A stretch of 63,637 nucleotides of DNA, counting the filler, from an uncultured Methanosarcinales archaeon (lineage in GTDB: Archaea; Nanobdellota; Nanobdellia; Woesearchaeales; CAYSVS01): assembly GCA_964434475.1 (NCBI GenBank). It is 4 parts of 4 records of this genome, joined end to end, with 100 filler letters (N's around TTAATTAATTAA, not from the genome) between each part and the next. Parts side by side here need not be neighbours in the genome. Positions count along the whole stretch, not along the records: positions 17,826 to 34,715 come from CAYSVS010000023.1; positions 34,816 to 50,860 come from CAYSVS010000025.1; 2 more parts are not named here. One strand, written 5' to 3'. This document shows, piece by piece, positions 1 through 63,637 of the stretch; the stretch's first letter is position 1; each line of letters opens with the position of its first letter. The notes below the pieces were generated by a model, which worked only from the letters and a program-made list of their open reading frames with translations, made no database searches and was not told the DNA's origin. The position numbers and the translations under genes are program-made.

Positions 1-297
1 TATGAGTAACCAATCCAATATTGCAGAAATTAATTCAACCTCATTATCTGCAGTTACCGTATATAATAATCTCCAACCTTGTGGCAAATCGTACTTCCAT
101 AAATTATTTAAGCCATATTTTTGAACATAACTTTTAGGAATTAAACGCTTAGGAACCTGAATTCCATAAAATGCATTTTCTCGTAAATCCTTAATCGCCC
201 GAATCATTGATTTTTTAATAGGGTCATCATCTTTCAAAGAATGAAAAGCATTTTCCAATTTATCATCAATAAAAACTACTTTCGATGGCTTTTTCAT
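1..297 (-). CDS. RelE/ParE-like toxin (runs off window start; not in ORF track)
   Basis: Manual translation MKKPSKVVFIDDKLENAF...GIQVPKRLIPKSYVQKYGLNNLWKYDLPQGWRLLYTV...ISAILDW. Its ATG overlaps the upstream gene's TGA (ATGA). Confidence 0.6.
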   Translation of the reverse strand, partial: MKKPSKVVFIDDKLENAFHSLKDDDPIKKSMIRAIKDLRENAFYGIQVPKRLIPKSYVQKYGLNNLWKYDLPQGWRLLYTVTADNEVELISAILDWLLI

Positions 298-572
298 AAT
301 TTAATCTCCTTACGCATTCTTAATTTTTGCGCCAATTTGGGATTCCAAATGTATGCAATTTTATCATGTTTATCAAAAGCAATTTTATTGATACTCTCAA
401 GATATTCCAAAATCACTAAATATGTTTGCCACATTACTTTCTTTGGCAGATTTTTCCATAATTCGGTACGATTATATTCCCCACTATAAGTTTCAATGGT
501 ATTTTCTACCATTAAAACAGTATCTAATGTTGGAGATCTTACAAAATTATTTTTTAATACTTGCATTGTCAT
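294..572 (-). CDS. Putative winged-helix antitoxin/DNA-binding protein
   Basis: ORF 294..620; start reassigned to ATG 572 because a TATA box lies about 23 nt upstream. Small basic helical protein (SPTLDTVLMVE...ELWKNLPKKVMWQTY) coupled to the toxin. Confidence 0.55.
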   Translation of the reverse strand: MTMQVLKNNFVRSPTLDTVLMVENTIETYSGEYNRTELWKNLPKKVMWQTYLVILEYLESINKIAFDKHDKIAYIWNPKLAQKLRMRKEIKL

Positions 573-579
573 AAATATA

Positions 580-601
580 TTATATATCAATTGATATATA
601 A
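580..601. promoter_or_regulatory. 22-bp perfect palindrome overlapping the TATA box; probable TA operator
   Basis: TTATATATCAATTGATATATAA is self-complementary and lies 8-29 nt upstream of ATG 572. Confidence 0.6.
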
Positions 602-866
602 ATGTTTCGCTAAAAAACATAAAACTGCCCTTAATTCATGTTCTCAATATGTCGCTTTGCTCTTTAAATGGAACAGAACCCTGCCTTCTTTTAGCTATGT
701 AAAAAATAAATAGAAACTAAAGTTTCTCATAAGACTCGCTAAACAAATTCTTTCTTCTCTTCAACTTGTTTTTGAACTAAACTAATTAATTCATTAATTA
801 CTTCTTGTGGAATATTTACATTAAGTTCTTCCTTTAGTCTATCCAAAAAATCACATAGGTCCCATA

Positions 867-1130
867 TTGCCCTATTTTTCCCATGTAATGCAATTAATTT
901 CATATTGTTTGTTGATAGAGGAAAAAAAAGGCGTAAAACCAAAATATGGTTTCATACAATACAAAGAAGGACGAGCTTTTTCAATACCTTACACAAAAAA
1001 TATGAAATCTTTTTTATTGAAAACAATGCAGAAAATGAGAGATCACATTGAATCAGGGGAAAGTCCAAAACCTATCAAAAACTACAGATGTGAAAAATGC
1101 AGTTATAAAAAAGATTGTTTTCCTGAATGA
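867..1130 (+). pseudogene. cas4: C-terminal fragment of a Cas4-like (RecB/PD-(D/E)xK) nuclease
   Basis: QLISY motif (QxxxY) and C-terminal CEKC-x5-C Fe-S cysteines. The N-terminal Cys and catalytic D/ExK motifs are absent. Confidence 0.65.
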
Positions 1131-1725
1131 ACTCCCTAAGTTCTGATTATACTGTCGTAATTATAATTCTAATTATTATCCCAATAAACTTTAATTATTC
1201 CAGTACTAGTTTGACCTATATTTTTAATACAAATACATACATTTTCTATGTAAGATTTATTCCTAATCAATGATTGGATAGAACAATCTATAAGCGCATA
1301 TTCTGAAAACATTTTAAGATTAGGCTCATACGGAAAAGTTGATTTTTCTAAAAGCTGTATTTGCAATTTCTATCTGTATTGCGAAAAGACCAAATTAAAA
1401 AATACCTAAACCAATGGTCGAAAAAACCAACATTGCAGTCAATATTACTTGAAAATAACTAAATGCAGATTATTCTTTTTGAAAAACAATCTAGCATATT
1501 TTCTTTAGTAAATCTAAAGTTATTGAATTATTATTTACCTTTAAATTAGTTTCAATAGTATTAATCACATATGAACTATTAAAAGCAAACGGGCATAGTA
1601 TGTCAAATAGGCCAGAAGAAGAGATGTTAACTAAATTATATCATGAGATTGTTTATTTATGTCAACCTATAAATTATAAAAAAATATATGTTATTCAAAA
1701 GATGAGTGGGTAAATTGAAATTTTT

Positions 1726-2289
1726 TCAACACATAGTTCTTTCCAATTTCCAAAGATTTCTGAATATACGTTCATAAGCTCTTAGGAATTTGTAAATCTG
1801 AAGGAAATAGTATTCCTCTATTTTTTTGTATTCATGCTTTTGTTTGGATCGGGTTAGATGTTCTTCATCCATAGCTATTGATTCGCTTTTTTTGATGATT
1901 TTCATAAGTTTGATTATTTCTGAGTGCAGTTTCTTAAGTTCGTGCTTCTCTAACCTTAAAGCTTTTTTTTCCAGTTTTTTCACTACTTTCCACTTGTGCT
2001 TTGACATAAGCTTTTTCTCTTCTTTTACTATTTTTAAGTCTGCTAATTCTTCTGATTCTATTATATTTCTGATTTCAACAAGTTTATCTGCTACTTCTGT
2101 GTTTAGTTTATGGAGATGTTCTTCTTCCGGAGGGATACGTTCATCCAGATGAGCAATAACAAGATCCCATTGCTGCATCTTAGCTTCAAAATCATGCTCT
2201 TCTTTGACAAATTGCTGTTCTGTATCGATAAATGCTCTTAGGTCATTTATCGCTTCATCAGCAACCTCTTCCATCATATATTCTGACAT
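1726..2289 (-). CDS. Hypothetical coiled-coil protein
   Basis: 187-aa charged helical ORF with a TATA-like box upstream. Confidence 0.6.
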   Translation of the reverse strand: MSEYMMEEVADEAINDLRAFIDTEQQFVKEEHDFEAKMQQWDLVIAHLDERIPPEEEHLHKLNTEVADKLVEIRNIIESEELADLKIVKEEKKLMSKHKWKVVKKLEKKALRLEKHELKKLHSEIIKLMKIIKKSESIAMDEEHLTRSKQKHEYKKIEEYYFLQIYKFLRAYERIFRNLWKLERTMC

Positions 2290-2351
2290 AATAAAAGAGA
2301 ATATTATGGATTATATAAACATTTTGAGAACAATAATAAAAAAATAAAAAA

Positions 2352-2981
2352 TTATCTATATTCTATTTCAGCGCTTTCCTTTAATCCTGTTATCAGATTA
2401 GTTATTGCATCTTGCTGCTTCTGTTGCTGTAGTGTTACAACTATCTGCGGCTTAAGCTGTTCGTATGCAGGCACTTCTTCTGGTGCTTGCTGTTTATATT
2501 GTTCATAGAATACGTTAGCTTCTTCATCAGTCACATTAAGGTCTATGTTTTGAAGAGAAGTATCTAAGTAACTCTGTATAGCTATCTGCTGTTTAACGTT
2601 TTCCAATTGTTTTTCATAATCTATGCCCTGCATCTGGAGCTGCTGCTTATAGTCTGCCAATGTTACATTCTGCTGTGCTAATTGAGTTGTCATAGCAGCT
2701 TCTGCCTGTTCTACAGTTACTTGCATCGTTTTTTTTGCTGCCTGATAAAGAACCTTTTGCCCTATCAATTGCTCTAATGCATCCTGTTCAGATAATTGTA
2801 AACCTTGCTGCATCATGCTCTGCTGTATAGATTTAACTTCTTCTGATTTTATGCTTTCGCCGTTTACTGTCGCAAGAACATCAGTTGTGTTTTGTGTTGT
2901 GTCTTGTTGTTTTGTTTGCTCTACGCCAGTACAACCGACCAGCATTAAGATCAAAACTCCTATAATCACCATTTTGTTCAT
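2352..2981 (-). CDS. SurA N-terminal domain lipoprotein (PrsA/SurA-like chaperone without PPIase domain)
   Basis: Lipobox LVGC; motifs LATVNGESI, ALEQLIGQKVLYQAA, VTDEEA..FY and LKESAEIE. Confidence 0.7.
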   Translation of the reverse strand: MNKMVIIGVLILMLVGCTGVEQTKQQDTTQNTTDVLATVNGESIKSEEVKSIQQSMMQQGLQLSEQDALEQLIGQKVLYQAAKKTMQVTVEQAEAAMTTQLAQQNVTLADYKQQLQMQGIDYEKQLENVKQQIAIQSYLDTSLQNIDLNVTDEEANVFYEQYKQQAPEEVPAYEQLKPQIVVTLQQQKQQDAITNLITGLKESAEIEYR

Positions 2982-3055
2982 TGTATATAAAAAGAAAAAT
3001 CCTCTATTTTTAAGTTTTTGGGTGAAATATTTATTAAGTAGTTAGTTTTATAAAT

Positions 3056-3583
3056 TTGTATCAACTTCTGACTGTTATGACAGTAGATAAAATATTACAG
3101 TATCTTAATGAAAAATTCTGGATAGAAAACAAAATTGAAAAAGATTTGATGTATGCTATCAAAACAGGAGAAGGATTAGATAAACTTGCATCAAAACTGA
3201 ATATAGATAAAGAAGATGTTGGCCCATACTTTACACAAAACAAAGCAGACTTTACAGCAAAAGATATGCTGGATATGGAAGTATTGTTTTACAAATCTGA
3301 GGGTTATTCTATGATGGCTTCCTATCTCATGTCTAAAGAAGGCATAGATAATAAAATATTGAAGATGAGCTTAAAAAAGAAAAATCATTTTATTGTTACA
3401 TATTTTGACAATGGTTGGAAGAAATGTGATCCTAAGCATCAGAAGCGCGAAGGATTCTTTAAAGGAAGGGAAGATCTACTTTTTAAGTTTGTTAATGATC
3501 CTTCTTATCTAGGCCATGGCTATAGAAAACGAAATGGCGGCTATGTAGAGTATGAGAATATTAAGGTTGTTGAAAAACTTTAA
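3056..3583 (+). CDS. Hypothetical protein
   Basis: 175-aa ORF; true start probably ATG 3077. Confidence 0.55.
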   Translation: MYQLLTVMTVDKILQYLNEKFWIENKIEKDLMYAIKTGEGLDKLASKLNIDKEDVGPYFTQNKADFTAKDMLDMEVLFYKSEGYSMMASYLMSKEGIDNKILKMSLKKKNHFIVTYFDNGWKKCDPKHQKREGFFKGREDLLFKFVNDPSYLGHGYRKRNGGYVEYENIKVVEKL

Positions 3584-3603
3584 AACACAGGCTTTATTTC
3601 TAT

Positions 3604-4030
3604 ATGCGCTCAAAAAAAATAAAATTAGTGTATCTGTCGCTTATATTATGAGGGATGCTGTTCTTTTTGCATATTTTAGCATTATACTTTCAGGAAAGTT
3701 TGTTTAGTATGGCTAATGTTGTTTTGATATTCGCTATTGAAGCTATATTTCTTGTTGTTTTTGAAGTACCTACTGGTACTATAGCAGATCTTTTCGGAAA
3801 AAAACTATTGTACTTGCTAACTTTATTGTTCTCGTTGAAGTTGTTTTTCTTTATATAGGATAAAACAAGTTCATGTTTGCAATCTTTTGCTCGCACTTTA
3901 GCAAGCGGCACATATAATGCTTTTTTGTACAATACTTTGCAGTAAGAAGGCAATGAACAGCATTACAAAAAAATTATAGGAGAATATTGTTAATTATAAC
4001 CGGCAGATGCTGCTATAGGTTCTATTGTTA
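3604..4030 (+). pseudogene. Degraded MFS transporter
   Basis: FEVPTGTIADLFGKK (MFS motif A region), broken by several stops and frameshifts. Confidence 0.65.
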
Positions 4031-4034
4031 GAGT

Positions 4035-4556
4035 TTATCTGGCTAAATTTCCAATGTCATTTTCTATTATTTCTTCTGTTTTTTGGATGAAGCTTAAAAC
4101 TTCTTCTTCATATTTTATTATTATGTTATTTGTAAAAGCTTTATCAGTTTGATAACTGGCATAATGTCTATCTGTTTTTAGATTTGTATAGAGTTCTGCA
4201 TCTTCTTTGTTTATAGATAATTCGTTGATTAAATCAGCTTCTTGCTTAGATATTGTGTATTCCTTAATTAGTATAAGAATCGTGGCATAATGATTTTTTG
4301 AAGAATATTTCTTATTAGTAATTAATGCTAAAGCTGAATGATAAAGAGCATACTATAAAATAACAATTAGCCAATCATTAAATTTATTTTGTTTTTTATT
4401 TAGTTTATAAAAATCTAGATTATGCTTTGCTTTTTTCAAAAATGAATTGGCCAATTCTTTATTTTCTTGTATTTTTACTATATGTTTCTTTTGCATAAAG
4501 AAATTTAATTCTTTATTGAGAAATTCTTGATCTTCAAATAATTTATCAATATTCAT
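4035..4556 (-). pseudogene. HEPN-domain toxin with a single in-frame TAG (4353-4355)
   Basis: Reading through the TAG gives 173 codons: NDWLIVIL*YALYHSALALI...SKNH...DRHYASY (Rx4Y). Lies directly downstream of an MNT gene. Confidence 0.8.
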
Positions 4557-5118
4557 CTAGTAATACCTCATAAAAATCTTGTTCTTTATATATTGGAAAT
4601 CCAGTTTTTCTTGCTTGAATTATTACATCATCTTTGTTTTTTATGAAATCTTTTATTGAGCTTTGAAATATGCTAATTGGGTGGCTGGATATTACTTCAC
4701 CTTCTTTTATGTTTTTATCTAGATTTATTTTTTTTTGAGATACTATCAATAAATCTATATCACTTTCTTTTCTTTCATCTTTTCTTGATGCTGATCCAAA
4801 TAGAATTATTGTGTAAATTTCTTTTGGAATGTCCTTTAGAAAGTTATTTAGCGGAACTCTTACACCTCTGTTTAATTCTTGAAATTTCTGTATTGCAAGT
4901 TCTGAGAATTTTAGTTCGATTAATTTTTTATTTTTTATTTTGTAGAAAGTGTTTGATTTGGTTTTTTCTTTAAATAAAATTTTGTTTTTTGTTAATTTAG
5001 TTAAAGTATTGGTTAGAGAACTATCTGAAAGCTTTGAAAGTTCTTTTATTTCGTTAAAGTATAAACTACTCTTTTTACTTTCAAAATATGCTTTGTAAAC
5101 TTTCTCTTCAGGTCTCAT
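4546..5118 (-). CDS. wHTH + minimal nucleotidyltransferase (MNT) antitoxin
   Basis: ILFGSASRKDERKESDIDLLIV (GS..DxD) with N-terminal HTH (LYFNEIKELSKLSDSSL). Start ATG 5118 lies about 23 nt downstream of a TATA box. Confidence 0.85.
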   Translation of the reverse strand: MRPEEKVYKAYFESKKSSLYFNEIKELSKLSDSSLTNTLTKLTKNKILFKEKTKSNTFYKIKNKKLIELKFSELAIQKFQELNRGVRVPLNNFLKDIPKEIYTIILFGSASRKDERKESDIDLLIVSQKKINLDKNIKEGEVISSHPISIFQSSIKDFIKNKDDVIIQARKTGFPIYKEQDFYEVLLDEY

Positions 5119-5140
5119 CTTATTATGGTAGGATGTTGCC

Positions 5141-5188
5141 ATATATAAATGCTTCTGTTTTTGAAGTGATTGCTTCTGTTTTTGAAGT
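5141..5188 (-). promoter_or_regulatory. TATA box plus two tandem operator-like repeats
   Basis: TGCTTCTGTTTTTGAAGT at 5150-5167 and 5171-5188, each containing CTTC-N7-GAAG; TTTATATA on the minus strand abuts them. Confidence 0.6.
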
Positions 5189-5663
5189 TTATCCTTCAAC
5201 CTCCAAATAAATTAATTAGAACACATTTATATGATACAGCGATGTGGATTAAAAAAATCGTACTTGAGCATAATAAGCAGATTTCTAATTGATAATTCTT
5301 ATATATCCTATGGAACAATCTTTTCATGAACCTAACCCAAACCACCACAGAAAAAACCTTTGTCATCAAACAAAAGGAAAATATACTATGTCAATTATCT
5401 TAATTCAAATGGACAGACATAGGGCTTCTGAACAGAAATATCTGGAAAATATATGATAAAGACTGCGAAGAGCTTCAAATTCATGTTTAAGCATCCAAAC
5501 AAGAAAGAAGGAGAAGAAACTAAAAAGAACGCAAAACTCTTTGATAAGTTAATCAATTTCTGCATAAAACATTTTGATGATTATGAAGGTTATTAAGTAT
5601 GAAATATAAAATCATACAGTATATACATAATCAATATATACAGCCTATCAAGACTTCAAACTT

Positions 5664-5849
5664 ATGACAGATATAAAAAAACATTTGATGCTGATATGTG
5701 CTTTGTTTTTTTCAGGAACAAATTTCATATTAAACCATAATAATCCTGTATTCATGACAATAAGCCCACTATTAGGAGCATCTACAGGGCTTACCATAGG
5801 AAAGATTATGGAAAGAAAGCTTAAGACAAAGCATCATCATTTCTGTTAA
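5664..5849 (+). CDS. Small 2-TM membrane protein (paralog 1)
   Basis: Hydrophobic ORF with a GxxxGxxxG zipper. Confidence 0.5.
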   Translation: MTDIKKHLMLICALFFSGTNFILNHNNPVFMTISPLLGASTGLTIGKIMERKLKTKHHHFC

Positions 5850-5852
5850 AAA

Positions 5853-6035
5853 ATGAGATATCCAGAAGGTTTCTTCATAAATAGAGGAACTGCACTATCT
5901 ACTGCTTTTTTCTCAGGAGCAGGCATAGCGTTTAGCCAGAATAATATTCTGTTCATAGCTTTAGGTCATCTGATAGGTATGTCTATAGGACTAATAATAG
6001 GAACTGAAATAGAGAAAGCATATAACAAAGTTTAA
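5853..6035 (+). CDS. Small 2-TM membrane protein (paralog 2)
   Basis: Shares FFSG...NN..F...G.S.GL.IG..E.K with the preceding ORF. Confidence 0.55.
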   Translation: MRYPEGFFINRGTALSTAFFSGAGIAFSQNNILFIALGHLIGMSIGLIIGTEIEKAYNKV

Positions 6036-6060
6036 ATATAAAGATATAAAAGATTACTTT

Positions 6061-6429
6061 ATGAAATATATAATACCAATACTACTAATCGCATTACTTC
6101 TATGCGGATGTCAAGGACAAGAATTGAAGCAAAGCCAAGCAGCTAGTCAATCAGCACAAAGCTTATTTGAAAAATACACCTTTGACTGTGCAAAAGTTGT
6201 AGATCACGAGACGTTTGACTACAATATGCAGCAAGCAAAGATACAGCAATGTTTTGACAAATGCTGCGGAGGAGAATACTGTCCGCAATGCAACACTTAT
6301 CCTGGAGATTCTGAATGCTATGAAGAATGTGATAACAACAAACCAGAAGGTACTTGTGTGAATTGCGATGGATATTGCTGGGATAAAAAGTTCAAAACAT
6401 ATTTAGAACAGACTATAGCAAATTGTTGA
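6061..6429 (+). CDS. Cys-rich lipoprotein
   Basis: Signal peptide ending LLLCGC followed by many cysteines. Confidence 0.65.
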   Translation: MKYIIPILLIALLLCGCQGQELKQSQAASQSAQSLFEKYTFDCAKVVDHETFDYNMQQAKIQQCFDKCCGGEYCPQCNTYPGDSECYEECDNNKPEGTCVNCDGYCWDKKFKTYLEQTIANC

Positions 6430-6636
6430 TTATCTTTTTACATTTTTATATCGCTCCTTTTGCAATAGTATGTTAAACAATTTATTTGTATCAAGCAAAG
6501 ACTTAACACTTTCAATTTCGCGAACACTAATTTTTGAACTAGGATTAATAAAAAAATATTAAATTATCCTTAATTTTATACTTTTTTTATCATTTGATAA
6601 CTAATAATATCAATATATGTTTAAAGGTATCGTGAA

Positions 6637-7995
6637 TCAGGTATAATACTCCATATCCTTGACAGCACTTTTGTGCATCCATCTGCCTTTGAAAAACCAA
6701 AACAAAGCAATAAGAGCAAAAACAGTATTAGCTATAGGAATAGACATCCAGATTCCGATTGAACCAATCTTATTAGAGACAAAGTAAGCAAAAGGCAGCT
6801 GTATAATCCACATAGTAAACAATGAAATCTTCATCGCTGTCTTTGTGTCTCCAGCTCCCTGAAATACACCGTTTAAGACTTGTGCAATACCCAAGAAAAC
6901 AAAAGCATAACACATAACACGGATAAACTTGGAAGCCTCAGCAACAACCGCAGGATCAGTATTAAATATACGAACAAAATCAGGAGCAAAAATATAACAA
7001 ATAAAACTTAACAACAACAGAAAGATAAAAGCCAGGAACATAGCTTTAATACCTACTTCACAAGCACTCTGTTTCTTATCAGCACCTATATTCTGACCAA
7101 CCAATATTGACGAAGCCATAGACAATCCTAATACAGGAAAGAAAACAAGCACAAACAATTGATGTCCAATACCATAAGATGCTATAACAACTGTTCCAAA
7201 ACCAGTGATGATATATGTCATGATAACCATACCTAATGATCTTGTTGACATAGACAATGAAGTAGGCAGGCCTAAATTAAATATCTTCTTAATCAAACGT
7301 TTCTTTGGCTTGAAGTTAATAAAGCTTAAACTAATACCACGACTACCGCGAAACAGGACAAACAAAGCAAAGAAATATGCGATCCCTTGCGTTATGATAG
7401 TGGCTATAGCAGCACCAGCAACACCAAATGCAGGAATTATACCCCAACCAAGAATAAAAATGGGATCAACGACCAAATTCAACAACACTGTAAAAAACAC
7501 TATCATCGCAGGCAGCTTAACCTCTCCTACTCCTCTTAATAATCCCTGAAAAGTCATATAGCCAAAGACAAAAATTATGCCGATAAAAGATATACGCAGA
7601 TAAGATATTGCAGATAAAGCAACATCTGCTTCCAAACTCATAAAGCCAATAATAGTATCACTAAATAAAAAACCGATCAATCCTAAAAATATAGATACAA
7701 AAAAAGCCAGCATTACAGACTGACCAGCAGAATCATTTATGCCATTATAGGTTCCTTTGCCCTTAAATTGAGAAACCAATATACTGCCGCCTATAGACAG
7801 ACCCATCGCAAGAGAAATAAAGAAAAATATAATTGGAAAGCATACTGAAACAGCAGCAACTCCTTCTGCACCTAGTTTGCCGATCCAAAACAGATCAGTA
7901 ATCTGATAAGCAGATTGAAGAACATTAGCTATAATGGTCGGCACTGCCAAGACAAGCAAAGATTTTACTATAGGCTGATTTACTAGATTTCGCAT
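6637..7995 (-). CDS. MATE family efflux transporter
   Basis: About 12 TM segments with MATE motifs (SAYQITDLFWIGKLG, LNLVVDPIFI, GVAGAAIAT, GQNIGA). Confidence 0.95.
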   Translation of the reverse strand: MRNLVNQPIVKSLLVLAVPTIIANVLQSAYQITDLFWIGKLGAEGVAAVSVCFPIIFFFISLAMGLSIGGSILVSQFKGKGTYNGINDSAGQSVMLAFFVSIFLGLIGFLFSDTIIGFMSLEADVALSAISYLRISFIGIIFVFGYMTFQGLLRGVGEVKLPAMIVFFTVLLNLVVDPIFILGWGIIPAFGVAGAAIATIITQGIAYFFALFVLFRGSRGISLSFINFKPKKRLIKKIFNLGLPTSLSMSTRSLGMVIMTYIITGFGTVVIASYGIGHQLFVLVFFPVLGLSMASSILVGQNIGADKKQSACEVGIKAMFLAFIFLLLLSFICYIFAPDFVRIFNTDPAVVAEASKFIRVMCYAFVFLGIAQVLNGVFQGAGDTKTAMKISLFTMWIIQLPFAYFVSNKIGSIGIWMSIPIANTVFALIALFWFFKGRWMHKSAVKDMEYYT

Positions 7996-8370
7996 AAAAT
8001 AAAAGAATAAAAGATTATTTTAAAAATCTTCTGATTCAAGTAAAATCAGAAATTATATAATACACCATAGATACAAGTCCATCTCTGGATGAAATGTTCC
8101 ATTCTCAAAAAATATGTCAACAATTCATGACGACCAGCCAATACACGAAAAAATCTAAGAGTTTTATGATACCAGAGGTATTAAAAATATAAACTACCTA
8201 TAACTACTCAAAAAGAATTGGAGACAGAAATGAGAAAAATGTCGTAAAATAAAGAAAGTGGCCGAACAGCCAAGACACTTGACTGATAATCAAGTTAACA
8301 CTTGCAACCCTAATATCATGTGGGTTAAAATTACGCAGTTGATTGGGAAAATCCCACCTCAGCCGCACTT

Positions 8371-8874
8371 TCAAATATTTCTAGAATCATACGCCCAATG
8401 CAATAACGCTTGCCTTTGCCTTGGCCTGCAAACTAACTTACCCTTAGTACAGTTTGCTCGAATCTGACCAATATGGCGCTTGATAGCTTTCCATCTTTTG
8501 ATTTGACGAGCATCATCCTTATGACGTCTACCAGAATAATATCTACAATACCATTGAAACCAACCACGAGGATCATCCTTGTGTATCCACCCTTTGTCTT
8601 TCCAGACTTTCAATGGCTGGGATGCATTAACGCCAAAATAATTTAACTTTGAATCGTGCTTCTCGTGATTTAACTTAGCCTTGACAAACCAAGATTTAGG
8701 AAACTCTTTTTTACAATCTGTCATATACTTGCCGCCAAACACACCTAACTCAAGCATCTGTTTAGGGGTTAATTCAGGCTTAAAATCAGGATCAAAACTC
8801 CTGCCAATTGGTTCAGTACGATAATAAATGTAGTTCTTCTGCATAAGATCATTAACTGTAACTTTTTTCTTCAT
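8371..8874 (-). CDS. Conserved hypothetical protein (DPRGWFQWYCRY family)
   Basis: Motifs LTPKQMLELGVFGG, DPRGWFQWYCRY and QRQALLHWAYD recalled from a widespread uncharacterised family. Confidence 0.75.
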   Translation of the reverse strand: MKKKVTVNDLMQKNYIYYRTEPIGRSFDPDFKPELTPKQMLELGVFGGKYMTDCKKEFPKSWFVKAKLNHEKHDSKLNYFGVNASQPLKVWKDKGWIHKDDPRGWFQWYCRYYSGRRHKDDARQIKRWKAIKRHIGQIRANCTKGKLVCRPRQRQALLHWAYDSRNI

Positions 8875-9087
8875 ACAATAAATTAAAAATTCAGATTATA
8901 TTAAGGTTTCTATTTGAGCTTAAAATAAATCTCTTCACGATTTATGTAATTGCCTATAGTTTTCTTTACACCATATTCATTAATATGCTGATGCTCAACA
9001 ATAAAATGTTGAAGAAAGAAATTAACACAAAAATTATGATTGGGATATTCCCTTTACAATTTTTCTAACCTAATCAAAATAACCCAT

Positions 9088-9513
9088 CTACTTAACTTTC
9101 AATTCACTTACATCAAAATGTCTCTTCAAAATACTTTCATAATTACGCAAATTAGAAGCACTTCTGCCAATTAAATATCCACGAGTTTTATTATCCATAG
9201 CAGTCAATGTCAAAACCTTCTTATCATGATCAAATTCCACTTCATTAAGCTTATTAGGATAGACCATGTTCCTTACAAACTGTTCCATATCAGGATTATA
9301 CTCTATTATTCTTATCTTTTTCTTAAACTTAGATTCTAATCTCTTAACATTAGATGAACCTTTACCTATTGCTTTGCCAATCTGACCTTGACCAACAACA
9401 AATACCAAAGTGCCTTCAGAAGTTTCAAAACAATCCTTTACATCCACCCTAGTGATAGATTGAAAAAGGCTTATGAGTTTGATTAAAGCAAAATCAAATT
9501 TTATTCTTGCCAA
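9088..9513 (-). CDS. nusA: NusA (archaeal KH-domain type)
   Basis: GKAIGKGSSNV and LIGRSASNL KH motifs; follows L30e; TTG start at 9513. Confidence 0.9.
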   Translation of the reverse strand: MARIKFDFALIKLISLFQSITRVDVKDCFETSEGTLVFVVGQGQIGKAIGKGSSNVKRLESKFKKKIRIIEYNPDMEQFVRNMVYPNKLNEVEFDHDKKVLTLTAMDNKTRGYLIGRSASNLRNYESILKRHFDVSELKVK

Positions 9514-9515
9514 AA

Positions 9516-9800
9516 TCAAGCACCTTGGGATAAAACAGAAATAAAATGCTGCTTTTTGCATATCGTTCCGAGCTGTTCATTATCCTGCTTAAGCTTGACC
9601 AACTCAACATCAGCAAATTTAGAGTATTTTTCTAAATCTTTTCTAAGATCTTCTGGACAATTGCTTGCCATAAAAACCTTATTTATCCTGCCCTGCTTAA
9701 GCATTTTTAATGTTCTATCTGCGCCGATTATCGCATTATCTTCTTCCAAAATCTGTTTTATCTCCTTAACATCCTTGCTAATAACTTGTTTTCTTGCCAT
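9516..9800 (-). CDS. rpl30e: 50S ribosomal protein L30e
   Basis: IIGADRTLK...MASNCP...LGTICKKQH; position in the RNAP operon. Confidence 0.9.
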   Translation of the reverse strand: MARKQVISKDVKEIKQILEEDNAIIGADRTLKMLKQGRINKVFMASNCPEDLRKDLEKYSKFADVELVKLKQDNEQLGTICKKQHFISVLSQGA

Positions 9801-9810
9801 AATTATACAC

Positions 9811-10932
9811 CTATTTGAACTTAGTAATCAATCCTGGTAAGCCAGTACCTATTGGAACAGGCTGATTAAGCATCACATTCTCAACAACAGAATCAAGCTT
9901 ATCTATCTCCCCTATAAGAGCCGCATTGATAAGATGTTTTATAGGGGTCTCAAAGCTTGCCCTTGCTAATACTGACGCCTTTTCACTGACAACACCATAC
10001 CTAGTAATACCTTTTACTTTTCCGTTGACACACATGGTATCAGCAACAAGCATGATATGTCTTATGTCTACATTCAAACCCTGACTCTCTATTACCTTAA
10101 ATACTTCGTTGATTACAGCCTGTCTTGCTGCTTCAATACCAAGCACCTTATGTATCTCATGTATATCATTACTTATTGTCCTTGTCTCATCAACAAAATC
10201 CATATCATATATCTGTTTAAGGTTTGAACCTGCTGTAACTATAATATATTCCTCGTCTCGTTTAACAGGCAATACCTGCGTTACTCCTTTGATTCCACCT
10301 ACATATACTTCCTTAAGCATTTCTTTCATCTTATAAATCTCATTAAGATGCTCCTGCTTACTTTTAGGCTTTATTATCAATAATCCGTTCTTAAGCTTTA
10401 CATTGAAACTTTTCAAGGATTTTGAAGCATTTGACAACAGCTTTGACTCTTTTACGCCGATAAGCTTCAAAGCTTCTTCATCTATCTTGACTTCTATAGA
10501 GGAGTTTGCAACATTTATAGAAAATTCCTTAGCAATCTCTTTAAGCCTAGTTTCTTTTATAGAATAAGCCAGCTTCTTGATATTCTCACCTTTGTTATAA
10601 GGTTTTTTCAGATAAATCTCCATCATAGGAGTCTTAATCTTTTTTCTGCCATCCAGTATCTCTATAATCCTCGGAAGACCCATCGTAACGTTCATCTCTG
10701 CAACACCTGCAAAATGAAATGTGTTAAGGGTCATCTGTGTTCCTGGCTCACCTATACTTTCAGCGCCTACCAATCCCACACATTCTCCTGGTTCAGCCAA
10801 TGCGTTCTCATACTCTTCATTAGCCAAAGCCAAAACTTTCTTAAGTTTGCTTTTTGGAGATTTTTCCTTAATCTCTTCAAGTATGTTATTTGGTAATTTT
10901 CCTTTATATTGTTTGATAAGGTCTTCAGCCAT
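9811..10932 (-). CDS. rpoA2: RNA polymerase subunit A''
   Basis: [18 protein letters not shown] and LARASFET. Confidence 0.98.
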
Positions 10933-10942
10933 TTAATATCAC

Positions 10943-13537
10943 CTAAACATTATGTAGAATCTTGTCTACATTAATTTTTCCGCCTTCTGATTTTGAAACA
11001 TCAATCCCATCTTCACCGTATTTGAATTGAATAATCTTGCCGCTTGCTTCTCTTACGCTATTATCATACTCTACCTTTACGTCCTGCAAAGCATTAGCAA
11101 GCCTTCGATAAAGATAACCTGATTTAGGAGTCCTTAAAGCAGTATCCATTAAACTGTCTCGTCCAGTCATAGCCATGAAAAAGAACTCATGAGGATTCAA
11201 TCCTGACTTAAAGCCTCTGCTTATAAATCCATGGGCTGAAGGTCTTAAGTCTCCTTTCTTGAAACATGCCAAAGTTCTACCTTTATAGCCTTTTACAATC
11301 CTTGCTCCACGCAAAGCCTGCTGTCCTACACAAGCGCTCATCTGCGCTAAGTTTAAAGGGCTTCCTCTAGCGCCTGAATCACTCATGACCAAAGTACCTG
11401 ACTGCTGCAGATCATTATTTTCCCTAAATCTTGAATATTGAGCCACAATATCTCCTGTATCATTCCTTGCCTTATTAAGTCTTTCCAGAATCTTCAATTC
11501 AAGAGTTTCTCTCATGGTCTTTCCAGGGAAAGTCTCTAGATCCTTTTCTTCAAATTTTGTGATAAAAATATCAACATCCGCATAAGCAGTATTTATCACT
11601 TCATCAATCTTCTCTTTTGCATCTTCAGGCAGATCAGCATCAGATATGCCTGTAGTAAAGCCTACATTAACCAAGACTTTTGTACCAAGCCTGAATAGTT
11701 TTCCTAATATATCCACTGCTGCTGACTCTCCATATTTCTTATGTATATTCCTAAGCATCAATCCCTGACCTTCACCTAGGTTTGCCTTATCCATAAAGCC
11801 TTCCTTAAGCATTCCTTTTTCGATAACAACAGGCGATTTATCCTTTGCCTTGCCCTTGAAATTAAAATCTTCAGGCAGAAGCATACTGAATATCTCTTTT
11901 CCTGATATCTTCTCTTTTTGGGATAATCTTGAAAAATCAGTTATACCTGCAGAATAAAGAAGATCTATAGCCTCATGTTTTGGCATCTCAAGATTTTTTG
12001 TCAATAAATAATTACCAGTTATAGCATCTTGTACACAGCCGATTATGCTTAATCCATACCTTGGCGAAATCAACTGAGTCTGTACAAGCATCAATATTTC
12101 CGCCTCTGCTCTTGCCTCTTCTGTTTGAGGGATATGCAAGTTCATCTCATCTCCGTCAAAGTCTGCATTATAAGGAGCACATACAGCAGGATTTAACCTT
12201 AATGTCTTATAAGGCAATACTCTTACTTTGTGACACATCATACTCATCCTGTGCAATGACGGCTGTCTGTTAAATATTGCTATATCACCATCCATAAGAT
12301 GTCTTTCCACTATATAACCTGGCTGTATCTCCTCTAAAAGCTGCTCTTTTGTCTCGTCAGTTATCTTTTTCTTCTTGCCATCAGGCCTAACTATATAATT
12401 AGCACCAGGATATTCTGATCCTCTTTCTATGAACTTTTTAATATATTCAGTATTCCATTCTGTAACCCTTTCAGGAACAGTAAGCTTTAATGCCATCACA
12501 CTAGGCACACCTACTTCATTAAGGTCAAGTTTAGGATCAGGCGAAATCACAGTCCTAGCTGAGAAGTTTGTCCTTTTTCCTGCAAGATTATGTCTTATCC
12601 TTCCTTCCTTGCTCTTTATCCTCTCAGTTACAGTCTTAAGAGGTTGTCCACTTCTATGTCTTGCAGGAGGTAGTTGAGGAACCGAATTATCAAAAAATGT
12701 TGTAACGTGATACTGAAGCAGATCCCAAAGGTCCTCGATGATTATCTCAGGAGCGCCTGCATTTATGTTCTCGAACAATCTTTGATTTATCCTAACAATG
12801 TCGCCTAATTTATGGGTAAGATCATCTTCACTTCTTTCACCGGATTCTAAAGTTATACTTGGTCTCATGGTAACAGGAGGAATAGGCATTACAGTCAAAA
12901 TAAACCATTCCGGACGAGCAAACTTAGGATTTATGCCGAATACCTCCAAATCATCATCAGGTATCTTTTCAAGTCTTGATCTAACTTCTATAGGGCTTAT
13001 CCTTTTGTCATTTTCAAGATAGGTTGTAGGCTTTTCCAATGTAACCTTCTGCTGTTTTGCATTACAATGAGGACATTTATTTATGGTCTTCAATCCTGAT
13101 ATTATCTCTTTTACCTGTTTTCTTCTGGCTTCCATACCTACATCTTTCTCATATTTGTTTAACTGTTCAATATATTTATTTATCTTATTTTTAGGTATAA
13201 GCACCCTTCCGCATTCTCTACAGGTTGACCTAAGCAAGTTAAGCACAAGACCTACAAATTTTATATGCAGTACAGGCCTTGCAAGCTCGATATATCCGAA
13301 ATGACCTATACATTCTTTTAGCTTGCTTCCGCATGTCTTACATTTTAAACCTGGATCAATTACACCTAATCTGATGTCCATCAATCCACCATCAACAGGA
13401 TAACCCTCTCTGTCATAGAGTTCAGGCGTTACTACCTTGGCAGTAGCCATCTTCTTGATCATCTTCGGCGATAATACACCGAATATTACGCTTGAAACTT
13501 TTTTATAAGTATAATTCGCTGGCTCCATCATATTCAC
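10943..13537 (-). CDS. rpoA1: RNA polymerase subunit A'
   Basis: Catalytic YNADFDGDEMN and N-terminal zinc site. Confidence 0.99.
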   Translation of the reverse strand: MNMMEPANYTYKKVSSVIFGVLSPKMIKKMATAKVVTPELYDREGYPVDGGLMDIRLGVIDPGLKCKTCGSKLKECIGHFGYIELARPVLHIKFVGLVLNLLRSTCRECGRVLIPKNKINKYIEQLNKYEKDVGMEARRKQVKEIISGLKTINKCPHCNAKQQKVTLEKPTTYLENDKRISPIEVRSRLEKIPDDDLEVFGINPKFARPEWFILTVMPIPPVTMRPSITLESGERSEDDLTHKLGDIVRINQRLFENINAGAPEIIIEDLWDLLQYHVTTFFDNSVPQLPPARHRSGQPLKTVTERIKSKEGRIRHNLAGKRTNFSARTVISPDPKLDLNEVGVPSVMALKLTVPERVTEWNTEYIKKFIERGSEYPGANYIVRPDGKKKKITDETKEQLLEEIQPGYIVERHLMDGDIAIFNRQPSLHRMSMMCHKVRVLPYKTLRLNPAVCAPYNADFDGDEMNLHIPQTEEARAEAEILMLVQTQLISPRYGLSIIGCVQDAITGNYLLTKNLEMPKHEAIDLLYSAGITDFSRLSQKEKISGKEIFSMLLPEDFNFKGKAKDKSPVVIEKGMLKEGFMDKANLGEGQGLMLRNIHKKYGESAAVDILGKLFRLGTKVLVNVGFTTGISDADLPEDAKEKIDEVINTAYADVDIFITKFEEKDLETFPGKTMRETLELKILERLNKARNDTGDIVAQYSRFRENNDLQQSGTLVMSDSGARGSPLNLAQMSACVGQQALRGARIVKGYKGRTLACFKKGDLRPSAHGFISRGFKSGLNPHEFFFMAMTGRDSLMDTALRTPKSGYLYRRLANALQDVKVEYDNSVREASGKIIQFKYGEDGIDVSKSEGGKINVDKILHNV

Positions 13538-13538
13538 C

Positions 13539-15341
13539 TTAAAACCTGTTTTTTAATTCTAATTTTGGATAAAGTCCTAAACACTTAAACTCGTCGAGTA
13601 TTAACTTGAAGGCATAACTTAGCTCAACATTATTTATCTCAACATTTTCACCGCACATAGGACAATATGACCTGTTCTTGAACTCGTCATGTATAGCCAT
13701 CAATCCACAGCTTTCACATATAGGGACTTTGGTCTTGTCTGAATCAAATCTTTCCTTTAGCAACAAAGAAGCGCCGTGGGCTACAAAAGTATCCTTTTCC
13801 ATCTCTCCTAATCTTAATCCGCCTTCTTTAGCTCTTCCTTCTGTTGGCTGCCTAGTCAATAATTGTATAGGACCTCTAGCTCTTGAATGTATCTTGTTGG
13901 CAACCATATGTTTAAGTTTGAGATAATACATATTTCCAACATATATTCTTGCCTTGAACTGGACGCCCGTAACACCATTATATAGTGTTTCTACACCATT
14001 TTCTCTGAATCCCATCTCATGCAGCTGGCTCCTTAGATCAGATTCCTTCTCTGACGAAAATGTGCTGCCGTCGATAAAACTTCCTCTCAAAGAACCTACT
14101 TTGCCGCCTATTAACTCTATAAGATGGCTGACAGTCATCCTTGAAGGAACACCATGAGGTGAGAATATTATATCGGGAGTAATGCCTGATGCTGAAAAAG
14201 GCATGTCGTCAAAAGGAACGATAAGACTTATGACTCCTTTTTGACCATGTCTTGAAGTAAACTTATCACCTATTTCAGGTATCCTTTGATCCCTTACTCT
14301 TACCTGTATAAGTTTGTTGCCTTCTTCGTTCTCGCTAAGCATAACAAAATCAACTATACCTTTCTCTCCATGCTTCATAGCTACACTTGACTCTCTTCTT
14401 GTGGCTGAAGCAAGATTGTACTCATCCATACTGCTCAAGAATCTAGGAGGAGAAGTTTTTCCTATTATAACATCATCTTCTTTTACATTAGCTTCAGGAT
14501 ATATTATTCCATCATCATCAAGATATCTGTAATCATGCTCTGATTTATAACCTTTTACATCCTTATCAGGAACACAAACCTCATCTACAAGTCCTCCTGC
14601 ATAACGTAATTCTTCTGCTTTAGAAGGCCTGAAATATGTACTTCTTGCCATACCTCTTTCTATGGAACCCTTATTGATAACTATAGCATCTTCCATATTA
14701 TATCCTTCATAGCTCATAACAGCAACAATTATGTTCTGACCAAAAGGATGCTTATCATAATTTGAAATATCATGCATCAAGGTCTGGACAATAGGCATCT
14801 GAGGATTATGGAGCAGATTAACATCAGTATCCATCCTTACTGCAAAATTAGCAGCATAGAATCCTATTGCCTGCTTCTGATTCTTTGAACCCTGGGTAAG
14901 CCTTACTCCATGATTATAATTTCCAAAAGGAACTAAAGATGAACACAAACCAAGCATAGCTACAGGAGTTATCTCCAAATGCGTATGCTCAGAAGTAAGA
15001 TCTTCGGGAAACAAAGCTATATATGCGTTTTCTTCTTCCATAGCATCCAAATATTCTACTAAACCCTGTCTTACCACATCATCCCAAGAAAGCTCGTTGT
15101 TATCGAGCTGCTTGATATGCTCTTCAGAAAGCAAAGGTTCACCTTCCTTTACTATTATTACAGGTCTTCTTGCTCTGCCTTTGGATGTCTCTATCCACAC
15201 TTCTTTAGATTCATCATTATAAAAAACATTAAGGTTTGACGTCAACATATTCCTTCTTCTCTCATGCCTGATCTGATCGACAAACTCCAATGGGTTTTCT
15301 ACATCTCCTACGAATTTATTATTTAGATATACTTCTGTCAA
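13539..15341 (-). CDS. rpoB1: RNA polymerase subunit B'
   Basis: GDKFTSRHGQKG and GGLRLGEME. Confidence 0.99.
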   Translation of the reverse strand: MTEVYLNNKFVGDVENPLEFVDQIRHERRRNMLTSNLNVFYNDESKEVWIETSKGRARRPVIIVKEGEPLLSEEHIKQLDNNELSWDDVVRQGLVEYLDAMEEENAYIALFPEDLTSEHTHLEITPVAMLGLCSSLVPFGNYNHGVRLTQGSKNQKQAIGFYAANFAVRMDTDVNLLHNPQMPIVQTLMHDISNYDKHPFGQNIIVAVMSYEGYNMEDAIVINKGSIERGMARSTYFRPSKAEELRYAGGLVDEVCVPDKDVKGYKSEHDYRYLDDDGIIYPEANVKEDDVIIGKTSPPRFLSSMDEYNLASATRRESSVAMKHGEKGIVDFVMLSENEEGNKLIQVRVRDQRIPEIGDKFTSRHGQKGVISLIVPFDDMPFSASGITPDIIFSPHGVPSRMTVSHLIELIGGKVGSLRGSFIDGSTFSSEKESDLRSQLHEMGFRENGVETLYNGVTGVQFKARIYVGNMYYLKLKHMVANKIHSRARGPIQLLTRQPTEGRAKEGGLRLGEMEKDTFVAHGASLLLKERFDSDKTKVPICESCGLMAIHDEFKNRSYCPMCGENVEINNVELSYAFKLILDEFKCLGLYPKLELKNRF

Positions 15342-15347
15342 TTTGAT

Positions 15348-16835
15348 TCACCTTATCGAATTTAATCCTATATTCTTCAAAGTTCTGACCACTTCTTCTT
15401 CGTCGCTTTCCTGAGTAATTAGACACAATAATGAAAGATTCTTTCTCAACCCTATATTTGTACCTTCAGGGGTTTCAACTGGGCACAATCTTCCAAAATG
15501 TGTGGCATGAAGTTCCCTTGCCTCAAAATTCTCTTGTGTGGCTGACAATGGACTCACTACCCTTTGCAGATGACTCATAGTCTCTAAAAAGTTCAGTCTT
15601 TGTATTCTTTGACTTATACCCTTTCTTCCGCCGACCCAATTACCTGTAGCCATACTGGAATATATCCTTGATGTCAGCAGCTTGTCCCTTATTATTACCT
15701 TTATAGAAGGAAATTTACCTCTTTTCACGATTCTCTGAAAATTATAAAGCAAATCTCCTATAAGCACCTTCAGATTAACCCTGACCAAGTCAGAAAGCAA
15801 ATCACCGCTAAGTTTCAGCCTTTTGTTTACATAATGATCCTTGTCATCCTGACTCACTTCATTTGTGGACACTTGGATGAACTTTTTGATAAACTTACAA
15901 AGATTATAAGCCTTAAACATCCTTGTCTCAGAATCAACACCAAGATGAGGCATAAAATACTTGTCAAGTATCTCTTTCATACGTTCGATCCTTATCTCTT
16001 TTGACTGAGTTATACCTATCTTCTTAGCTATATAATCCAACGCATCTTCCTCGTTCTTTATTTCGACAAATTCCAGAAGATTAACGAAGATATCATCATA
16101 TTGTTTCTCTTTTGATACTGACTGCATTATCTCCTCATCTTTGAGCAAACCCAGAGCCTTTATCAAAACTATCGCAGGAATCCTTTTTACCCTTGTAAAA
16201 GTAACATAGAATATACCATCCTTAAGTTTCTCAAGAGTATGAGGAATCTTGAAAGAACCTCTCTCTGAAAACAGTTTGCCGACAAACTTGCTTACGCCAG
16301 TGGTAGCTGCTTCGACCATCACCTTGTTAGATGCCAAATCCTCGATGTTTATCAATACTTTCTCTGTTCCGTTGATTATAAAATATCCTCCTGAATCATC
16401 AGGATCTTCGCCTTGTTCTATAAGTTCGTCTCTACCTAATTTGTTAAGATGGCAATATTTACTATTCAGCATTATTGGTATATTTCCTATCTGGGTTGTA
16501 AAAGATTCTCTCTGAACGCCATTTATATGTGCAGACATCTCTATGAAACAAGGAGCTGCATAAGTTATCTGCCTTAATCTTGCTTCAACAGGATAAATAG
16601 CTCTTTTGCTCCCATCTGCTTCTGTTATTTCTGGCTTTGTAACCCATATCTTATCCAATCTAATCTTGAACTCGTCGATATCATGAGGGATGATAGTCGG
16701 CTCTATTTCTTTATTCTCTTCAATTATCTTTTGAAGCTCCTCTTCGATAAAATTATTGAATGATTCAATAGTTGATTGTACGAAAGTCTTGTCCTCAAAG
16801 TATTTTTTGATAATAGTTTTGCCTTTCTTAAACAT
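15348..16835 (-). CDS. rpoB2: RNA polymerase subunit B''
   Basis: GGYFIINGTEKV and GRLCPVETPEG. Confidence 0.99.
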   Translation of the reverse strand: MFKKGKTIIKKYFEDKTFVQSTIESFNNFIEEELQKIIEENKEIEPTIIPHDIDEFKIRLDKIWVTKPEITEADGSKRAIYPVEARLRQITYAAPCFIEMSAHINGVQRESFTTQIGNIPIMLNSKYCHLNKLGRDELIEQGEDPDDSGGYFIINGTEKVLINIEDLASNKVMVEAATTGVSKFVGKLFSERGSFKIPHTLEKLKDGIFYVTFTRVKRIPAIVLIKALGLLKDEEIMQSVSKEKQYDDIFVNLLEFVEIKNEEDALDYIAKKIGITQSKEIRIERMKEILDKYFMPHLGVDSETRMFKAYNLCKFIKKFIQVSTNEVSQDDKDHYVNKRLKLSGDLLSDLVRVNLKVLIGDLLYNFQRIVKRGKFPSIKVIIRDKLLTSRIYSSMATGNWVGGRKGISQRIQRLNFLETMSHLQRVVSPLSATQENFEARELHATHFGRLCPVETPEGTNIGLRKNLSLLCLITQESDEEEVVRTLKNIGLNSIR

Positions 16836-17094
16836 TTGTAACCCCTCTATAAAATACTACTGTGCCTGCAGTCCTGCTGTTTCTTTTTATCTTGATAATA
16901 TCTCCTGTATTCAGCTTAAGGTTTGAAATAGCAGGATCGTCAACCATTATCTTTGGCAGTTCCTTGAAAGAAATATTGTATTTTTTGAACAATTCCTTTT
17001 TTTCTCTTTCACTTATCTTAGCATGTTTAGGAATAAGTATGTGATCTGGCGTTTTTGTCGGTTTTGATAACTTTGGTGACTTTGGCATATGCAT
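16828..17094 (-). CDS. rpoH: RNA polymerase subunit H (Rpo5)
   Basis: HILIPKH...LPKI..DDP...GDIIKIKR.SRTAG...YR. Start shortened because the ORF-track start lies inside a tRNA. Confidence 0.95.
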   Translation of the reverse strand: MHMPKSPKLSKPTKTPDHILIPKHAKISEREKKELFKKYNISFKELPKIMVDDPAISNLKLNTGDIIKIKRNSRTAGTVVFYRGVTNV

Positions 17095-17115
17095 TCCCCC
17101 TTGATTATAAAAAAA

Positions 17116-17252
17116 TAGGCCGTACGGGATTCGAACCCGCGGCCACTCGATCACTTTCAGATTAACCGGAAGTTCAGAAAACTCCAGGTTTTTGTTAAAA
17201 GTCGAGTGCTCTAGTGTCCATCTGGTAAGATTCCAGACTGAGCTAACGGCCT
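17116..17252 (-). tRNA. tRNA-Lys(UUU) with two introns (19/20: 17214-17232; 37/38: 17152-17195)
   Basis: Removing the 19- and 44-nt inserts gives a 74-nt cloverleaf AGGCCGT...AGTCTGGTAGAGC...CTCGA-CTTTTAA-TCGAG...TTCGAAT...ACGGCCT-A. Both junctions form BHB-like motifs. Confidence 0.9.
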
Positions 17253-17257
17253 ATGAA

Positions 17258-17354
17258 CGCCCTGGCCGGGAGTCGAACCCGGGTCGGAGCCTTGCTGCGA
17301 AACGTTTTGCGAATCCCGACAGGGCTCCATGATAGGCCACTACACTACCAAGGC
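17258..17354 (-). tRNA. tRNA-Asp(GUC) with a 24-nt intron at 37/38 (17293-17316)
   Basis: Acceptor GCCTTGG/CCAGGGC, anticodon arm GAGCC-CTGTCGA-GGCTC, T-loop TTCGACT. Confidence 0.92.
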
Positions 17355-17673
17355 TTAATTTAAGCTTATTTAAAGCCTAATGCGCATGAATCATACTATC
17401 ATCTAAAATAACACAGTCTTAATCTTACATTGACTATAGAAAAGTTTCATGCCCATTTTTGCTTGGAATTTTTTTGTATTTATAAATGTAACGGTTAATT
17501 ATATACTATATATATCAAAATGGCAAAAAATAGCTTGAAAATAGTAAAAAATAAGTAATTTTGCAAAAATAAGTATGTTATTCACAATATAAATTCAATT
17601 AATTACACGAATCCTGAAATAAGCAATCAATCTTATTTTTTAAAGGAATTAATATTGATATATTCTTTTAATT

Positions 17674-17725
17674 TAACTGGAGTTGTGCAGATTTTTCTAA
17701 AAACCGAAAAAATTAGGTAGTTGAA
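17674..17725. mobile_element. IS terminal fragment at a contig end
   Basis: 52 bp identical in reverse complement to 50963-51014; begins with TAACTGGAGTTGTGCAGATTT. Confidence 0.7.
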
Positions 17726-17825
17726 NNNNNNNNNNNNNNNNNNNNNNNNNNNNNNNNNNNNNNNNNNNNTTAATTAATTAANNNNNNNNNNNNNNNNNNN
17801 NNNNNNNNNNNNNNNNNNNNNNNNN
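17726..17825. other. Artificial contig-join linker
   Basis: N-run containing TTAATTAATTAA (stops in all six frames). Confidence 0.9.
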
Positions 17826-17845
17826 TGTGCAATTAATCTAAAAAG

Positions 17846-18415
17846 CTAAGCTAAACAGCAATTATGCAAAGTTCTCTTTAGTTTTGAAGGTTTAGGATTA
17901 AGTTTTGCAAGCAGTGCCTTTTTTTCAGATTCTAAACTTACTATTGCTTCAAGATTATGTCCGTTGGAAAGATAGTTTTTTCGCATGTGTTTTTTTATGC
18001 CAGCAATCTCTATGTCTATGTGATTAAGTCTATTACCATAAGAGTATTTTTTAACTTTTGAAGGGTTGTGCTGCTTAAGAAATTCTAATTTCTGCGCTTC
18101 TGCTTCTTTTAATGCTATTATATCGGGTTCTTCAGGATTATCCAAGCATAAACTGCTCAATGTGCTTTCAACATAATCCAATCTTTGCCTTTCATCTTCA
18201 AGATCACTGAAGCTGAAGTTTTTCATGAAGTCAAAATCAATTTCATGTGTTGATTCTTTGCCTGATTCTGATTTTAGTGTGATTTTTTGTTCATTAATAG
18301 ATTCAATCTTATAGATAAAATCACCAGGATTTTTGCTGAATTTAGTGCCATTTATATCTAGCAATATTTGGCCTTTTTGCGGATTAAAACCTAATTCTGC
18401 TAAATTTAAGTTCAT
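17846..18415 (-). CDS. Hypothetical protein
   Basis: 189-aa ORF with TTTATAAA about 25 nt upstream. Confidence 0.6.
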   Translation of the reverse strand: MNLNLAELGFNPQKGQILLDINGTKFSKNPGDFIYKIESINEQKITLKSESGKESTHEIDFDFMKNFSFSDLEDERQRLDYVESTLSSLCLDNPEEPDIIALKEAEAQKLEFLKQHNPSKVKKYSYGNRLNHIDIEIAGIKKHMRKNYLSNGHNLEAIVSLESEKKALLAKLNPKPSKLKRTLHNCCLA

Positions 18416-18464
18416 CAGAATAATATATAATATAACCTAGTTTATAAAGCTTATGGTTGTTTAG

Positions 18465-19337
18465 TCACTTTTTAGTAGTATATTTAAAGCAAGAATTAGA
18501 CATTATATCAGCAACCAGTTCTTTCCTATTTTCAGGCAAATATGACAATATTTCATCAACCTTTGTTAATATTGTTTCAGGATTATTATGATTAAGGAAT
18601 TCAAACGCTTTTTCTTTAGATTCTAGTGTAATTATACCATTATCGGAATATTTTGTATAAAGAGCCAGCATAACATCATATGCTTTCTTGAACTTATCAA
18701 CATATCCCCAGGATGTAATGTCCTTTTTTTGGATATTGTACTTTGAAGATATTATGTCTGCCATCATATCGCGGTATATATATGAGCTTGCTGAATTCAA
18801 TATTAAATCGTATTGTGTGCTGATCATATGGCCTAGCTCGTTCATTATTATCAGATAGGTATTGAAAAAATGATTCTTGTCTGAAAACAAATTTCCTGTA
18901 TCTTTTATGTTTATCTCAAAAACAAACATATTGTCGCGATATACTTTAGTGTTGCAGATAGCTTCAAGTCTAATATTATTCTTCTTATCATCAAAAATGT
19001 TTGAAGATTCTATTCTAGAATTAAAGTATTTAGAACCTAAATATGTTATTTTTATTTTATCCAGTTTATCCAAAGTTGTGGTGTTGACAAAAGAAAACTC
19101 AACCAATTTCATAAGATTATTCTTATCATATTTTTCTATTTCAGGAAATTCTTTATCTATTCTCAACTCCAAATCACTAGAATGGTTTGTTTCTATGTTA
19201 TTGCTGCCTAACATTGAAACAGGCTGTACAAATCCCTTATCAAATGAAGATTTGAATATCTTGAAAAGATCTTCTGCTTTTGCATCACTTGCTGAAAGCG
19301 CCAAGATTGTGAATAATATTGCTGTGCATAATGTCAT
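18465..19337 (-). CDS. Secreted hypothetical protein with a degenerate zincin-like motif
   Basis: N-terminal signal peptide; IIMNELGHM resembles HExxH. Confidence 0.55.
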   Translation of the reverse strand: MTLCTAILFTILALSASDAKAEDLFKIFKSSFDKGFVQPVSMLGSNNIETNHSSDLELRIDKEFPEIEKYDKNNLMKLVEFSFVNTTTLDKLDKIKITYLGSKYFNSRIESSNIFDDKKNNIRLEAICNTKVYRDNMFVFEINIKDTGNLFSDKNHFFNTYLIIMNELGHMISTQYDLILNSASSYIYRDMMADIISSKYNIQKKDITSWGYVDKFKKAYDVMLALYTKYSDNGIITLESKEKAFEFLNHNNPETILTKVDEILSYLPENRKELVADIMSNSCFKYTTKK

Positions 19338-19372
19338 AATATATATTAAAGACTATAAGTTTATAAATCATT

Positions 19373-19711
19373 ATGAAAAAAAATCAAATAAGCATATTTA
19401 TCATAATAGGGATTATTTTGGTTTTGTCTTTAGCTTTGTTCTTTACTGTTAGAATAACAAGCCAAGAAAAAAAGATTCAAACAGAGATTGAAACATCGCA
19501 ATTGGATATTTCAAGTTTAGAAACCTACACTGAAAACTGCCTTAAAGAATCTGCAAAGCTTAATTTACTGGCGATAGGATTAAGATCTGGCTTTACATAT
19601 CTGCCAGAAAATAATTTTAAGATGCCTAGTTTTGACACAGCATATCTATATTATCAAGGAGATTTTACTGAACTAAAAAAAAAGAGTTTGAAGGAAGTAT
19701 CTATGAATTAA
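19373..19711 (+). CDS. Pilin-like (class III signal peptide) protein, probably truncated
   Basis: MKKNQISIFIIIGIIL resembles the KKGQ-hydrophobic prepilin-like leader; the frame ends shortly after an A9 tract. Confidence 0.5.
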   Translation: MKKNQISIFIIIGIILVLSLALFFTVRITSQEKKIQTEIETSQLDISSLETYTENCLKESAKLNLLAIGLRSGFTYLPENNFKMPSFDTAYLYYQGDFTELKKKSLKEVSMN

Positions 19712-19810
19712 TGACACATAAAGAACAACTTGAAGAATCAATGAATTAGATAAAACACAACACAAAATTAAACAAAAACATTAATAAACATCCTTTTTTT
19801 CTGATTTAGT

Positions 19811-21031
19811 ATGAATAATAAATCCCCATCCACTCCCTGGACCAAGAAATATGAACCAAAAAATTCTAGTGAAATAATAGGCCAAGATAGTGCTGTTAAG
19901 GCTATCAAAGAATATATAGCTAATTTCAAAAGCGGAAAAACAAAAGCTATTGTCTTGTACGGTCCGCCAGGCTGCGGCAAAACATCATCAGTGTATGCTG
20001 TTGCTCGCGATCTGGATCTTGAACTGATTGAAGTCAATGCTTCAGACTTCAGGAACAAAAATATGATTAACGCAACAATAGGCAATGCATCACAACAGAT
20101 GTCCTTGTTTATGAAACAAAAAGTGATTCTAGTTGATGAGATTGACGGCTTAAGCGGGCAAAAAGACAGAGGAGGAGTTGCTGAGATAACTAGATTGATA
20201 GAACAAACAAAATTTCCTATGATACTTACTGCGCAGAATCCTTATGATAAAAAATTCAAAGGCTTAAGAAAAAAATCAGATTTGGTGCAATTTAATTCAT
20301 TAGATTACAAAAACATACATCTTGTTCTTGAAAATATATGCAAAAATGAAAATATAAACACAGACGAAAATGCACTAAAAGGACTTGCATTAAGATCTGG
20401 AGGAGATTTAAGAGGCGCTATAGTTGATCTGCAGATATTGTCTGCTGGTACAAATAACATAAGCAAGGATATGCTAGACGAATTGTCTGGAAGAAAGCAG
20501 ACAGAATCAATGCTTCAAGCGTTAGTTAAGATATTCAAGACAACAGATCCAAGCATCGCTATAAAAGCATTAGATAATGTTGATGAAAATCTAGATCAAA
20601 GTTTTTTATGGATAGATGAAAACTTACCTAAAGAATACAAGAAACCAAAAGATTTGGCTAAAGCATATCTAGCTTTATCAAAAGCAGACGTTTATCGAGG
20701 AAGGATAAGAAGATGGCAGCATTGGAGATTTCTTGTGTATGTAAACACTCTCCTTACAGCTGGAATCGCTACAGCAAAAGATGAAAAATACAAAGAATTT
20801 GTACAGTACAAACCAACAATGCGTTTATTAAGGATATGGCAGGCTAAGATGTCTAATGCAAAAAAGAAATCTATTTCTCAAAAAATAGCTGCTAAAACCC
20901 ATACAAGCGCAAAGGAAGTAATGAATGATTTTGGCACATATAGAGCGATGTTTATGCAGACAAATCTTTGCAATGACCTTGCAGAATACTTTGAAATAGA
21001 TAAAGAAGAATTGAAGTGGATGAGGAAATGA
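19811..21031 (+). CDS. rfcL: Replication factor C large subunit
   Basis: WTKKYEP, GPPGCGKT, EVNASDFR, VDEIDG and GDLRGAI. Confidence 0.97.
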   Translation: MNNKSPSTPWTKKYEPKNSSEIIGQDSAVKAIKEYIANFKSGKTKAIVLYGPPGCGKTSSVYAVARDLDLELIEVNASDFRNKNMINATIGNASQQMSLFMKQKVILVDEIDGLSGQKDRGGVAEITRLIEQTKFPMILTAQNPYDKKFKGLRKKSDLVQFNSLDYKNIHLVLENICKNENINTDENALKGLALRSGGDLRGAIVDLQILSAGTNNISKDMLDELSGRKQTESMLQALVKIFKTTDPSIAIKALDNVDENLDQSFLWIDENLPKEYKKPKDLAKAYLALSKADVYRGRIRRWQHWRFLVYVNTLLTAGIATAKDEKYKEFVQYKPTMRLLRIWQAKMSNAKKKSISQKIAAKTHTSAKEVMNDFGTYRAMFMQTNLCNDLAEYFEIDKEELKWMRK

Positions 21032-21435
21032 ACTTCCAGGCAAAAGATAAGATCAAAAGAGTAAAAATAGCAAAAGAGCTGCATTCAAAAGGCTTCTCCA
21101 TCAAAAAATTAGCTGAGTACTTTGATGTTTCTGAGGATACAGCAAGTGAATACCTTAAATATGACATACAAGGAAAAGAAGATAAAGAGATAATAGTAAA
21201 AAAAGAAACTCCAAACATCACGCTTTCTGATTTTGCATCAAATACAACAACAGTAGACAAAGTTTTGCCAAAAAACATACCTCAAGGCGACAGATGTCCA
21301 TTGTGCAACAAATACCATAAATACGAACTAATGATAGCTTGGAATGACAAGATAAGAATATGCAAGAAATGTTATAATTCCATGGACTCTGAAAAGATGG
21401 ATAAGCTTGAACGTTTGCAAAATATTAATTCTTAA
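21028..21435 (+). CDS. HTH plus zinc-finger hypothetical protein
   Basis: GFSIKKLAEYFDVSEDT helix-turn-helix and CPLC...CKKC; ATGA overlap with rfcL. Confidence 0.6.
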   Translation: MNFQAKDKIKRVKIAKELHSKGFSIKKLAEYFDVSEDTASEYLKYDIQGKEDKEIIVKKETPNITLSDFASNTTTVDKVLPKNIPQGDRCPLCNKYHKYELMIAWNDKIRICKKCYNSMDSEKMDKLERLQNINS

Positions 21436-21477
21436 AATGTAGTCTCCAATAGTTATTTTATAAAAAATATGTAATCC

Positions 21478-22413
21478 CTAATAATACTTAGCCTTGCCTT
21501 TACTTCCCATCACTTTTATTCTATGCTCTACAGTTCTTTGTATAAAATCTCTTCCTGGACCTATTATCTTCCTTATATCAAACTCTTTTTTATCTTTCTT
21601 AAGAACTTCTCTTACAGCACCAGTAAACGCTATCCTTAAGTCAGTATCATTATTTACTTTATTGACTCCATTCTTCACTGCTCTTACTAATTCTGGCTCA
21701 TCTAATCCATGGATGCCTTTAATATCCATACCGTATTTCTTAGCCTTATTCAAAACCAAATCAGGAGTGCCAGAAGCACCATGCAAAACAACAGGAATTC
21801 CAGTAGTTTTTTTCACTTTTCTAAGAATATCCAACCTTAATTTTGCCTTTCCCTTGAACTTGAACGCACCATGACTAGTGCCTATGCCAAGAGCAAGTGC
21901 ATCTACATTTGTCTTTTGAACAAAATCAATTGCTTGGTCAGGATCAGCGTAATGTATTACTCTTGATCTTACTTTATCTTCTGCTCCGCCTATAGTTCCA
22001 ATCTCTCCTTCAACACCTATGTTTTTTTTGTGAGCCATAGAAACAACTTTTTTAGTTTGTTTAACATTCTCTTTATAATCAAGATGACTGCCATCAAACA
22101 TTATACCTGAATATCCTATTTTTATGCATCTCTTGATAACATCCATATCCTTGCCATGATCAAGATGTAAGCAGATAGGAACTTTAGTTTCTTCAGATGC
22201 TGCTTTTGTCATATTGTACAGATATTTTAATCCTGCATATTTTATCGCTCCTTCAGATGTAGATATAATCACTGGACTTTTCAATCCGTCAGCTGCTCTT
22301 ACTATTGCCTGCAAAGATTCCAGGTTTACGAAATTAAATGCGCCTACAGAAAAATTATGCTTGTTAGCTGGCTTTAATATTTTTTTAAGATTCATAAATG
22401 ACATTATACGCAC
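21478..22413 (-). CDS. fba: Class II fructose-bisphosphate aldolase
   Basis: LHLDHG, GTSHGAFK, VLHGASG and KVNNDTD. Confidence 0.95.
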   Translation of the reverse strand: MRIMSFMNLKKILKPANKHNFSVGAFNFVNLESLQAIVRAADGLKSPVIISTSEGAIKYAGLKYLYNMTKAASEETKVPICLHLDHGKDMDVIKRCIKIGYSGIMFDGSHLDYKENVKQTKKVVSMAHKKNIGVEGEIGTIGGAEDKVRSRVIHYADPDQAIDFVQKTNVDALALGIGTSHGAFKFKGKAKLRLDILRKVKKTTGIPVVLHGASGTPDLVLNKAKKYGMDIKGIHGLDEPELVRAVKNGVNKVNNDTDLRIAFTGAVREVLKKDKKEFDIRKIIGPGRDFIQRTVEHRIKVMGSKGKAKYY

Positions 22414-22448
22414 CTCTTTAACATACCTAAATAATATTATTATTTAAA

Positions 22449-23477
22449 TTATTTGATTTCATCTCTTATATTATCAATAAAGTGCTTAAAATCTTCTTTA
22501 TTAACTACAGCTCCGCAAGCATGTTCATGCCCTCCACCATGCCCTTCCAAACCAAACAATGACTTCTGCAATATAGGAGGAAGCAAAAGCTTGCCACACC
22601 TTAAGCTGCATTTCATCTCACCAGATTTTTCCCTGCAGAGTATAATTAACTTATTAGGCATCATATAGAGAAGCTCATTAGAAAGCTCTTTTGTCAAGCT
22701 TACCTTATCATCATAGTAAGTAAAAACATACAGCTTATCTTTTGTCTTTTTTTTCAGTGCTGATTCTAACAAGACATCATATGTTTTCTTGAATCTTTCA
22801 TATCTTTTAAGCAGGAATTTTATAGGAGGTAAATCTGTATTGAAATAATCATAAGGATTATCTATCCTAGTCATTATCTTAACACATTTGTTTACGTCAG
22901 ATATCTTGCCTTTCAATAAGAACGAGATCATCTTGACTAATTCACCTAATTTAGAATCAAACAATGCTGCTTCTGGCTTATTGATCCTCTTGTCCAAAAG
23001 ATCAGGATATTGTTGTGAAAATTCTTTTGTAAAATCAGGAAGATACCAATCTCCTACACAACCAAGCATAGCTATCCACATATCCTGTTTTACTGCCCTG
23101 TAACAAAGATAAGAAGCAGGCTGATTATCATCAGCATCATTAACCCTGGGATTAAAATATTTAACCTTACTCCTTTTCAAAGGCTCATGGTGATCTATCC
23201 ATATAATGGGTACTTTGCATGCATCTATAAAATCCTGGTCAACCATAGCCAGATCAACAACAAAAATCTTATCAGGGCTATATTCTTCAACTTTTCTATA
23301 AAATTTCATATCAACCTTTGGTGTGCTTTTCACACATATTCCTTTACCTTCTTTAATATACCTATACAACAACAAGAAACTGCATAATCCGTCAGCGTCA
23401 TCATGAAAAAAGAACAAAGGCCTTGTACATTCAGCGAGTTCTTTCCTTATCTGTCCATACTGTTTTTCTGTAAGCAT
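22449..23477 (-). CDS. DHH/DHHA1 phosphoesterase (RecJ/NrnA-like)
   Basis: HDDADG, IDHH and GGGHEHACG. Confidence 0.9.
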   Translation of the reverse strand: MLTEKQYGQIRKELAECTRPLFFFHDDADGLCSFLLLYRYIKEGKGICVKSTPKVDMKFYRKVEEYSPDKIFVVDLAMVDQDFIDACKVPIIWIDHHEPLKRSKVKYFNPRVNDADDNQPASYLCYRAVKQDMWIAMLGCVGDWYLPDFTKEFSQQYPDLLDKRINKPEAALFDSKLGELVKMISFLLKGKISDVNKCVKIMTRIDNPYDYFNTDLPPIKFLLKRYERFKKTYDVLLESALKKKTKDKLYVFTYYDDKVSLTKELSNELLYMMPNKLIILCREKSGEMKCSLRCGKLLLPPILQKSLFGLEGHGGGHEHACGAVVNKEDFKHFIDNIRDEIK

Positions 23478-23570
23478 GTTTGAAAAGTATATGACAATTT
23501 ATATAAATATTTGTATTTAATTGTGTAATACAACAATCTTTTTATAATAGATATAAATCCAATCTATAAA

Positions 23571-24536
23571 ATGAAAACACAAACCGAAACTAATAAGATT
23601 CCTGGAGGAATCATAGATTCTTTATACCATGATATTGATTTCAATACAACAGCATTCAAGACAGATAAACAAAACATTGCATTCCTTATGCTTGGTGCAA
23701 GCGGAAGTGGAAAAGAGAGCAGAGGAAAGTATCTTGTAAAAAGAAATAATCTAGAAGCTAAGATTAGCAGCGGAGACATTTTTAGAAACAAAATATTCAA
23801 AGGCTTCACAAAAGAAGACATGAAAAAGATACAGACTTTCGGACAAGAGAATGAAAACAGATTAAAAGCATTTGCAAAAAACTATAGTGCAATAACTGAT
23901 TTTTTCAAAACAGAAAAAATAGATTATTTTGATGATGAAGATAAAGCGGTCGCAATATTTCAGGCACTGAACGGATTGTTTGTTGATGATGATATTTTAT
24001 TAAAATATGCAGACAAACAGATATCTAAATATAAAGGAAAAGGTATTGTTTTAGACGGCCATATAAGAACAGGCAACCAGGTTGAAGGCATAACCAAAAT
24101 ACTCAAGAAAAATGATATTGAATTAGTTGGTGCTTTGTTAGTACATACACCAATATATTTACTTGAGACAAGAACAGTAGGAAGATTATCATGTCCAGAT
24201 TGTAAAAGAGAGTACAATACAACGGCTAAAGAAGACAGCGAACATTTCCCAAATAGATATTTTGAAAAAGAAGGATTGGGATGGGGCTATTGCCATGATC
24301 ATCCAGATATTGAGCTAAAAAGAAGGTCTGATGACTATCCTGGAAAGGTAATGAACAGGTTAAAAGAATACATTGCAAACATAGGAGATGTTCTAAATAA
24401 TCTTAATATAATAAAAATACCTATATATGGAGTATCAGGAACACTAGAACCTTACAGCAAACAAGAACTAGGAAATAGTATTGAAGAAACACTAAGTTGT
24501 GATAATGATAAAGTAAGAGAAAGATTAGGAATATAA
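23571..24536 (+). CDS. Divergent adenylate kinase family protein
   Basis: GASGSGK P-loop, ISSGDIFR, LDGHIRT, LID with CPDC, and RRSDD. Confidence 0.8.
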   Translation: MKTQTETNKIPGGIIDSLYHDIDFNTTAFKTDKQNIAFLMLGASGSGKESRGKYLVKRNNLEAKISSGDIFRNKIFKGFTKEDMKKIQTFGQENENRLKAFAKNYSAITDFFKTEKIDYFDDEDKAVAIFQALNGLFVDDDILLKYADKQISKYKGKGIVLDGHIRTGNQVEGITKILKKNDIELVGALLVHTPIYLLETRTVGRLSCPDCKREYNTTAKEDSEHFPNRYFEKEGLGWGYCHDHPDIELKRRSDDYPGKVMNRLKEYIANIGDVLNNLNIIKIPIYGVSGTLEPYSKQELGNSIEETLSCDNDKVRERLGI

Positions 24537-24548
24537 AAAATAATAATT

Positions 24549-24650
24549 CTATTTTTTCATTCTTTTACGCTTTTCTTTCTTCATTCTTTTTCTTTGCCAT
24601 TTCCATCTCATCTGGCCTTTCTTTTTCCATCTTCTTGAAGATCTTTTCAT
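24549..24650 (-). CDS. rpl41e: Ribosomal protein eL41 (eS32); not in ORF track
   Basis: MKRSSRRWKKKGQMRWKWQRKRMKKEKRKRMKK with a GAGGT RBS upstream. Confidence 0.85.
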   Translation of the reverse strand: MKRSSRRWKKKGQMRWKWQRKRMKKEKRKRMKK

Positions 24651-24696
24651 AAATATAACCTCATTTCTTACCCTGGTTATAATCCAAGGAGCAAAA

Positions 24697-24771
24697 TGCT
24701 CCGGCCGGGATTCGAACCCGGGTCATCGCCTCGAAAGGGCGATATGATTGGCCGGACTACACCACCGGAGC
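24697..24771 (-). tRNA. tRNA-Glu(UUC)
   Basis: Acceptor GCTCCGG/CCGGAGC; anticodon arm TCGCC-CTTTCGA-GGCGA. Confidence 0.95.
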
Positions 24772-24851
24772 GTCTTTAAAGTCCGAATCTGCTGTATATT
24801 TAAAAAGGTTTCTAAATAATAAAATTCCAGAGCTAAGCTCTAGGTAAATAA

Positions 24852-24920
24852 AGCCCAAGGAGATGTGGGAACCAAACTTTTAAAAAAAGTTTGATCAAAA
24901 CACGCCCCCAAGGGTATTTA
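24852..24920 (-). repeat. 71-bp-period insert duplicating the tRNA-Ile(UAU) 3' end, with a hairpin
   Basis: AGCCCAAGGAGAT at 24852-24864 and 24923-24935; hairpin CAAACTTTT-AAA-AAAAGTTTG at 24873-24893. Confidence 0.65.
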
Positions 24921-25030
24921 TGAGCCCAAGGAGATTTGAACCCCCGACCTCTGGCTAGCTTAGCTACTGTATCCCTAAGAACACAGCGTCATATAAGACC
25001 AGCGCTCTAACCAGACTGAGCTATGGGCTC
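24921..25030 (-). tRNA. tRNA-Ile(UAU) with a 35-nt intron at 37/38 (24957-24991)
   Basis: Acceptor GAGCCCA/TGGGCTC; arm CTGGT-CTTATA|A-GCCAG; CTTA/TAAG central BHB helix. Confidence 0.88.
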
Positions 25031-25083
25031 GTAATACTCTAGAATTTATATTTCGTTTATAAATGTTTTGGATGATTTGAGGT

Positions 25084-25383
25084 CTAAAAATCCCTTATTA
25101 CGGATCTTATCGAATCATCAGGCTTTTGATCAGGTTTGTCTGCAGGATCTTCAGATTCTTCTAATTTACCTGTTAAATCGCCTTGATCTTGTTTCCATTT
25201 GTTTTTAGCACCGATTACTTTCTCATTCAATTGAACTTCTGTAGTGTAAGCAGCTCCACTGCTTCCGCCTCCGCCGCCACCACAGCCAAAAGGAAGCAAA
25301 GAAGCACCCATTAAAACAGAATAAAATACACCTTGTTTAACAGAATCGTACAATTTTTCTTTAAATTTATTATCATAATACAT
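25084..25383 (-). CDS. Small Gly-rich lipoprotein-like protein
   Basis: Hydrophobic stretch followed by FGCGGGGGGSS. Confidence 0.55.
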   Translation of the reverse strand: MYYDNKFKEKLYDSVKQGVFYSVLMGASLLPFGCGGGGGGSSGAAYTTEVQLNEKVIGAKNKWKQDQGDLTGKLEESEDPADKPDQKPDDSIRSVIRDF

Positions 25384-25394
25384 AAAAAATCCCC

Positions 25395-28300
25395 CTATTC
25401 TTTTTGCAAATAGTTTGCAATTGTTAGTCTGTTGTCCAGTGGTTTATAAAAATATGCTATTGAAACTCCGTCATTTGTCACTATACACTCCCAATCTTCA
25501 TATTGTTGGCTATATGTACAGGTTGTCGTAAATGTTTCGCCTTGTGAAGTACTTTGCATATTGCAAGTAACACCAGAACAATACTTTATTCCAGAATCAA
25601 AATAATAAGTATCTGAATCATCCTGATAGCCTACAGCGGCGTTTGTTACCAATATAATATCATCTCCTGTAACATTGAAATATGCAACAGGCAAAGCAAA
25701 CTTGTGTTCATCATTTATGACAACAACACTAGGATTCAATATCTTACTGCTATCATCAAAGTCAAAAGCAGCAGCCTTAAGCAGGAATGTTTCGGTTTCT
25801 GTTGGAGTAACAGCAATCTCTTTTATGACAGAAACTTTATCTCCGTCATTGTCTGTTACTGTTAAATTTACATAATACAGCCCAGGAACATCATAAGTAT
25901 AGGAAGCTTGCTGTTCTGTGCTTTCAATAGTTCCATTGTTGTTAAAGTCCCATGAATGGGTTAAAGGTAGGTTGCCTGAATCTACGCTAGCTCCAAAGTT
26001 GACAGTTAAAGGCATAACTCCAGTTGTTGTATCTGCATTAATTGTTGGATCAGGAATCAAATCCTCTAAAACATCTATAGTTATTATAGAACTATTTGTG
26101 TCTCCATCAACATCCTCTACAGTTAATCTAGCAATATAGGTTCCACAGTCATTATAGGTATAAGAAGGATTCTCTTGAATACTGTCTATATTGCCATCGC
26201 CGTCAAAATCCCAATTATATGTCACAGGTAGATCTGCAGCTATTATGTTTGAAGTAAATGATACAGATAAAGGCTCTAAGCCTGAAGTAACATCAGAATC
26301 AATATCAAACAATACAAGATTATTATCTCCTACATTTATGGTTATGTTATCTGTGATGCATCTGTTTATATTGCATACCGTAACTTCAGCGACATATAAT
26401 CCTGTTTCACTATAAGTGTGTTGAGGAGATTTTGTTGTATAATCAACAACACCATCGTTGTCAATATCCCAAGCATAGTTCATTATAGGAAGTTTGTTAG
26501 TTATATCTGCATCAAAATTAACCGTCAATGGCTCTATGCCTGAAATTGTATCAGCCAACGCATCTACTATAGGGTCACTTTGCACCTCTATCTGAATATT
26601 ATCTGTATCTATGTCTCCATCAGCATCAGTAACAGTTACTTGAACATTATAAACCCCTTCTGAACTGAAAGTATGGTCCGATACTTTTGTTGTCGAAGAA
26701 GAGCCATCACCAAAATCCCATAAATAAGTGTAGGGAGCATTACCATTGTTTACAGTAACATCAAAATTTACTGACAAAGGTTCTAAACCTGAAGTTGAAT
26801 TTGCTGTGATTGAAGCAGAAGGCTGAGTATCTGCAATAGATGTTATCGCAACAGAGTCATAAGATTTGTCTCCATTTGCATCAGTTATCGTCAGGTTAGC
26901 AATATAATTTCCAGCAGGATAGCAATAGACAATATTCTCTGTTGTGCTATCAACTACACCATTATTGTCAAAATCCCACGAATATGTCAAAGGCAGATTG
27001 CCGCCTGTACCAGTTGCATTGAAAGATATGCATAAATTTTCTAAGCCAGATGTTGTGTTTGTTGATAAGCTTGCAGAAGGCATAAGATTAGCATCTACAT
27101 TTACATCAGCAGAAGCATAGCATTTATCACCATTTACATCAGTTACTGTAAAATTAACAACATATGAGCCAGAGTTGAAGACATTACTTGTGCTTTCTTG
27201 TGTTGAATCTACAGTGCCATCATTAGTATAATCCCAAGCATATGTATAAGGCAAGTTTCCATTTGTTATTGTTGAATTAAACAGCACATTCAATGGCTCA
27301 ATGCCTGTGTTAGGATTTACTATGATATTGCAGTCAGGTATAGTGTCAGCATCAACAGTTATTGATTGAAGTGAATGAACAGTATCTCCATCAAAATCAA
27401 CAACAGTTAAATTCACTAAATATGCACCTGGTGAATTAAAAGTATATGATGTTTTTTGTGAATTATTGTCTGATATCCTGTCATTTGTAAAGTCCCATGA
27501 ATATGTCAAAGGCAGGTTGCCATTTGTTACAGAAGCATTTAATTCCACAGTCAAAGGCTCTATACCTGATGTTGGAGCTGCAAAAATACTTAAGATAGGA
27601 ACAGTATCTGCATCTACAGTTATGGAAACAGATGAATAGCTCTTATCTCCGTTTGCGTCTGTTACTGTGAAATTTGCAACATAATTACCAGCTGAATAAC
27701 AATATTCTGAATCTTCGTTAGTTGAATCTGTTGAGCCATCATTAGTATAATCCCAAGAATATGTTAAAGGCAGGTTGCCGCTTGTCGCTGTTCCGTTAAG
27801 ATAAACGCATAATGGCTCTATGCCTGATGTTATATTTGCTGATGCGCTTGAACTTGGCATCAAGTCAGCTTCAACATTTACAGCAACTGAATCATAACAC
27901 ATATCTCCATCATTATCCTCTACTGTTAGATTTACTACATAAGAACCAGATGAGTAAATATGACCAGTATTGTTTTGAGTAGAATCAATTGTACCATCAT
28001 TAGTATAATCCCAACCTATAGTATAAGGAGCATTGCCACCAGCTACACTTGAGTTAAGATATACATCCAAAAGCTCTACTCCATTTGTTGAAGATGAAAC
28101 TATTGAACATATAGGAACAGTATCGCTGATAACAGATATCTGTAATATTGTCGAATTAACATCATTATTTGCGTCACTTACACTAAAATTAACATCATAG
28201 AAACCAGGCGCTGCAAAAACATAGCTCGTGTTCTGGCTTGTGTTGTCTGTAATTCCATTGTTTGTAAAATCCCAAGAATAGATCAATGGAAGATTTCCAG

Positions 28301-30938
28301 AATTTACTATGCCATCAAATTCAACAGACAAAGGAGCTAAGCCAGATGTTGTATTAGGAGATATAATAGGAGCAGGAACAAGATCTGCATCTACAGTTAT
28401 GGAAACAGATGAATAGCTTGTGTCTCCGTTTGCATCTGTTACTGTGAAATTTGCAACATAATTGCCGGCAGAATAACAATATTCTGAATCTTCAGTAGTT
28501 GAATCTGTTGAGCCGTCGTTAGTATAATCCCAGGAATATGTTAAAGGCAGATTGCCGCTTGTCGCTGTTCCGTTAAGATATACGCATAATGGCTCGATGC
28601 CTGAAGTTACATTTGCTGATGCGCTTGAGCCAGGCATAAGGTCTGCTTCAACATTTATTGTTGTTGTATTATGACACATATCACCATCGTTATCTTCAAC
28701 AGTCAAGTTTACGATGTAAACACCTGATGAATAGATATTATTGGTGTTGTTAAGATAGGAATCTATTGTTCCATCATTAGTATAATCCCAAGAAATGTTG
28801 TAAGGAGCATTGCCTCCTGCAACGCTTGAATTAAGATAAACATTCAATGGCTCTATGCCTGATGTTGGCGAGGAAACTATTGTACATATAGGGACAGTAT
28901 CAGCTATTGCAGTTATTTCAACAGAAGCATAGCTTTTGTCTCCATCTGCATCAGTTACAGTAAGATTTACTGTGTAAAAACCAGGTGCTGCAAAAGTATA
29001 GCTAGTGTTTTGAGTCATATTATCTGCTACACCATTATTGTCAAAATCCCATGAATAATTTAATGGGAGATTGCCGCTTATCGCTGTTGCGTTAAAATAT
29101 ACTGTTAAAGGAGCTAAGCCAGATGTTTCTGAGGATGTTATTGAAGCTGTTGGAGTTAAGTCAGGATCAACAGCAAAAAAATGTATCTCTGAATTACTGT
29201 TTATGTTTCCATCACTATCATTACATACATAGTATAATACATAGGATGAACCGCTTGTCAATCCGTTTAGTATGAAAGAATGTTTTTTTGTTCCTGTTAT
29301 ATTGAAATCAGTTCCTTCTGAAAAATCAAAATCCTTATCCGTCAAATTATATCTACAGACTGCACTTTCGTCAGTTGTTATATTTATGCTTGTTGATATT
29401 AAAGTGTATGAAATATTTGAGCTGTTTGCAGGGTTATTTATTGTAATTACAGGAGCTGTTGTATCAGGCAATAAACTGAATTCAACATAATTATTTGAAT
29501 CGTTTAGTTCTTCAATCTCATCATCTATATCTATTAACAGTTTTATCAAATCTGTATTGGTTATATTTACCCTATGGACAAGAATATTTTCTGTTGTTTG
29601 GTTTTCTACCTTTTCTAATGTGGTTTCCCCTATACGTTCTGATCTATTATTATATAACCTTATATTTGCGCTAAATGCTGAAGCAGTTCCTAAATTCTGA
29701 AGAGTAAAGTTTACAGTAGTGTAATTTACAGATGTATCTAGATATATATCTTCTGAATCAACATAAAGCTCTGGCAAAGGCGGCTTTGTAAAATCATCGT
29801 AAGTGTATTCTTTGGTGAAATATGGTTTTTCAGAATAATCCAATAATGAACCATCTCTTAATTTCATATATCCTATATAATAAGGTCCGTTTTTCTTTGA
29901 CAAGTACATATCTGTTGAGTTCATAATTATCAATATGTTATCTTGACCTTGAGTTAAAGAGATATTCTTTTTTATTTCCAATATGAAATTATCATATGTA
30001 TCATGTATAGCTGCTTCAAAGGAATATGTTTTTGATTCATTGACATCAACACTTACGTTTATTATCAATTGATCAATCTTTGTAGAAGATATGTTATATT
30101 CTCTGAATGAATTTGAAAAAACTGTTTTTTTAGGGTCAAAATCAATATAATTGTATTGGCTCAAGGTTTGGTTTATGTTGTAGTTATAATAGGTTTCTGA
30201 TGTTTTAATTATTACTTTTTTTAGATATAATGTGCTGTTCAGCATCTTTTCTCTTATATCTTTTGAATCAAAGTTTAAAGAAACTGTTTGTGTTCCTGAA
30301 CCTATTATTTCTGGTTGTTTTATGTTTACAAAATTGCTTTCGTTGTCATATAAATAAGCATATATGTTAACAGTTTCTGCAATTGAAGAATTTAATGTTA
30401 AATTAATCATTAACAGATCATACCTTACATCTCCTTGGTTGTCTATTGCAGTATCAGCAGTATAACTAAGATTCATCTCTTTGTTCTCATACAATTCTCT
30501 ATTGATGTTTAAGGAATAGTTTTTGTGTTTTCTTAGTATAAGTCCTGACTCATTATATATCTTTACAGAAAAATTATAGTTTTCATATTCCAATGATTTT
30601 GCTGAAAAATTAAATTTAGCTTTGTTTAATCCTGCGCCGTATGTTTTTTGGAATTCTTTGGATTGTACTATATTATGGTCATTATATAATTCTCCTATCA
30701 GCTTATAATCGTCTGCTTGTGTGTCCATAGATACGTTTACTACAAGATAATCATACTTCGCACTTCCGCCTACATCTAAGCCGGAGTGATCAATACTTGT
30801 AATCGAGACATATTGCGCATCATAATCCATATTATAGCTTGACAGGAGTTGGTCTAATGATATTGCGTTGACTAAACCTAAGCAAAGCAAGACTAAAGCA
30901 ATCGCATACACTATCCGTATTGTTTTGTTCTTATTCAT
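25395..30938 (-). CDS. Giant surface protein (1847 aa) with CARDB and about 13 PKD domains
   Basis: Signal peptide; repeated GxEPLxVxF...YSWDFxNDG...GxYxVNLTVTDxDG units; CARDB motif IEELNDSNN. Confidence 0.92.
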   Translation of the reverse strand: MNKNKTIRIVYAIALVLLCLGLVNAISLDQLLSSYNMDYDAQYVSITSIDHSGLDVGGSAKYDYLVVNVSMDTQADDYKLIGELYNDHNIVQSKEFQKTYGAGLNKAKFNFSAKSLEYENYNFSVKIYNESGLILRKHKNYSLNINRELYENKEMNLSYTADTAIDNQGDVRYDLLMINLTLNSSIAETVNIYAYLYDNESNFVNIKQPEIIGSGTQTVSLNFDSKDIREKMLNSTLYLKKVIIKTSETYYNYNINQTLSQYNYIDFDPKKTVFSNSFREYNISSTKIDQLIINVSVDVNESKTYSFEAAIHDTYDNFILEIKKNISLTQGQDNILIIMNSTDMYLSKKNGPYYIGYMKLRDGSLLDYSEKPYFTKEYTYDDFTKPPLPELYVDSEDIYLDTSVNYTTVNFTLQNLGTASAFSANIRLYNNRSERIGETTLEKVENQTTENILVHRVNITNTDLIKLLIDIDDEIEELNDSNNYVEFSLLPDTTAPVITINNPANSSNISYTLISTSINITTDESAVCRYNLTDKDFDFSEGTDFNITGTKKHSFILNGLTSGSSYVLYYVCNDSDGNINSNSEIHFFAVDPDLTPTASITSSETSGLAPLTVYFNATAISGNLPLNYSWDFDNNGVADNMTQNTSYTFAAPGFYTVNLTVTDADGDKSYASVEITAIADTVPICTIVSSPTSGIEPLNVYLNSSVAGGNAPYNISWDYTNDGTIDSYLNNTNNIYSSGVYIVNLTVEDNDGDMCHNTTTINVEADLMPGSSASANVTSGIEPLCVYLNGTATSGNLPLTYSWDYTNDGSTDSTTEDSEYCYSAGNYVANFTVTDANGDTSYSSVSITVDADLVPAPIISPNTTSGLAPLSVEFDGIVNSGNLPLIYSWDFTNNGITDNTSQNTSYVFAAPGFYDVNFSVSDANNDVNSTILQISVISDTVPICSIVSSSTNGVELLDVYLNSSVAGGNAPYTIGWDYTNDGTIDSTQNNTGHIYSSGSYVVNLTVEDNDGDMCYDSVAVNVEADLMPSSSASANITSGIEPLCVYLNGTATSGNLPLTYSWDYTNDGSTDSTNEDSEYCYSAGNYVANFTVTDANGDKSYSSVSITVDADTVPILSIFAAPTSGIEPLTVELNASVTNGNLPLTYSWDFTNDRISDNNSQKTSYTFNSPGAYLVNLTVVDFDGDTVHSLQSITVDADTIPDCNIIVNPNTGIEPLNVLFNSTITNGNLPYTYAWDYTNDGTVDSTQESTSNVFNSGSYVVNFTVTDVNGDKCYASADVNVDANLMPSASLSTNTTSGLENLCISFNATGTGGNLPLTYSWDFDNNGVVDSTTENIVYCYPAGNYIANLTITDANGDKSYDSVAITSIADTQPSASITANSTSGLEPLSVNFDVTVNNGNAPYTYLWDFGDGSSSTTKVSDHTFSSEGVYNVQVTVTDADGDIDTDNIQIEVQSDPIVDALADTISGIEPLTVNFDADITNKLPIMNYAWDIDNDGVVDYTTKSPQHTYSETGLYVAEVTVCNINRCITDNITINVGDNNLVLFDIDSDVTSGLEPLSVSFTSNIIAADLPVTYNWDFDGDGNIDSIQENPSYTYNDCGTYIARLTVEDVDGDTNSSIITIDVLEDLIPDPTINADTTTGVMPLTVNFGASVDSGNLPLTHSWDFNNNGTIESTEQQASYTYDVPGLYYVNLTVTDNDGDKVSVIKEIAVTPTETETFLLKAAAFDFDDSSKILNPSVVVINDEHKFALPVAYFNVTGDDIILVTNAAVGYQDDSDTYYFDSGIKYCSGVTCNMQSTSQGETFTTTCTYSQQYEDWECIVTNDGVSIAYFYKPLDNRLTIANYLQKE
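27600..29130 (-). repeat. 777-bp intragenic tandem duplication (three PKD domains)
   Basis: Matching anchors 777 bp apart (27606/28383 and 28331/29108). Confidence 0.8.
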
Positions 30939-31272
30939 TTTTATCTTTCTTTATCAAATATATCTTGTATATGATTAGTCCAAGGATGAAGCCGATGATG
31001 AAGTAGAAGAGAATAGCAAAAAAAGTAATAAAAAAAATATTCATTTCATCTATTGAAATTGAAAAAATACTTGATATTAATGAAGCAGGTAATAAAGGAA
31101 TAAAAACAAAAACAATACATACTAGAGAATTGCAATTAAAAATTACAAAAAGATAGGATATTAATAGTAACAAAACGAGCAATATTCCTCCAATAATACC
31201 TGAGAGCACCCATTTTTGTTTTTCACTTAAATTTTTTATTTTATCTACCATCTTTTTTACCATGTGCACCAC
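30931..31272 (-). CDS. Small multi-TM membrane protein
   Basis: Highly hydrophobic 113-aa ORF overlapping both neighbours. Confidence 0.7.
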   Translation of the reverse strand: MVHMVKKMVDKIKNLSEKQKWVLSGIIGGILLVLLLLISYLFVIFNCNSLVCIVFVFIPLLPASLISSIFSISIDEMNIFFITFFAILFYFIIGFILGLIIYKIYLIKKDKNE

Positions 31273-34190
31273 CAGGGTTTATCTTCTGGGTCGATTAAGT
31301 TATAACACCTTTGATGCGCATTATACTCATCCCCGTTTAATTTTCTCATAATAATATCTCGTGTTTCTTCTTTTTGAGCAAAGCTACTGAACCCCATATC
31401 AGAATGTGGTCCAAATACCTTGAAATAAGTTTTATTTGTTGAGTTAACATTAGAATAAATATTATCCACATCATCTTTAGTAACAACCCAATCACTTCCA
31501 TAATTGTCGTCAGTTACCCACCCCCTTATCGCAGCAAACTTGTTTAATGTTAAATTTACCGCAGGTTGATTATCATCCGAATATTTTGAAAAGTTATAAT
31601 ATTGTTTGAATAGATTTAAAGAAATCATTGCATCATTACTAAAATAATTATGACCATAACCCATTTTTAATAAGTCCTCAAATAAAATATGCATAACTCC
31701 TTTACTCTCTGAATTACTTATAACGCGTCCACCAACCAAATTCAACGCACTCTTCGCCGGACTCCCTCCCTCGAACGCGCCAGGAGCGCCTACCGCAACC
31801 AATGTCTCAATAGGATTCGCAGTCATTGAAGTATTCAACCAGTGTGTTCCGTTCCAGTACATGCTTATGTTTGCTATTCCAACATCATTCCACTTATCTA
31901 AAGAGCTTAAAGCAGTTCTAGCGCCGTTGCTAAAGCCAACATATTGTATCTTATCCTCGCCAGTATAAGCTTGAACACCAGCAATCAAAGCTGGCCAATA
32001 ATTATCTGTAAGATCATCAAAAGTATAATCATAACACTCGTCACATTCTATATCTGGCCCTCCAGTTATCTCTATCAACCAAACATCTCTTCCAGAAGCC
32101 GCCAATTCTCCGCCTAAATCCTCCCAATAACTTAGGTTGTTCCATAATCCTCCCGACATAACAACTGGAGTTTTAGTAAAATTAAAGTCAACTTTTCCGT
32201 CATAAAGAACATCAAGATATTCGTTGAAAGTCAATGTATGTTTTGGCGCGATATGCTTTAATCTTAATGTAACTAAATCATGAGTCTTAACAAATTCCTC
32301 TTCAAAATCATATCCTCCCATTAATCCTAAGCGAACAATGTCCCTGAAAGTTTCATTGTTTACCATATAGTATGGCTTATTTACTGGAGACTGAAAATAA
32401 TCAAAAATTGATAAAGCATCCATATTAGTTCGAGAAATAAACACATCCTTGTTCTTCTCAAGAACATCGTAATCAAACTTCCTTAGAGCAGCAACAATTC
32501 CCTCTATATCATTGCCTAAGACAAAAACATTAAGTTTTGAATCTTCAAAATTATTTATCAAAGCATTGTAAGGCATAGAATCCTTATTATCATATAATTT
32601 TACTGATCCGTCTTCAATACCCCAATCTAAATCATTCAGAGTATAATTATTATAAGCATTATAGCCTGCATGTATAACATAGTCTGCAAAAGAAATATCT
32701 TCTACTATATTATAATGTGTTAATTTATCAGACACGTAATCATAAAACAGTTCATTAAGTATTTCGGGTGATACGTTGATATCCAGATAAACATTAGCGG
32801 AATAATACTTATCTTGTATCATATTATTTCCTTCTTCAGATTCAGGAATAAGGTATAAAGGATCGACATAAACAAAAACCTCACTTTCTTTCTGCAAAGG
32901 CATCAAAGTTGATAATGTAACATTATCCAACCCTGTCAAACTATCATTATACAAAATTATCTTTTCATCAATTATCTCATTATCTTTAACTTCATAAAAA
33001 CTTATCTTAAAATTTCTTGCGCTTGTATTTCCAAGATTAAAAATATCAAAACTTATATTCACATTGCTTTCTTGTTTCTTGAAAATCAAATTTTTAGGAG
33101 TTAAATCAGGTAATATCCTATTAGTAACATTACCCCACATTATAGTAAAGATTATCTCTTTTTCATCACCTGGCTGTAATGTACCTATGTTATGTTGATA
33201 GCCTATCGCAGGATCCTCTTGTTTACCCAAAGGATCTACTATATTATATTCATTAAGATTATTTAGTTCATAATCTAAAAAATCTTCTGAAATCTCCCAA
33301 GTAGAGTTGCCTAAACCATGTCTTGATGACTGTACATTAGGATATATCAATATCTTAAATTGCGGAACATAAGTAGGGTTGGCATATATAAAGCTGTCTT
33401 CAGCAGGATTATAATATGCATACTCATTTTCAGGAAAACCATTGTCCATATCTAGCATATTAAATAATTTAACATTATACAGAGCCGAGCCGCCTATGTT
33501 TTTCACGATATAACCCATGTGGAAAAAGCTTCCATTCCTAGGAGTATCAAAATATCTTTTAACCTGCACGGATTCATTTTCAACCACAGAATAAACATAA
33601 TCGTCAACTATATTTCCTGAGACGCTTGTTGCAGCAGTTGTAGAAACAGTAATTGGCAATTCAGTATAGTCTCCTCCATTATCTACATAAGATCTCATCA
33701 AACCATAATTATCAGAATATACTGCATAAACATCGCCCCCTAAAGCACTGACTAATGCTTCACCGACATAGAAATTCCAACCTGAGTTTGAATAATGTTC
33801 GCATACGTTCAAATAAAACCTATCACCTAAAATATCTGCACATGCAATATTCTGTATTTTTGTGCCTCCTTTTTTTGTTTTCTTTAGAACAGGCTCGTCA
33901 TAAAAATCATCATTCTTATCTCTTTTTACTTTATTTGGTTTTTTGCTTCTAGAATAATATTCATCAATGCAAGGTTTGATTTGAGATTTTCTATCAAACT
34001 TATCTATATTATTAAAAACACTCCCTTTTTCTAAAACATAAGATTTGTAAAAAACAGGAGGAGAATCTTCCTTTACAACCAATATATCATCATTCTCAGG
34101 AAGATAATACATAGATAAAGGATGAGAATAAACCATAGGCATGCATAGAACAAATATACTTAATACCAAAACTAACATATCTAACTTCAT
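31257..34190 (-). CDS. Secreted CARDB-domain protein with C-terminal alpha/beta hydrolase (lipase/esterase-like)
   Basis: Signal peptide; CARDB (PDLT...IPESEEGNN); YTFDDL...TGEDKIQYVGFSNG nucleophile elbow; candidate Asp (SDWVV) and His (GPHS). Confidence 0.8.
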   Translation of the reverse strand: MKLDMLVLVLSIFVLCMPMVYSHPLSMYYLPENDDILVVKEDSPPVFYKSYVLEKGSVFNNIDKFDRKSQIKPCIDEYYSRSKKPNKVKRDKNDDFYDEPVLKKTKKGGTKIQNIACADILGDRFYLNVCEHYSNSGWNFYVGEALVSALGGDVYAVYSDNYGLMRSYVDNGGDYTELPITVSTTAATSVSGNIVDDYVYSVVENESVQVKRYFDTPRNGSFFHMGYIVKNIGGSALYNVKLFNMLDMDNGFPENEYAYYNPAEDSFIYANPTYVPQFKILIYPNVQSSRHGLGNSTWEISEDFLDYELNNLNEYNIVDPLGKQEDPAIGYQHNIGTLQPGDEKEIIFTIMWGNVTNRILPDLTPKNLIFKKQESNVNISFDIFNLGNTSARNFKISFYEVKDNEIIDEKIILYNDSLTGLDNVTLSTLMPLQKESEVFVYVDPLYLIPESEEGNNMIQDKYYSANVYLDINVSPEILNELFYDYVSDKLTHYNIVEDISFADYVIHAGYNAYNNYTLNDLDWGIEDGSVKLYDNKDSMPYNALINNFEDSKLNVFVLGNDIEGIVAALRKFDYDVLEKNKDVFISRTNMDALSIFDYFQSPVNKPYYMVNNETFRDIVRLGLMGGYDFEEEFVKTHDLVTLRLKHIAPKHTLTFNEYLDVLYDGKVDFNFTKTPVVMSGGLWNNLSYWEDLGGELAASGRDVWLIEITGGPDIECDECYDYTFDDLTDNYWPALIAGVQAYTGEDKIQYVGFSNGARTALSSLDKWNDVGIANISMYWNGTHWLNTSMTANPIETLVAVGAPGAFEGGSPAKSALNLVGGRVISNSESKGVMHILFEDLLKMGYGHNYFSNDAMISLNLFKQYYNFSKYSDDNQPAVNLTLNKFAAIRGWVTDDNYGSDWVVTKDDVDNIYSNVNSTNKTYFKVFGPHSDMGFSSFAQKEETRDIIMRKLNGDEYNAHQRCYNLIDPEDKPWWCTW

Positions 34191-34289
34191 TTATACCTCT
34201 TTCTCGCAGAATCTAAATACATCTATATAAAATTTTTCATTCTGATAGAAGTGGTAAAAAAAGAAAATATGATATGACCATCATAAGTA

Positions 34290-34715
34290 AGTAACATACG
34301 AACTGTTGGAAACTGCAGGCTGAATACCTCGCCGAAGCTTGGCACTTACACCTCAGTCCCATTAAACCTGTGTTTTTCAGGTGTTCTAGGATATCTCGTT
34401 TTGAGTAGGGTTTCATGCTTAGATGCATTCAGCATTTATCCCTTAATGCGTAGCTGCCCGGCTTACCTTATCAGATAACCGGTAGACCAGAGGCATCGAA
34501 CTTTCGTTCCTCTCGTACTAGAAAATCCTTACTCTCAGATATCCAACATCTCTAGTAGATATTAAACAAACTGCCTCACAGCGTTCTGAACCCAGCTCAC
34601 AACCCTTTTAATGGGTGAACACCCCCACCCTTGGACGCTTCTGCACGCCCAGGATAGGATGAGCCGACATCGATGTAGCAAGCCGCGCCGTCGATATGAG
34701 CTCTCGGGCGCGACA
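34290..34715 (-). rRNA. 23S rRNA, 3'-terminal fragment (3' boundary approximate)
   Basis: Sarcin-ricin loop AGTACGAGAGGAAC (34506-34519), PTC GATGTCGGCTCATC and GAGCTGGGTTCAGAAC, and GAATGCATCTAAGC. Confidence 0.97.
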
Positions 34716-34815
34716 NNNNNNNNNNNNNNNNNNNNNNNNNNNNNNNNNNNNNNNNNNNNTTAATTAATTAANNNNNNNNNNNNNNNNNNNNNNNNNNNNN
34801 NNNNNNNNNNNNNNN
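34716..34815. other. Artificial contig-join linker
   Basis: N-run containing TTAATTAATTAA. Confidence 0.9.
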
Positions 34816-34929
34816 AATGATTAATCTCATATTTAAAATATTATTTGAACCTTATTCCGGATGAACCCGATTATTAGATTAATAGTTTTTAGATATCTTT
34901 AAATAACATTTATCCAAATATAATATAAA

Positions 34930-35082
34930 ATGGACAAATCAACATTACATGAACACGAACATGTAAAAAAAGAACTTGAAAAAGAAGGTAAAAAAGAAAC
35001 TGGTGAAGAAGAGGAGCATCACGAACAGCATAAAGAACTTCCTAAATCAGAAGAAGAGAAGGAATACAAAGAACAGCATTAA
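34930..35082 (+). CDS. Small His/Glu-rich protein (50 aa; not in ORF track)
   Basis: MDKSTLHEHEHVKKELEKEGKKETGEEEEHHEQHKELPKSEEEKEYKEQH; TTTAAATA about 25 nt upstream. Confidence 0.5.
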   Translation: MDKSTLHEHEHVKKELEKEGKKETGEEEEHHEQHKELPKSEEEKEYKEQH

Positions 35083-35897
35083 GCATACTTCTGTACGTTC
35101 TTGAAATGCAGCTTCACATATTTTTTTAGATGTTTTTTATTTTGTTTAAGAGTTTGCAACGCTTCTTTTACATGAGTGCTTCCTTTAGGTACAGGCATCT
35201 TCAATTCCTTAGACAATTTCTTCAGCTGCTTAAGAGCTTCGCTTCTGGCTAAAATGCTCGCTGCAGCCACTTCAACATATTTGCTTTCTGCTTTTATCAG
35301 CATCTTTGCTTTCACCTTACATCCAGGATATTTGTCAACAACAGCCAAATCATGAAAATCCAGTTCATCAATACACCTTTGATGCATCCTATTGAGCAAA
35401 TTTGTAACATTACCTAATTCCTCTACAATAAGATTATATTGATTTGGCGAAAGGTTAACTATATGATAAGGAACAATTTTCTTTATTTTTTGTGCAATAA
35501 CATGTATCTCAAAATCTTTCAGTTTTTTGCTATCTTCTACTCCAACCAACTTCAATCTTTCCCTCATATCCTCATCAGCTTTCACTCCTGCAACCACGAT
35601 GCCGCCAAAAGTATCGCCCTTCAAAGCTTCATCTGTTCCGATAACAATGCCTTTTTCATTTACAAAGTTAATAGGATGCACATATTTGCCTATGTGATTC
35701 TTACGTAAATATTCTACTAAATCATTAACAACCTTTTCCTTACCTTGTATAAGAAGCTTATTTGAATTGAACAAAACAAGAACACAAGACCCCTTCATCC
35801 TTGCGATTTCATATTCAGACTTAACCGGCTCAAAATAGAATCCAAAATTCTGAAGTACTGTCAAATCATCCTTATGTATATTTGTAAAGGTTGGCAT
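35079..35897 (-). CDS. rnhC: Ribonuclease HIII
   Basis: N-terminal TBP-like segment (LVLFNSNKLLIQGK), then GTDEALKGDTFG, DSKKL, VAAASILAR and KLHFKN. Confidence 0.85.
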   Translation of the reverse strand: MPTFTNIHKDDLTVLQNFGFYFEPVKSEYEIARMKGSCVLVLFNSNKLLIQGKEKVVNDLVEYLRKNHIGKYVHPINFVNEKGIVIGTDEALKGDTFGGIVVAGVKADEDMRERLKLVGVEDSKKLKDFEIHVIAQKIKKIVPYHIVNLSPNQYNLIVEELGNVTNLLNRMHQRCIDELDFHDLAVVDKYPGCKVKAKMLIKAESKYVEVAAASILARSEALKQLKKLSKELKMPVPKGSTHVKEALQTLKQNKKHLKKYVKLHFKNVQKYA

Positions 35898-35953
35898 ACA
35901 AATTAAATAGAATATCTAATATAAAAAGTTATCTAGAATCAACACACAAAATA

Positions 35954-37196
35954 TTACTTATCATTTGCCAACTTTTCAGCTTCCGCATAATGTGTTTTAG
36001 CATATTTCATAAACCTTTCTTGATTTGTCAAATTAAACTGCATTTCACGTATATTTGCACAACCATAAAGCATACGAGATGCATTTTTCTTATCATTTTT
36101 ACAACTATAATGATCAGCAAGCATCTTTTTTATTGAGTAAAGACTACTCAATTTCGAAAAATCATCATTAGCATCAGCAAATTTTAAAGATGAAGCTCTT
36201 AAAGCAGACTCTAAAGAAAGTCTTCTTATCTGCGAATTTCTCCTTGCAAGTTTTGAAGCCTCAGTTGCACTATTATACCAAACATCAAGATAATCTTCTT
36301 TGGAAGTATAATTACCTTTTTCTAGATTTTCAGGAGTTGCTTCATCTGCATCAAAAAGATAAAATGCTACTTCATTAATGTATGCTTTTGAAAAATGAAC
36401 AAAAGATAATCTATTTTTTGAAACTGGCAAATCTTTATAAAAGTCTAATGAAACATTCAGATAGAAATTAGCAATAACAGGATAAATCATTTTTTCAAAC
36501 CAATTTACATCAGGCATTGACAAATATTTTCTAGTCAAATTATAAGAAGAAAGCAGATCATTAACTATTAAAAGTTCATCTTGCATATTATTATCAGAAG
36601 TCATTCGAGATATAGGGTACGTACCCAAAGAGATTGCATTTGAATAGTATTCATTGTCTCCAGTTATTTTAAAAAGCTTAAGAGCAATTTTATATGCATC
36701 TTTAAAATATTTTGAAGAATACATCTGTTCTTTTGTAAACCGTTTTAATTCTTTAGAATTTTCTAAGTCTTTTTCATCTTGAAATTTAACACTAAAATCA
36801 AAACAAGAAAAATAATGGTCCTTTGCTTTTACTAAAAAAGAAATGTCTTGAGTTTTTTTCATAAATATATTCGCAGACACCTCCCGCATGCGAATTCAAA
36901 TGAGAAATATTCTTATAAAAATAATCGTTATTATCTGCATTTTCAAACATCTTAATAGCTTGCAGATAATGAGCATATATTCTTTCACTATAACCATCCA
37001 GAAGATTATCTCTTTGAGAATCCAAGATATTATGCGCTACTTTAGTTAGTTTTCTTACGAAGTTTAATTTATCATCAGAAATTACATTTTTCCGTTTTAT
37101 GTAAGGAATAACAAATGTTATTATATCATTCCAATCAACAATGCCATAATAATTCTCTTTTAAAACCTGCTCTAAATTTTTATTTGCCATAAACAT
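35954..37196 (-). pseudogene. Helical-repeat protein split by one extra base in an A7 tract (36853-36859)
   Basis: Deleting one A joins ORFs 36798..37196 and 35954..36889 into ...HAGGVCEYIYEKTQDISFLVKAKDHY... Confidence 0.7.
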
Positions 37197-37228
37197 TAAA
37201 TCAACAACAAATACTTATAAATGTAACC

Positions 37229-37876
37229 TTAGAAATCAAACAATTTTCTTTGTTTTTTGTTGTCAACAACATCCTTATATGTCTGCCACTCCTTCCTGAA
37301 TATAGAATATTTGTCATGGTTCTTTTTGATAAAATCCTGGGTTTTCCCATCTGAAGTATAACCAGAACCAAAATCTATGCCAATCTCATGTTTCAATTTT
37401 TCTATCTCCCTATCGCGTGTAACTTTTGCTATGATTGAAGCAGCTCCGCATATAGCATAATTATCATCAGCTTTATGTTCTGCAATCAGTTCTATTTTGA
37501 GATCTTTAAGGTTTTTGCGTATCTCTTTTTTATATAACTCTCCGTCTTTAGTTGGTAGATCAAGAATTACTTTTTTAGCGTTCAAGATGTTGATAAGCTT
37601 GGAAGTGGTCAATGCCTCAAGCTTATTCAGGTTCATATTCGGATCATTTAACGCAGAATCAATCACTTCAGGAGATAAGATTGCTAATTCATATTTAACT
37701 AATGCGAGTATCTTCGGAAACAGTTCTTCCCTTTTCTTGGGAGTCAACTTCTTTGAATCCGCAACTCCCAGTTTATTCAAAAGATGCTCGTCTTCTTCCT
37801 TGATAGCACAGATTGCCATAACCATCGGCCCGATAACAGGACCGCGTCCTGCTTCATCTACTCCAGCAATAATCAT
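37229..37876 (-). CDS. rnhB: Ribonuclease HII
   Basis: GVDEAGRGPVIGPM, DSKKL, AASIIAKVTRD and DFGSGY. Confidence 0.97.
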   Translation of the reverse strand: MIIAGVDEAGRGPVIGPMVMAICAIKEEDEHLLNKLGVADSKKLTPKKREELFPKILALVKYELAILSPEVIDSALNDPNMNLNKLEALTTSKLINILNAKKVILDLPTKDGELYKKEIRKNLKDLKIELIAEHKADDNYAICGAASIIAKVTRDREIEKLKHEIGIDFGSGYTSDGKTQDFIKKNHDKYSIFRKEWQTYKDVVDNKKQRKLFDF

Positions 37877-37961
37877 AAAATTAAAAAATAAGCAATGATA
37901 TATAATTATTACCAAAAAATATAAATAAGCTAAAATAAAAATCTCATAAAAGGTGATTTTC

Positions 37962-38270
37962 ATGGAAAAAATACAATATTCAGGATTAGATCAAGTCGAC
38001 AAAAAAGAACGTATGCTGTTAGACAAACTTTCTGCAGAATACTATCCTAAGATACAAAGGATGCTGCACAATGAACTTAATCTGCACATAAATATAAAAA
38101 GATACAATAAGGAAGGTACACGCGAGAAATGGAGCATACATGTGCAGGCGAATGCACCGACAATAAAATTCACAAGCGACAAAGCATCTGATTGGGATTT
38201 TGCAAGAACATTGCATAAAGCGTTCAAGGATCTAGAAAATCAAATTAAAAAAAAGATGAAAATAGATTAG
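37962..38270 (+). CDS. Putative HPF/RaiA-like ribosome hibernation factor
   Basis: About 100 aa with an HPF-like beta-alpha-beta3-alpha pattern ending ASDWDFARTLHKAFKDLENQI. Confidence 0.55.
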   Translation: MEKIQYSGLDQVDKKERMLLDKLSAEYYPKIQRMLHNELNLHINIKRYNKEGTREKWSIHVQANAPTIKFTSDKASDWDFARTLHKAFKDLENQIKKKMKID

Positions 38271-38363
38271 AAATATATATTTTTGAATTAAAATAACAAA
38301 TCTGCCTAATTTTCAAAAACTACCAAAAAAAGAAGGATTTACAAAACTATAAGAAGCAAGAAA

Positions 38364-39137
38364 TCAAAAAAGATTCTTGAACCATTCAATAATAGCTGCG
38401 AAAAAATTATTACTTTCTTTCTTCTCTTTCTGTATTGGTTGAACATCTGATTCTTCTTTTTCCTCAACCTGCTTCTGTTCTTCTACTATTTGTTCTTTCT
38501 CAGCAATCTCTTGTTCAAATTCTTCCTGCTCCTCTTCATCTTCCTGTTCTTCAACTTCTATGCACTTTCCGTCTTTGCACTCATCACACTCAAAATACTC
38601 AGTCTTAACAAGTCCATCTTCACAATATTTCTCAAGCAAAACATTTCCTGTGCAGCTATCCCATAGTGTAACCTTTTCTCCAGTTTCATCATAACCAACA
38701 GCACTGCCTTTTATTGAATGATCCCTGCCATCACTGTCTTTACATTCAACACTCTTAAACAATAAGCTAAGGTCATTATATTTTATCTCATCGCTTGTCA
38801 TCGCAGGCATAAGATCATAACCTTTAGCTTTGACATATTTTCCTATCTCGCCTGCAAGTATAACATCAGTAGCAGGACAGCTTTCACCAACTATAACCGC
38901 AGCCTTTTTTTCATATAAGACAAGGACAACTCTATTATCAAGTTCTTCTTTATCCAGCTTATAATCTAACATTTGCAAATAATCATCAGAAGCGATAAAC
39001 CCCTCGTTCTTTAATCGTGATATTGCACCAGATATTACAGACTTATCCTCTGAACTAGCCCCTATTAAATAATGTGGCTGTGCAATCACAGAACTTACAG
39101 CAATAAGAAATATAAACAAAAATATTGCGTTCTTCAT
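38364..39137 (-). CDS. Secreted S-layer-like protein with Cys-rich CxDSDG module
   Basis: Signal peptide; VIVGESCPATDVILA; CKDSDG...DSC...LLEKYC; amphipathic C-terminus IIEWFKNLF. Confidence 0.65.
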   Translation of the reverse strand: MKNAIFLFIFLIAVSSVIAQPHYLIGASSEDKSVISGAISRLKNEGFIASDDYLQMLDYKLDKEELDNRVVLVLYEKKAAVIVGESCPATDVILAGEIGKYVKAKGYDLMPAMTSDEIKYNDLSLLFKSVECKDSDGRDHSIKGSAVGYDETGEKVTLWDSCTGNVLLEKYCEDGLVKTEYFECDECKDGKCIEVEEQEDEEEQEEFEQEIAEKEQIVEEQKQVEEKEESDVQPIQKEKKESNNFFAAIIEWFKNLF

Positions 39138-39466
39138 TGCTTAGCCTCATTTACCTGAAACTTAGTAGCGCATTCTTCACAACAAAATCTATAAACCTCT
39201 CCTTTGACTTCCTTCTCTACAACAGTCTCATTTTCGTCATCTAGTACCTTGCCGCATGCTGCACATTTTGTCTTCTTGCCTCCTCTTATCTCACCTTCCA
39301 TAAAACCTGCTTCTTCTGAAGACAGTTCACCCTCATCTTGAAGATGCTCAATACCTTCTTCAGTATAAACATCAGCTTCTTTTTCTCCTTTATCAAAATC
39401 AACTTCCTTTTTCTCTTCTTCAGAAAGACTTTCATCAGTTATCTTATCAGTTTCTTGCATTTTCAT
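39134..39466 (-). CDS. Acidic protein with TRASH/YHS-like metal-binding domain
   Basis: CAACG...YRFCCEEC. Confidence 0.7.
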   Translation of the reverse strand: MKMQETDKITDESLSEEEKKEVDFDKGEKEADVYTEEGIEHLQDEGELSSEEAGFMEGEIRGGKKTKCAACGKVLDDENETVVEKEVKGEVYRFCCEECATKFQVNEAKQ

Positions 39467-39598
39467 TTACCTCGTATTTTTTGTATATCAAAAACCCCAG
39501 GTATAAATAATTTGTGAAATTCAACCAAAAAAAATTAGTTACTAAGTTATAGCTAAAATCGAAACCTTTATATATACAATTTATATTTAAATATAGTT

Positions 39599-40186
39599 AT
39601 GGTAGAAGAGACAGTGTTTAGAGGCATTATAGATTTTTTCAATGAAATAGGAATATATGATGTTGTTCTTCCATTTATACTTGTTTTCACAATAATGTTC
39701 GCAATCTTTGAAAAGACAAGAATATTGGGCGAGGATGAGATTGAAGGAAAACCATATACTAAGAAAAATCTAAACTCTATGGTGGCTTTTGTTGTTGCTT
39801 TTCTTGTTGTTGCATCAAGCAGACTTGTAGCTACGATAAACGAAGCTATGGCTAACATCGTTGTTCTTGTATTGTTAGGAACAGGTTATCTTTTGCTTAT
39901 AGGCATATTTTTCAAAGAAGGAGAAGGTGTCTATCTTGAAGGTGGAGCAAGATATACAGCCATGGGCATAATGTTTATTGGCATAGTCTTAATATTTTTG
40001 CATGCAATAAGAACAGAAAATGGAGAATCATGGCTTGAATGGTTCTGGGCATATCTGATAAATAACTGGACAACAAACCTGGCAGGTTCGATAATCCTCG
40101 TCATAGTTTTGATAATGTTCATGCTCTATATCATAAAAGGCGAAGGCACAAGTGCAAAACCTTCAAATAAAAATAAAGAAGAATAA
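39599..40186 (+). CDS. Membrane protein, paralog 1 of a triplet
   Basis: LPFILVFTIMFAIFEKTRILGE...KNLNSMVA. Confidence 0.8.
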   Translation: MVEETVFRGIIDFFNEIGIYDVVLPFILVFTIMFAIFEKTRILGEDEIEGKPYTKKNLNSMVAFVVAFLVVASSRLVATINEAMANIVVLVLLGTGYLLLIGIFFKEGEGVYLEGGARYTAMGIMFIGIVLIFLHAIRTENGESWLEWFWAYLINNWTTNLAGSIILVIVLIMFMLYIIKGEGTSAKPSNKNKEE

Positions 40187-40194
40187 GAGGTGTA

Positions 40195-40779
40195 ATGATG
40201 GCAACCTATCAAGATTTAATATACACATTGGAAAGTTATGGATTTACTGACATATTACTGCCGTTCTTATTAATATTCACTATACTTTTTGCAATACTCC
40301 AAAAAACACAAATATTAGGGGAAGGTAAAAAAAACTTTAACGTGATAGTATCATTAGTAATTTCTTTACTTGTTGTTATTCCACATGCTACAGGAAATTA
40401 TCCGTCAGGATATGATGCTGTTGACATAATAAACACCGCACTTCCTAGTATTTCTATAATAGCAGTTGCAGTTATAGCTTTCCTTATAATTGCAGGAGTA
40501 TTAGGTGCAGAGACTGGTTGGATTGGAGCATCTTTATCAGGTTGGCTTTCTTTTGTAGCATTTATTTCAGTTATAGCTATATTCGGAAGCGCAGCAGGAT
40601 GGTATGGTGGATTTCACATTGAAAATTATATAGACAGCGATACTTTAAGTTTAATTGTAATAATATTAGTATTTGCAATGATAGTTAATTTCATAACAAG
40701 AGAACCTGGCAAATCACAAGGATTAAAAGAATTAGGATCAGGATTTGACAAGATTGGAAAATACTTTGTAGGTAAGTAA
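40195..40779 (+). CDS. Membrane protein, paralog 2 of a triplet
   Basis: LPFLLIFTILFAILQKTQILGEGKKNFNVIVS; GAGGTG RBS. Confidence 0.8.
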   Translation: MMATYQDLIYTLESYGFTDILLPFLLIFTILFAILQKTQILGEGKKNFNVIVSLVISLLVVIPHATGNYPSGYDAVDIINTALPSISIIAVAVIAFLIIAGVLGAETGWIGASLSGWLSFVAFISVIAIFGSAAGWYGGFHIENYIDSDTLSLIVIILVFAMIVNFITREPGKSQGLKELGSGFDKIGKYFVGK

Positions 40780-40781
40780 AA

Positions 40782-41339
40782 ATGGCAACTGTACTAGACG
40801 TAGGATTGATAGATTATTTCAGTATAATATTTCCTTTTTTGATGGGAACATTCATAGTCTATGCTATCCTTCAATATTCTGAATTCTTTGGCAAAGATAA
40901 CAAGAACATTAACTTAATAATAGCGCTTTGTGCGGGCATATTGCTTATGATTTCAGAAAAAGCACTATTGGTAATAAAATTCATAACACCTTGGTTTGTA
41001 CTTCTCTTTGTCTTCCTAATGCTTATGCTTATGATATTTAAACTTCTAGGAGCAAGCGACGAAGACATAAGAAAACAAGTAAGAGGTGAAGGAAGCTCTG
41101 ATAAGACTATTGTTTATTGGATAATTACAGTGTCTGTATTGATCTTAATAATAGGTCTAGGATCAGTATACGGCCAAACTTTGATGCCTTTCACAGGAGG
41201 AACTGATGCAACAACATCTGATTTTGAAGCTAATGCGTGGTCAGCATTCTTCCACCCAAAGGTAGTAGGATTGATATTCATATCATTAGTTGCAGCATTC
41301 TCAATTAAACTTCTTGCAGGAGAGAGCGTAAGACAATAA
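40782..41339 (+). CDS. Membrane protein, paralog 3 of a triplet
   Basis: FPFLMGTFIVYAILQYSEFFGKDNKNINLIIA. Confidence 0.8.
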   Translation: MATVLDVGLIDYFSIIFPFLMGTFIVYAILQYSEFFGKDNKNINLIIALCAGILLMISEKALLVIKFITPWFVLLFVFLMLMLMIFKLLGASDEDIRKQVRGEGSSDKTIVYWIITVSVLILIIGLGSVYGQTLMPFTGGTDATTSDFEANAWSAFFHPKVVGLIFISLVAAFSIKLLAGESVRQ

Positions 41340-41477
41340 AACAAAGTATTATTCTTAACTTTATTTGTTCTTACATAATCACTACTTCTTGTTCCAACAA
41401 ATGTAAAATCAAAATAGAATCACCATTCACTGATAAAGAAAAAGACGATACTAAAAATCAATAAAAATTCCTAAAAT

Positions 41478-41605
41478 CCAACTACCCGTCGTAGCAAGCT
41501 ACGAGATATACGCTAGATTTTTTGCTACGGAATCAAAATTTTTAAGATTACAAACTGAAAACCATTGCAAAGCAAAGAGGTATAAAACCCTGTTTGTAAT
41601 TAAAC
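41478..41605. other. Structured intergenic element (possible IS200/IS605-type end remnant or ncRNA)
   Basis: Hairpin TCGTAGC-AA-GCTACGA (41489-41504); stem ATTACAAAC/GTTTGTAAT (41547-41555/41592-41600). Confidence 0.35.
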
Positions 41606-41884
41606 AAAGAAAATAACTATAAAAACAAAACATATAAAAAATAAACCTTCAAATAAAAAAATCTTTTTATATCCTTTTGAATTAAGCTACAATCCTAAAG
41701 ATATTAAAGATAAAATAATCTCAATTTTCTAAAAATAGATAAATAAACCAATATATCATTTGTTCCTTAAAAGCAATATTAAAAAGCTTATCAAAAGAAA
41801 TACTTTTTTGATTAATTTAACCTTAAACCAATATTATTTACAATTAATTTAATAAAATAGAATAAAAAATATATTACTTTGCTT

Positions 41885-42577
41885 TTACTTCTTTTCTTTC
41901 ATCCCTTTAGTTATCCGAGATAATTCATTGACATTCTCTGTCAATGTAGGAAGTATCTTCTGGAAAACCTTTTCCAAAGCTTTTATCTCTGTGCCAACAT
42001 TAGACAAGCTTTCATCATATTCACCAATCTTACCCACAATACCTTTATGCAGATTATCAAAATTATCCTTAAGATCAGTAAACTTTTGTTCAAGTTGAGA
42101 AATCTTAGTTTCTGTAGATTCCTTCCATTCTACAACAGATTTTATATCTTTTACCAGTTCTTCCCACTTCTCCTCAATAATAGTTTCTGCAACCTCTTGT
42201 ATTAGCTCTCTATCCGGCCCTCCAACATTTCTTTGTTGAGGCGCAAAACTAGGAGGAGCTTCAGCAGGAGTTTCAGTTGCTCGATTAACCTCTTCTGAAA
42301 CACCAGATTCCTGTTGTTGTGGCTGCATAGGATTTTCGGGAGAAGACATATTTTCTACTTGTCCAGGCTGCATAGGCGCTACACTACCTTTGATATCAGC
42401 CTGGTTCATAGCATCAAAAATATCGTGACTTTTGTAACCTTCTCTCTGTAAAGTCTGTACAATCTGATTATTAGAATATCCTTGATTTCTCATCTTGAGA
42501 ACCATATCTGTAGGTGGTCCACTTGGTGATGGAGTTGGCTCCGCTTTTTTTTCCTCACTTTTACCGAATAATGCCAT
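41885..42577 (-). CDS. Coiled-coil protein adjacent to the secretion ATPase
   Basis: N-terminal helical motif (RNQGYSNNQI), Pro/Gln linker and long coiled coil; GAGGT RBS. Confidence 0.8.
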   Translation of the reverse strand: MALFGKSEEKKAEPTPSPSGPPTDMVLKMRNQGYSNNQIVQTLQREGYKSHDIFDAMNQADIKGSVAPMQPGQVENMSSPENPMQPQQQESGVSEEVNRATETPAEAPPSFAPQQRNVGGPDRELIQEVAETIIEEKWEELVKDIKSVVEWKESTETKISQLEQKFTDLKDNFDNLHKGIVGKIGEYDESLSNVGTEIKALEKVFQKILPTLTENVNELSRITKGMKEKK

Positions 42578-42616
42578 AATTTTACCTCTTTTAACAATAT
42601 CTGTTAAAATTCTTAT

Positions 42617-43081
42617 TTAAACCTTTTGATTTTCTAACATCCGCTTAACTATAGATTCAACATCCTTCTCTGTAACATATTTTATAGGCTCCCACAGATT
42701 AATATATCTTTGTAAAATACCAACATCCTCTTTTTTAGCAGTAAGCTTCAACTCTTTTATTATAATATCCATAGTATTCTTTACTTTCTCCAAATCCTTC
42801 TTAATAGTTAAAATATCATCATTAACCGTCCTTATCTCTGTATTGAACTTCTTGGTAGAAGATATCATATTCTGATCACTGACCTGTATTCTCCTCGACA
42901 GATTATTGAATCTTTCTTCAACTACTCTTATCCTTCTTGTAACCCCGTTTACAGAATTAGTCAGATTACCTACACTTTCTTTTAGTTCTTTAGTCACATC
43001 TTTTTTGGGACCAAAAAAACCTTGTTTCTTTTCCTGCTGCTCAGCATCTTTCTTTTTTGTACCAAAACTTAGTTCTACCAT
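42617..43081 (-). CDS. Coiled-coil protein
   Basis: Heptad pattern ending YINLWEPIKYVT. Confidence 0.8.
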   Translation of the reverse strand: MVELSFGTKKKDAEQQEKKQGFFGPKKDVTKELKESVGNLTNSVNGVTRRIRVVEERFNNLSRRIQVSDQNMISSTKKFNTEIRTVNDDILTIKKDLEKVKNTMDIIIKELKLTAKKEDVGILQRYINLWEPIKYVTEKDVESIVKRMLENQKV

Positions 43082-43239
43082 TTTTTTATCCTTGTTTAAT
43101 CCTTTATTATTAATATATTTATGATCTTTTCCAAAATTTATTCATATTATAGCAATCTTTATATATTAATTTATTTATTATTTAAACTATATTAATTAAA
43201 TTTATGTGAGCATTAACCAGTAAGAAAAGAGGTGTATTA

Positions 43240-45522
43240 ATGGCAGAGTGTTTCAGTTATGATATAATTAGAGAAGGAGAAGATACGATTTTAAGAATAG
43301 ACTGTGAATCCTGCACTTTTGTCCCTTCTCTCGAAGATAATACTATGACTATGTCTAAAACCATAGATATAATCACGGAAATGACCAATGTATCAAAGAT
43401 AGTCTATATACAAAAAAGAGATTATGAATATGATTATTATCAAACCCAACTTCTTGTCGAGATAGCATCGCTTTATAAAAAACTGTTGAAACAAAGATCC
43501 ATGTTCAGTTTTGACGCCCTATCTGCAGATCCTAACTGCAAAACTTTTGCAGCCACATGGCACGCAGAAATACAGAACACGATAATAAAGATGCTGAAAA
43601 GCGATCCTTTAGGCGCATACGTAGAATTAAAAAGAGCAGAGAGAAGAGAAAGAATACATCTTGATACCTTAAAAGACAAAAAATTTGAGCAATGCATAAA
43701 AAAATACATCCAACTGATAAATTATTTCCTAACTCTACTGGATAAAACAAAACTTATCACTATATCTAAACCATATTTACCAGGATATAAAGTAGGAGAC
43801 AGGACAATATACAGAAAAGTTTTCCAACCTACAATCAAACCAGATTTTATGTTTACTAAATTGATGGCAGCATATCCTAGCGATGGCCAAGAAATAGACA
43901 GCTACGAACTTGCTGAAAATACAGAAGTTACAATATTCAAATTTCCTGATTCTGTAAGATATCTATATCACATGATGCCGCCTGAGTTTAAGCTAGAGGA
44001 AGAAGAATATGAAATTCTAGACCTTGCAAGAAAAATCATGTCAGAACATAAACCCAAAAAATCTGAATTCGTAAATCCTGAAAGGATGAGAGACGTATTC
44101 TTTAACATAGGCAAAGATCTTATAGAGGAATTAGCAAACTATAGACATTACCATATAATAGATTCTGAGATTGAAAAATTAGCCAATATTTTAGTAAGAT
44201 ACACAGTAGGATTTGGTCTTATAGAAGTACTATTATCAGATGAAAAGATACAAGACATATCTGTCAACTCACCATACGGACAAACACCAATTTTCATAGT
44301 CCATGGAAGCTATGATGACTGTTATACCAACATAATACCTACAAGAGCAGAAGCAGAAAGCTGGGCATCAAAATTAAGGCTAATGTCAGGAAGACCACTG
44401 GATGAAGCCAACCAAATATTAGATACAGAGATAGAACTTCCTGTCGCAAGCTCAAGAGTAAGCGTTATTACAGAACCATTAGATCCTACAGGATTAGCAT
44501 TCTCCTTCAGACGCCATAGAGACAAACCATGGACCCTGCCTTTATTCATACAGAATAAGATGATTTCTCCATTGGCAGCCGGATGTCTAAGTTTTTTGAT
44601 AGACGGAACAAGAACATTGCTCATAGCCGGAACAAGAAGCTCAGGTAAATCAAGCTTTTTAGGCTCCTTGCTTGTAGAAATCATGAGAAGATATAGAGTA
44701 TTGACCATAGAAGATACTTTAGAACTGCCTACCAATTCTTTAAGAAAATTAGGTTTCAACATACAACCCATGAAAGTTGCAAGTGCTTTAGCAAAAGGCA
44801 CATCAGAAATGCCTGCAAGCGACGGCATAAGAGCCACATTAAGATTAGGGGACAGTGCATTAATAGTAGGAGAGGTTAGAAGTAAAGAAGCCGTTGCATT
44901 ATATGAAGCTATGAGAGTCGGTGCTGCAGCAAACGTAGTTGCTGGCACTATACACTCAGATTCTCCATACGGAGTATATGACAGAGTAGTTAATGATATA
45001 GGCGTTCCTAAAACAAGCTTTAAAGCGACAGATGTAATTATAGTTGCAAATCCTGTAAAAAGTGCATCAGGAATGAAAAAACTGAGAAGGATAACACAAA
45101 TAACAGAGGTAAGAAAAACCTGGGAAAATGATCCTTTAGCAGAAGGAGGATTCAAAGATTTGTTCAAATACGATGCGAAATCAGACACATTAGAACCTAC
45201 CAAAGACCTTATCAACGGAGATATTGAAATTTTAAAGACAATTGCAGGAAACATCAAAGAGTTTGCAGGCAACTGGGATGCAGTATGGGAAAATATCCAA
45301 TTAAGAGCTAAAATCAAGAAGACACTAATTAAATACTCTGAAGAAAACAAAGATCCTGAACTTCTTGAAGCTGAATTCGTGATAAAATGCAATGATACTT
45401 ATCATAACTTATGCGAGAAAGTAAGTTCAGAGATAGGACATCTGGATTCTGACAGAATATTTTTCGAATGGGACGAATGGATCAAGAAAGAGATAAAGAA
45501 AAAGAAAATCAAGCATTACTAA
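43240..45522 (+). CDS. Type II/IV secretion or pilus ATPase (FlaI/TadA/VirB11 family) with N-terminal extension
   Basis: Walker A GTRSSGKS, Asp box TIEDTLEL, Walker B LIVGEVR and His box GTIH. Confidence 0.92.
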   Translation: MAECFSYDIIREGEDTILRIDCESCTFVPSLEDNTMTMSKTIDIITEMTNVSKIVYIQKRDYEYDYYQTQLLVEIASLYKKLLKQRSMFSFDALSADPNCKTFAATWHAEIQNTIIKMLKSDPLGAYVELKRAERRERIHLDTLKDKKFEQCIKKYIQLINYFLTLLDKTKLITISKPYLPGYKVGDRTIYRKVFQPTIKPDFMFTKLMAAYPSDGQEIDSYELAENTEVTIFKFPDSVRYLYHMMPPEFKLEEEEYEILDLARKIMSEHKPKKSEFVNPERMRDVFFNIGKDLIEELANYRHYHIIDSEIEKLANILVRYTVGFGLIEVLLSDEKIQDISVNSPYGQTPIFIVHGSYDDCYTNIIPTRAEAESWASKLRLMSGRPLDEANQILDTEIELPVASSRVSVITEPLDPTGLAFSFRRHRDKPWTLPLFIQNKMISPLAAGCLSFLIDGTRTLLIAGTRSSGKSSFLGSLLVEIMRRYRVLTIEDTLELPTNSLRKLGFNIQPMKVASALAKGTSEMPASDGIRATLRLGDSALIVGEVRSKEAVALYEAMRVGAAANVVAGTIHSDSPYGVYDRVVNDIGVPKTSFKATDVIIVANPVKSASGMKKLRRITQITEVRKTWENDPLAEGGFKDLFKYDAKSDTLEPTKDLINGDIEILKTIAGNIKEFAGNWDAVWENIQLRAKIKKTLIKYSEENKDPELLEAEFVIKCNDTYHNLCEKVSSEIGHLDSDRIFFEWDEWIKKEIKKKKIKHY

Positions 45523-45523
45523 G

Positions 45524-47752
45524 ATGGCAGAACAAGACGAAATAAAGAAATTAAGTGTAAAATTTAAGAAAAAAATAAAGAAAGAATTAGATTCAGATAC
45601 TACCCACATAGATACTAACACCGAAGAGCCAGATATAACAGAAGCACCAGTAACAAAAGAATATGCTGAATTCAAGAAGCAATACATGCCCAAACATATG
45701 ACCTGGTATGAAAAAGCATGCAACCATTCTGAAAAATTGCTGAATGTAAAACCAGGTCCTGTAGATAAAAAAAAATTAGAAGAAGCTATTAAATTTACGC
45801 ATCTCGACATAACTCCAACAGGAGCTATGTCTTTATCTATACTAGCTCCTCTTGCTCTTGCATTTATAGGAGCATTTTTAGGTTATCTTATACCTTTGCT
45901 TTTGACAGGAGAAAGCATTTTCTTTTTCATATTTTTCTTTCTGTTTGTTGCAATTATAATGATCAATCCTCTTAAACAAATTCCTATATTCATATCCAAC
46001 AACTGGAAACTTAAAGCAAGCAGTCAGATGGTATTATGTGTATTTTACATAGTAACCTATATGCGCCATACATCTAATCTAGAATTGGCTGTTGAATTCG
46101 CTAGTCAGCATCTTTCTGCTCCTTTAAACCTTGACTTAAGGAAAGTATTATGGGATGTTGAGACAGAAAAATATGAATCAATGCAAGAATCTCTAGAAAC
46201 ATATCTTCAAAGATGGAAAAAGACAAATCTAGAATTTGTCGAAGCTATGCACCTTATAGAAGGATCGTTGTTAGAAGGCGAGGAAACAAGAAGGTTAAGC
46301 ATGCTAGACAAATCATTAAGCGTTATGCTTGAAGAAACATATGAAAAGATGCTTCACTATGCTCAGAATTTACAACAACCTATAACCATGCTTAACATGC
46401 TTGGAATCATACTACCTATATTAGGATTAGTAATACTACCTTTGGTAGTAAGTTTTATGCAGGGTACAAAATGGTACCATATAGCAACAATGTATAACGT
46501 ATTTCTACCTATAGTCGTGTATTATCTAGGAAAAACTATACTTGCCTCAAGACCTTCAGGATATGGAGAGGTTGACATAAGCAATAATCCTGCATTAAAA
46601 AAAAGACAGAACAAAAAATTGTTTGGAATAGATATCAAACCATTGAACTATGCAATAATCATAGGAGTTATATTCTGTTTTATAGGACTAAGCCCTTTGA
46701 TGCTCCACATGATAAACCCTAATTGGGATATGATTATTACAAATGAGGGTAATTTTTTGTCAATAAATTCTATACCTTCAGAAGCACCAAAATATGCCTT
46801 TTTGGAATACAAATGTCCATCTGGAGAAACATGCGAAGCAAGTGAAGCATCAGGTCCTTTCGGACTAGGAGCTACATTATTAAGCATAGCCTTTACATTA
46901 GGTATAGGATGGGGACTTTCTTCATATTATAAAACAAAGTCTGCAAATGTCATGAAGATAAGGAACGAATCAAAAAAATTAGAAAAAGAGTTCGCTTCTG
47001 CACTATTCCAACTAGGAAACAGACTAGGAGATGGATTTCCTGCAGAGATGGCATTCGGAAAAGTTGCAGAGACTATGGAAGGCACTGTTTCAGGAGACTT
47101 TTTTGCATTAGTATCCAACAATATAAAAAGATTAGGCATGAGTGTAGAGCAAGCGATATTTGACCCGCATTCAGGAGCTTTGACAAAATATCCTTCTGAT
47201 CTTATCGAGAGTTCTATGAAAGTATTGACAGAAAGTGTCAAGAAAGGACCTAAGATAGCAGCACAAGCTTTAGTAAACATCTCCCAATACATCAAAGAGA
47301 TGCACAAAGTAAATGAAAGGCTTAAAGACCTTATGGCAGAAAACTTGTCTTCAATCAAAGGCCAGATAAAATTCTTAACACCTTCTATTGCAGGAATAGT
47401 GATAGGAATCACTTCAATGGTCACAACAATATTAGGAAAACTGACTACACAGATGACTACAATAGCATCAGAAAGTGGATCTGCAGGCGCAGGAATGGGA
47501 GGACTTATGGATATGTTCAAAACACCAAGCGTTCCTGCATATTATTTCCAGATTATAGTTGGATTATATGTTGTACAAATTGTCTATATACTTACAGTAT
47601 TAGCTAACGGAATCGAAAACGGTTCAGATAAGTTAGCTGAAAGATATGAGTTAGGAAAGAACCTATTCAGAAGTGTAGGATTGTATTGTGCTATTTCTTT
47701 TATTGTAATACTTATGTTCAATCTGGTTGCTTCTGCAATATTAAGAGGATAG
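45524..47752 (+). CDS. TadB/TadC/FlaJ-like membrane platform protein (two T2SSF-like halves)
   Basis: Multi-TM protein with two cytoplasmic domains (NLELAVEFAS; FASALFQLGNRLGDG); starts 1 nt after the ATPase. Confidence 0.75.
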   Translation: MAEQDEIKKLSVKFKKKIKKELDSDTTHIDTNTEEPDITEAPVTKEYAEFKKQYMPKHMTWYEKACNHSEKLLNVKPGPVDKKKLEEAIKFTHLDITPTGAMSLSILAPLALAFIGAFLGYLIPLLLTGESIFFFIFFFLFVAIIMINPLKQIPIFISNNWKLKASSQMVLCVFYIVTYMRHTSNLELAVEFASQHLSAPLNLDLRKVLWDVETEKYESMQESLETYLQRWKKTNLEFVEAMHLIEGSLLEGEETRRLSMLDKSLSVMLEETYEKMLHYAQNLQQPITMLNMLGIILPILGLVILPLVVSFMQGTKWYHIATMYNVFLPIVVYYLGKTILASRPSGYGEVDISNNPALKKRQNKKLFGIDIKPLNYAIIIGVIFCFIGLSPLMLHMINPNWDMIITNEGNFLSINSIPSEAPKYAFLEYKCPSGETCEASEASGPFGLGATLLSIAFTLGIGWGLSSYYKTKSANVMKIRNESKKLEKEFASALFQLGNRLGDGFPAEMAFGKVAETMEGTVSGDFFALVSNNIKRLGMSVEQAIFDPHSGALTKYPSDLIESSMKVLTESVKKGPKIAAQALVNISQYIKEMHKVNERLKDLMAENLSSIKGQIKFLTPSIAGIVIGITSMVTTILGKLTTQMTTIASESGSAGAGMGGLMDMFKTPSVPAYYFQIIVGLYVVQIVYILTVLANGIENGSDKLAERYELGKNLFRSVGLYCAISFIVILMFNLVASAILRG

Positions 47753-47835
47753 AAAAGACAAAGAGATCTATAATAAAATTAAGAAACAAATCTCCCTGTT
47801 CATACACCTATATAATTTTTCAACATACATAATTA

Positions 47836-48320
47836 TAGAAAATAAAAGATGAGAAAGGGGATGATTCTCACCAACCTTTTGGACAAGCAAAAACGTTGAC
47901 GAAAATTNNNNNNNNNNNNNNNNNNNNNNNNNNNNNNNNNNNNNNNNNNNNNNNNNNNNNNNNNNNNNNNNNNNNNNNNNNNNNNNNNNNNNNNNNNNNN
48001 NNNNNNNCGTTGACGAAAATTCTGTACGTTTCGCAAACTCAACAGCACAATAGCAAAAATAAGAAATAGAAAATAAAAGGTGGGAAAGGGGATGATTCTC
48101 ACCAACCTTTTGGACAAGCAAAAACGTTGACGAAAATTCTGTACGTTTCGCAAACTCAACAGCACAATAGCAAAAATAATAAATAGAAAATAAAAGATGA
48201 GAAAGGGGATGATTCTCACCAACCTTTTGGACAAGCAAAAACGTTGACGAAAATTCTGTACGTTTCGCAAACTCAACAGCACAATAGCAAAAATAAGAAA
48301 TAGAAAATAAAAGGTGGGAA
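47836..48320 (-). repeat. 117-bp tandem repeat (at least 3 units) downstream of tRNA-Phe, each unit ending in a copy of the tRNA 3' end
   Basis: CGTTGACGAAAATT at 47894, 48008, 48125 and 48242; tRNA-end-like segments at 47848, 48079 and 48196; spans the N gap. Confidence 0.9.
47908..48007. other. Scaffold gap (100 N) inside the tandem repeat
   Basis: Plain N-run; both flanks carry the same repeat sequence. Confidence 0.95.
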
Positions 48321-48388
48321 CGGGGGGATTTGAACCCCCGACACCTACGTCTTCAGCGTAGTGCTCTCCCAGATTGAGCTACGTCCCC
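48315..48388 (-). tRNA. tRNA-Phe(GAA)
   Basis: Acceptor GGGGACG/CGTTCCC; anticodon arm CTACG-CTGAAGA-CGTAG. Confidence 0.95.
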
Positions 48389-48432
48389 ATATAAAAATAA
48401 TGAAAAAATATCAATTTTAAAAAGCTTTCGGT

Positions 48433-48837
48433 CTATTCTATAAATTCTTCCTCAACCTGTTCTTCTTTTGTCAATATATGCTCTCCTTCATCTGTTGTCT
48501 CATTAGACAATGCACTAGCTTCTGTCTCTTCATCCTCTGTTACTCCACTTTTTTCCAGCACTTCAAGATTGCCAAATTTACCAGTAGAAAGCTGTTTCTC
48601 ACCTTGAAACTCGCTAACATATCCATTGCTTATCTTTACTTTATCACCTATGTTAACTTGATCTACTTGTTCATTCCATAAACTAAGGTCAATCTGTCCT
48701 GTATCATCCTTAGCTCTTGCTTTACAAACTCTTCCTGCTGTACCAAATTTGGAAAAGGTCCTAACTTCTCCTTTATCAACAACTTCAACAGTTATCTCAA
48801 CTTTACCTTGTCTTGGCTCTAAATCTTTTATTTCCAT
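48433..48837 (-). CDS. Single-OB-fold ssDNA-binding protein (SSB/RPA) with acidic tail
   Basis: KDDTGQIDLSLWNEQ...NGYVSEFQGEKQLSTGKFG. Confidence 0.9.
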   Translation of the reverse strand: MEIKDLEPRQGKVEITVEVVDKGEVRTFSKFGTAGRVCKARAKDDTGQIDLSLWNEQVDQVNIGDKVKISNGYVSEFQGEKQLSTGKFGNLEVLEKSGVTEDEETEASALSNETTDEGEHILTKEEQVEEEFIE

Positions 48838-48849
48838 TTAAAAACACCC

Positions 48850-50367
48850 TCATATCAGTCTTCCAGCCTTTTCAAAATAAATCTCTTTATTGATCAGCTT
48901 TCTGACTACATTTTTTAAATCTTCAATATCAACCCTTATCTGTTTTGTCGTATCCCTATCCCTTATAGTGACATCCTTGTTCTCTAGACTATCGTAATCT
49001 ATAGTTATACAGTAAGGTGTTGCAATCTCATCATTTCTTGCATATCTTCGTCCTATAGCTCCTCCTTTATCGTATATGCATGTAAATTCCTTTTTTAAGT
49101 CATCAAATATTCTTTTTGACAATTCTGGAATCCCTTCTTTGTTTACCAAAGGAAGCACTGCAATCTTATACGCAGATAACCTAGGATCAAGATGCAAGAT
49201 TACTGTTTTACCTGTCTTTTCATCCTCTTTTTCTTCATAAGCATCAAACATGAACGCCAAAAAAGCCCTATCTACACCTTGAGAAGGTTCACTTGCAACA
49301 TATGGAACAACCTTTTTTTTTGACTCTTCATCATATACAGAAAGGTCTTTTTTAGAATGTTTAATATGCTGCTGTAGATCAAACTGTTTCCTGTCAGCAT
49401 TTCCATGTATCTCTTTCCACCCAAAAGGAAACTTATATTCAATATCAAAACATGCTTTAGCATAATGAGCTAACTCATCCTTATTATGTTCTCTTAATCT
49501 CAGGTTTTCTGGATTGATTCCTAAATCTAAAAACCATCTATACATCTGCGCAAGCCAAAAAGCATGCCATTGTGACAATAGGTTATTCTCAAGCATCATC
49601 TCTATCGTTGATTCCTTCTGCACATCATCACTTCCAGCTGTCAAAATATTTACTTTAAAATTTTTTATCTCCTCTACATAAGGACAATCATCGTATTTTT
49701 CAGGATGAGTAAAGAATTCAATCTCCATCTGTTCAAATTCCCTGCTCCTAAACAAAAAATCTCTTGGACTTATTTCATTTCTGAATGCTTTTCCAACTTG
49801 ACATATACCAAAAGGCAGCTTTTGTCTTGCATTCTCCATAACAAGCCTATAATCAGTAAATATCAACTGTGCTGTTTCTGGTCTAAGATAAGCTACATCA
49901 TCACTTATAGGACCAACTGTTGTATTAAACATCAAATTAAACTGCTTAGGTTCTGAATACTCTTTATTACCGCATTTTGGACAAGATATTTCATTTTCAT
50001 CCATTATATTTTTGATCTCAGTCAATTCCAAACCTTCAACATTCTTATCCAAAGCATCTTCTATAATAATATCAGCTCTGTGTCTTGACTTACATTTTGT
50101 GCATTCTATCAATACATCTTCAAAACAACCGACATGTCCAGAAGCAACCCATACTTTTGGATTAGTGATTATAGCTCCATCCATTCCAACAACATCATTC
50201 CTATTATGAACAAAAGTTTTCCAAAAACTTTGCTTTATATTATTCTTTATCTCAACACCCAAAGGACCATAATCAAAAAATCCGTTTAATCCGCCATATA
50301 TCTCAGCAGTAGGATATATTATACCTTTTCTTTTGCAAAACATTGCCATTTCTTCAATATTGACCAT
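48850..50367 (-). CDS. glyS: Glycine--tRNA ligase (alpha2 type)
   Basis: YLRPETAQ, FRNEISPR, REFEQMEIE and EPSQGVDR. Confidence 0.97.
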   Translation of the reverse strand: MVNIEEMAMFCKRKGIIYPTAEIYGGLNGFFDYGPLGVEIKNNIKQSFWKTFVHNRNDVVGMDGAIITNPKVWVASGHVGCFEDVLIECTKCKSRHRADIIIEDALDKNVEGLELTEIKNIMDENEISCPKCGNKEYSEPKQFNLMFNTTVGPISDDVAYLRPETAQLIFTDYRLVMENARQKLPFGICQVGKAFRNEISPRDFLFRSREFEQMEIEFFTHPEKYDDCPYVEEIKNFKVNILTAGSDDVQKESTIEMMLENNLLSQWHAFWLAQMYRWFLDLGINPENLRLREHNKDELAHYAKACFDIEYKFPFGWKEIHGNADRKQFDLQQHIKHSKKDLSVYDEESKKKVVPYVASEPSQGVDRAFLAFMFDAYEEKEDEKTGKTVILHLDPRLSAYKIAVLPLVNKEGIPELSKRIFDDLKKEFTCIYDKGGAIGRRYARNDEIATPYCITIDYDSLENKDVTIRDRDTTKQIRVDIEDLKNVVRKLINKEIYFEKAGRLI

Positions 50368-50477
50368 TATACCACCTTACATAGATTAAAATTTTTATGA
50401 TTATATATAAAAATAGCGTTTTAAAATACACATTAGGCAAAAACTTTATAAATATAACACTAATTTTTAAGTTCCAT

Positions 50478-50637
50478 GAGCCCGTGGCTTAGTCCGGAAG
50501 CCATTCCCGATACATTGCGTATCGGACTTGGTTGAGCAATTAGAGCGCTCGACTGATACATTTGTATGAAAATGCAGAGATCGAGTGGTCCCGTGTTCAA
50601 AATCGGTCAAAACCGAATGAAAGTCACGGCGGGCTCA
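50478..50637 (+). tRNA. tRNA-Ile(GAU) with three introns (19/20: 50498-50539; 37/38: 50559-50579; 59/60: 50602-50623)
   Basis: Removing 42+21+22 nt gives a 75-nt cloverleaf GAGCCCG...AGTCCGGTTAGAGC...CTCGA-CTGATAA-TCGAG...CCGTG-TTCAAAT-CACGG-CGGGCTC-A. A TATA box lies upstream and a T-tract downstream. Confidence 0.88.
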
Positions 50638-50680
50638 TTTTTTTCTAAAATTTTTTAAATAATCCACATTTAGCAAGATA

Positions 50681-50833
50681 ATGGAAGAGTTACCTAACAT
50701 ATTATATCGGGGAACAAATAAAAAAGCGATAGCAACTTTTAATGGCCTAAACAGAGTAAGAAGCGTCATCTTTACTAAGGATGTAGATAAAGCCTTAAAT
50801 TATGCTAAAATAACTGGAGTTGTGCAGATTTAA
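50681..50833 (+). pseudogene. Short ORF truncated by an IS end; ADP-ribosyltransferase-fold-like N-terminus
   Basis: MEELPNILYRGTNKK...VIFTKDVDKALNYAK reads into the IS terminal repeat at 50811. Confidence 0.35.
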
Positions 50834-50860
50834 ACTCTAGCCTTGGCTAAACCTCTAAAT
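50811..50860. mobile_element. IS terminal fragment (the other end)
   Basis: Same 21-bp terminus TAACTGGAGTTGTGCAGATTT with a different internal sequence; at a contig end. Confidence 0.7.
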
Positions 50861-50960
50861 NNNNNNNNNNNNNNNNNNNNNNNNNNNNNNNNNNNNNNNN
50901 NNNNTTAATTAATTAANNNNNNNNNNNNNNNNNNNNNNNNNNNNNNNNNNNNNNNNNNNN
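50861..50960. other. Artificial contig-join linker
   Basis: N-run containing TTAATTAATTAA. Confidence 0.9.
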
Positions 50961-51014
50961 TGTTCAACTACCTAATTTTTTCGGTTTTTAGAAAAATCTG
51001 CACAACTCCAGTTA
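50961..51014. mobile_element. IS terminal fragment at a contig start
   Basis: Reverse complement of 17674-17725. Confidence 0.7.
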
Positions 51015-51029
51015 TATTAGATAATTATT

Positions 51030-51569
51030 ATGGATGACAAGATATTATTGGATAAAGATACATTAAAGGCATTGGTTGTTGATACCAGGCTTAATATTCT
51101 AAAACTATTGAGTGATAAACAATACACATTATCTGATATAGCAGAAAAGCTTAATTTTAGCAATTCTACTATTAAGGAGCATCTCGATATACTCTGTAAT
51201 TCTGGATTGATCAAAAAAGAAGAGACAGACAGGAAATGGAAATATTATTCATTGACATTGAAAGGAAAAAGAATAGTCAATCCAAGAGAAGTAAAAGTGT
51301 TGTTTGCGTTTATGGTAAGTTTAATTGCAGCGATAGGTGTTGCGATAAAGTTCACAAGACAATTTCTATCTCCTCAGCCGATAATAGCTATGGAAAAAGC
51401 ATCTGCAACATTGTCAAGAACAGCAGATTTTACTCAGATGCAGCAAAGTATAGATAATCAAATGACTTTGCTAATAATTATGATAGTATTATTTACATTA
51501 AGCGCTTTTTTATTAGGTTTATATATCAAAAAACCATTGATGATAATAAGCAAAGAGGAGAAAAGATGA
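51030..51569 (+). CDS. ArsR-like wHTH regulator with two C-terminal TM helices
   Basis: LKAL..DTRLNILKLL...TLSDIAEKL...TIKEHLDIL..SGLI...YYSLT followed by hydrophobic segments. Confidence 0.85.
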   Translation: MDDKILLDKDTLKALVVDTRLNILKLLSDKQYTLSDIAEKLNFSNSTIKEHLDILCNSGLIKKEETDRKWKYYSLTLKGKRIVNPREVKVLFAFMVSLIAAIGVAIKFTRQFLSPQPIIAMEKASATLSRTADFTQMQQSIDNQMTLLIIMIVLFTLSAFLLGLYIKKPLMIISKEEKR

Positions 51570-51902
51570 AAAACAAGATTATTTTTTATCATAATGTTGT
51601 TCATTGTTTCAGGATGTCAGCAAGCGTTTGAACAGCAGACAACAGGACAAGGGACACAGACACAAAGCATAGAAGAAACACATTCAACTGAACAAAAAAC
51701 TCAACAAGACACACAAGACAATTACATAGTAAAGGTTGATATAGCAGAATATGTAGCAAGTTCCAAGTCATTAACACCAACCGAATGTACAGAAAAAGGC
51801 GGAAGAACAGTTAATGTTGTAAATGGAAGCAGATGTGAAAAAGATGAAGAGAACATAGGCGAAGTGAGAGGCTTGGTATCTCCAAATATTTGTTGTATGT
51901 AA
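51566..51902 (+). pseudogene. Cys-rich lipoprotein with a +1 frameshift in the signal peptide (T6 at 51582-51587)
   Basis: GAGGAG RBS and ATG 51566; removing one T gives MKNKIIFIIMLFIVSGC in frame with ORF 51594..51902. Confidence 0.6.
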
Positions 51903-52100
51903 AAATAATAATAAACCCTATTTTCTATATTTAGATATTTCTTTACTTCTTTAAATCATTGTATTACAATCTATATTATTTAAAATCAACAAGTATATAA
52001 AGAGAAAAAGTAACCAAAATAAATTGTGTATCGGATGGAAAATAAACCCAATATGTTGTGTTTTCATTCAGAAAAAGTAAAAAACAGAGGGAAAATCAAA

Positions 52101-54818
52101 ATGGAAAATGAGGAAGTGTATAAACAAAAAATAAATTCTATGTTTCAATTCAACAGCAAGATATACAAAAAGGTTCCTAATGAACTTATAAATAATTACA
52201 AAGAACTTCTTCTTATGCTGATAAACATGCAGAAAAATAAAGAATTAGAAGTACATCCTCAAAACCAATACCTGGGCGGAAATGATCTCGCAACAAATAT
52301 ATACAAAAAAAAATATTTTCTGAAAGATATAGATGCCGAACTTATAGAAACAAGACCTGAACAGAGTTTCGCAAGAATTGCAGCTTTTGTAGCTGCTGTA
52401 GAACCTGATAAACAAAAACAGAAGCAATATGCAATAAGATTCTATAATGCATTATATAAAGGCCATTTTATACCTGGAGGAAGAGTAATTGCAGGAGCAG
52501 GCGATCTGTTCAGAGTAAAGACTTTATCCAATTGTTTTGTTACTCTAATAGGAAATGACAGCATAGAAGGAATATTTGATGCTGCTAAAGAATGCGCAAG
52601 GACATATTCCTACGGAGGAGGTATAGGAGTAGATATCTCTAACTTAAGACCAAGGGACAGCATAGTACACAATGCAGCAGACAGATCAACAGGAGCTGTT
52701 AGTTTTATGCAGCTTTATTCAATGACAACAGGGTTGATAGGGCAAAGCGGAAGAAGAGGAGCGTTAATGATAACATTGGATGTAAAACATCCCGATGTAT
52801 ATCATTTCATGGATGTAAAAAAAGAGGATGACTGGGTTACAAAACATATTGCAGACCAATGCGAATGGAGCGGAGCTTTTGATAAAAGTCAAATAGATCT
52901 AATCAGGCAAAAAGTAAGGGAAAATACCCAAGTGAGATTTGCAAACATCTCATTAAAAGTTACTGACGAATTTATGAAGGCTGTTGAAGAACAAAAAGAA
53001 TACAACAATAAGATCTTGATATATGATAAAAAAGCAAATACAGAAGAAAAGATAGAATATGGACATTATTCTTATGAAATACCTAACAAAAACATAGAAG
53101 ATTATGAACTGTTGCAAACTTTTGATAACATAGAACAACTTAATCAATATCTGGCCAGCAACAATGTGCAGGCAATATCAAAACAAGAGCTTGATTCTGA
53201 GGAAAAAAGGGATAAATACGGAGATTATATTGTAAATGCAAGAGACAAAACATTAGCGATTAAATACAGCGGAGATTATATGCTTTATTTTAAATCTGAA
53301 CAAACAGGAGAGATTAAAAATTTAGTTAAAGCAAAAAGTATTTGGGATAAGTTTGTCGCCGGTAATTACAAGACAGCGGAACCAGGTTTGATATTTTGGA
53401 GCACCATGACAAAATACAGCCCTTCTAATTATATAGGCAAGCCTATAGCCAGTACAAATCCTTGTGGCGAAGTTCCATTAGAAGATGGAGGAGCCTGCAA
53501 TTTAACATCTTTAAACCTCTCAAGGGTTGTCAAGAACAGTTTTGATGAAAATTCAGAGGTAGACTGGAATCTTGTAAAAGATACGATAAGGCTAATTGTC
53601 AGATTCCTTGATAATGTAATAAGCTGGAACGAATACCTCAACCCTTTAGAAAAACAAAAACAAGCTGCAAAAAATACAAGAAGGATAGGGTTAGGATATA
53701 TGGGTATTGCAGATATGCTCAACCAACTAGGAATAGGATACGACAGCGATCAAGGAATCAAGACTATGGATATATTAGCAAAAACAATATCAAACACAGC
53801 TTATGATGAAAGTGCTAATCTGGCAACAGAAAAAGGCAAAAGTCCAGTATGGGATTATGATCAGTACAAAAAAGGAGCATATTTTAAAGAAAGATTAAGT
53901 GAAGAAACAAAACAAAAAATCGCAGATAAAGGCTTAAGAAATATTGCGATACTTTCAATAGCTCCGACTGGAACAATCTCAAATATAGTTTTAAGCTATA
54001 AGAATACAGATAAAAACTATATTGGCGTAAGTTCAGGCATTGAACCTATATTCGGATTGTTCTACACAAGAAGAACAGAAACAGTAGGTCAAAGCTTCTA
54101 TAAAGTATTCCATAGCACAGTGCAAGCATATATAGACCAAAAAGGATTGAATGAACAATGCCAGGAAGCTGAAAAAGAAGAAGAGCTAAAAGGCATCTTG
54201 CCAGAACATTTTTTCAGGACTGCACACCATATATCTCCTGAAAAAAGAGTTACAGTACAAGGAACATGCCAAAAATATATAGATCACTCAATATCAAGCA
54301 CATGCAACCTACCAGAAGATGTTGAACCAGAAGTAATATCTGATGTATATCTCAAAGCATGGAAAGCAGGATTAAAAGGTGTGACAATATACAGGGATGG
54401 TTCAAGATTTGCTATACTCACTGTTAAAAGCAAAGAAAATGAATTTCAAAAGCATAAAAATAGCATAGTTAATGTGTGCTTAGAAGGAGGAGAAAGTGCA
54501 GAACTTAGAGGATCAAGCCTGATACATGATAATCAAGGAAGACTGACTACAGTATATCATGCGACTAAAAACAATATACCTATAACATCATGCAGATTAG
54601 ACGGAACAAGCATATTAAAAATATCGGAAGGGGCATTAGAACTCAAAAAAGATAAAGAAGAGATTGAACAACAAAATAAAATTACAGAAAACACTGAAGA
54701 AATATTTGACTCTAATCTTAAAAAATGTCCTGTGTGCGAGAAGGTTACATTAAAAGTAGAAAGCGGATGTTCCTCATGCATAAATCCTGAATGCGGATTC
54801 AGCAAGTGCGATCATTAA
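52101..54818 (+). CDS. nrdJ: Class II (adenosylcobalamin-dependent) ribonucleotide reductase
   Basis: TLSNCFV, GGGIG, STNPCGEVPL, SIAPTGTIS, GLKGVTIYRDGSR and C-terminal Zn ribbon. Start set at ATG 52101 after GAGGG. Confidence 0.95.
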   Translation: MENEEVYKQKINSMFQFNSKIYKKVPNELINNYKELLLMLINMQKNKELEVHPQNQYLGGNDLATNIYKKKYFLKDIDAELIETRPEQSFARIAAFVAAVEPDKQKQKQYAIRFYNALYKGHFIPGGRVIAGAGDLFRVKTLSNCFVTLIGNDSIEGIFDAAKECARTYSYGGGIGVDISNLRPRDSIVHNAADRSTGAVSFMQLYSMTTGLIGQSGRRGALMITLDVKHPDVYHFMDVKKEDDWVTKHIADQCEWSGAFDKSQIDLIRQKVRENTQVRFANISLKVTDEFMKAVEEQKEYNNKILIYDKKANTEEKIEYGHYSYEIPNKNIEDYELLQTFDNIEQLNQYLASNNVQAISKQELDSEEKRDKYGDYIVNARDKTLAIKYSGDYMLYFKSEQTGEIKNLVKAKSIWDKFVAGNYKTAEPGLIFWSTMTKYSPSNYIGKPIASTNPCGEVPLEDGGACNLTSLNLSRVVKNSFDENSEVDWNLVKDTIRLIVRFLDNVISWNEYLNPLEKQKQAAKNTRRIGLGYMGIADMLNQLGIGYDSDQGIKTMDILAKTISNTAYDESANLATEKGKSPVWDYDQYKKGAYFKERLSEETKQKIADKGLRNIAILSIAPTGTISNIVLSYKNTDKNYIGVSSGIEPIFGLFYTRRTETVGQSFYKVFHSTVQAYIDQKGLNEQCQEAEKEEELKGILPEHFFRTAHHISPEKRVTVQGTCQKYIDHSISSTCNLPEDVEPEVISDVYLKAWKAGLKGVTIYRDGSRFAILTVKSKENEFQKHKNSIVNVCLEGGESAELRGSSLIHDNQGRLTTVYHATKNNIPITSCRLDGTSILKISEGALELKKDKEEIEQQNKITENTEEIFDSNLKKCPVCEKVTLKVESGCSSCINPECGFSKCDH

Positions 54819-54836
54819 GATATTATTAAAAATAAA

Positions 54837-55463
54837 ATGGGAAAAAATGAACTTGGCCTTGTGCATGTATATACTGGCAATGGAAAAGGAAAAACAACAA
54901 CAGCCATAGGATTAGCTTTAAGAGCTATTGGCCAGGGCTTTAGGGCTTATGTTATACAGTTTCTGAAAGGAGGGCAGTATACAGGCGAATATGTAGCATT
55001 GAAACAATTCCTGCCTAATGCTGAGATAGTGCAATACGGCAAAGGTTGCATAAAAGAAAGCAAACAGTTAAAGATAGATAATTTTGGGGAAGTTAAATGC
55101 TGGAAAGGAGACTGGAAAAAGGACGAGATTAGCTGCGGAGACTGCAGATACTGTTTTGTAAATGATAATGAACAAGAACAATTCACAAAAGATGCTTTTG
55201 CTCATGCAAAAAGAATACTCACTAACAATGATTTTGACATTGTTATTCTAGATGAACTCAATTGCGCTATCCATTCCGGCATGATCGAATTAGATAAAGC
55301 ATTGGAGCTGATAAAAAACAAAAATTCAAAAACAGAACTTATAATCACAGGAAGAGATGCACATCCTAAGATAATTGAAGCAGCGGATCTTGTTAGTGAA
55401 ATAAATGAAGTAAAACATTATTATAAAAAAGGCATTCTCGCAAGAAGAGGAATTGAGTATTGA
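54837..55463 (+). CDS. cobO: Cob(I)alamin adenosyltransferase (CobO/BtuR)
   Basis: VYTGNGKGKTT, IQFLKG, ILDEL, ELIITGR and RRGIEY. Confidence 0.95.
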   Translation: MGKNELGLVHVYTGNGKGKTTTAIGLALRAIGQGFRAYVIQFLKGGQYTGEYVALKQFLPNAEIVQYGKGCIKESKQLKIDNFGEVKCWKGDWKKDEISCGDCRYCFVNDNEQEQFTKDAFAHAKRILTNNDFDIVILDELNCAIHSGMIELDKALELIKNKNSKTELIITGRDAHPKIIEAADLVSEINEVKHYYKKGILARRGIEY

Positions 55464-55525
55464 TTTTTTCTTTTTGATAATAAAGGCAATAAAATTTATA
55501 TATATGGCACACATATACAATATAT

Positions 55526-56008
55526 ATGAAAAAAGCGTTTATAAGTTTCGGTTCTAATAAAGGAGACAGAAGCAAGAATGTAGCTAAAGCTCTCGATATA
55601 TTAAGAAAACATTTTCTTATTGCAGATGTCAGCTCATTCTATAATTCAGAACCGGTTTATACAAATCAAACAAGAAATTTCTTAACAGGAGTTATAAAAA
55701 TAGCGACAAAACTGGAACCTAAGCAATTGCACGAACAACTTCAGATGATCGAAAGACAACTAGGCAGGATCAATATTGCAAGAGATGAAGATAAAATAAT
55801 AGATCTTGATCTTATATATTATGAAAAAAAAGCAATAGAGCAGCCTCCCATAGTTATTCCACACCATAAAGCACACAAAAGAAGATATGTTCTGCAGGCG
55901 ATGAACGATATTGACCCTGAATATTTACACCCTAAATTAAAGAAAACGCAAAAACAACTGCTTGATGAACTAGGATGCGATAAAAAAGTAGAAAATATTT
56001 CTGATTAA
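55526..56008 (+). CDS. folK: Hydroxymethyldihydropterin pyrophosphokinase
   Basis: [20 protein letters not shown] and IPH. Confidence 0.88.
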
Positions 56009-57294
56009 TATTCTAGATCAGGATATAAAGGAAACTTCTCGCAAAGCTCAAGTATTCTCTGTTTTGTTTTTTGTATCATTTCTTCATTCTTGTAATCTTT
56101 AAGCAGATTAGACATCAAAATTCCGATTTGCTTCATCTCCTTATCCTTCATGCCCCTTGTTGTCAATGCAGGTGTGCCAATCCTTATCCCGCTCGGATTA
56201 AAAGGAGTTCTAGGATCAAAAGGAATCATATTTTTATTGGTATAGATTCCTGCTTCATCCAATACTTGCTCTGCTTCTTTGCCAGTGCATTCTAAGTTTG
56301 TTAGATCTATCAAAATTAAATGGTTATCTGTGCCATTGCTTACTAACTTTATACCATTTTCCATCAATGTTTCTGCTAATACCTTTGCATTTGCAATCGC
56401 TTGTTTTTGGTATTCTTTGAAATCAGGCTGCAATGCTTCATTGAATGCAACAGCTTTTGCTGCAATTATATGATCCAATGGTCCGCCTTGCATACCTGGA
56501 AAAACAGAAAAATCTATTTTTTGTGCCAAGTTTTTTTTACCTTCTGGATCTAATCTATCTTCTTTCTTGGATAATATGATCGCGCCTCTTGGTCCGCGCA
56601 ATGTTTTGTGGGTAGTGGTTGTGACAATATCGCAATAAGGTATAGGATCAGGATAAAGTTTTGCTGCAACCAATCCTGCAACATGAGCAATGTCTGCCAT
56701 TAAATAAGCATTGACTTTATCAGCTATCTCTCTAAAACGTTTGAAATCTAATTTTCCAGGATATGCTGAGAATCCTGCAAGTATCAACTTAGGCTTATGC
56801 TCTAAAGCAAGCTTTTCAACTTCATCCATGTCAATCATTCCTGTTTCTTTGTTAACTCCGTAAGGAATTATATTATATAGCTTGCCTGAAAAATTTACAG
56901 GTGAACCATGAGTTAAATGACCTCCATGTGCAAGATTCATGCCTAAAATAGTATCTCCGGTTTTAAGCACTGCAAAATATGCTGCCATGTTTGCACTGCT
57001 TCCAGAATGCGATTGTACATTAACATGTTCTGCGCCAAACAATTTTTTTGCCCTTTCAATTGCCAATTTTTCTGTTATGTCTATAAACTCATTACCACTG
57101 TAGTAACGCTTACCAGGATATCCTTCACTGTACTTGTTTGTTAATATAGTACCAGCTGCTTCCAATACTGCTCTGCTCACGAAGTTTTCACTTGCTATCA
57201 TCTCTACCCCATTCCTAGCTCTTTCAAGTTCTTTTTTAATCGCTTCGTAAACTTCAAAATCCTGTTGTTTTATTGATTCTAAAATTTTAATCAC
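56005..57294 (-). CDS. glyA: Serine hydroxymethyltransferase (bacterial type)
   Basis: [23 protein letters not shown] and [13 protein letters not shown]. Confidence 0.98.
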
Positions 57295-57757
57295 CTTTTT
57301 TCCTTTTGTAAATTATGAATTCAAAGTCATCAAAATCTTCCTTATGCTCTGGCTCCCATTCATCAAGGTTAAATTCAGGGAAATATGTATCACCTTCATA
57401 ATCCTCTTTTATCCATGACATATAGAGTTTGTCAACAACAGGCAGGAATTGTTTGTATATTGTTGAGCCACCTATTACAAATGTATCTTTTCCGTATTCT
57501 TTTGCTTTTTCTATTGCTTCTTCAACACTTGAACAAACATCTATGCCCTCTGTTTCCAGCATTGATCTGCTTATCACTATATTGTTTCTGTTAGGCAATG
57601 GTCTACCTATTGATTCATATGTTTTTCTACCCATTATTACAGTGCAATCATTCGTGTGTTTTTTGAAATTTTTTAGGTCTTCAGAAATACGCCAAGGCAA
57701 ATCATTGTTTTTTCCTATTACCTTTTGTTTTGTCAATCCAACTATAATTGCTATCAT
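57287..57757 (-). CDS. folA: Dihydrofolate reductase
   Basis: [31 protein letters not shown] and GDTYFP. Confidence 0.97.
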
Positions 57758-57768
57758 TTTTATTTTAC

Positions 57769-58635
57769 CTAAACTGCAATGTCAAACTTTATCCTTGGAT
57801 GAGGGTCATATCCTTCTATCTCTGTGTCTTCGTGTTTCCAATCAAATATTGAAGTGAAATTGTTTGTCTTTATCTTAGGCAATTTCTTTGGTTCTCTAGA
57901 CAATTGCTCTTTTAGTCCTTCAACATGATTTTTGTAAATGTGTGTGTCAGCTAAGAATCCAACTAACTTGCCTTCTTCATATCCTGTTTCTTTTGCCAAT
58001 AGATGAAGTAATAAAGCATAGCTTGCAATATTAAAGGGCAACCCAAGTGCAGTATCTACACTTCTTTGGTTCCAAAGCAAATTTAGTTTGTTGTTTATCA
58101 CAGTAACCTGAAAACCATAATGACAAGGCGGCAGAGCCATCCTGTGTAAATCTTTAGGATTCCATGCCATAACTATCATCCTTCTGTCATGGGGTTTTTC
58201 CTTCAATGTCTTGATTATATTTTTTAGCTGATCTATGCCTTCTGTCTCAGTAGGTTGATCATAAGCAACATATTTTGCTCCAAATTTTCGCCATTGATAA
58301 CCATAAATTGGCCCTAGCTCTCTTTCCTCTTCCATCTTTTTCTTAGTCTCTTCCTCATGTCCATAAGCAACCTTATCAGGAGAACACCATTCATTCCATA
58401 TAAAATTTCTTCTGTCTCTTAGCCAATTTTTATCAGTAATACCTTTGATAAAGAATTCCAATTCTGAAGCTACAAGCCTCATAGGAACCTTTTTAGTAGT
58501 AAGCAAAGGAAAACCATCCTTCATATCATGCTCAAACATCGCACCAGCGATTGCAATAGTTCCAGTTCCTGTTCTGTCGTCTTTATATTCTCCTTTTTCC
58601 AGAATATGTCTTATAATATCAAGATAAGCTTGCAA
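57769..58635 (-). CDS. thyA: Thymidylate synthase (ThyA)
   Basis: DRTGTGT, FPLLTTKK, MALPPCH and QRSVD..LGLPFNIASY; TTG start after GGGGTG. Confidence 0.97.
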   Translation of the reverse strand: MQAYLDIIRHILEKGEYKDDRTGTGTIAIAGAMFEHDMKDGFPLLTTKKVPMRLVASELEFFIKGITDKNWLRDRRNFIWNEWCSPDKVAYGHEEETKKKMEEERELGPIYGYQWRKFGAKYVAYDQPTETEGIDQLKNIIKTLKEKPHDRRMIVMAWNPKDLHRMALPPCHYGFQVTVINNKLNLLWNQRSVDTALGLPFNIASYALLLHLLAKETGYEEGKLVGFLADTHIYKNHVEGLKEQLSREPKKLPKIKTNNFTSIFDWKHEDTEIEGYDPHPRIKFDIAV

Positions 58636-58736
58636 TCTAAACACCCCCAGATGAAAGAAGAACAAACTCATTTAAATAGTTTTATATTATAAAATAACAA
58701 CAAATTTAAATCATATAAAATAATACAATCTTCAGT

Positions 58737-59303
58737 ATGTTAATAATCGGAATCACCGGAACAAATGGTGCAGGAAAAGGCAGTATTGTTGAATATCTGA
58801 AAACAAAAGGATTTGAGCATTATTCTGCAAGGGGCTTTATCTATGAAGAGATAGATAGAAGAGAATTAGAAAGAAACAGAGACAATCTGATAGCAGCAGC
58901 AAACGAACTTGCTGAAAAGTACGGACCTAACCATATTGCTGTGCAATTATTTGAAAGAGCACAAAAATCTGGAAAAGATGTGGTTATTGAAAGCTTAAGA
59001 AGGCCTGCAGAAATAATATCTTTAAGAGAAAAAGGAAATTTCTATATGTTTGCTGTTGATGCAGATAGAAAGACAAGATATGAAAGGAATAAAGGCAGGA
59101 AAGTAGATCCTGATGATGTTAACTTTCAAAAGTTTGTAGAACTAGAACAAAAAGAATATACAAATACAGATCCTAACAAACAAAATTTGAAAAAATGCAT
59201 AGAGATGTCTGATTATAAGTTTGTAAACAATAGCACATTTGAAGAATTGTATAGGCAAGTGGATAAAGTGCTTGAAGAGATAGGATTTGATAAGAAAAAT
59301 TAG
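58737..59303 (+). CDS. P-loop nucleotide kinase (dephospho-CoA/NMP kinase-like)
   Basis: IIGITGTNGAGKG and VVIESLRRPAE. Confidence 0.75.
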   Translation: MLIIGITGTNGAGKGSIVEYLKTKGFEHYSARGFIYEEIDRRELERNRDNLIAAANELAEKYGPNHIAVQLFERAQKSGKDVVIESLRRPAEIISLREKGNFYMFAVDADRKTRYERNKGRKVDPDDVNFQKFVELEQKEYTNTDPNKQNLKKCIEMSDYKFVNNSTFEELYRQVDKVLEEIGFDKKN

Positions 59304-59305
59304 AA

Positions 59306-59572
59306 TCAATCAACAATCCTTATCAACTTCTGCTTACTAGTAAATCCGTTTAATATCTTGACTTCTTTCTTCAATCTTTTTTTTAGAAATCTTATCAGTT
59401 CTATGTTAGCTTTGCCCTGCTCGGGCTTAGCATGTAATGCTATCCGCAGAGCTTTTTTGTTTTTATCATAACCAATAACCTCTGTTTTAGGTGAATTGGG
59501 TTTAACGATCACTAAGAGTTTAAAGTTTTCTGGGTTGATATATTCATTTATATCCGTATCAATTTTTGACAT
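59306..59572 (-). CDS. UPF0235/YggU (DUF167) protein
   Basis: VKPNS...AKPEQGKANIELI..L...GFTSKQK. Confidence 0.85.
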   Translation of the reverse strand: MSKIDTDINEYINPENFKLLVIVKPNSPKTEVIGYDKNKKALRIALHAKPEQGKANIELIRFLKKRLKKEVKILNGFTSKQKLIRIVD

Positions 59573-59628
59573 AATGAAAAAAAATTTAATTAAAAATATA
59601 TAATGCTTGCGGTCAATTTGCAATTATA

Positions 59629-60843
59629 TTATGTCGCATAATTATTGAAATAATTCTGCACAACAACTATAGGTGTTCCTTGATCTCCGCTTCCGCTTGT
59701 TAAGTCGAACAAACTGCCCAACAAGTCTGTCAACTGCCTAGGTGTTGTTCCCTGCGATGCCATTTTTCCAACCAGGTTATTATCTTTTTTGCGAATATGT
59801 TCTTTCATAGCTTCTTCTGCTTCTTCTCGAGTCAATCCTTTCAACTGGTTGTCTGCAAAATATTTCATCTTTATCTCGTTAGGTGTGCCTTTCAATCCAT
59901 CGGTGTATCCAGGTGAAACAACTGGATCTGCAAGCTCCCAGATCTTTCCTACAGGATCCTTGAAAGCACCATCTCCATACACCATAACTTCAATATTCTT
60001 GCCTGTAAGTTCCTTCATCCTCTTTTGTATTTCGCGAACATATTTATCGCAATCTCTAGGAAATAATTTTAATCTCTCATCTGTAGCCATATTAGAGCCA
60101 AGCAGACCATATTCCTCATTATAACCTCTTCCTTCAACAGGAGTTGAGCAGATATCATCAAGACCGTATACATTGAGATGAGATCCAAATTTTCTTAAAA
60201 TATGTTTAGTTCTTTTTCGGGTATGGATGTCTGCTGTAAGTATATTAGATGTAAGAGAAAGTAAAGAATTCATCTGATTTGATAAAAATATATTGGGCAC
60301 TGCATCTTGTGAAGCAATTATTTCATTATAAAAAGCCACATAATCCACGCCAGTGAAAGGATGTTTGGCAGCTTCACCGAAAATTTCCCTATACTTTATT
60401 TCATATAAAATATCCTTATTAGGATTTATATCATTTTGATCCATCATATCAACATCCATCAAAGGATTGCCAACTTCATCGCCAGGGTAACTCAATTGCA
60501 AAAACACTACATCAGAAGCTCTCGCTATTCCTTTTAGTATCAACGAAAAGCGATTTCTGCTAAGTATAGGAAACATTACACCTACATGTCCTCCACATGC
60601 TCCTCCTGAATACTTTTCCCTTATCTCGTTTGCAATATCATCTATAGTAACATAATTTCCTTGAGAACGCGCAACTGTTGACTCGGTTATTCCTATAACA
60701 TCCCTTTCTTTTGGCTTGTATTCACCAGCATCAATCGAATTTTTCAAAGAACCAACAACAATATCAACAATATCATCTCCTTCCTGAACAATAGGAGCTT
60801 TAACACCCATAACAATTCTTCCTAAAGTTGAACCATTTGACAT
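59629..60843 (-). CDS. CofE/F420-0:gamma-glutamyl ligase family protein
   Basis: APIVQEGDDI, VIGITESTVARSQG, YGDGAFKDP and DLTSGSGDQGTPIVVV. Confidence 0.8.
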   Translation of the reverse strand: MSNGSTLGRIVMGVKAPIVQEGDDIVDIVVGSLKNSIDAGEYKPKERDVIGITESTVARSQGNYVTIDDIANEIREKYSGGACGGHVGVMFPILSRNRFSLILKGIARASDVVFLQLSYPGDEVGNPLMDVDMMDQNDINPNKDILYEIKYREIFGEAAKHPFTGVDYVAFYNEIIASQDAVPNIFLSNQMNSLLSLTSNILTADIHTRKRTKHILRKFGSHLNVYGLDDICSTPVEGRGYNEEYGLLGSNMATDERLKLFPRDCDKYVREIQKRMKELTGKNIEVMVYGDGAFKDPVGKIWELADPVVSPGYTDGLKGTPNEIKMKYFADNQLKGLTREEAEEAMKEHIRKKDNNLVGKMASQGTTPRQLTDLLGSLFDLTSGSGDQGTPIVVVQNYFNNYAT

Positions 60844-60948
60844 AAATATCACCCGGGAAAAAACACCCCATATTACCTTTATAATGATTGTTGTAATAGA
60901 AATGATGTTATAGAAAATAAATGATAAAAATATATTAAAAATAATAAA

Positions 60949-61272
60949 TCAGTTATTCTCACGCCATTGATGCTTGCACTTCGTGCATTTGTAGAATTCT
61001 GTCTCTGGCTCATCTCCAGCTCTAGTTTGCAAAGTCCAGAAAAAAGCCTTGCCATTGCCGCATTTAGAACATTCCTTGTCAACAACAGGATGTGTTTCGA
61101 CATCTTCTTCAACAACCTCAACATCAGGCTTTTCTTTCTGCTCTATTTTCTCGCTCAATTTCATCTCATTGACATCCTTTTTCTTGAAGTTGCATTTAGG
61201 ACATGCCATATATTTCTTTTTTCCTTCTCCTTTAAGCACCATTATGCTTCCGCATTTTTCACAAAACATCAT
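60949..61272 (-). CDS. tfs: Transcription factor S (TFS/RpoM)
   Basis: Two zinc ribbons; QTRAGDEPET. Confidence 0.95.
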   Translation of the reverse strand: MMFCEKCGSIMVLKGEGKKKYMACPKCNFKKKDVNEMKLSEKIEQKEKPDVEVVEEDVETHPVVDKECSKCGNGKAFFWTLQTRAGDEPETEFYKCTKCKHQWRENN

Positions 61273-61278
61273 AAATCA

Positions 61279-61926
61279 TTACCCCCTAAAAATATCAATT
61301 CCAAGTTCTATAAGTTTAACGAATCCTATCTTTACATAACCAAGCAAAGGCACCCTAAAAACAGCCTTACCTATGATCTGATCCTCCTTGATAAGAACTT
61401 CGTCCAACATATGATTATCGATAGATCTTATATTATGATCTCCTTTTGTCATAAATATATACTTTTCACTTGTTTTATTTATCCTGATTATCCTATGAAT
61501 GATAGGATCAGGTCTATTGCTTTTGAAAACCAAAACATCTCCTACTTCAAAGTTATTAGGCTTTGTTCCGTACAATATCATTATATCTCCTGTATTAAAA
61601 CCATTCTTGTAAGGAAATTCTTCAAACTCCTCTCTTGTAATCCCTAAATCTGCGTAAAATTCTTTTTGTGTGCATCTTTCATTGCCGCATATAGCATATG
61701 AACTCCACCATTCGTCAAAATTACCATCATGCTCCATACTTCCTGAAACAACAGCAACGATAGGATAACCAGTAGATAATGTGAAACCAAGAACAGGATA
61801 TACTATAAACTTGATCAAAACAAAAGCAAGAATAATATTTGCGATCCAACTCCATACGCTATCGTCTTCCCAAATAAAGTACCATGTTTTTTTCCATAAC
61901 TGCTTTAATGATTTTTTATTACTCAT
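61279..61926 (-). CDS. sec11: Signal peptidase I (Sec11 type)
   Basis: VVSGSMEH, PIIHR and TKGDHN. Confidence 0.92.
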   Translation of the reverse strand: MSNKKSLKQLWKKTWYFIWEDDSVWSWIANIILAFVLIKFIVYPVLGFTLSTGYPIVAVVSGSMEHDGNFDEWWSSYAICGNERCTQKEFYADLGITREEFEEFPYKNGFNTGDIMILYGTKPNNFEVGDVLVFKSNRPDPIIHRIIRINKTSEKYIFMTKGDHNIRSIDNHMLDEVLIKEDQIIGKAVFRVPLLGYVKIGFVKLIELGIDIFRG

Positions 61927-61979
61927 ATCCGGAAAAGATATAAAAACAATTATAAATGTTACGGTTTTTATACTACAAC

Positions 61980-62963
61980 ATGAAACAATGCCCCCTATGT
62001 GGAAAAAAGAAAAAAGAATTTGTTGAAGGGATCTGTCTATATTGCTACATTAAAAAGAATGATGTTGTCTCAGGATTCAAAGATATAATTATAGAAAAAT
62101 GCGATTTTTGCGGAGCTTACAAATATAAAGACAAGTTTCTTCATGGAGACGATATAATCAACAAGATAGTAAAAGATTGCCTGAGTTTTGATAAGAATTA
62201 TGAAATAATAGGATTGAAAAGTAAACTTGATAAAAAAGAAGTATATGTATATATAAAAGCGAAGCTCGGATCTAAAGTCATAGAAAGAGAATATATATTT
62301 CCTAGGGAGATTAAAGGCATAACATGCAAAAAGTGTTCAAAAAAAGGCACGCAATATTTTGAAGGGATATTACAGATAAGAAGCTCAAACAAGGAAAATA
62401 TTGAAAAAGCGCATGAATTCATAGAAAACGACCTGAAGAATTCAGAGAAAAAAGGATATTTCTGCAGCAAGTTAGTCGAGATTAAAAAAGGTAAAGACTA
62501 TTTTCTCACATCACAGAATTATATACAGGAACTAGCGCAAAAAGTATTCAATGAATTTGGCTATGAGATAAAGGTTAATGCGCAATTGTTCTCAAGAAAC
62601 AAACAAAAAAGTAAAGATATATTCAGGGTTAATGCATTAGTCAATCTTCCCAATTTTAAGAAAGGAGATACTATTGATATCAACGGCAACATACTTAAAA
62701 TCAAGAGTGTAAAAGGAAAATTCCTGCAGGCACATGATCTAGAAAAAGACAAAGATGTCAAGATGGAGTTGAAAGGCAAAAAATACGACATAATAGCAGA
62801 TGAAAAAAATTATCATGAGACAGAGGTTGTACAGGATAAGCCAAATGTTAAAGTTTTGCACCCCATTAATTTCCAAGCTGTAGAGCCACAGAACAAGGTG
62901 AAGTTAAAAGCAGGAGAAAAAGTAAAAGTTCTTGTTATAGGAGATAAAGTTTGGATAGTATGA
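61980..62963 (+). CDS. NMD3 family ribosome maturation protein
   Basis: Four CxxC pairs, YFEGILQIR and KDIFRVNALV. Confidence 0.85.
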   Translation: MKQCPLCGKKKKEFVEGICLYCYIKKNDVVSGFKDIIIEKCDFCGAYKYKDKFLHGDDIINKIVKDCLSFDKNYEIIGLKSKLDKKEVYVYIKAKLGSKVIEREYIFPREIKGITCKKCSKKGTQYFEGILQIRSSNKENIEKAHEFIENDLKNSEKKGYFCSKLVEIKKGKDYFLTSQNYIQELAQKVFNEFGYEIKVNAQLFSRNKQKSKDIFRVNALVNLPNFKKGDTIDINGNILKIKSVKGKFLQAHDLEKDKDVKMELKGKKYDIIADEKNYHETEVVQDKPNVKVLHPINFQAVEPQNKVKLKAGEKVKVLVIGDKVWIV

Positions 62964-63533
62964 TCATAAATTAAGGTCGCCTAAATCTGAACTGCTATTT
63001 GAACTCATTGGTTCTTCTGCATCTGGAGTATACTTCTTGATAAGAGCGAGTAGACCTATCAACACAGGATAAAGCATAATCAAATCAAGTACAACATACC
63101 AATCTATCGTCAATGTCCCATAAGCCCAAAGAATAGCAATTGTGGATAAAAAATAAACAGGACTTGGAGAAGCAAGCATAAAAGTCGTCTTTCCCGAAAA
63201 CTTATGCTTAAAAGATACATAAGCTATAAAAAACCCGTAAAACATAATCATTATTACCAACAAGAATTTAGGCCAAGTAAAATTTTGAAGCTTGTTCTGG
63301 AAAAGATATCTCATAAGGTTTACGGTTATCCATGTCAAAGAAATACCGTTGCCTAAAGCGGTGTTCCATCCAAGATCTTCACTCTTGTGTTTTGCAAAAT
63401 ACAATTCAAGAACAATCCAGAAGATAAACACAGGAGCCAAAACCCACCATATGCTTAAATCTTTGAAAGGAGCTTTGAGTATTTCCTTAAATGCTTCCCA
63501 CATTCCTGTTCCTAATACCTGCCAAAAAGCCAT
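62964..63533 (-). CDS. Conserved membrane protein
   Basis: Multi-TM ORF with ELYF...LGWNTALGNG. Confidence 0.7.
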   Translation of the reverse strand: MAFWQVLGTGMWEAFKEILKAPFKDLSIWWVLAPVFIFWIVLELYFAKHKSEDLGWNTALGNGISLTWITVNLMRYLFQNKLQNFTWPKFLLVIMIMFYGFFIAYVSFKHKFSGKTTFMLASPSPVYFLSTIAILWAYGTLTIDWYVVLDLIMLYPVLIGLLALIKKYTPDAEEPMSSNSSSDLGDLNL

Positions 63534-63637
63534 AATAATAAAATAAGAAGTATAGTTTAAATATTTTATGATTATTTTAGCTTTATGTACGATTTGAAAA
63601 TTCTTGCAATTTCTATATTTATTAATTTTGCAATATT

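Follow-up and report, generated by a model that had tools for sequence, protein, structure and literature searches.

Short hairpin repeats flanked by target duplications behind tRNA genes and at other sites in genomes of a DPANN order

The inserts behind the tRNA-Ile(UAU) and tRNA-Phe(GAA) genes in the window, the whole 63,637-nucleotide stretch of DNA that was analysed, belong to a family of hairpin repeats, here called M, with covarying stems and flanking duplications. Our best explanation, to which we give a probability of roughly 0.55, is that M is a non-autonomous, non-coding repeat that spreads by one-ended duplicative copy-in, and not an element inserted by a T-loop integrase. No published description of the family was found in the literature, and no Rfam family matched M in seven loci at E ≤ 1 beyond chance-level rows. 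The window consists of contigs C22, C23, C25, and C36 of one MAG, with N linkers between them. The genome, here called G000, is 97% complete and belongs to a DPANN (Woesearchaeota-like) order, from which 61 genomes formed the comparison set. The Ile insert is located on C23 and the Phe insert on C25. The span 24852-48320, treated as one region in the sequence-only reading, is therefore not a single genomic stretch. An Rfam scan of the window gave only tRNA and rRNA above the threshold.

The tRNA-Ile(UAU) gene at 24921..25030 on the minus strand (C23:7096-7205; ARAGORN -i; Rfam tRNA, 56.2 bits) contains a 35-nt intron in the anticodon loop. The insert behind it, at 24865..24920 on the minus strand, consists of a trailer or left part, a T-rich linker, a hairpin called hairpin 2 (24873-24893, with nine base pairs and a 3-nt loop), and a 7-nt tail. 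The DNA fold of this insert has a z-score of -2.09. Next to the insert, at 24852..24864 on the minus strand, is a distal copy of nt 59-71 of the tRNA, identical at 13 of 13 positions to the original at 24923-24935.

The tRNA-Phe(GAA) gene is located at 48313..48388 on the minus strand (ARAGORN; Rfam, 67.5 bits) and is followed by a tandem array of at least four units of 117 bp at 47835..48312, also on the minus strand, as delineated from TRF, the sequence, covariance model matches on C25, and contig depths. Each unit begins with a piece of the trailer, continues with a second hairpin called box A, the linker, and hairpin 2, and finishes with a tRNA-Phe 3'-end copy. TRF reports a period of 117 bp with 2.7 copies and 96% matches at 48008-48325, and the array continues across a 100-N assembly gap (47908-48007) to 47835. 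In the unit nearest to the tRNA, the box A hairpin is at 48258..48282 (minus strand; further copies at 48141-48165 and 48024-48048) and hairpin 2, which is the hairpin that had been singled out in the sequence-only reading, at 48220..48246 (minus strand; further copies at 48103-48129 and 47872-47898). The unit is closed by the decayed remains of a copied tRNA-Phe 3' end and its 13-nt trailer at 48183..48213 (minus strand; original at 48300-48329), and the corresponding minus-strand copies in other units are at 48066-48096 and 47835-47865. The single-sequence folds of the Phe-type units are only modest (z-scores of -1.56 and -1.70). In contigs that a second assembler produced from the probable source run, the sequence breaks off at the array, and the array repeat pieces have depths of 46-58 compared to 9-10 in the flanks; this is a rough hint of further units that comes from the same DNA run, not from independent DNA.

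The description of both inserts as sequences that duplicate the 3' end of the preceding tRNA was thus correct, the copy being exact over 13 nt for Ile and decayed for Phe, and the two copies part from their tRNAs at the same point in the T-loop, after ATC on the tRNA strand, as had been noted. The proposed likeness between the two hairpins, taken as a pairwise similarity, is not distinguishable from chance: the local alignment score is 17, compared to 15.2 ± 2.3 in dinucleotide shuffles (n = 1000), and 251 of the 1000 shuffles reach this score. Yet the two inserts do share a family. A covariance model, R1, built from eight copies of M from which the Ile copy was excluded, recovered the Ile copy (C23:7042-7085) in a whole-genome search with an E-value, which is to be taken as rough, of 5.4e-4 and a score of 29.8 bits, and the context of the Ile insert is identical to that of other M copies. 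With the pairwise similarity at chance level, the membership of the Ile insert rests on this match and on the shared context.

The full module contains an optional left part, the box A hairpin, the T-rich linker, hairpin 2, and a tail of 5-7 nt; the Ile insert represents a short form that lacks the box A hairpin. R1 gave 13 matches with E < 1e-3 at ten loci in G000. Eight of these had served to build the model, and the Ile copy, two copies on contig C48, and further array units were found independently of the model building. Seven to eight of the ten loci are located directly behind tRNA genes. The covariance-model scan suggested earlier as a check does reveal an enrichment near tRNAs: for seven of the ten loci, the 3' end of a tRNA is no more than about 120 nt away (binomial P between about 1e-12 and 1e-18). 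A copy of the last 14 nt of the tRNA, with at most two mismatches, was present within 400 nt downstream of 6 of the 26 tRNAs called by ARAGORN, and for 0 of 26 in three control segments, namely the upstream side and the two reverse strands. With lengths of 55-117 bp, the inserts contain no ORF. Among the 61 genomes, 26 contain R1 matches, among them G002 (23 matches), G053 (17), G015 (10), and G059 (10).

In an alignment that had been fitted to the model, 87.7% of the M cells are paired, compared to 69.2% in shuffles and 47-62% in slid controls, and both partners have changed in 16 of the 18 pairs, which is matched by 0 of 500 shuffles. The pairs include 45 G-T compared to 15 A-C. Hairpin 2 retains a conserved G-G mismatch, seen 38 times. 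The box A hairpin is a covarying stem around a conserved interior, T-GA-GC...GC-GA-A, and this interior is conserved across all contexts and orientations.

The similarities among copies follow the genome rather than the locus. The nearest relative of a copy is found in the same genome in 14 of 18 cases and at the orthologous locus in one of 18. Within one genome, modules from unrelated loci share 84-98% identity (98% for the modules at tRNA-Leu(CAA) and on contig C73; 89% for those at tRNA-Ser and tRNA-Leu(CAA)), while modules at orthologous loci are 65-79% identical, such as those at tRNA-Cys (65%) and tRNA-Phe (69%). In G001, no module is present at tRNA-Phe, and G001 and G002 have a different hairpin followed by T9 behind tRNA-Leu(UAA), where G000 has M. 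Within a single genome, related modules are found at no fewer than eight different tRNAs, and at each of them the two repeat copies match the tRNA of that locus. The sequence-only reading had looked to empty sites in close relatives, but no near-identical pair of filled and empty sites was found, so the insertion event is deduced from the repeats and was not seen as such.

Behind tRNAs, M is in the sense orientation of the tRNA and is followed by a tRNA copy that runs from about nt 59, just past the centre of the T-loop, into the T-rich trailer. In G000, the duplications are 26 or 27 of 27 nt at tRNA-Leu(CAA), 24 nt at tRNA-Ser, about 24 nt with one indel at tRNA-Cys, 15 nt plus a decayed trailer at tRNA-Leu(UAA), and 13 nt at tRNA-Ile. 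At non-tRNA sites they are 41 nt with three mismatches (C12) and about 12 nt (C18). Exact repeats in the relatives comprise 30 nt (L109), 18 nt (L027 and L023), and 17 nt (L022 and L120), and one repeat of 46 nt contains mismatches (L103). The repeats of the tRNA-Phe copy in G002 and the tRNA-Lys copy in G052 begin in the acceptor stem and not in the T-loop. M is also present at the ends of protein genes with target duplications of 10-46 bp, and at gene starts and 5' sides of tRNAs with duplications.

The two ends of the module differ in that the right end is constant and the left end is variable. On the right, the 5-7 nt after hairpin 2 derive from the target: they correspond to GGTTC... of the local T-arm, to GTGCA of an unusual T-loop, to GGTAGAG of the last codons of a protein gene, or exactly to GTACCT in L109. 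Both at tRNAs and elsewhere, a non-matching block of 1-4 nt is often present at a distance of 3-9 nt from the hairpin. On the left, the distance from the repeat to box A ranges from 0 to 37 nt, and only hairpin 2 is present in the Ile copy, the tRNA-Leu copy in G001, and the C81-M1 copy in G002.

The orientation of M depends on the context, as assigned by reading the flanks of 64 R1 matches (the best per genome, all in G002, and most in G053 and G015). Sense copies behind a tRNA make up 15 of the 64 with a repeat and four without one, and no repeat was detectable at the behind-tRNA copies L072, L073, L102, and L111. Another 12 copies are located within tRNA genes, all in antisense orientation, five adjoin a tRNA 3' end in antisense, and three lie in antisense on the 5' side of a tRNA with a repeat of its 5' end. 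Two lie within a 16S rRNA insertion, where M is antisense, seven are repeat-flanked and located at the ends of protein genes or elsewhere, and the remaining 16 are in other contexts. Sense-oriented M has a T5 run in its linker and T4-T8 runs in its hairpin 2. Oligo-T runs (five T or more on the sense strand, close behind a gene) act in archaeal transcription termination, and the T5-T8 runs of sense M may serve as a putative terminator. M would then be found in sense behind genes, and in antisense in introns and upstream of genes, because sense M would terminate transcription.

These features suggest that M multiplies inside genomes of this order by one-ended duplicative copy-in. On the right, the joint would form immediately beyond hairpin 2 at a GG(T)-type site, which in tRNA genes would be the GGTTC at the junction between the T-stem and the T-loop. 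The target between the two joints, 10-46 bp, would be duplicated, in tRNAs from the T-loop to a few nt into the T-rich trailer, leaving the tRNA-proximal copy as the intact gene and the distal copy as a decaying relic. Repeated insertions and unequal exchange would build tandem arrays, such as the one behind tRNA-Phe. The copying may occur through microhomology-anchored template switching (copy-choice) by host or other enzymes. Template switching is taken here as the default explanation, and it would need many separate occurrences. The features of M also fit target-primed reverse transcription, a process typically marked by long target duplications of variable length, by truncation at the 5'-type end, and by a 3'-type end that is fixed; this counts against template switching. 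The behind-tRNA copies that lack a repeat and the two repeats with a start in the acceptor stem likewise count against the copy-in explanation.

It is unlikely that a dedicated enzyme (a hairpin nuclease or transposase of the HUH kind or of a new kind) cuts past hairpin 2 and at the GG(T) or T-loop site, with a second, variable break that gives the long duplication. The right end is at a fixed distance from a hairpin with a conserved G-G mismatch, which makes the hairpin strands distinguishable, as in sites recognised as single-stranded DNA; the interior of box A is kept in all contexts and orientations, and the target preference is strong. However, the length of the duplication is not fixed, and the examined copies adjoin housekeeping genes (helicase, RadA, and ATPase). 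Neither Y1_Tnp (17 of 61 genomes, none in G015, G053, and G059, and uncorrelated with M), Cas1 (5 of 61, unrelated to M), RVT_1, nor Phage_integrase tracks M. HUH elements are not known to make target duplications, and M has them.

The sequence-only reading was right that there is a family of small, gene-less inserts at unrelated tRNAs, each bounded by a tRNA 3'-end copy with its start in the T-loop, some of them stacked in tandem, but mobilisation by a tyrosine integrase that crosses over in the T-loop is not supported. In the integrase model, every insert would be a non-autonomous integrative element of 70-120 bp that carries an attP and is served in trans, and the repeats would be attL and attR, which we judge to be quite unlikely. 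The repeats of M do resemble the att sites of tRNA-targeting elements in running from the T-loop through the 3' end of the tRNA into the trailer, the sequence being imperfect to the left of the junction and exact to the right; tandem arrays also occur. But near-identical modules are found at different tRNAs with both repeats matching the local tRNA, which argues against an integrase because an attP circle hopping between tRNAs would leave chimeric tRNAs. Moreover, repeats of 12-46 bp are present at non-tRNA sites, the repeats are long and of differing length, and of the T-loop only the final two nt are exactly identical. Phage_integrase (PF00589) is near-universal, occurring regardless of M in 52 of 61 genomes, including two matches in G000, while none was found in the M-rich G059 and G052. 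No integrase adjoins any M copy that was read, and viral contigs gave 0 matches to M (one degenerate motif). The expected co-occurrence with an integrase or HUH transposase was thus not seen for Phage_integrase and Y1_Tnp.

Retroposition, in which a reverse transcriptase would use a nicked GG(TT) site for priming and copy M-sense RNA there, appears improbable. It would account for the constant right end, the variable or truncated left end with the left flank of the donor carried along, the duplications of 10-46 bp, and the microhomology seen where the right end joins. A bolder form of this idea takes the distal tRNA copy to be cDNA made from the pre-tRNA, with a scar at about nt 57-58 that reflects m1I57/m1A58. 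Exact identity does restart at nt 59, directly 3' of A58, at seven clear and three decayed loci among 17, and also at tRNA-Leu in G001, while two further loci are ambiguous between nt 58 and 59. However, the scar is found at a similar distance from the hairpin at protein-gene sites too, and so tracks the joint and not the modified base. The repeats extend beyond the T5-T6 runs where tRNA transcripts should end, and the M-sense RNA would need read-through of its own T5-T8 runs. RVT_1 is present in only 9 of 61 genomes and is absent from G000, in spite of its completeness, and from G001 and G015, despite recent-looking copies.

It is highly improbable that M is not mobile, in the sense that local terminator or small-RNA modules arose in place, were duplicated with the tRNA tail by replication slippage, and resemble each other by convergence or old paralogy: the higher-order repeats in the arrays do indicate local duplication, and the other hairpin with a T-run sits in the same place behind tRNA-Leu(UAA) in G001 and G002, but unrelated loci within a genome are more alike than orthologous ones, the same module occurs in introns, rRNA, and protein genes across many genera, and exact repeats of 17-30 nt flank single copies. 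The suggestion that the inserts are small RNAs processed from tRNA 3' ends is disfavoured, as T5-T8 runs separate the tRNA from the module hairpins and the module is antisense in other contexts.

Several known systems resemble M. MITEs and REP or Correia-type repeats are likewise small intergenic sequences that carry no gene, occur in many copies, and form hairpins; they may act as terminators and depend on factors supplied in trans. M does not fit the definition of a MITE: as read at the ends of about 30 repeat-flanked copies, it lacks terminal inverted repeats, the inverted repeats being internal hairpins, and the target duplications of 10-46 bp are not short and fixed. No related autonomous IS was found in the same genomes in a search that covered Y1_Tnp. 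IS200/IS605-derived palindromic elements have subterminal hairpins, no target duplication, and a TnpA(Y1) partner; M was rejected as such an element since it has target duplications along with its hairpins and is not tied to Y1_Tnp. Casposons are large, encode Cas1 and a polymerase, and have terminal inverted repeats and duplications of 14-15 bp. A casposon identity was rejected because Cas1 is rare and unrelated to M and the inserts are small and have no ORF, although insertion at the tRNA 3' end (PMC5137440) with a target duplication and tandem arrays at one site are shared features. The 178-bp repeats behind the E. coli tyrT gene, each with the last ~19 nt of tRNA-Tyr, are similar in being tandem units behind a tRNA that each end in a copy of its 3' end; they are confined to a single locus with no dispersed family, and their copy includes the CCA end, while the copies at M carry the genomic trailer. 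Non-LTR retroposons and SINEs share the fixed 3' end, the truncated or variable 5' end, the variable duplications, and the transduction of flanks, but G000 has no match to a reverse transcriptase, M has no A-tail, and the host is prokaryotic. Elements that target tRNAs, such as SSV, which integrates into tRNA arms according to the summary in PMC4090602, also have repeats that begin in the T-loop and restore or duplicate the tRNA 3' end. M differs from these in using many tRNAs and non-tRNA sites that share almost no T-loop sequence for crossover, with no linked or tracking integrase.

A further likeness is to the BHB introns that have been transposed among tRNAs in Thermoproteales (Fujishima et al. 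2010, summarised in PMC4090602), in that M fills introns in the T-loop, anticodon loop, and D-arm in relatives of G000. These copies have the opposite orientation to those behind tRNAs, and in-silico removal of antisense in-gene copies in the relatives gave a tRNA call that spans the joint in 5 of 5 cases tested. From reading only, the BHB borders (helix, 3-nt bulge, 4-bp helix, 3-nt bulge) show a good motif in L021, and the T-loop introns pair UUCA with UGAA and UUCG with CGAA. In contrast, the copies in G000 are not introns but are located behind intact tRNAs with tail duplications and also at protein genes, and a BHB intron identity was rejected for the two in the window and for the others in this genome. 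A half-motif, TGAGA-AT, was read in G000 at tRNA-Leu(CAA), C73, and tRNA-Phe, and not at tRNA-Cys, tRNA-Leu(UAA), and tRNA-Ile.

One repeat family is thus found in two states, as fresh-looking insertions behind intact tRNAs in G000, where the target duplications are exact, and as introns in sister lineages, and since the same repeat fills introns in related genomes, M bears on the origin of tRNA introns. The transposition mechanism of archaeal tRNA introns is described as unknown in PMC4090602, and the arrival route is presented as still open in a 2026 preprint on Asgard tRNAs (10.64898/2026.10.13.758758). Tentatively, M may mediate intron gain through duplicative copy-in anchored at GG(T) or loop sites, with the terminating orientation surviving only behind genes, where it would leave the duplicated tRNA tail, and the permissive orientation as new BHB introns in T-, anticodon-, and D-loops and in rRNA. 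Such permissive insertions could survive since these archaea have a splicing endonuclease of broad specificity that can excise them. With its junction rules, orientation rule, and young copies, M provides a countable object for testing intron gain at the DNA level. If the copying polymerase reads RNA, by target-primed reverse transcription that uses no canonical reverse transcriptase gene, M would, if true, be the first SINE-like retroposon family of archaea.

M also affects the annotation and assembly of these genomes. Only 18-26 tRNAs are called in G000 despite its 97% completeness, and M elements probably hide tRNA genes from annotators. False ORFs arise through the repeats, and N gaps are located at the arrays behind tRNA-Phe and on C48 and C73, showing that M elements break assemblies.

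The tRNA-Ile(UAU) gene, which contains a 35-nt intron in its anticodon loop, is located at positions 24921-25030 on the minus strand, and the tRNA-Phe gene at positions 48313-48388 on the same strand. On the tRNA strand, tRNA-Ile is followed by an insert of 55 nt with a 9-bp hairpin (24873-24893), after which tRNA nucleotides 59-71 are copied exactly (13 nt, 24852-24864). The tRNA-Phe gene is followed by tandem units of 117 bp (TRF, 96% matches), at least four of them when the pieces on either side of an assembly gap are counted. Each unit consists of a trailer piece, a hairpin called box A, a T-rich linker, a second hairpin (hairpin 2), and a decayed tRNA-Phe 3' end with 13 nt of trailer. Re-reading of the sequence confirmed the positions given in the sequence-only reading, as well as the T-loop break point common to the two inserts. 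The likeness of the Ile and Phe hairpins did not exceed chance, as 251 of 1000 dinucleotide shuffles reached its score, and this pairwise similarity was dropped as evidence for a family.

Searches of the whole genome, a 1.5-Mb archaeal MAG of 148 contigs with 33% GC and a completeness of 97%, identified more copies of the module. A short-word BLAST search with the Phe unit recovered a 49-nt stretch, 96% identical, behind tRNA-Leu(UAA) on contig C93, and related pieces on contigs C7 and C73. Searching with an nhmmer profile brought in copies behind tRNA-Ser(CGA), tRNA-Cys, and a tRNA on contig C48 that is split by a gap of Ns, and two more at non-tRNA sites on C12 and C18. The covariance model R1, built from an alignment (A1) of eight copies, gave 13 matches at 10 loci at E<1e-3, the E-values being rough, and a visible tRNA lies directly ahead of the module at seven of these loci, which bears out the suggested enrichment at tRNA 3' ends in this genome. 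An eighth locus, on C73, runs into a gap but has a Leu-like tRNA tail. The Ile copy, which was absent from the model and keeps hairpin 2 only, was matched at a rough E-value of 5.4e-4 (29.8 bits) in the whole-genome search. Independently of the module, the last 14 nt were recopied within 400 nt downstream in 6 of the 26 tRNAs called by ARAGORN, and in none of three control segments. No family for the module is present in Rfam, and a full-text literature search, limited to main texts, found no description of it.

The number of tRNA calls in the genome is low, with just 26 by ARAGORN and 18 by Rfam, and several anticodons are odd (aaa, aat, att); non-canonical introns probably hide many of the tRNA genes. 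The AUA-decoding tRNA-Ile in the window has the genomic anticodon UAU, not CAU. Its counterpart in genome G002 of the same order has an insertion of 28 nt in the T-loop, and the counterpart in G015 (locus L014) a 93-nt T-loop intron that contains the module. Module arrays break assemblies, as seen for the copy on C73, which abuts a gap, and for the split tRNA on C48.

The module may begin with an optional left part, ahead of box A. The stem sequence of box A varies between copies (GTGT/GCAC, GTGTTATC/GATATCAC, GCTGGA/TCCTGC, GTCC/GGAC, ATAGG/CCTAT, GTGCAGC/GCTGCAC), and its interior is conserved as T-GA-GC ... GC-GA-A. The linker between the hairpins is conserved as TTGTTTT(T), and hairpin 2 is of three types, CCAGG-T5 ... 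A5-GCTGG, CAACG ... GGTTG, and CAAAC ... GTTTG, and is followed by 5-7 nt. Over 61 distinct copies, 87.7% of the cells were paired, compared to 69.2% after shuffling, in an alignment fitted to the model, which favours pairing. Both sides change in 16 of the 18 pairs, a level reached in 0 of 500 shuffles, and slid controls gave 47-62%. There were 45 G-T pairs versus 15 A-C pairs, and hairpin 2 contains one conserved G-G mismatch with 38 occurrences. Folding of single sequences gave a clear signal for the CCAGG type (z -2.9 to -3.9) and a weaker one for the Ile copy (z -2.1), and the signal of the Phe type was modest (z -1.6 and -1.7). A K-turn was considered for box A, but the register with a 3-nt bulge suits the Ser copy and not the copy behind tRNA-Leu(CAA), and the element was kept as a tandem G-A motif.

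Matches to R1 were found in 26 of the 61 genomes of the order, this genome included (E<=0.01), with 23 in G002, 17 in G053, 10 each in G015 and G059, and a single one in the sister genome, G001. The contexts were read for 64 matches (41 of 65 plus 23 of 25), leaving aside array units, duplicate loci, and partial matches. The module lies in sense orientation behind a tRNA with a repeat in 15 of the 64, and with no repeat found in another four. It is placed in antisense orientation within tRNA genes (T-loop, anticodon loop, or D-arm) in 12 cases, next to the tRNA 3' end in five, on the 5' side of a tRNA whose 5' part is repeated over 17-22 nt in three, and in an insertion within the 16S rRNA gene in two. 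Ends or starts of protein genes, with repeats, account for seven matches and other contexts for 16. Behind tRNAs, the copies are in sense in 15 of 15 repeat-flanked cases in the relatives and 7 of 7 in this genome, and all 12 intron copies are antisense.

For the T-loop cases, in-silico excision of stretches of about 80-100 nt gave an ARAGORN tRNA spanning the joint in all five tested (Glu twice, Ile-UAU, Gly, and Ser). By reading, the T-loop UUCA of these genes lies opposite UGAA at the distal end of the insert, and UUCG lies opposite CGAA. The bulge-helix-bulge motif requires such pairing, and in our reading these matches would meet the needs of a bulge-helix-bulge site at position 59/60. 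An origin of the behind-tRNA copies from by-passed introns, where an intron-containing gene is healed by a new 3' exon, was rejected on orientation.

The 16S rRNA insertions (L024:1501-1571 in G022 and L028:478-548 in G020) are placed between ...GCAAACCGGA and ATACCC..., and look like an rRNA intron made of the module repeat. In G010, the antisense module of three tRNA-Leu genes (L015, L115, and L116) begins at the discriminator base itself and no trailer intervenes, which is a distinct arrangement. Two identical copies in G052 (L117:481-544 and L118:454-517) lie within the paired flanks GCGTAAGCAC ... GTGCTGAAGCGTAC, which have the appearance of a further structured RNA interrupted by an insertion. 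The tRNA-Leu(UAA) of G002 (L097, C78:4455-4660) has an extra insertion of about 30 nt on the 5' side of the T-arm that is absent from this genome and its sister.

Behind tRNAs, the module always lies in the tRNA sense. After it, the tRNA is repeated from the T-loop until a few nucleotides inside the T-rich trailer. In this genome, the repeat is exact over 27 nt at tRNA-Leu(CAA), 24 nt at tRNA-Ser, and 13 nt at tRNA-Ile, about 24 nt with one indel at tRNA-Cys, 15 nt followed by a decayed trailer at tRNA-Leu(UAA), and decayed at tRNA-Phe. Among 18 loci, 17 aligned plus the tRNA-Leu of the sister genome, exact identity starts at nucleotide 59 in seven, at the same nucleotide with decay further on in three, at nucleotide 58 or 59 in two, and in the acceptor stem in one (tRNA-Phe of G002). 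The start was too decayed for exact placing at the remaining loci, tRNA-Phe among them. Hairpin 2 is separated from nucleotide 59 by 5-7 nt that resemble the local T-arm (GGTTC at tRNA-Leu(UAA), tRNA-Ile, and the tRNA-Leu of G002), and GTGCA is found at a tRNA-Thr whose unusual loop also has GTGCA; the stretch includes a non-matching block of 1-4 nt. Since closely related modules differ in these nucleotides, they are not a fixed part of the module. A metagenome contig from a G002-like organism contains a six-unit array 3' of a protein gene, and its spacers, first five bases included, are copies of the last 20-22 nt of that gene. At locus L109, an exact 30-nt duplication starts directly after hairpin 2. 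The spacers and this junction place the start of the duplicated target immediately at hairpin 2, in most cases at a GG(T). In tRNA genes, such a site is the junction of T-stem and T-loop, which in our view explains the common T-loop break point. On the left side, the distance from the repeat to box A ranges from 0 to 37 nt, and some copies retain hairpin 2 only (the Ile copy, the tRNA-Leu copy of the sister genome, and C81-M1 in G002). Overall, the repeats are 10-46 bp long.

Two other accounts of the junction were considered. A stop at m1A58 as the source of the boundary at nucleotide 59 is weakened by the similar scar at protein-gene sites, and no reverse transcriptase was found. A bulge-helix-bulge reading of the right junction in this genome, in which the T-loop UUCA pairs with TGAG and AAU bulges, suits only tRNA-Leu(CAA), C73, and tRNA-Phe, and is not general.

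For 18 copies from this genome and G002, the closest relative was located in the same genome in 14 cases and at the orthologous locus in just one. Orthologous copies are 65% (Cys) and 69% (Phe) identical, compared to 98% for the tRNA-Leu(CAA) and C73 copies within this genome. Behind tRNA-Leu(UAA), where this genome has the module, another hairpin with a T9 run is present in G001 and G002, and the Leu, Ile, and Cys sites of G001 are occupied by other or decayed modules. The kinship within genomes and the differing occupants of orthologous sites show that the sites were hit repeatedly and independently. The sole clean empty site is the tRNA-Phe of G001, with no module behind it, and the comparison of filled and empty sites that had been suggested, made with the G001 sites and metagenome contigs, found no clean pair. 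The exact 33-nt tRNA-Leu(CAA) site had no matches in metagenome contigs, a scan of viral contigs with one degenerate module motif was likewise negative, and a second metagenome scan identified three contigs, all from a G002-like organism.

The combination of one fixed and one variable end, donor flank that is carried along, a long duplication of variable length, and microhomology with small errors at the fixed joint argues for a one-ended copy-in of the module, which would occur by template switching. The copying polymerase could be either a DNA polymerase of the host or a reverse transcriptase that has gone unrecognised. Insertion by a tyrosine integrase crossing over in the T-loop, one option raised by the sequence-only reading, would account for the start of the repeats, but this model fails on four counts: near-identical modules are found at many tRNAs with repeats that always match the local tRNA, non-tRNA targets are also used, the repeats vary in length, and integrase genes are near-universal (52 of 61 genomes) and unrelated to the module. 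Nor did the search for a co-occurring integrase or transposase single out a candidate, since Phage_integrase, Y1_Tnp (17 of 61 genomes), RVT_1 (9 of 61, with none in G000, the genome studied here, G001, or G015), and Cas1 (5 of 61) do not track the module. A Cas1 gene (C112:225-1028, 298 bits) and an IS200-type Y1 transposase gene (C102:1625-1969) are each present once in the genome, and neither is near a module copy. The genes adjoining the copies in G059 encode a helicase, RadA, and an ATPase.

Similar introns in different tRNAs of the Thermoproteales are taken, in a review, to imply transposition at the DNA level by an unknown mechanism (PMC4090602). For a single tRNA-Thr locus, a study from 2012 puts forward the gain of introns through an element that carries a recombinase (PMC3293823). 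The MITE-like C/D sRNA element of Pyrobaculum (PMC6009581) is distinct from the module.

Oligo-T acts in archaeal termination. The T5 and T4-T8 runs on the sense strand of the module may serve as a terminator, and the orientation rule, with sense copies behind genes and antisense copies in introns or upstream, would fit such a role.

The window is made up of four separate contigs (C22, C23, C25, and C36), not continuous DNA, joined at 17726-17825, 34716-34815, and 50861-50960 by N44, a 12-nt palindromic linker, and N44, so that distances and synteny across the joints have no meaning. The tRNA-Ile gene is located on C23, the extreme end of which contains the 3' end of an archaeal 23S rRNA gene on the minus strand, seen as two adjoining matches (34300-34718, model positions 2550-2973) and truncated by the contig boundary. 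The tRNA-Phe gene is located on C25, which has an internal gap of 100 Ns at 47908-48007. Contigs from another assembler, for the probable source run, end at the Phe array, with depths of 46-58 for the repeat pieces and 9-10 for the flanks, which hints, roughly, at five or six units; these contigs are not independent DNA. Contigs of run X1 leave 47871-48138 uncovered. Two ORFs of 149 and 156 aa on the minus strand (47768-48282) span the repeat array and the gap and are repeat artefacts rather than genes. The array adjoins a 742-aa ORF on the plus strand (45524-47752) with no significant Pfam family, and on the other side of tRNA-Phe there is a gene for an SSB-like OB-fold protein on the minus strand (48433-48837).

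Follow-up and report, generated by a model that had tools for sequence, protein, structure and literature searches.

The F420-0:gamma-glutamyl ligase CofE is represented by the Archaeoglobus fulgidus protein AF2256 (PDB 2PHN, 2G9I, 7ULD), in which arginine R234 of Af-CofE stacks on the F420 ring (PMC10861534). It has been shown that proteins of this family can also serve folate metabolism, as CT611 (FolC2; COG1478) of Chlamydia trachomatis belongs to the CofE family and has the function of FolC (PMC1971073), and its CofE fold is able to take over the role of FolC (PMC1971073, PMC4161248). Canonical FolC/FPGS is of unrelated fold and family (the Mur-ligase family; TIGR01499), and a CofE-type domain likewise forms the N-terminal part of FbiB from Mycobacterium (NF009810). 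A sequence-only reading of the DNA studied here named CT611 as a CofE-family protein that glutamylates folates, on which the literature agrees (PMC1971073), and proposed the same role for an archaeal gene lying close to folate genes. Comparison with the described systems places this gene in a large, uncharacterised branch of the CofE (PF01996) superfamily, which we term the long form.

The gene lies in a 63.6-kb stretch of DNA, analysed as a whole and referred to here as the window (Table 1), whose archaeal character is apparent from genes for split Rpb1 and Rpb2 subunits, Rpb5, TFS and NMD3, the TFS gene being upstream of the ligase gene. An alternative GTG start at 60852 would give an ORF at 59629-60852 on the minus strand, encoding 407 aa, and the 404-aa product is 100% identical to a 404-aa entry in a public protein collection (P0001). 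The sole Pfam match in this protein is PF01996 (F420_ligase; E 3.1e-54), which covers all 218 profile positions and extends over residues 16-400, so that the protein is a long form. CofE has about 250 aa, and long forms are typically of about 395-405 aa, with an insert and invariant motifs, a description that the window protein fits.

Table 1. Coordinates of the ligase gene, the parts of its product and the neighbouring features in the window.
Feature	Position	Strand	Basis or detail
Long-form CofE-like (PF01996) gene	59629..60843	-	404 aa from ATG 60843; stop codon 59629-59631
Residues 1-75, N-terminal part of CofE-type core	60619..60843	-	NF009809 alignment
Residues 76-251, 176-residue stretch with insert	60091..60618	-	Rossmann-like HUP/USP-like alpha/beta domain (predicted; fold-level resemblance)
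Residues 252-404, C-terminal part of CofE-type core	59632..60090	-	phmmer segments to CofE chains
TATA-like TTATAAA	60878..60884	-	35-41 nt upstream of ATG; read from sequence
DUF167/YggU-family gene	59306..59623	-	PF02594, E 6e-17; TIGR00251, 59.3 bits against a cut-off of 35
P-loop nucleotide-kinase-like gene, 188 aa	58737..59303	+	AAA_18, E 3.8e-9; PRK08356, 54.1 bits (below cut-off)
thyA	57769-58671	-	Pfam/NCBIfam, E 1e-100
folA	57287-57757	-	Pfam/NCBIfam, E 9e-53
glyA	56005-57294	-	Pfam/NCBIfam, E 6e-174
folK (bacterial-type HPPK)	55526-56008	+	E 2e-30; TIGR01498, 97.7 bits against a cut-off of 54.1
cobA (corrinoid adenosyltransferase)	54837-55463	+	Pfam/NCBIfam
Class II-like ribonucleotide reductase (RNR)	52026-54818	+	Pfam/NCBIfam

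An AlphaFold2 model of the window protein, built on 67 homologues, has a mean pLDDT of 94.4, and A. fulgidus CofE is its sole clear structural relative (Foldseek, E 6e-8). VIA-align superposes model residues 8-399 on residues 2-222 of the 248-residue CofE chain 2phn_A, with Z 16.0, rmsd 4.5, 194 of 248 residues aligned and 20% identity, and across structural alignments identity to CofE is 10-20%. The two proteins are of the same Pfam family and the same core fold, and presumably have a common chemistry in which NTP-dependent activation of a carboxylate is followed by amide formation. A long-form profile run against PDB sequences gave a CofE match at only E 0.08, and the CofE equivalog models match only short pieces of the window protein and score it below their cut-offs (NF009809, 44.8 bits against 274; TIGR01916, 37.3 bits against 180.65). 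In the NF009809 match, CofE profile positions 5-58 pair with residues 11-72 of the protein, or 14-75 when counted from the GTG start. With the FbiB model the protein reaches only 15.8 bits, where the cut-off is 304, and, unlike FbiB, has no nitroreductase-like C-terminal domain. It has no Mur_ligase_M or Mur_ligase_C domains, and the FolC/FPGS reaction would be analogous to its own only if it acted on folate.

In the window protein, residues 76-251 correspond to about 51 residues of CofE, which leaves some 125 residues extra, and these make up an inserted HUP-like domain in the model. Folded alone, the stretch gives an alpha/beta domain (pLDDT 88.7) whose best matches are all HUP-class nucleotide-binding folds, namely USPs (VIA-align; 1jmv, Z 7.8, rmsd 3.8, 120 residues aligned; 3qtb, Z 7.6), the N-domain of argininosuccinate synthetase (VIA-align; 1j1z, Z 7.2) and phosphopantetheine adenylyltransferase (PPAT; Foldseek, E 2.5e-3). 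As none of these matches reaches Z 8, and Z values below 8 are common for unrelated folds, the predicted HUP/USP-like assignment is to be read as a fold-level resemblance only. Two invariant motifs, P-I-x-S-R-N-R-F and D-E-x-G-N, lie in this stretch, the former in a loop after the first strand of the inserted domain, and the position and make-up of this loop in the model suggest an anion or phosphate site. Further family-specific invariant motifs, K-L-x-P, G-D-G, E-L-A-D-P, G-T-T-P-R and S-G-S-G-D-x-G-T-P, are found in residues 252-404. There are 28 invariant columns across 67 long forms, all 28 of which are kept in the window protein, and in these alignments the motifs of the long form are strongly conserved and distinct from those of CofE and FolC2. 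The long form combines the fold of CofE with an additional, inserted domain and probably a substrate site unlike that of CofE.

The C-terminal end of the protein bears on the name under which its relatives are deposited. The window protein ends 5 residues past the equivalent of CofE residue 222, leaving the last 25 or so CofE residues unmatched, and since the structural alignment stops at residue 222, the C-terminal segment of CofE with the F420-stacking R234 has no counterpart. Public sources label the homologues 'coenzyme F420-0:L-glutamate ligase', and this label, the Pfam family name and the CofE fold would all agree with a genuine F420-0:gamma-glutamyl ligase. That reading is nevertheless close to refuted, and we give it almost no credence: quite apart from the missing segment and from scores far under the CofE equivalog cut-offs, the window is devoid of F420 genes, and cofD (TIGR01819) was found above its cut-off in none of 54 bacterial carriers of the long form, unlike in the F420-making hosts of CofE.

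The organism of FolC2 is also without F420, and FolC2, like the window protein, is a CofE-superfamily protein encoded near folate genes. The long form could therefore be an alternative dihydrofolate/folylpolyglutamate synthase of FolC2 type, which would feed ThyA, DHFR and SHMT in the archaeon and act as an auxiliary enzyme in phages. The CofE-family precedent with FolC function (PMC1971073) and the F420-free carriers (no cofD in 54) speak for such a role, which on the whole of the evidence we nonetheless consider unlikely. The NCBIfam model of FolC2 (TIGR04132, 'intra_fol_E_lig'; 241 positions, cut-off 350 bits) was compared with five long forms, comprising the window protein, two other archaeal proteins, that of C. 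difficile and one from a viral or phage contig, and gave no match at E<=10 to any of the five, with the proviso that HMMER filters drop very weak matches. It found nothing in five of five bacterial genomes carrying the long form either, and cross-matched three F420-making control archaea below its cut-off. As TIGR04132 gives no match, the long form is, judged by this model, not of the FolC2 family, and on the same scale true CofE stands closer to FolC2 than the long form does. Its long architecture is unlike that of both CofE and the 241-position FolC2 model.

The gene content of the carriers points in the same direction. Canonical folC (TIGR01499) is present above cut-off in 48 of 54 distinct bacterial carrier genomes (5 of 5 in one set and 44 of 50 in another, with one genome common to both), and the six carriers without it are possibly incomplete MAGs of 1.3-1.9 Mb. 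The bacterial relatives of the window protein thus coexist with canonical folC, unlike FolC2, and as the archaeal protein is 62-65% identical to proteins of Clostridia, its function is likely to be as in these folC-bearing bacteria. On the other side, a second enzyme acting on the folate tail would be compatible with coexistence with FolC.

In the window itself, the sequence-only reading described the surroundings of the gene correctly: a CofE-family (PF01996) gene stands beside thyA, at about 1 kb, with folA, glyA and folK within 5 kb, and neither folC nor F420 genes are present, as none of the 56 ORFs scanned in these 63.6 kb encodes a Mur-ligase/FolC domain or a member of an F420-pathway family (threshold E<=0.01 for 13 ORFs and E<=1e-5 for the other 43, which are at least 90 aa long). 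Several window ORFs have no Pfam match at all. Both the proximity of these four genes and the lack of folC in the window favour a role in folate glutamylation. The thyA, folA and glyA genes form a thymidylate-cycle operon (56005..58671, minus strand), in which folA and glyA overlap by 8 nt, and the ligase gene forms a separate unit, with a TATA-like element of its own and an opposite-strand gene between it and this operon. The intervening gene, which thus stands between the ligase gene and thyA, is kinase-like (NF041025, region 101-207, E 5.4e-11). The TATA-like element is a possible archaeal promoter of the ligase gene; a scan with bacterial promoter and terminator models, which do not apply to an archaeal host, gave results near chance level. 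Directly downstream on the same strand is a gene of the DUF167/YggU family, which is separated from the ligase gene by a 56-nt AT-rich spacer if it starts at the likely ATG (59572), or by 5 nt if at TTG 59623, and which was not found beside ligase homologues in 75 bacterial loci. Unlike FolC2, the ligase gene is outside any folB-folKP-folA operon, and it is probably not co-transcribed with the folate genes, which argues against folate as its substrate. The cluster of RNR, cobA, folK, glyA, folA, thyA and the kinase-like gene looks more like a deoxynucleotide module than like an operon for folate synthesis.

The position of the gene in the archaeon could also be due to chance, the product being an enzyme of an unrelated pathway that tailors, for example, a peptide-like metabolite or some cofactor other than F420 and folate. 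If a genome has about 1 Mb, the probability that a gene lies no more than 5 kb from a particular cluster is about 1%, many windows were scanned, and there is one archaeal context only, as the window is the whole of the archaeal neighbourhood sample. We consider this explanation improbable, since the ligase gene repeatedly has nucleotide and one-carbon genes beside it, both in two classes of bacteria and in phage-like contigs, as well as in the archaeon.

The bacterial neighbourhoods come from a scan of genome contigs that gave at least 600 matching loci, the best 80 of which are all titled bacterial and include Clostridioides difficile, Sphaerochaetaceae and Bacteroidales; as these 80 are the best-scoring of at least 600, the sample leans towards Clostridia. 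A called copy of the gene was available at 75 of the 80 loci. Searches of the fetched flanks with the window proteins as phmmer queries found thyA, folA, glyA or folK at 2 of the 75 loci (only these four genes were scored): one with thyA and folA about 9 kb from the ligase gene (L004), and the other with glyA at position +1 (L031). In a Pfam scan of the immediate neighbours, which covered 140 of 141 genes at the 75 loci, the commonest was GMP synthase (GMP_synt_C), at 11 loci. Nine of the 11 are titled Acutalibacteraceae, Oscillospiraceae or unclassified Clostridia and one Erysipelotrichales, so that neither these loci nor the neighbourhood counts are phylogenetically independent. LysR regulators are adjacent at 5 loci, and HPRT-like, PurA, nucleoside hydrolase, Maf, carbamoyl-phosphate synthase and SHMT genes at one locus each. 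The remaining neighbours are unrelated and variable, and most loci have no informative neighbour, which, with LysR regulators, transporters and tRNA synthetases among the adjacent genes, is what a chance position in the archaeon would lead one to expect. A metagenome scan with the window protein as query added two loci of 49-50% identity, of which one (L082) looks bacterial (FloA, DsbD, T2SS) and has an HD-domain gene overlapping the stop codon of the ligase gene, and the other (L081) is a 3-kb fragment.

A viral collection yielded 24 loci with the ligase gene, many of them on contigs of 117-380 kb, and one adjoins a T4-type portal gene. Scanning of 22 distinct viral loci (two near-duplicates left out; 118 of 119 listed neighbours covered) revealed, within three genes of the ligase gene, a gene with an IMPDH/GMP-reductase domain at four loci, SHMT at two, in each case two genes downstream, and ThyX at one. 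We regard these phage-like contexts as suggestive of a link to nucleotide or one-carbon metabolism and not decisive, because metabolic genes cluster in large phages.

These neighbourhoods bear on folate from both sides. The two large viral contigs with SHMT, the one with ThyX and the single bacterial locus of 75 with glyA at +1 are in agreement with a folate substrate, which is opposed by the absence of thyA, folA, glyA and folK, the only genes scored, from 73 of 75 bacterial loci and by the greater frequency of guanine-nucleotide genes as neighbours. The sequence-only reading itself named a lack of linkage between homologues and folate genes as grounds against its proposal, and this is largely what is seen, the great majority of bacterial loci being without the four genes; some one-carbon linkage exists, in the window, at one bacterial locus and in phage-like contigs. 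Its central proposal, that this long subfamily of about 400 aa glutamylates pteroate or folate, was not borne out, given the result with the FolC2 model (none of five), the frequency of folC in carriers, the scarcity of folate genes in the flanks, GMP synthase as the commonest neighbour and the separate unit that the gene forms in the window.

The long-form family is large and very widespread, numbering more than 8000 clusters. A homologue search of the public collection scored at least 8000 candidates, all at E<=1e-3, and the cluster representatives at 50% identity numbered 1298 at E<=1e-3 and 240 at E<=1e-30. Leaving aside the window protein's own entry, the best 120 homologues are 56-65% identical to it and mostly from Clostridia, and the best matches overall, C. 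difficile included, are 55-65% identical. In a quick maximum-likelihood tree, with SH-aLRT support only and midpoint rooting, the window protein falls in a clade of 24 rows (SH-aLRT 99) made up mainly of Clostridia, with a protein from a MAG labelled 'archaeon' as its sister. Two further archaeal lineages are placed elsewhere: a cluster labelled Nanoarchaeota occupies a separate position in the same clade, and a protein labelled Woesearchaeota (39% identical) is far from the window protein. This pattern would fit a horizontal transfer of the gene between DPANN archaea and Clostridia-like bacteria, in either direction given the midpoint rooting.

Fusion partners offered no further clue to function. 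None of the 11 longer or odd-length representatives scanned was informative: four (P0238, P0258, P0213, P0177) are complete long forms that have extensions or longer spans but contain no second domain, and in the other seven a partial ligase domain is preceded by an N-terminal part that is unrelated (reverse transcriptase, transporter, AlaRS fragment, Ig-like, HATPase_c) or lacks annotation. Among papers on CofE-like or PF01996 proteins, judged by title, there was none on the long clostridial or archaeal form.

Three independent settings, the Clostridia and their relatives, the phage-like contigs and the archaeon, place the gene among genes of nucleotide synthesis, and the neighbours belong to the guanine branch in some settings and to the thymidylate/one-carbon branch in others. 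We therefore favour, with somewhat better than even confidence, an NTP-dependent amide ligase of CofE fold that acts on a substrate other than F420 and is linked to nucleotide or one-carbon metabolism. By analogy with CofE, an NTP (GTP in CofE) would phosphorylate a carboxylate of the substrate, and an amine, probably L-glutamate, would then be joined to the activated carboxylate. The substrate would be neither F420 nor demonstrably folate, and may carry a phosphate, as the inserted domain has the invariant S-R-N-R loop after its first strand. We propose a role of the ligase in nucleotide or one-carbon metabolism from the genes that recur beside its own, which are those of GMP synthase, IMPDH/GMP-reductase-like proteins, SHMT and ThyX, and in the window thyA-folA-glyA and RNR. 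The DPANN archaeon has the gene in common with Clostridia-like bacteria, probably by horizontal transfer. We note that the nearest metabolic genes in the window are those of folate and thymidylate, which would fit a folate substrate too.

A bolder proposal, which we put forward only tentatively and think doubtful, is that nucleotide or one-carbon metabolism has in the long form a hitherto missing enzyme, common to Clostridia (C. difficile included), ultra-small archaea and bacteria, and giant phages. It might be either a second and structurally novel type of folate or pterin glutamylase working alongside FolC, or a ligase that uses an NTP to amidate or glutamylate a phosphorylated substrate of nucleotide type, held by the HUP-like insert.

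What this study contributes is mainly corrective, in that on present evidence the analogy with FolC2 does not transfer to the long form. New here are a family member that stands in a thymidylate cluster of an archaeon, the negative outcome with the FolC2 model, the counts of co-occurrence with folC and the phage contexts. The label 'coenzyme F420-0:L-glutamate ligase', which stands on thousands of long-form proteins, is almost certainly wrong, because the hosts make no F420. The family reaches from the genome of a major gut pathogen to minimal-genome symbionts and jumbo-phage-like contigs, and 55-65% identity is retained between the archaeon and Clostridia. With conservation this strong and a spread this wide, the biochemical function of the family would fill a gap in core metabolism.

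Because the corrinoid adenosyltransferase gene cobA directly follows the 930-aa ribonucleotide reductase gene, which encodes a Cys-rich, zinc-ribbon-like C-terminus, the arrangement in the window suggests that the reductase is a B12-dependent class II enzyme and that CobA is its cofactor-activating enzyme. The 188-aa P-loop kinase-like protein of the same region matches a central section of the 437-position 'anti-phage dCTP deaminase' model, from position 101 to 207, and is also similar to PRK08356 proteins of archaea. Its probable role is that of a (d)NMP kinase in the deoxynucleotide cluster. The archaeal window also encodes a bacterial-type HPPK, FolK, and contains neither folP nor folB. 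According to PMC12506659, this step is performed in most Archaea by MptE, which is unrelated to FolK. Elsewhere in the window, two surface-type proteins of very large size are encoded on either side of a 113-aa ORF, and a 3-kb stretch contains a pair of RNase HII paralogues.

Features of the window outside the long-form CofE-like gene
Position	Strand	Feature	Detail
25395-34190	-	two surface-type proteins	1847 aa, at least 8 PKD domains and CARDB; 977 aa, with CARDB
35079-35897	-	RNase HII paralogue	weaker match (E 3e-25); 85-residue N-terminal extension
37229-37963	-	RNase HII paralogue	
52026-55463	+	ribonucleotide reductase, then cobA	
55526-56008	+	FolK, bacterial-type HPPK	TIGR01498, 97.7 bits (cut-off 54.1)
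58737-59303	+	P-loop kinase-like protein	NCBIfam 'anti-phage dCTP deaminase', E 5.4e-11

Among bacterial loci with a called copy of the long-form gene, 5 of 75 (L004, L018, L029, L049 from C. difficile, and L069) carry a divergent LysR-family regulator immediately upstream. This regulator may be dedicated to the long-form gene, and its ligand could hint at the pathway. The Sporanaerobacter-type genome G003 has, besides the long form, a second PF01996 copy (G003:C1:369744-370873), broken into frames of 353 and 56 aa. The metagenome contig L082 is 59 kb long and carries bacterial-type genes. There, an HD-domain phosphohydrolase gene (11152-11790) and the long-form gene share 4 nt at the latter's stop codon, and the two possibly form a two-gene operon.

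The long-form gene is also present on contigs of a viral collection. In L087 the CofE-like gene (10487-11176) is broken into two ORFs, 10487-10855 and 10886-11176, and it is split at the same coordinates in L097, a near-identical contig; either a frameshift or stop in the gene or a mistake in assembly may account for this. Within three genes of the long-form gene there is an IMPDH/GMP-reductase-like gene in L089, L092, L095 and L101, an SHMT gene in L093/L094 and L104, and a ThyX gene in L090, the large contigs with such neighbours measuring 117-380 kb. On the 9-kb contig L103, a T4-type portal gene lies two genes upstream. The long-form CofE-like gene may serve as a phage auxiliary nucleotide-metabolism gene.
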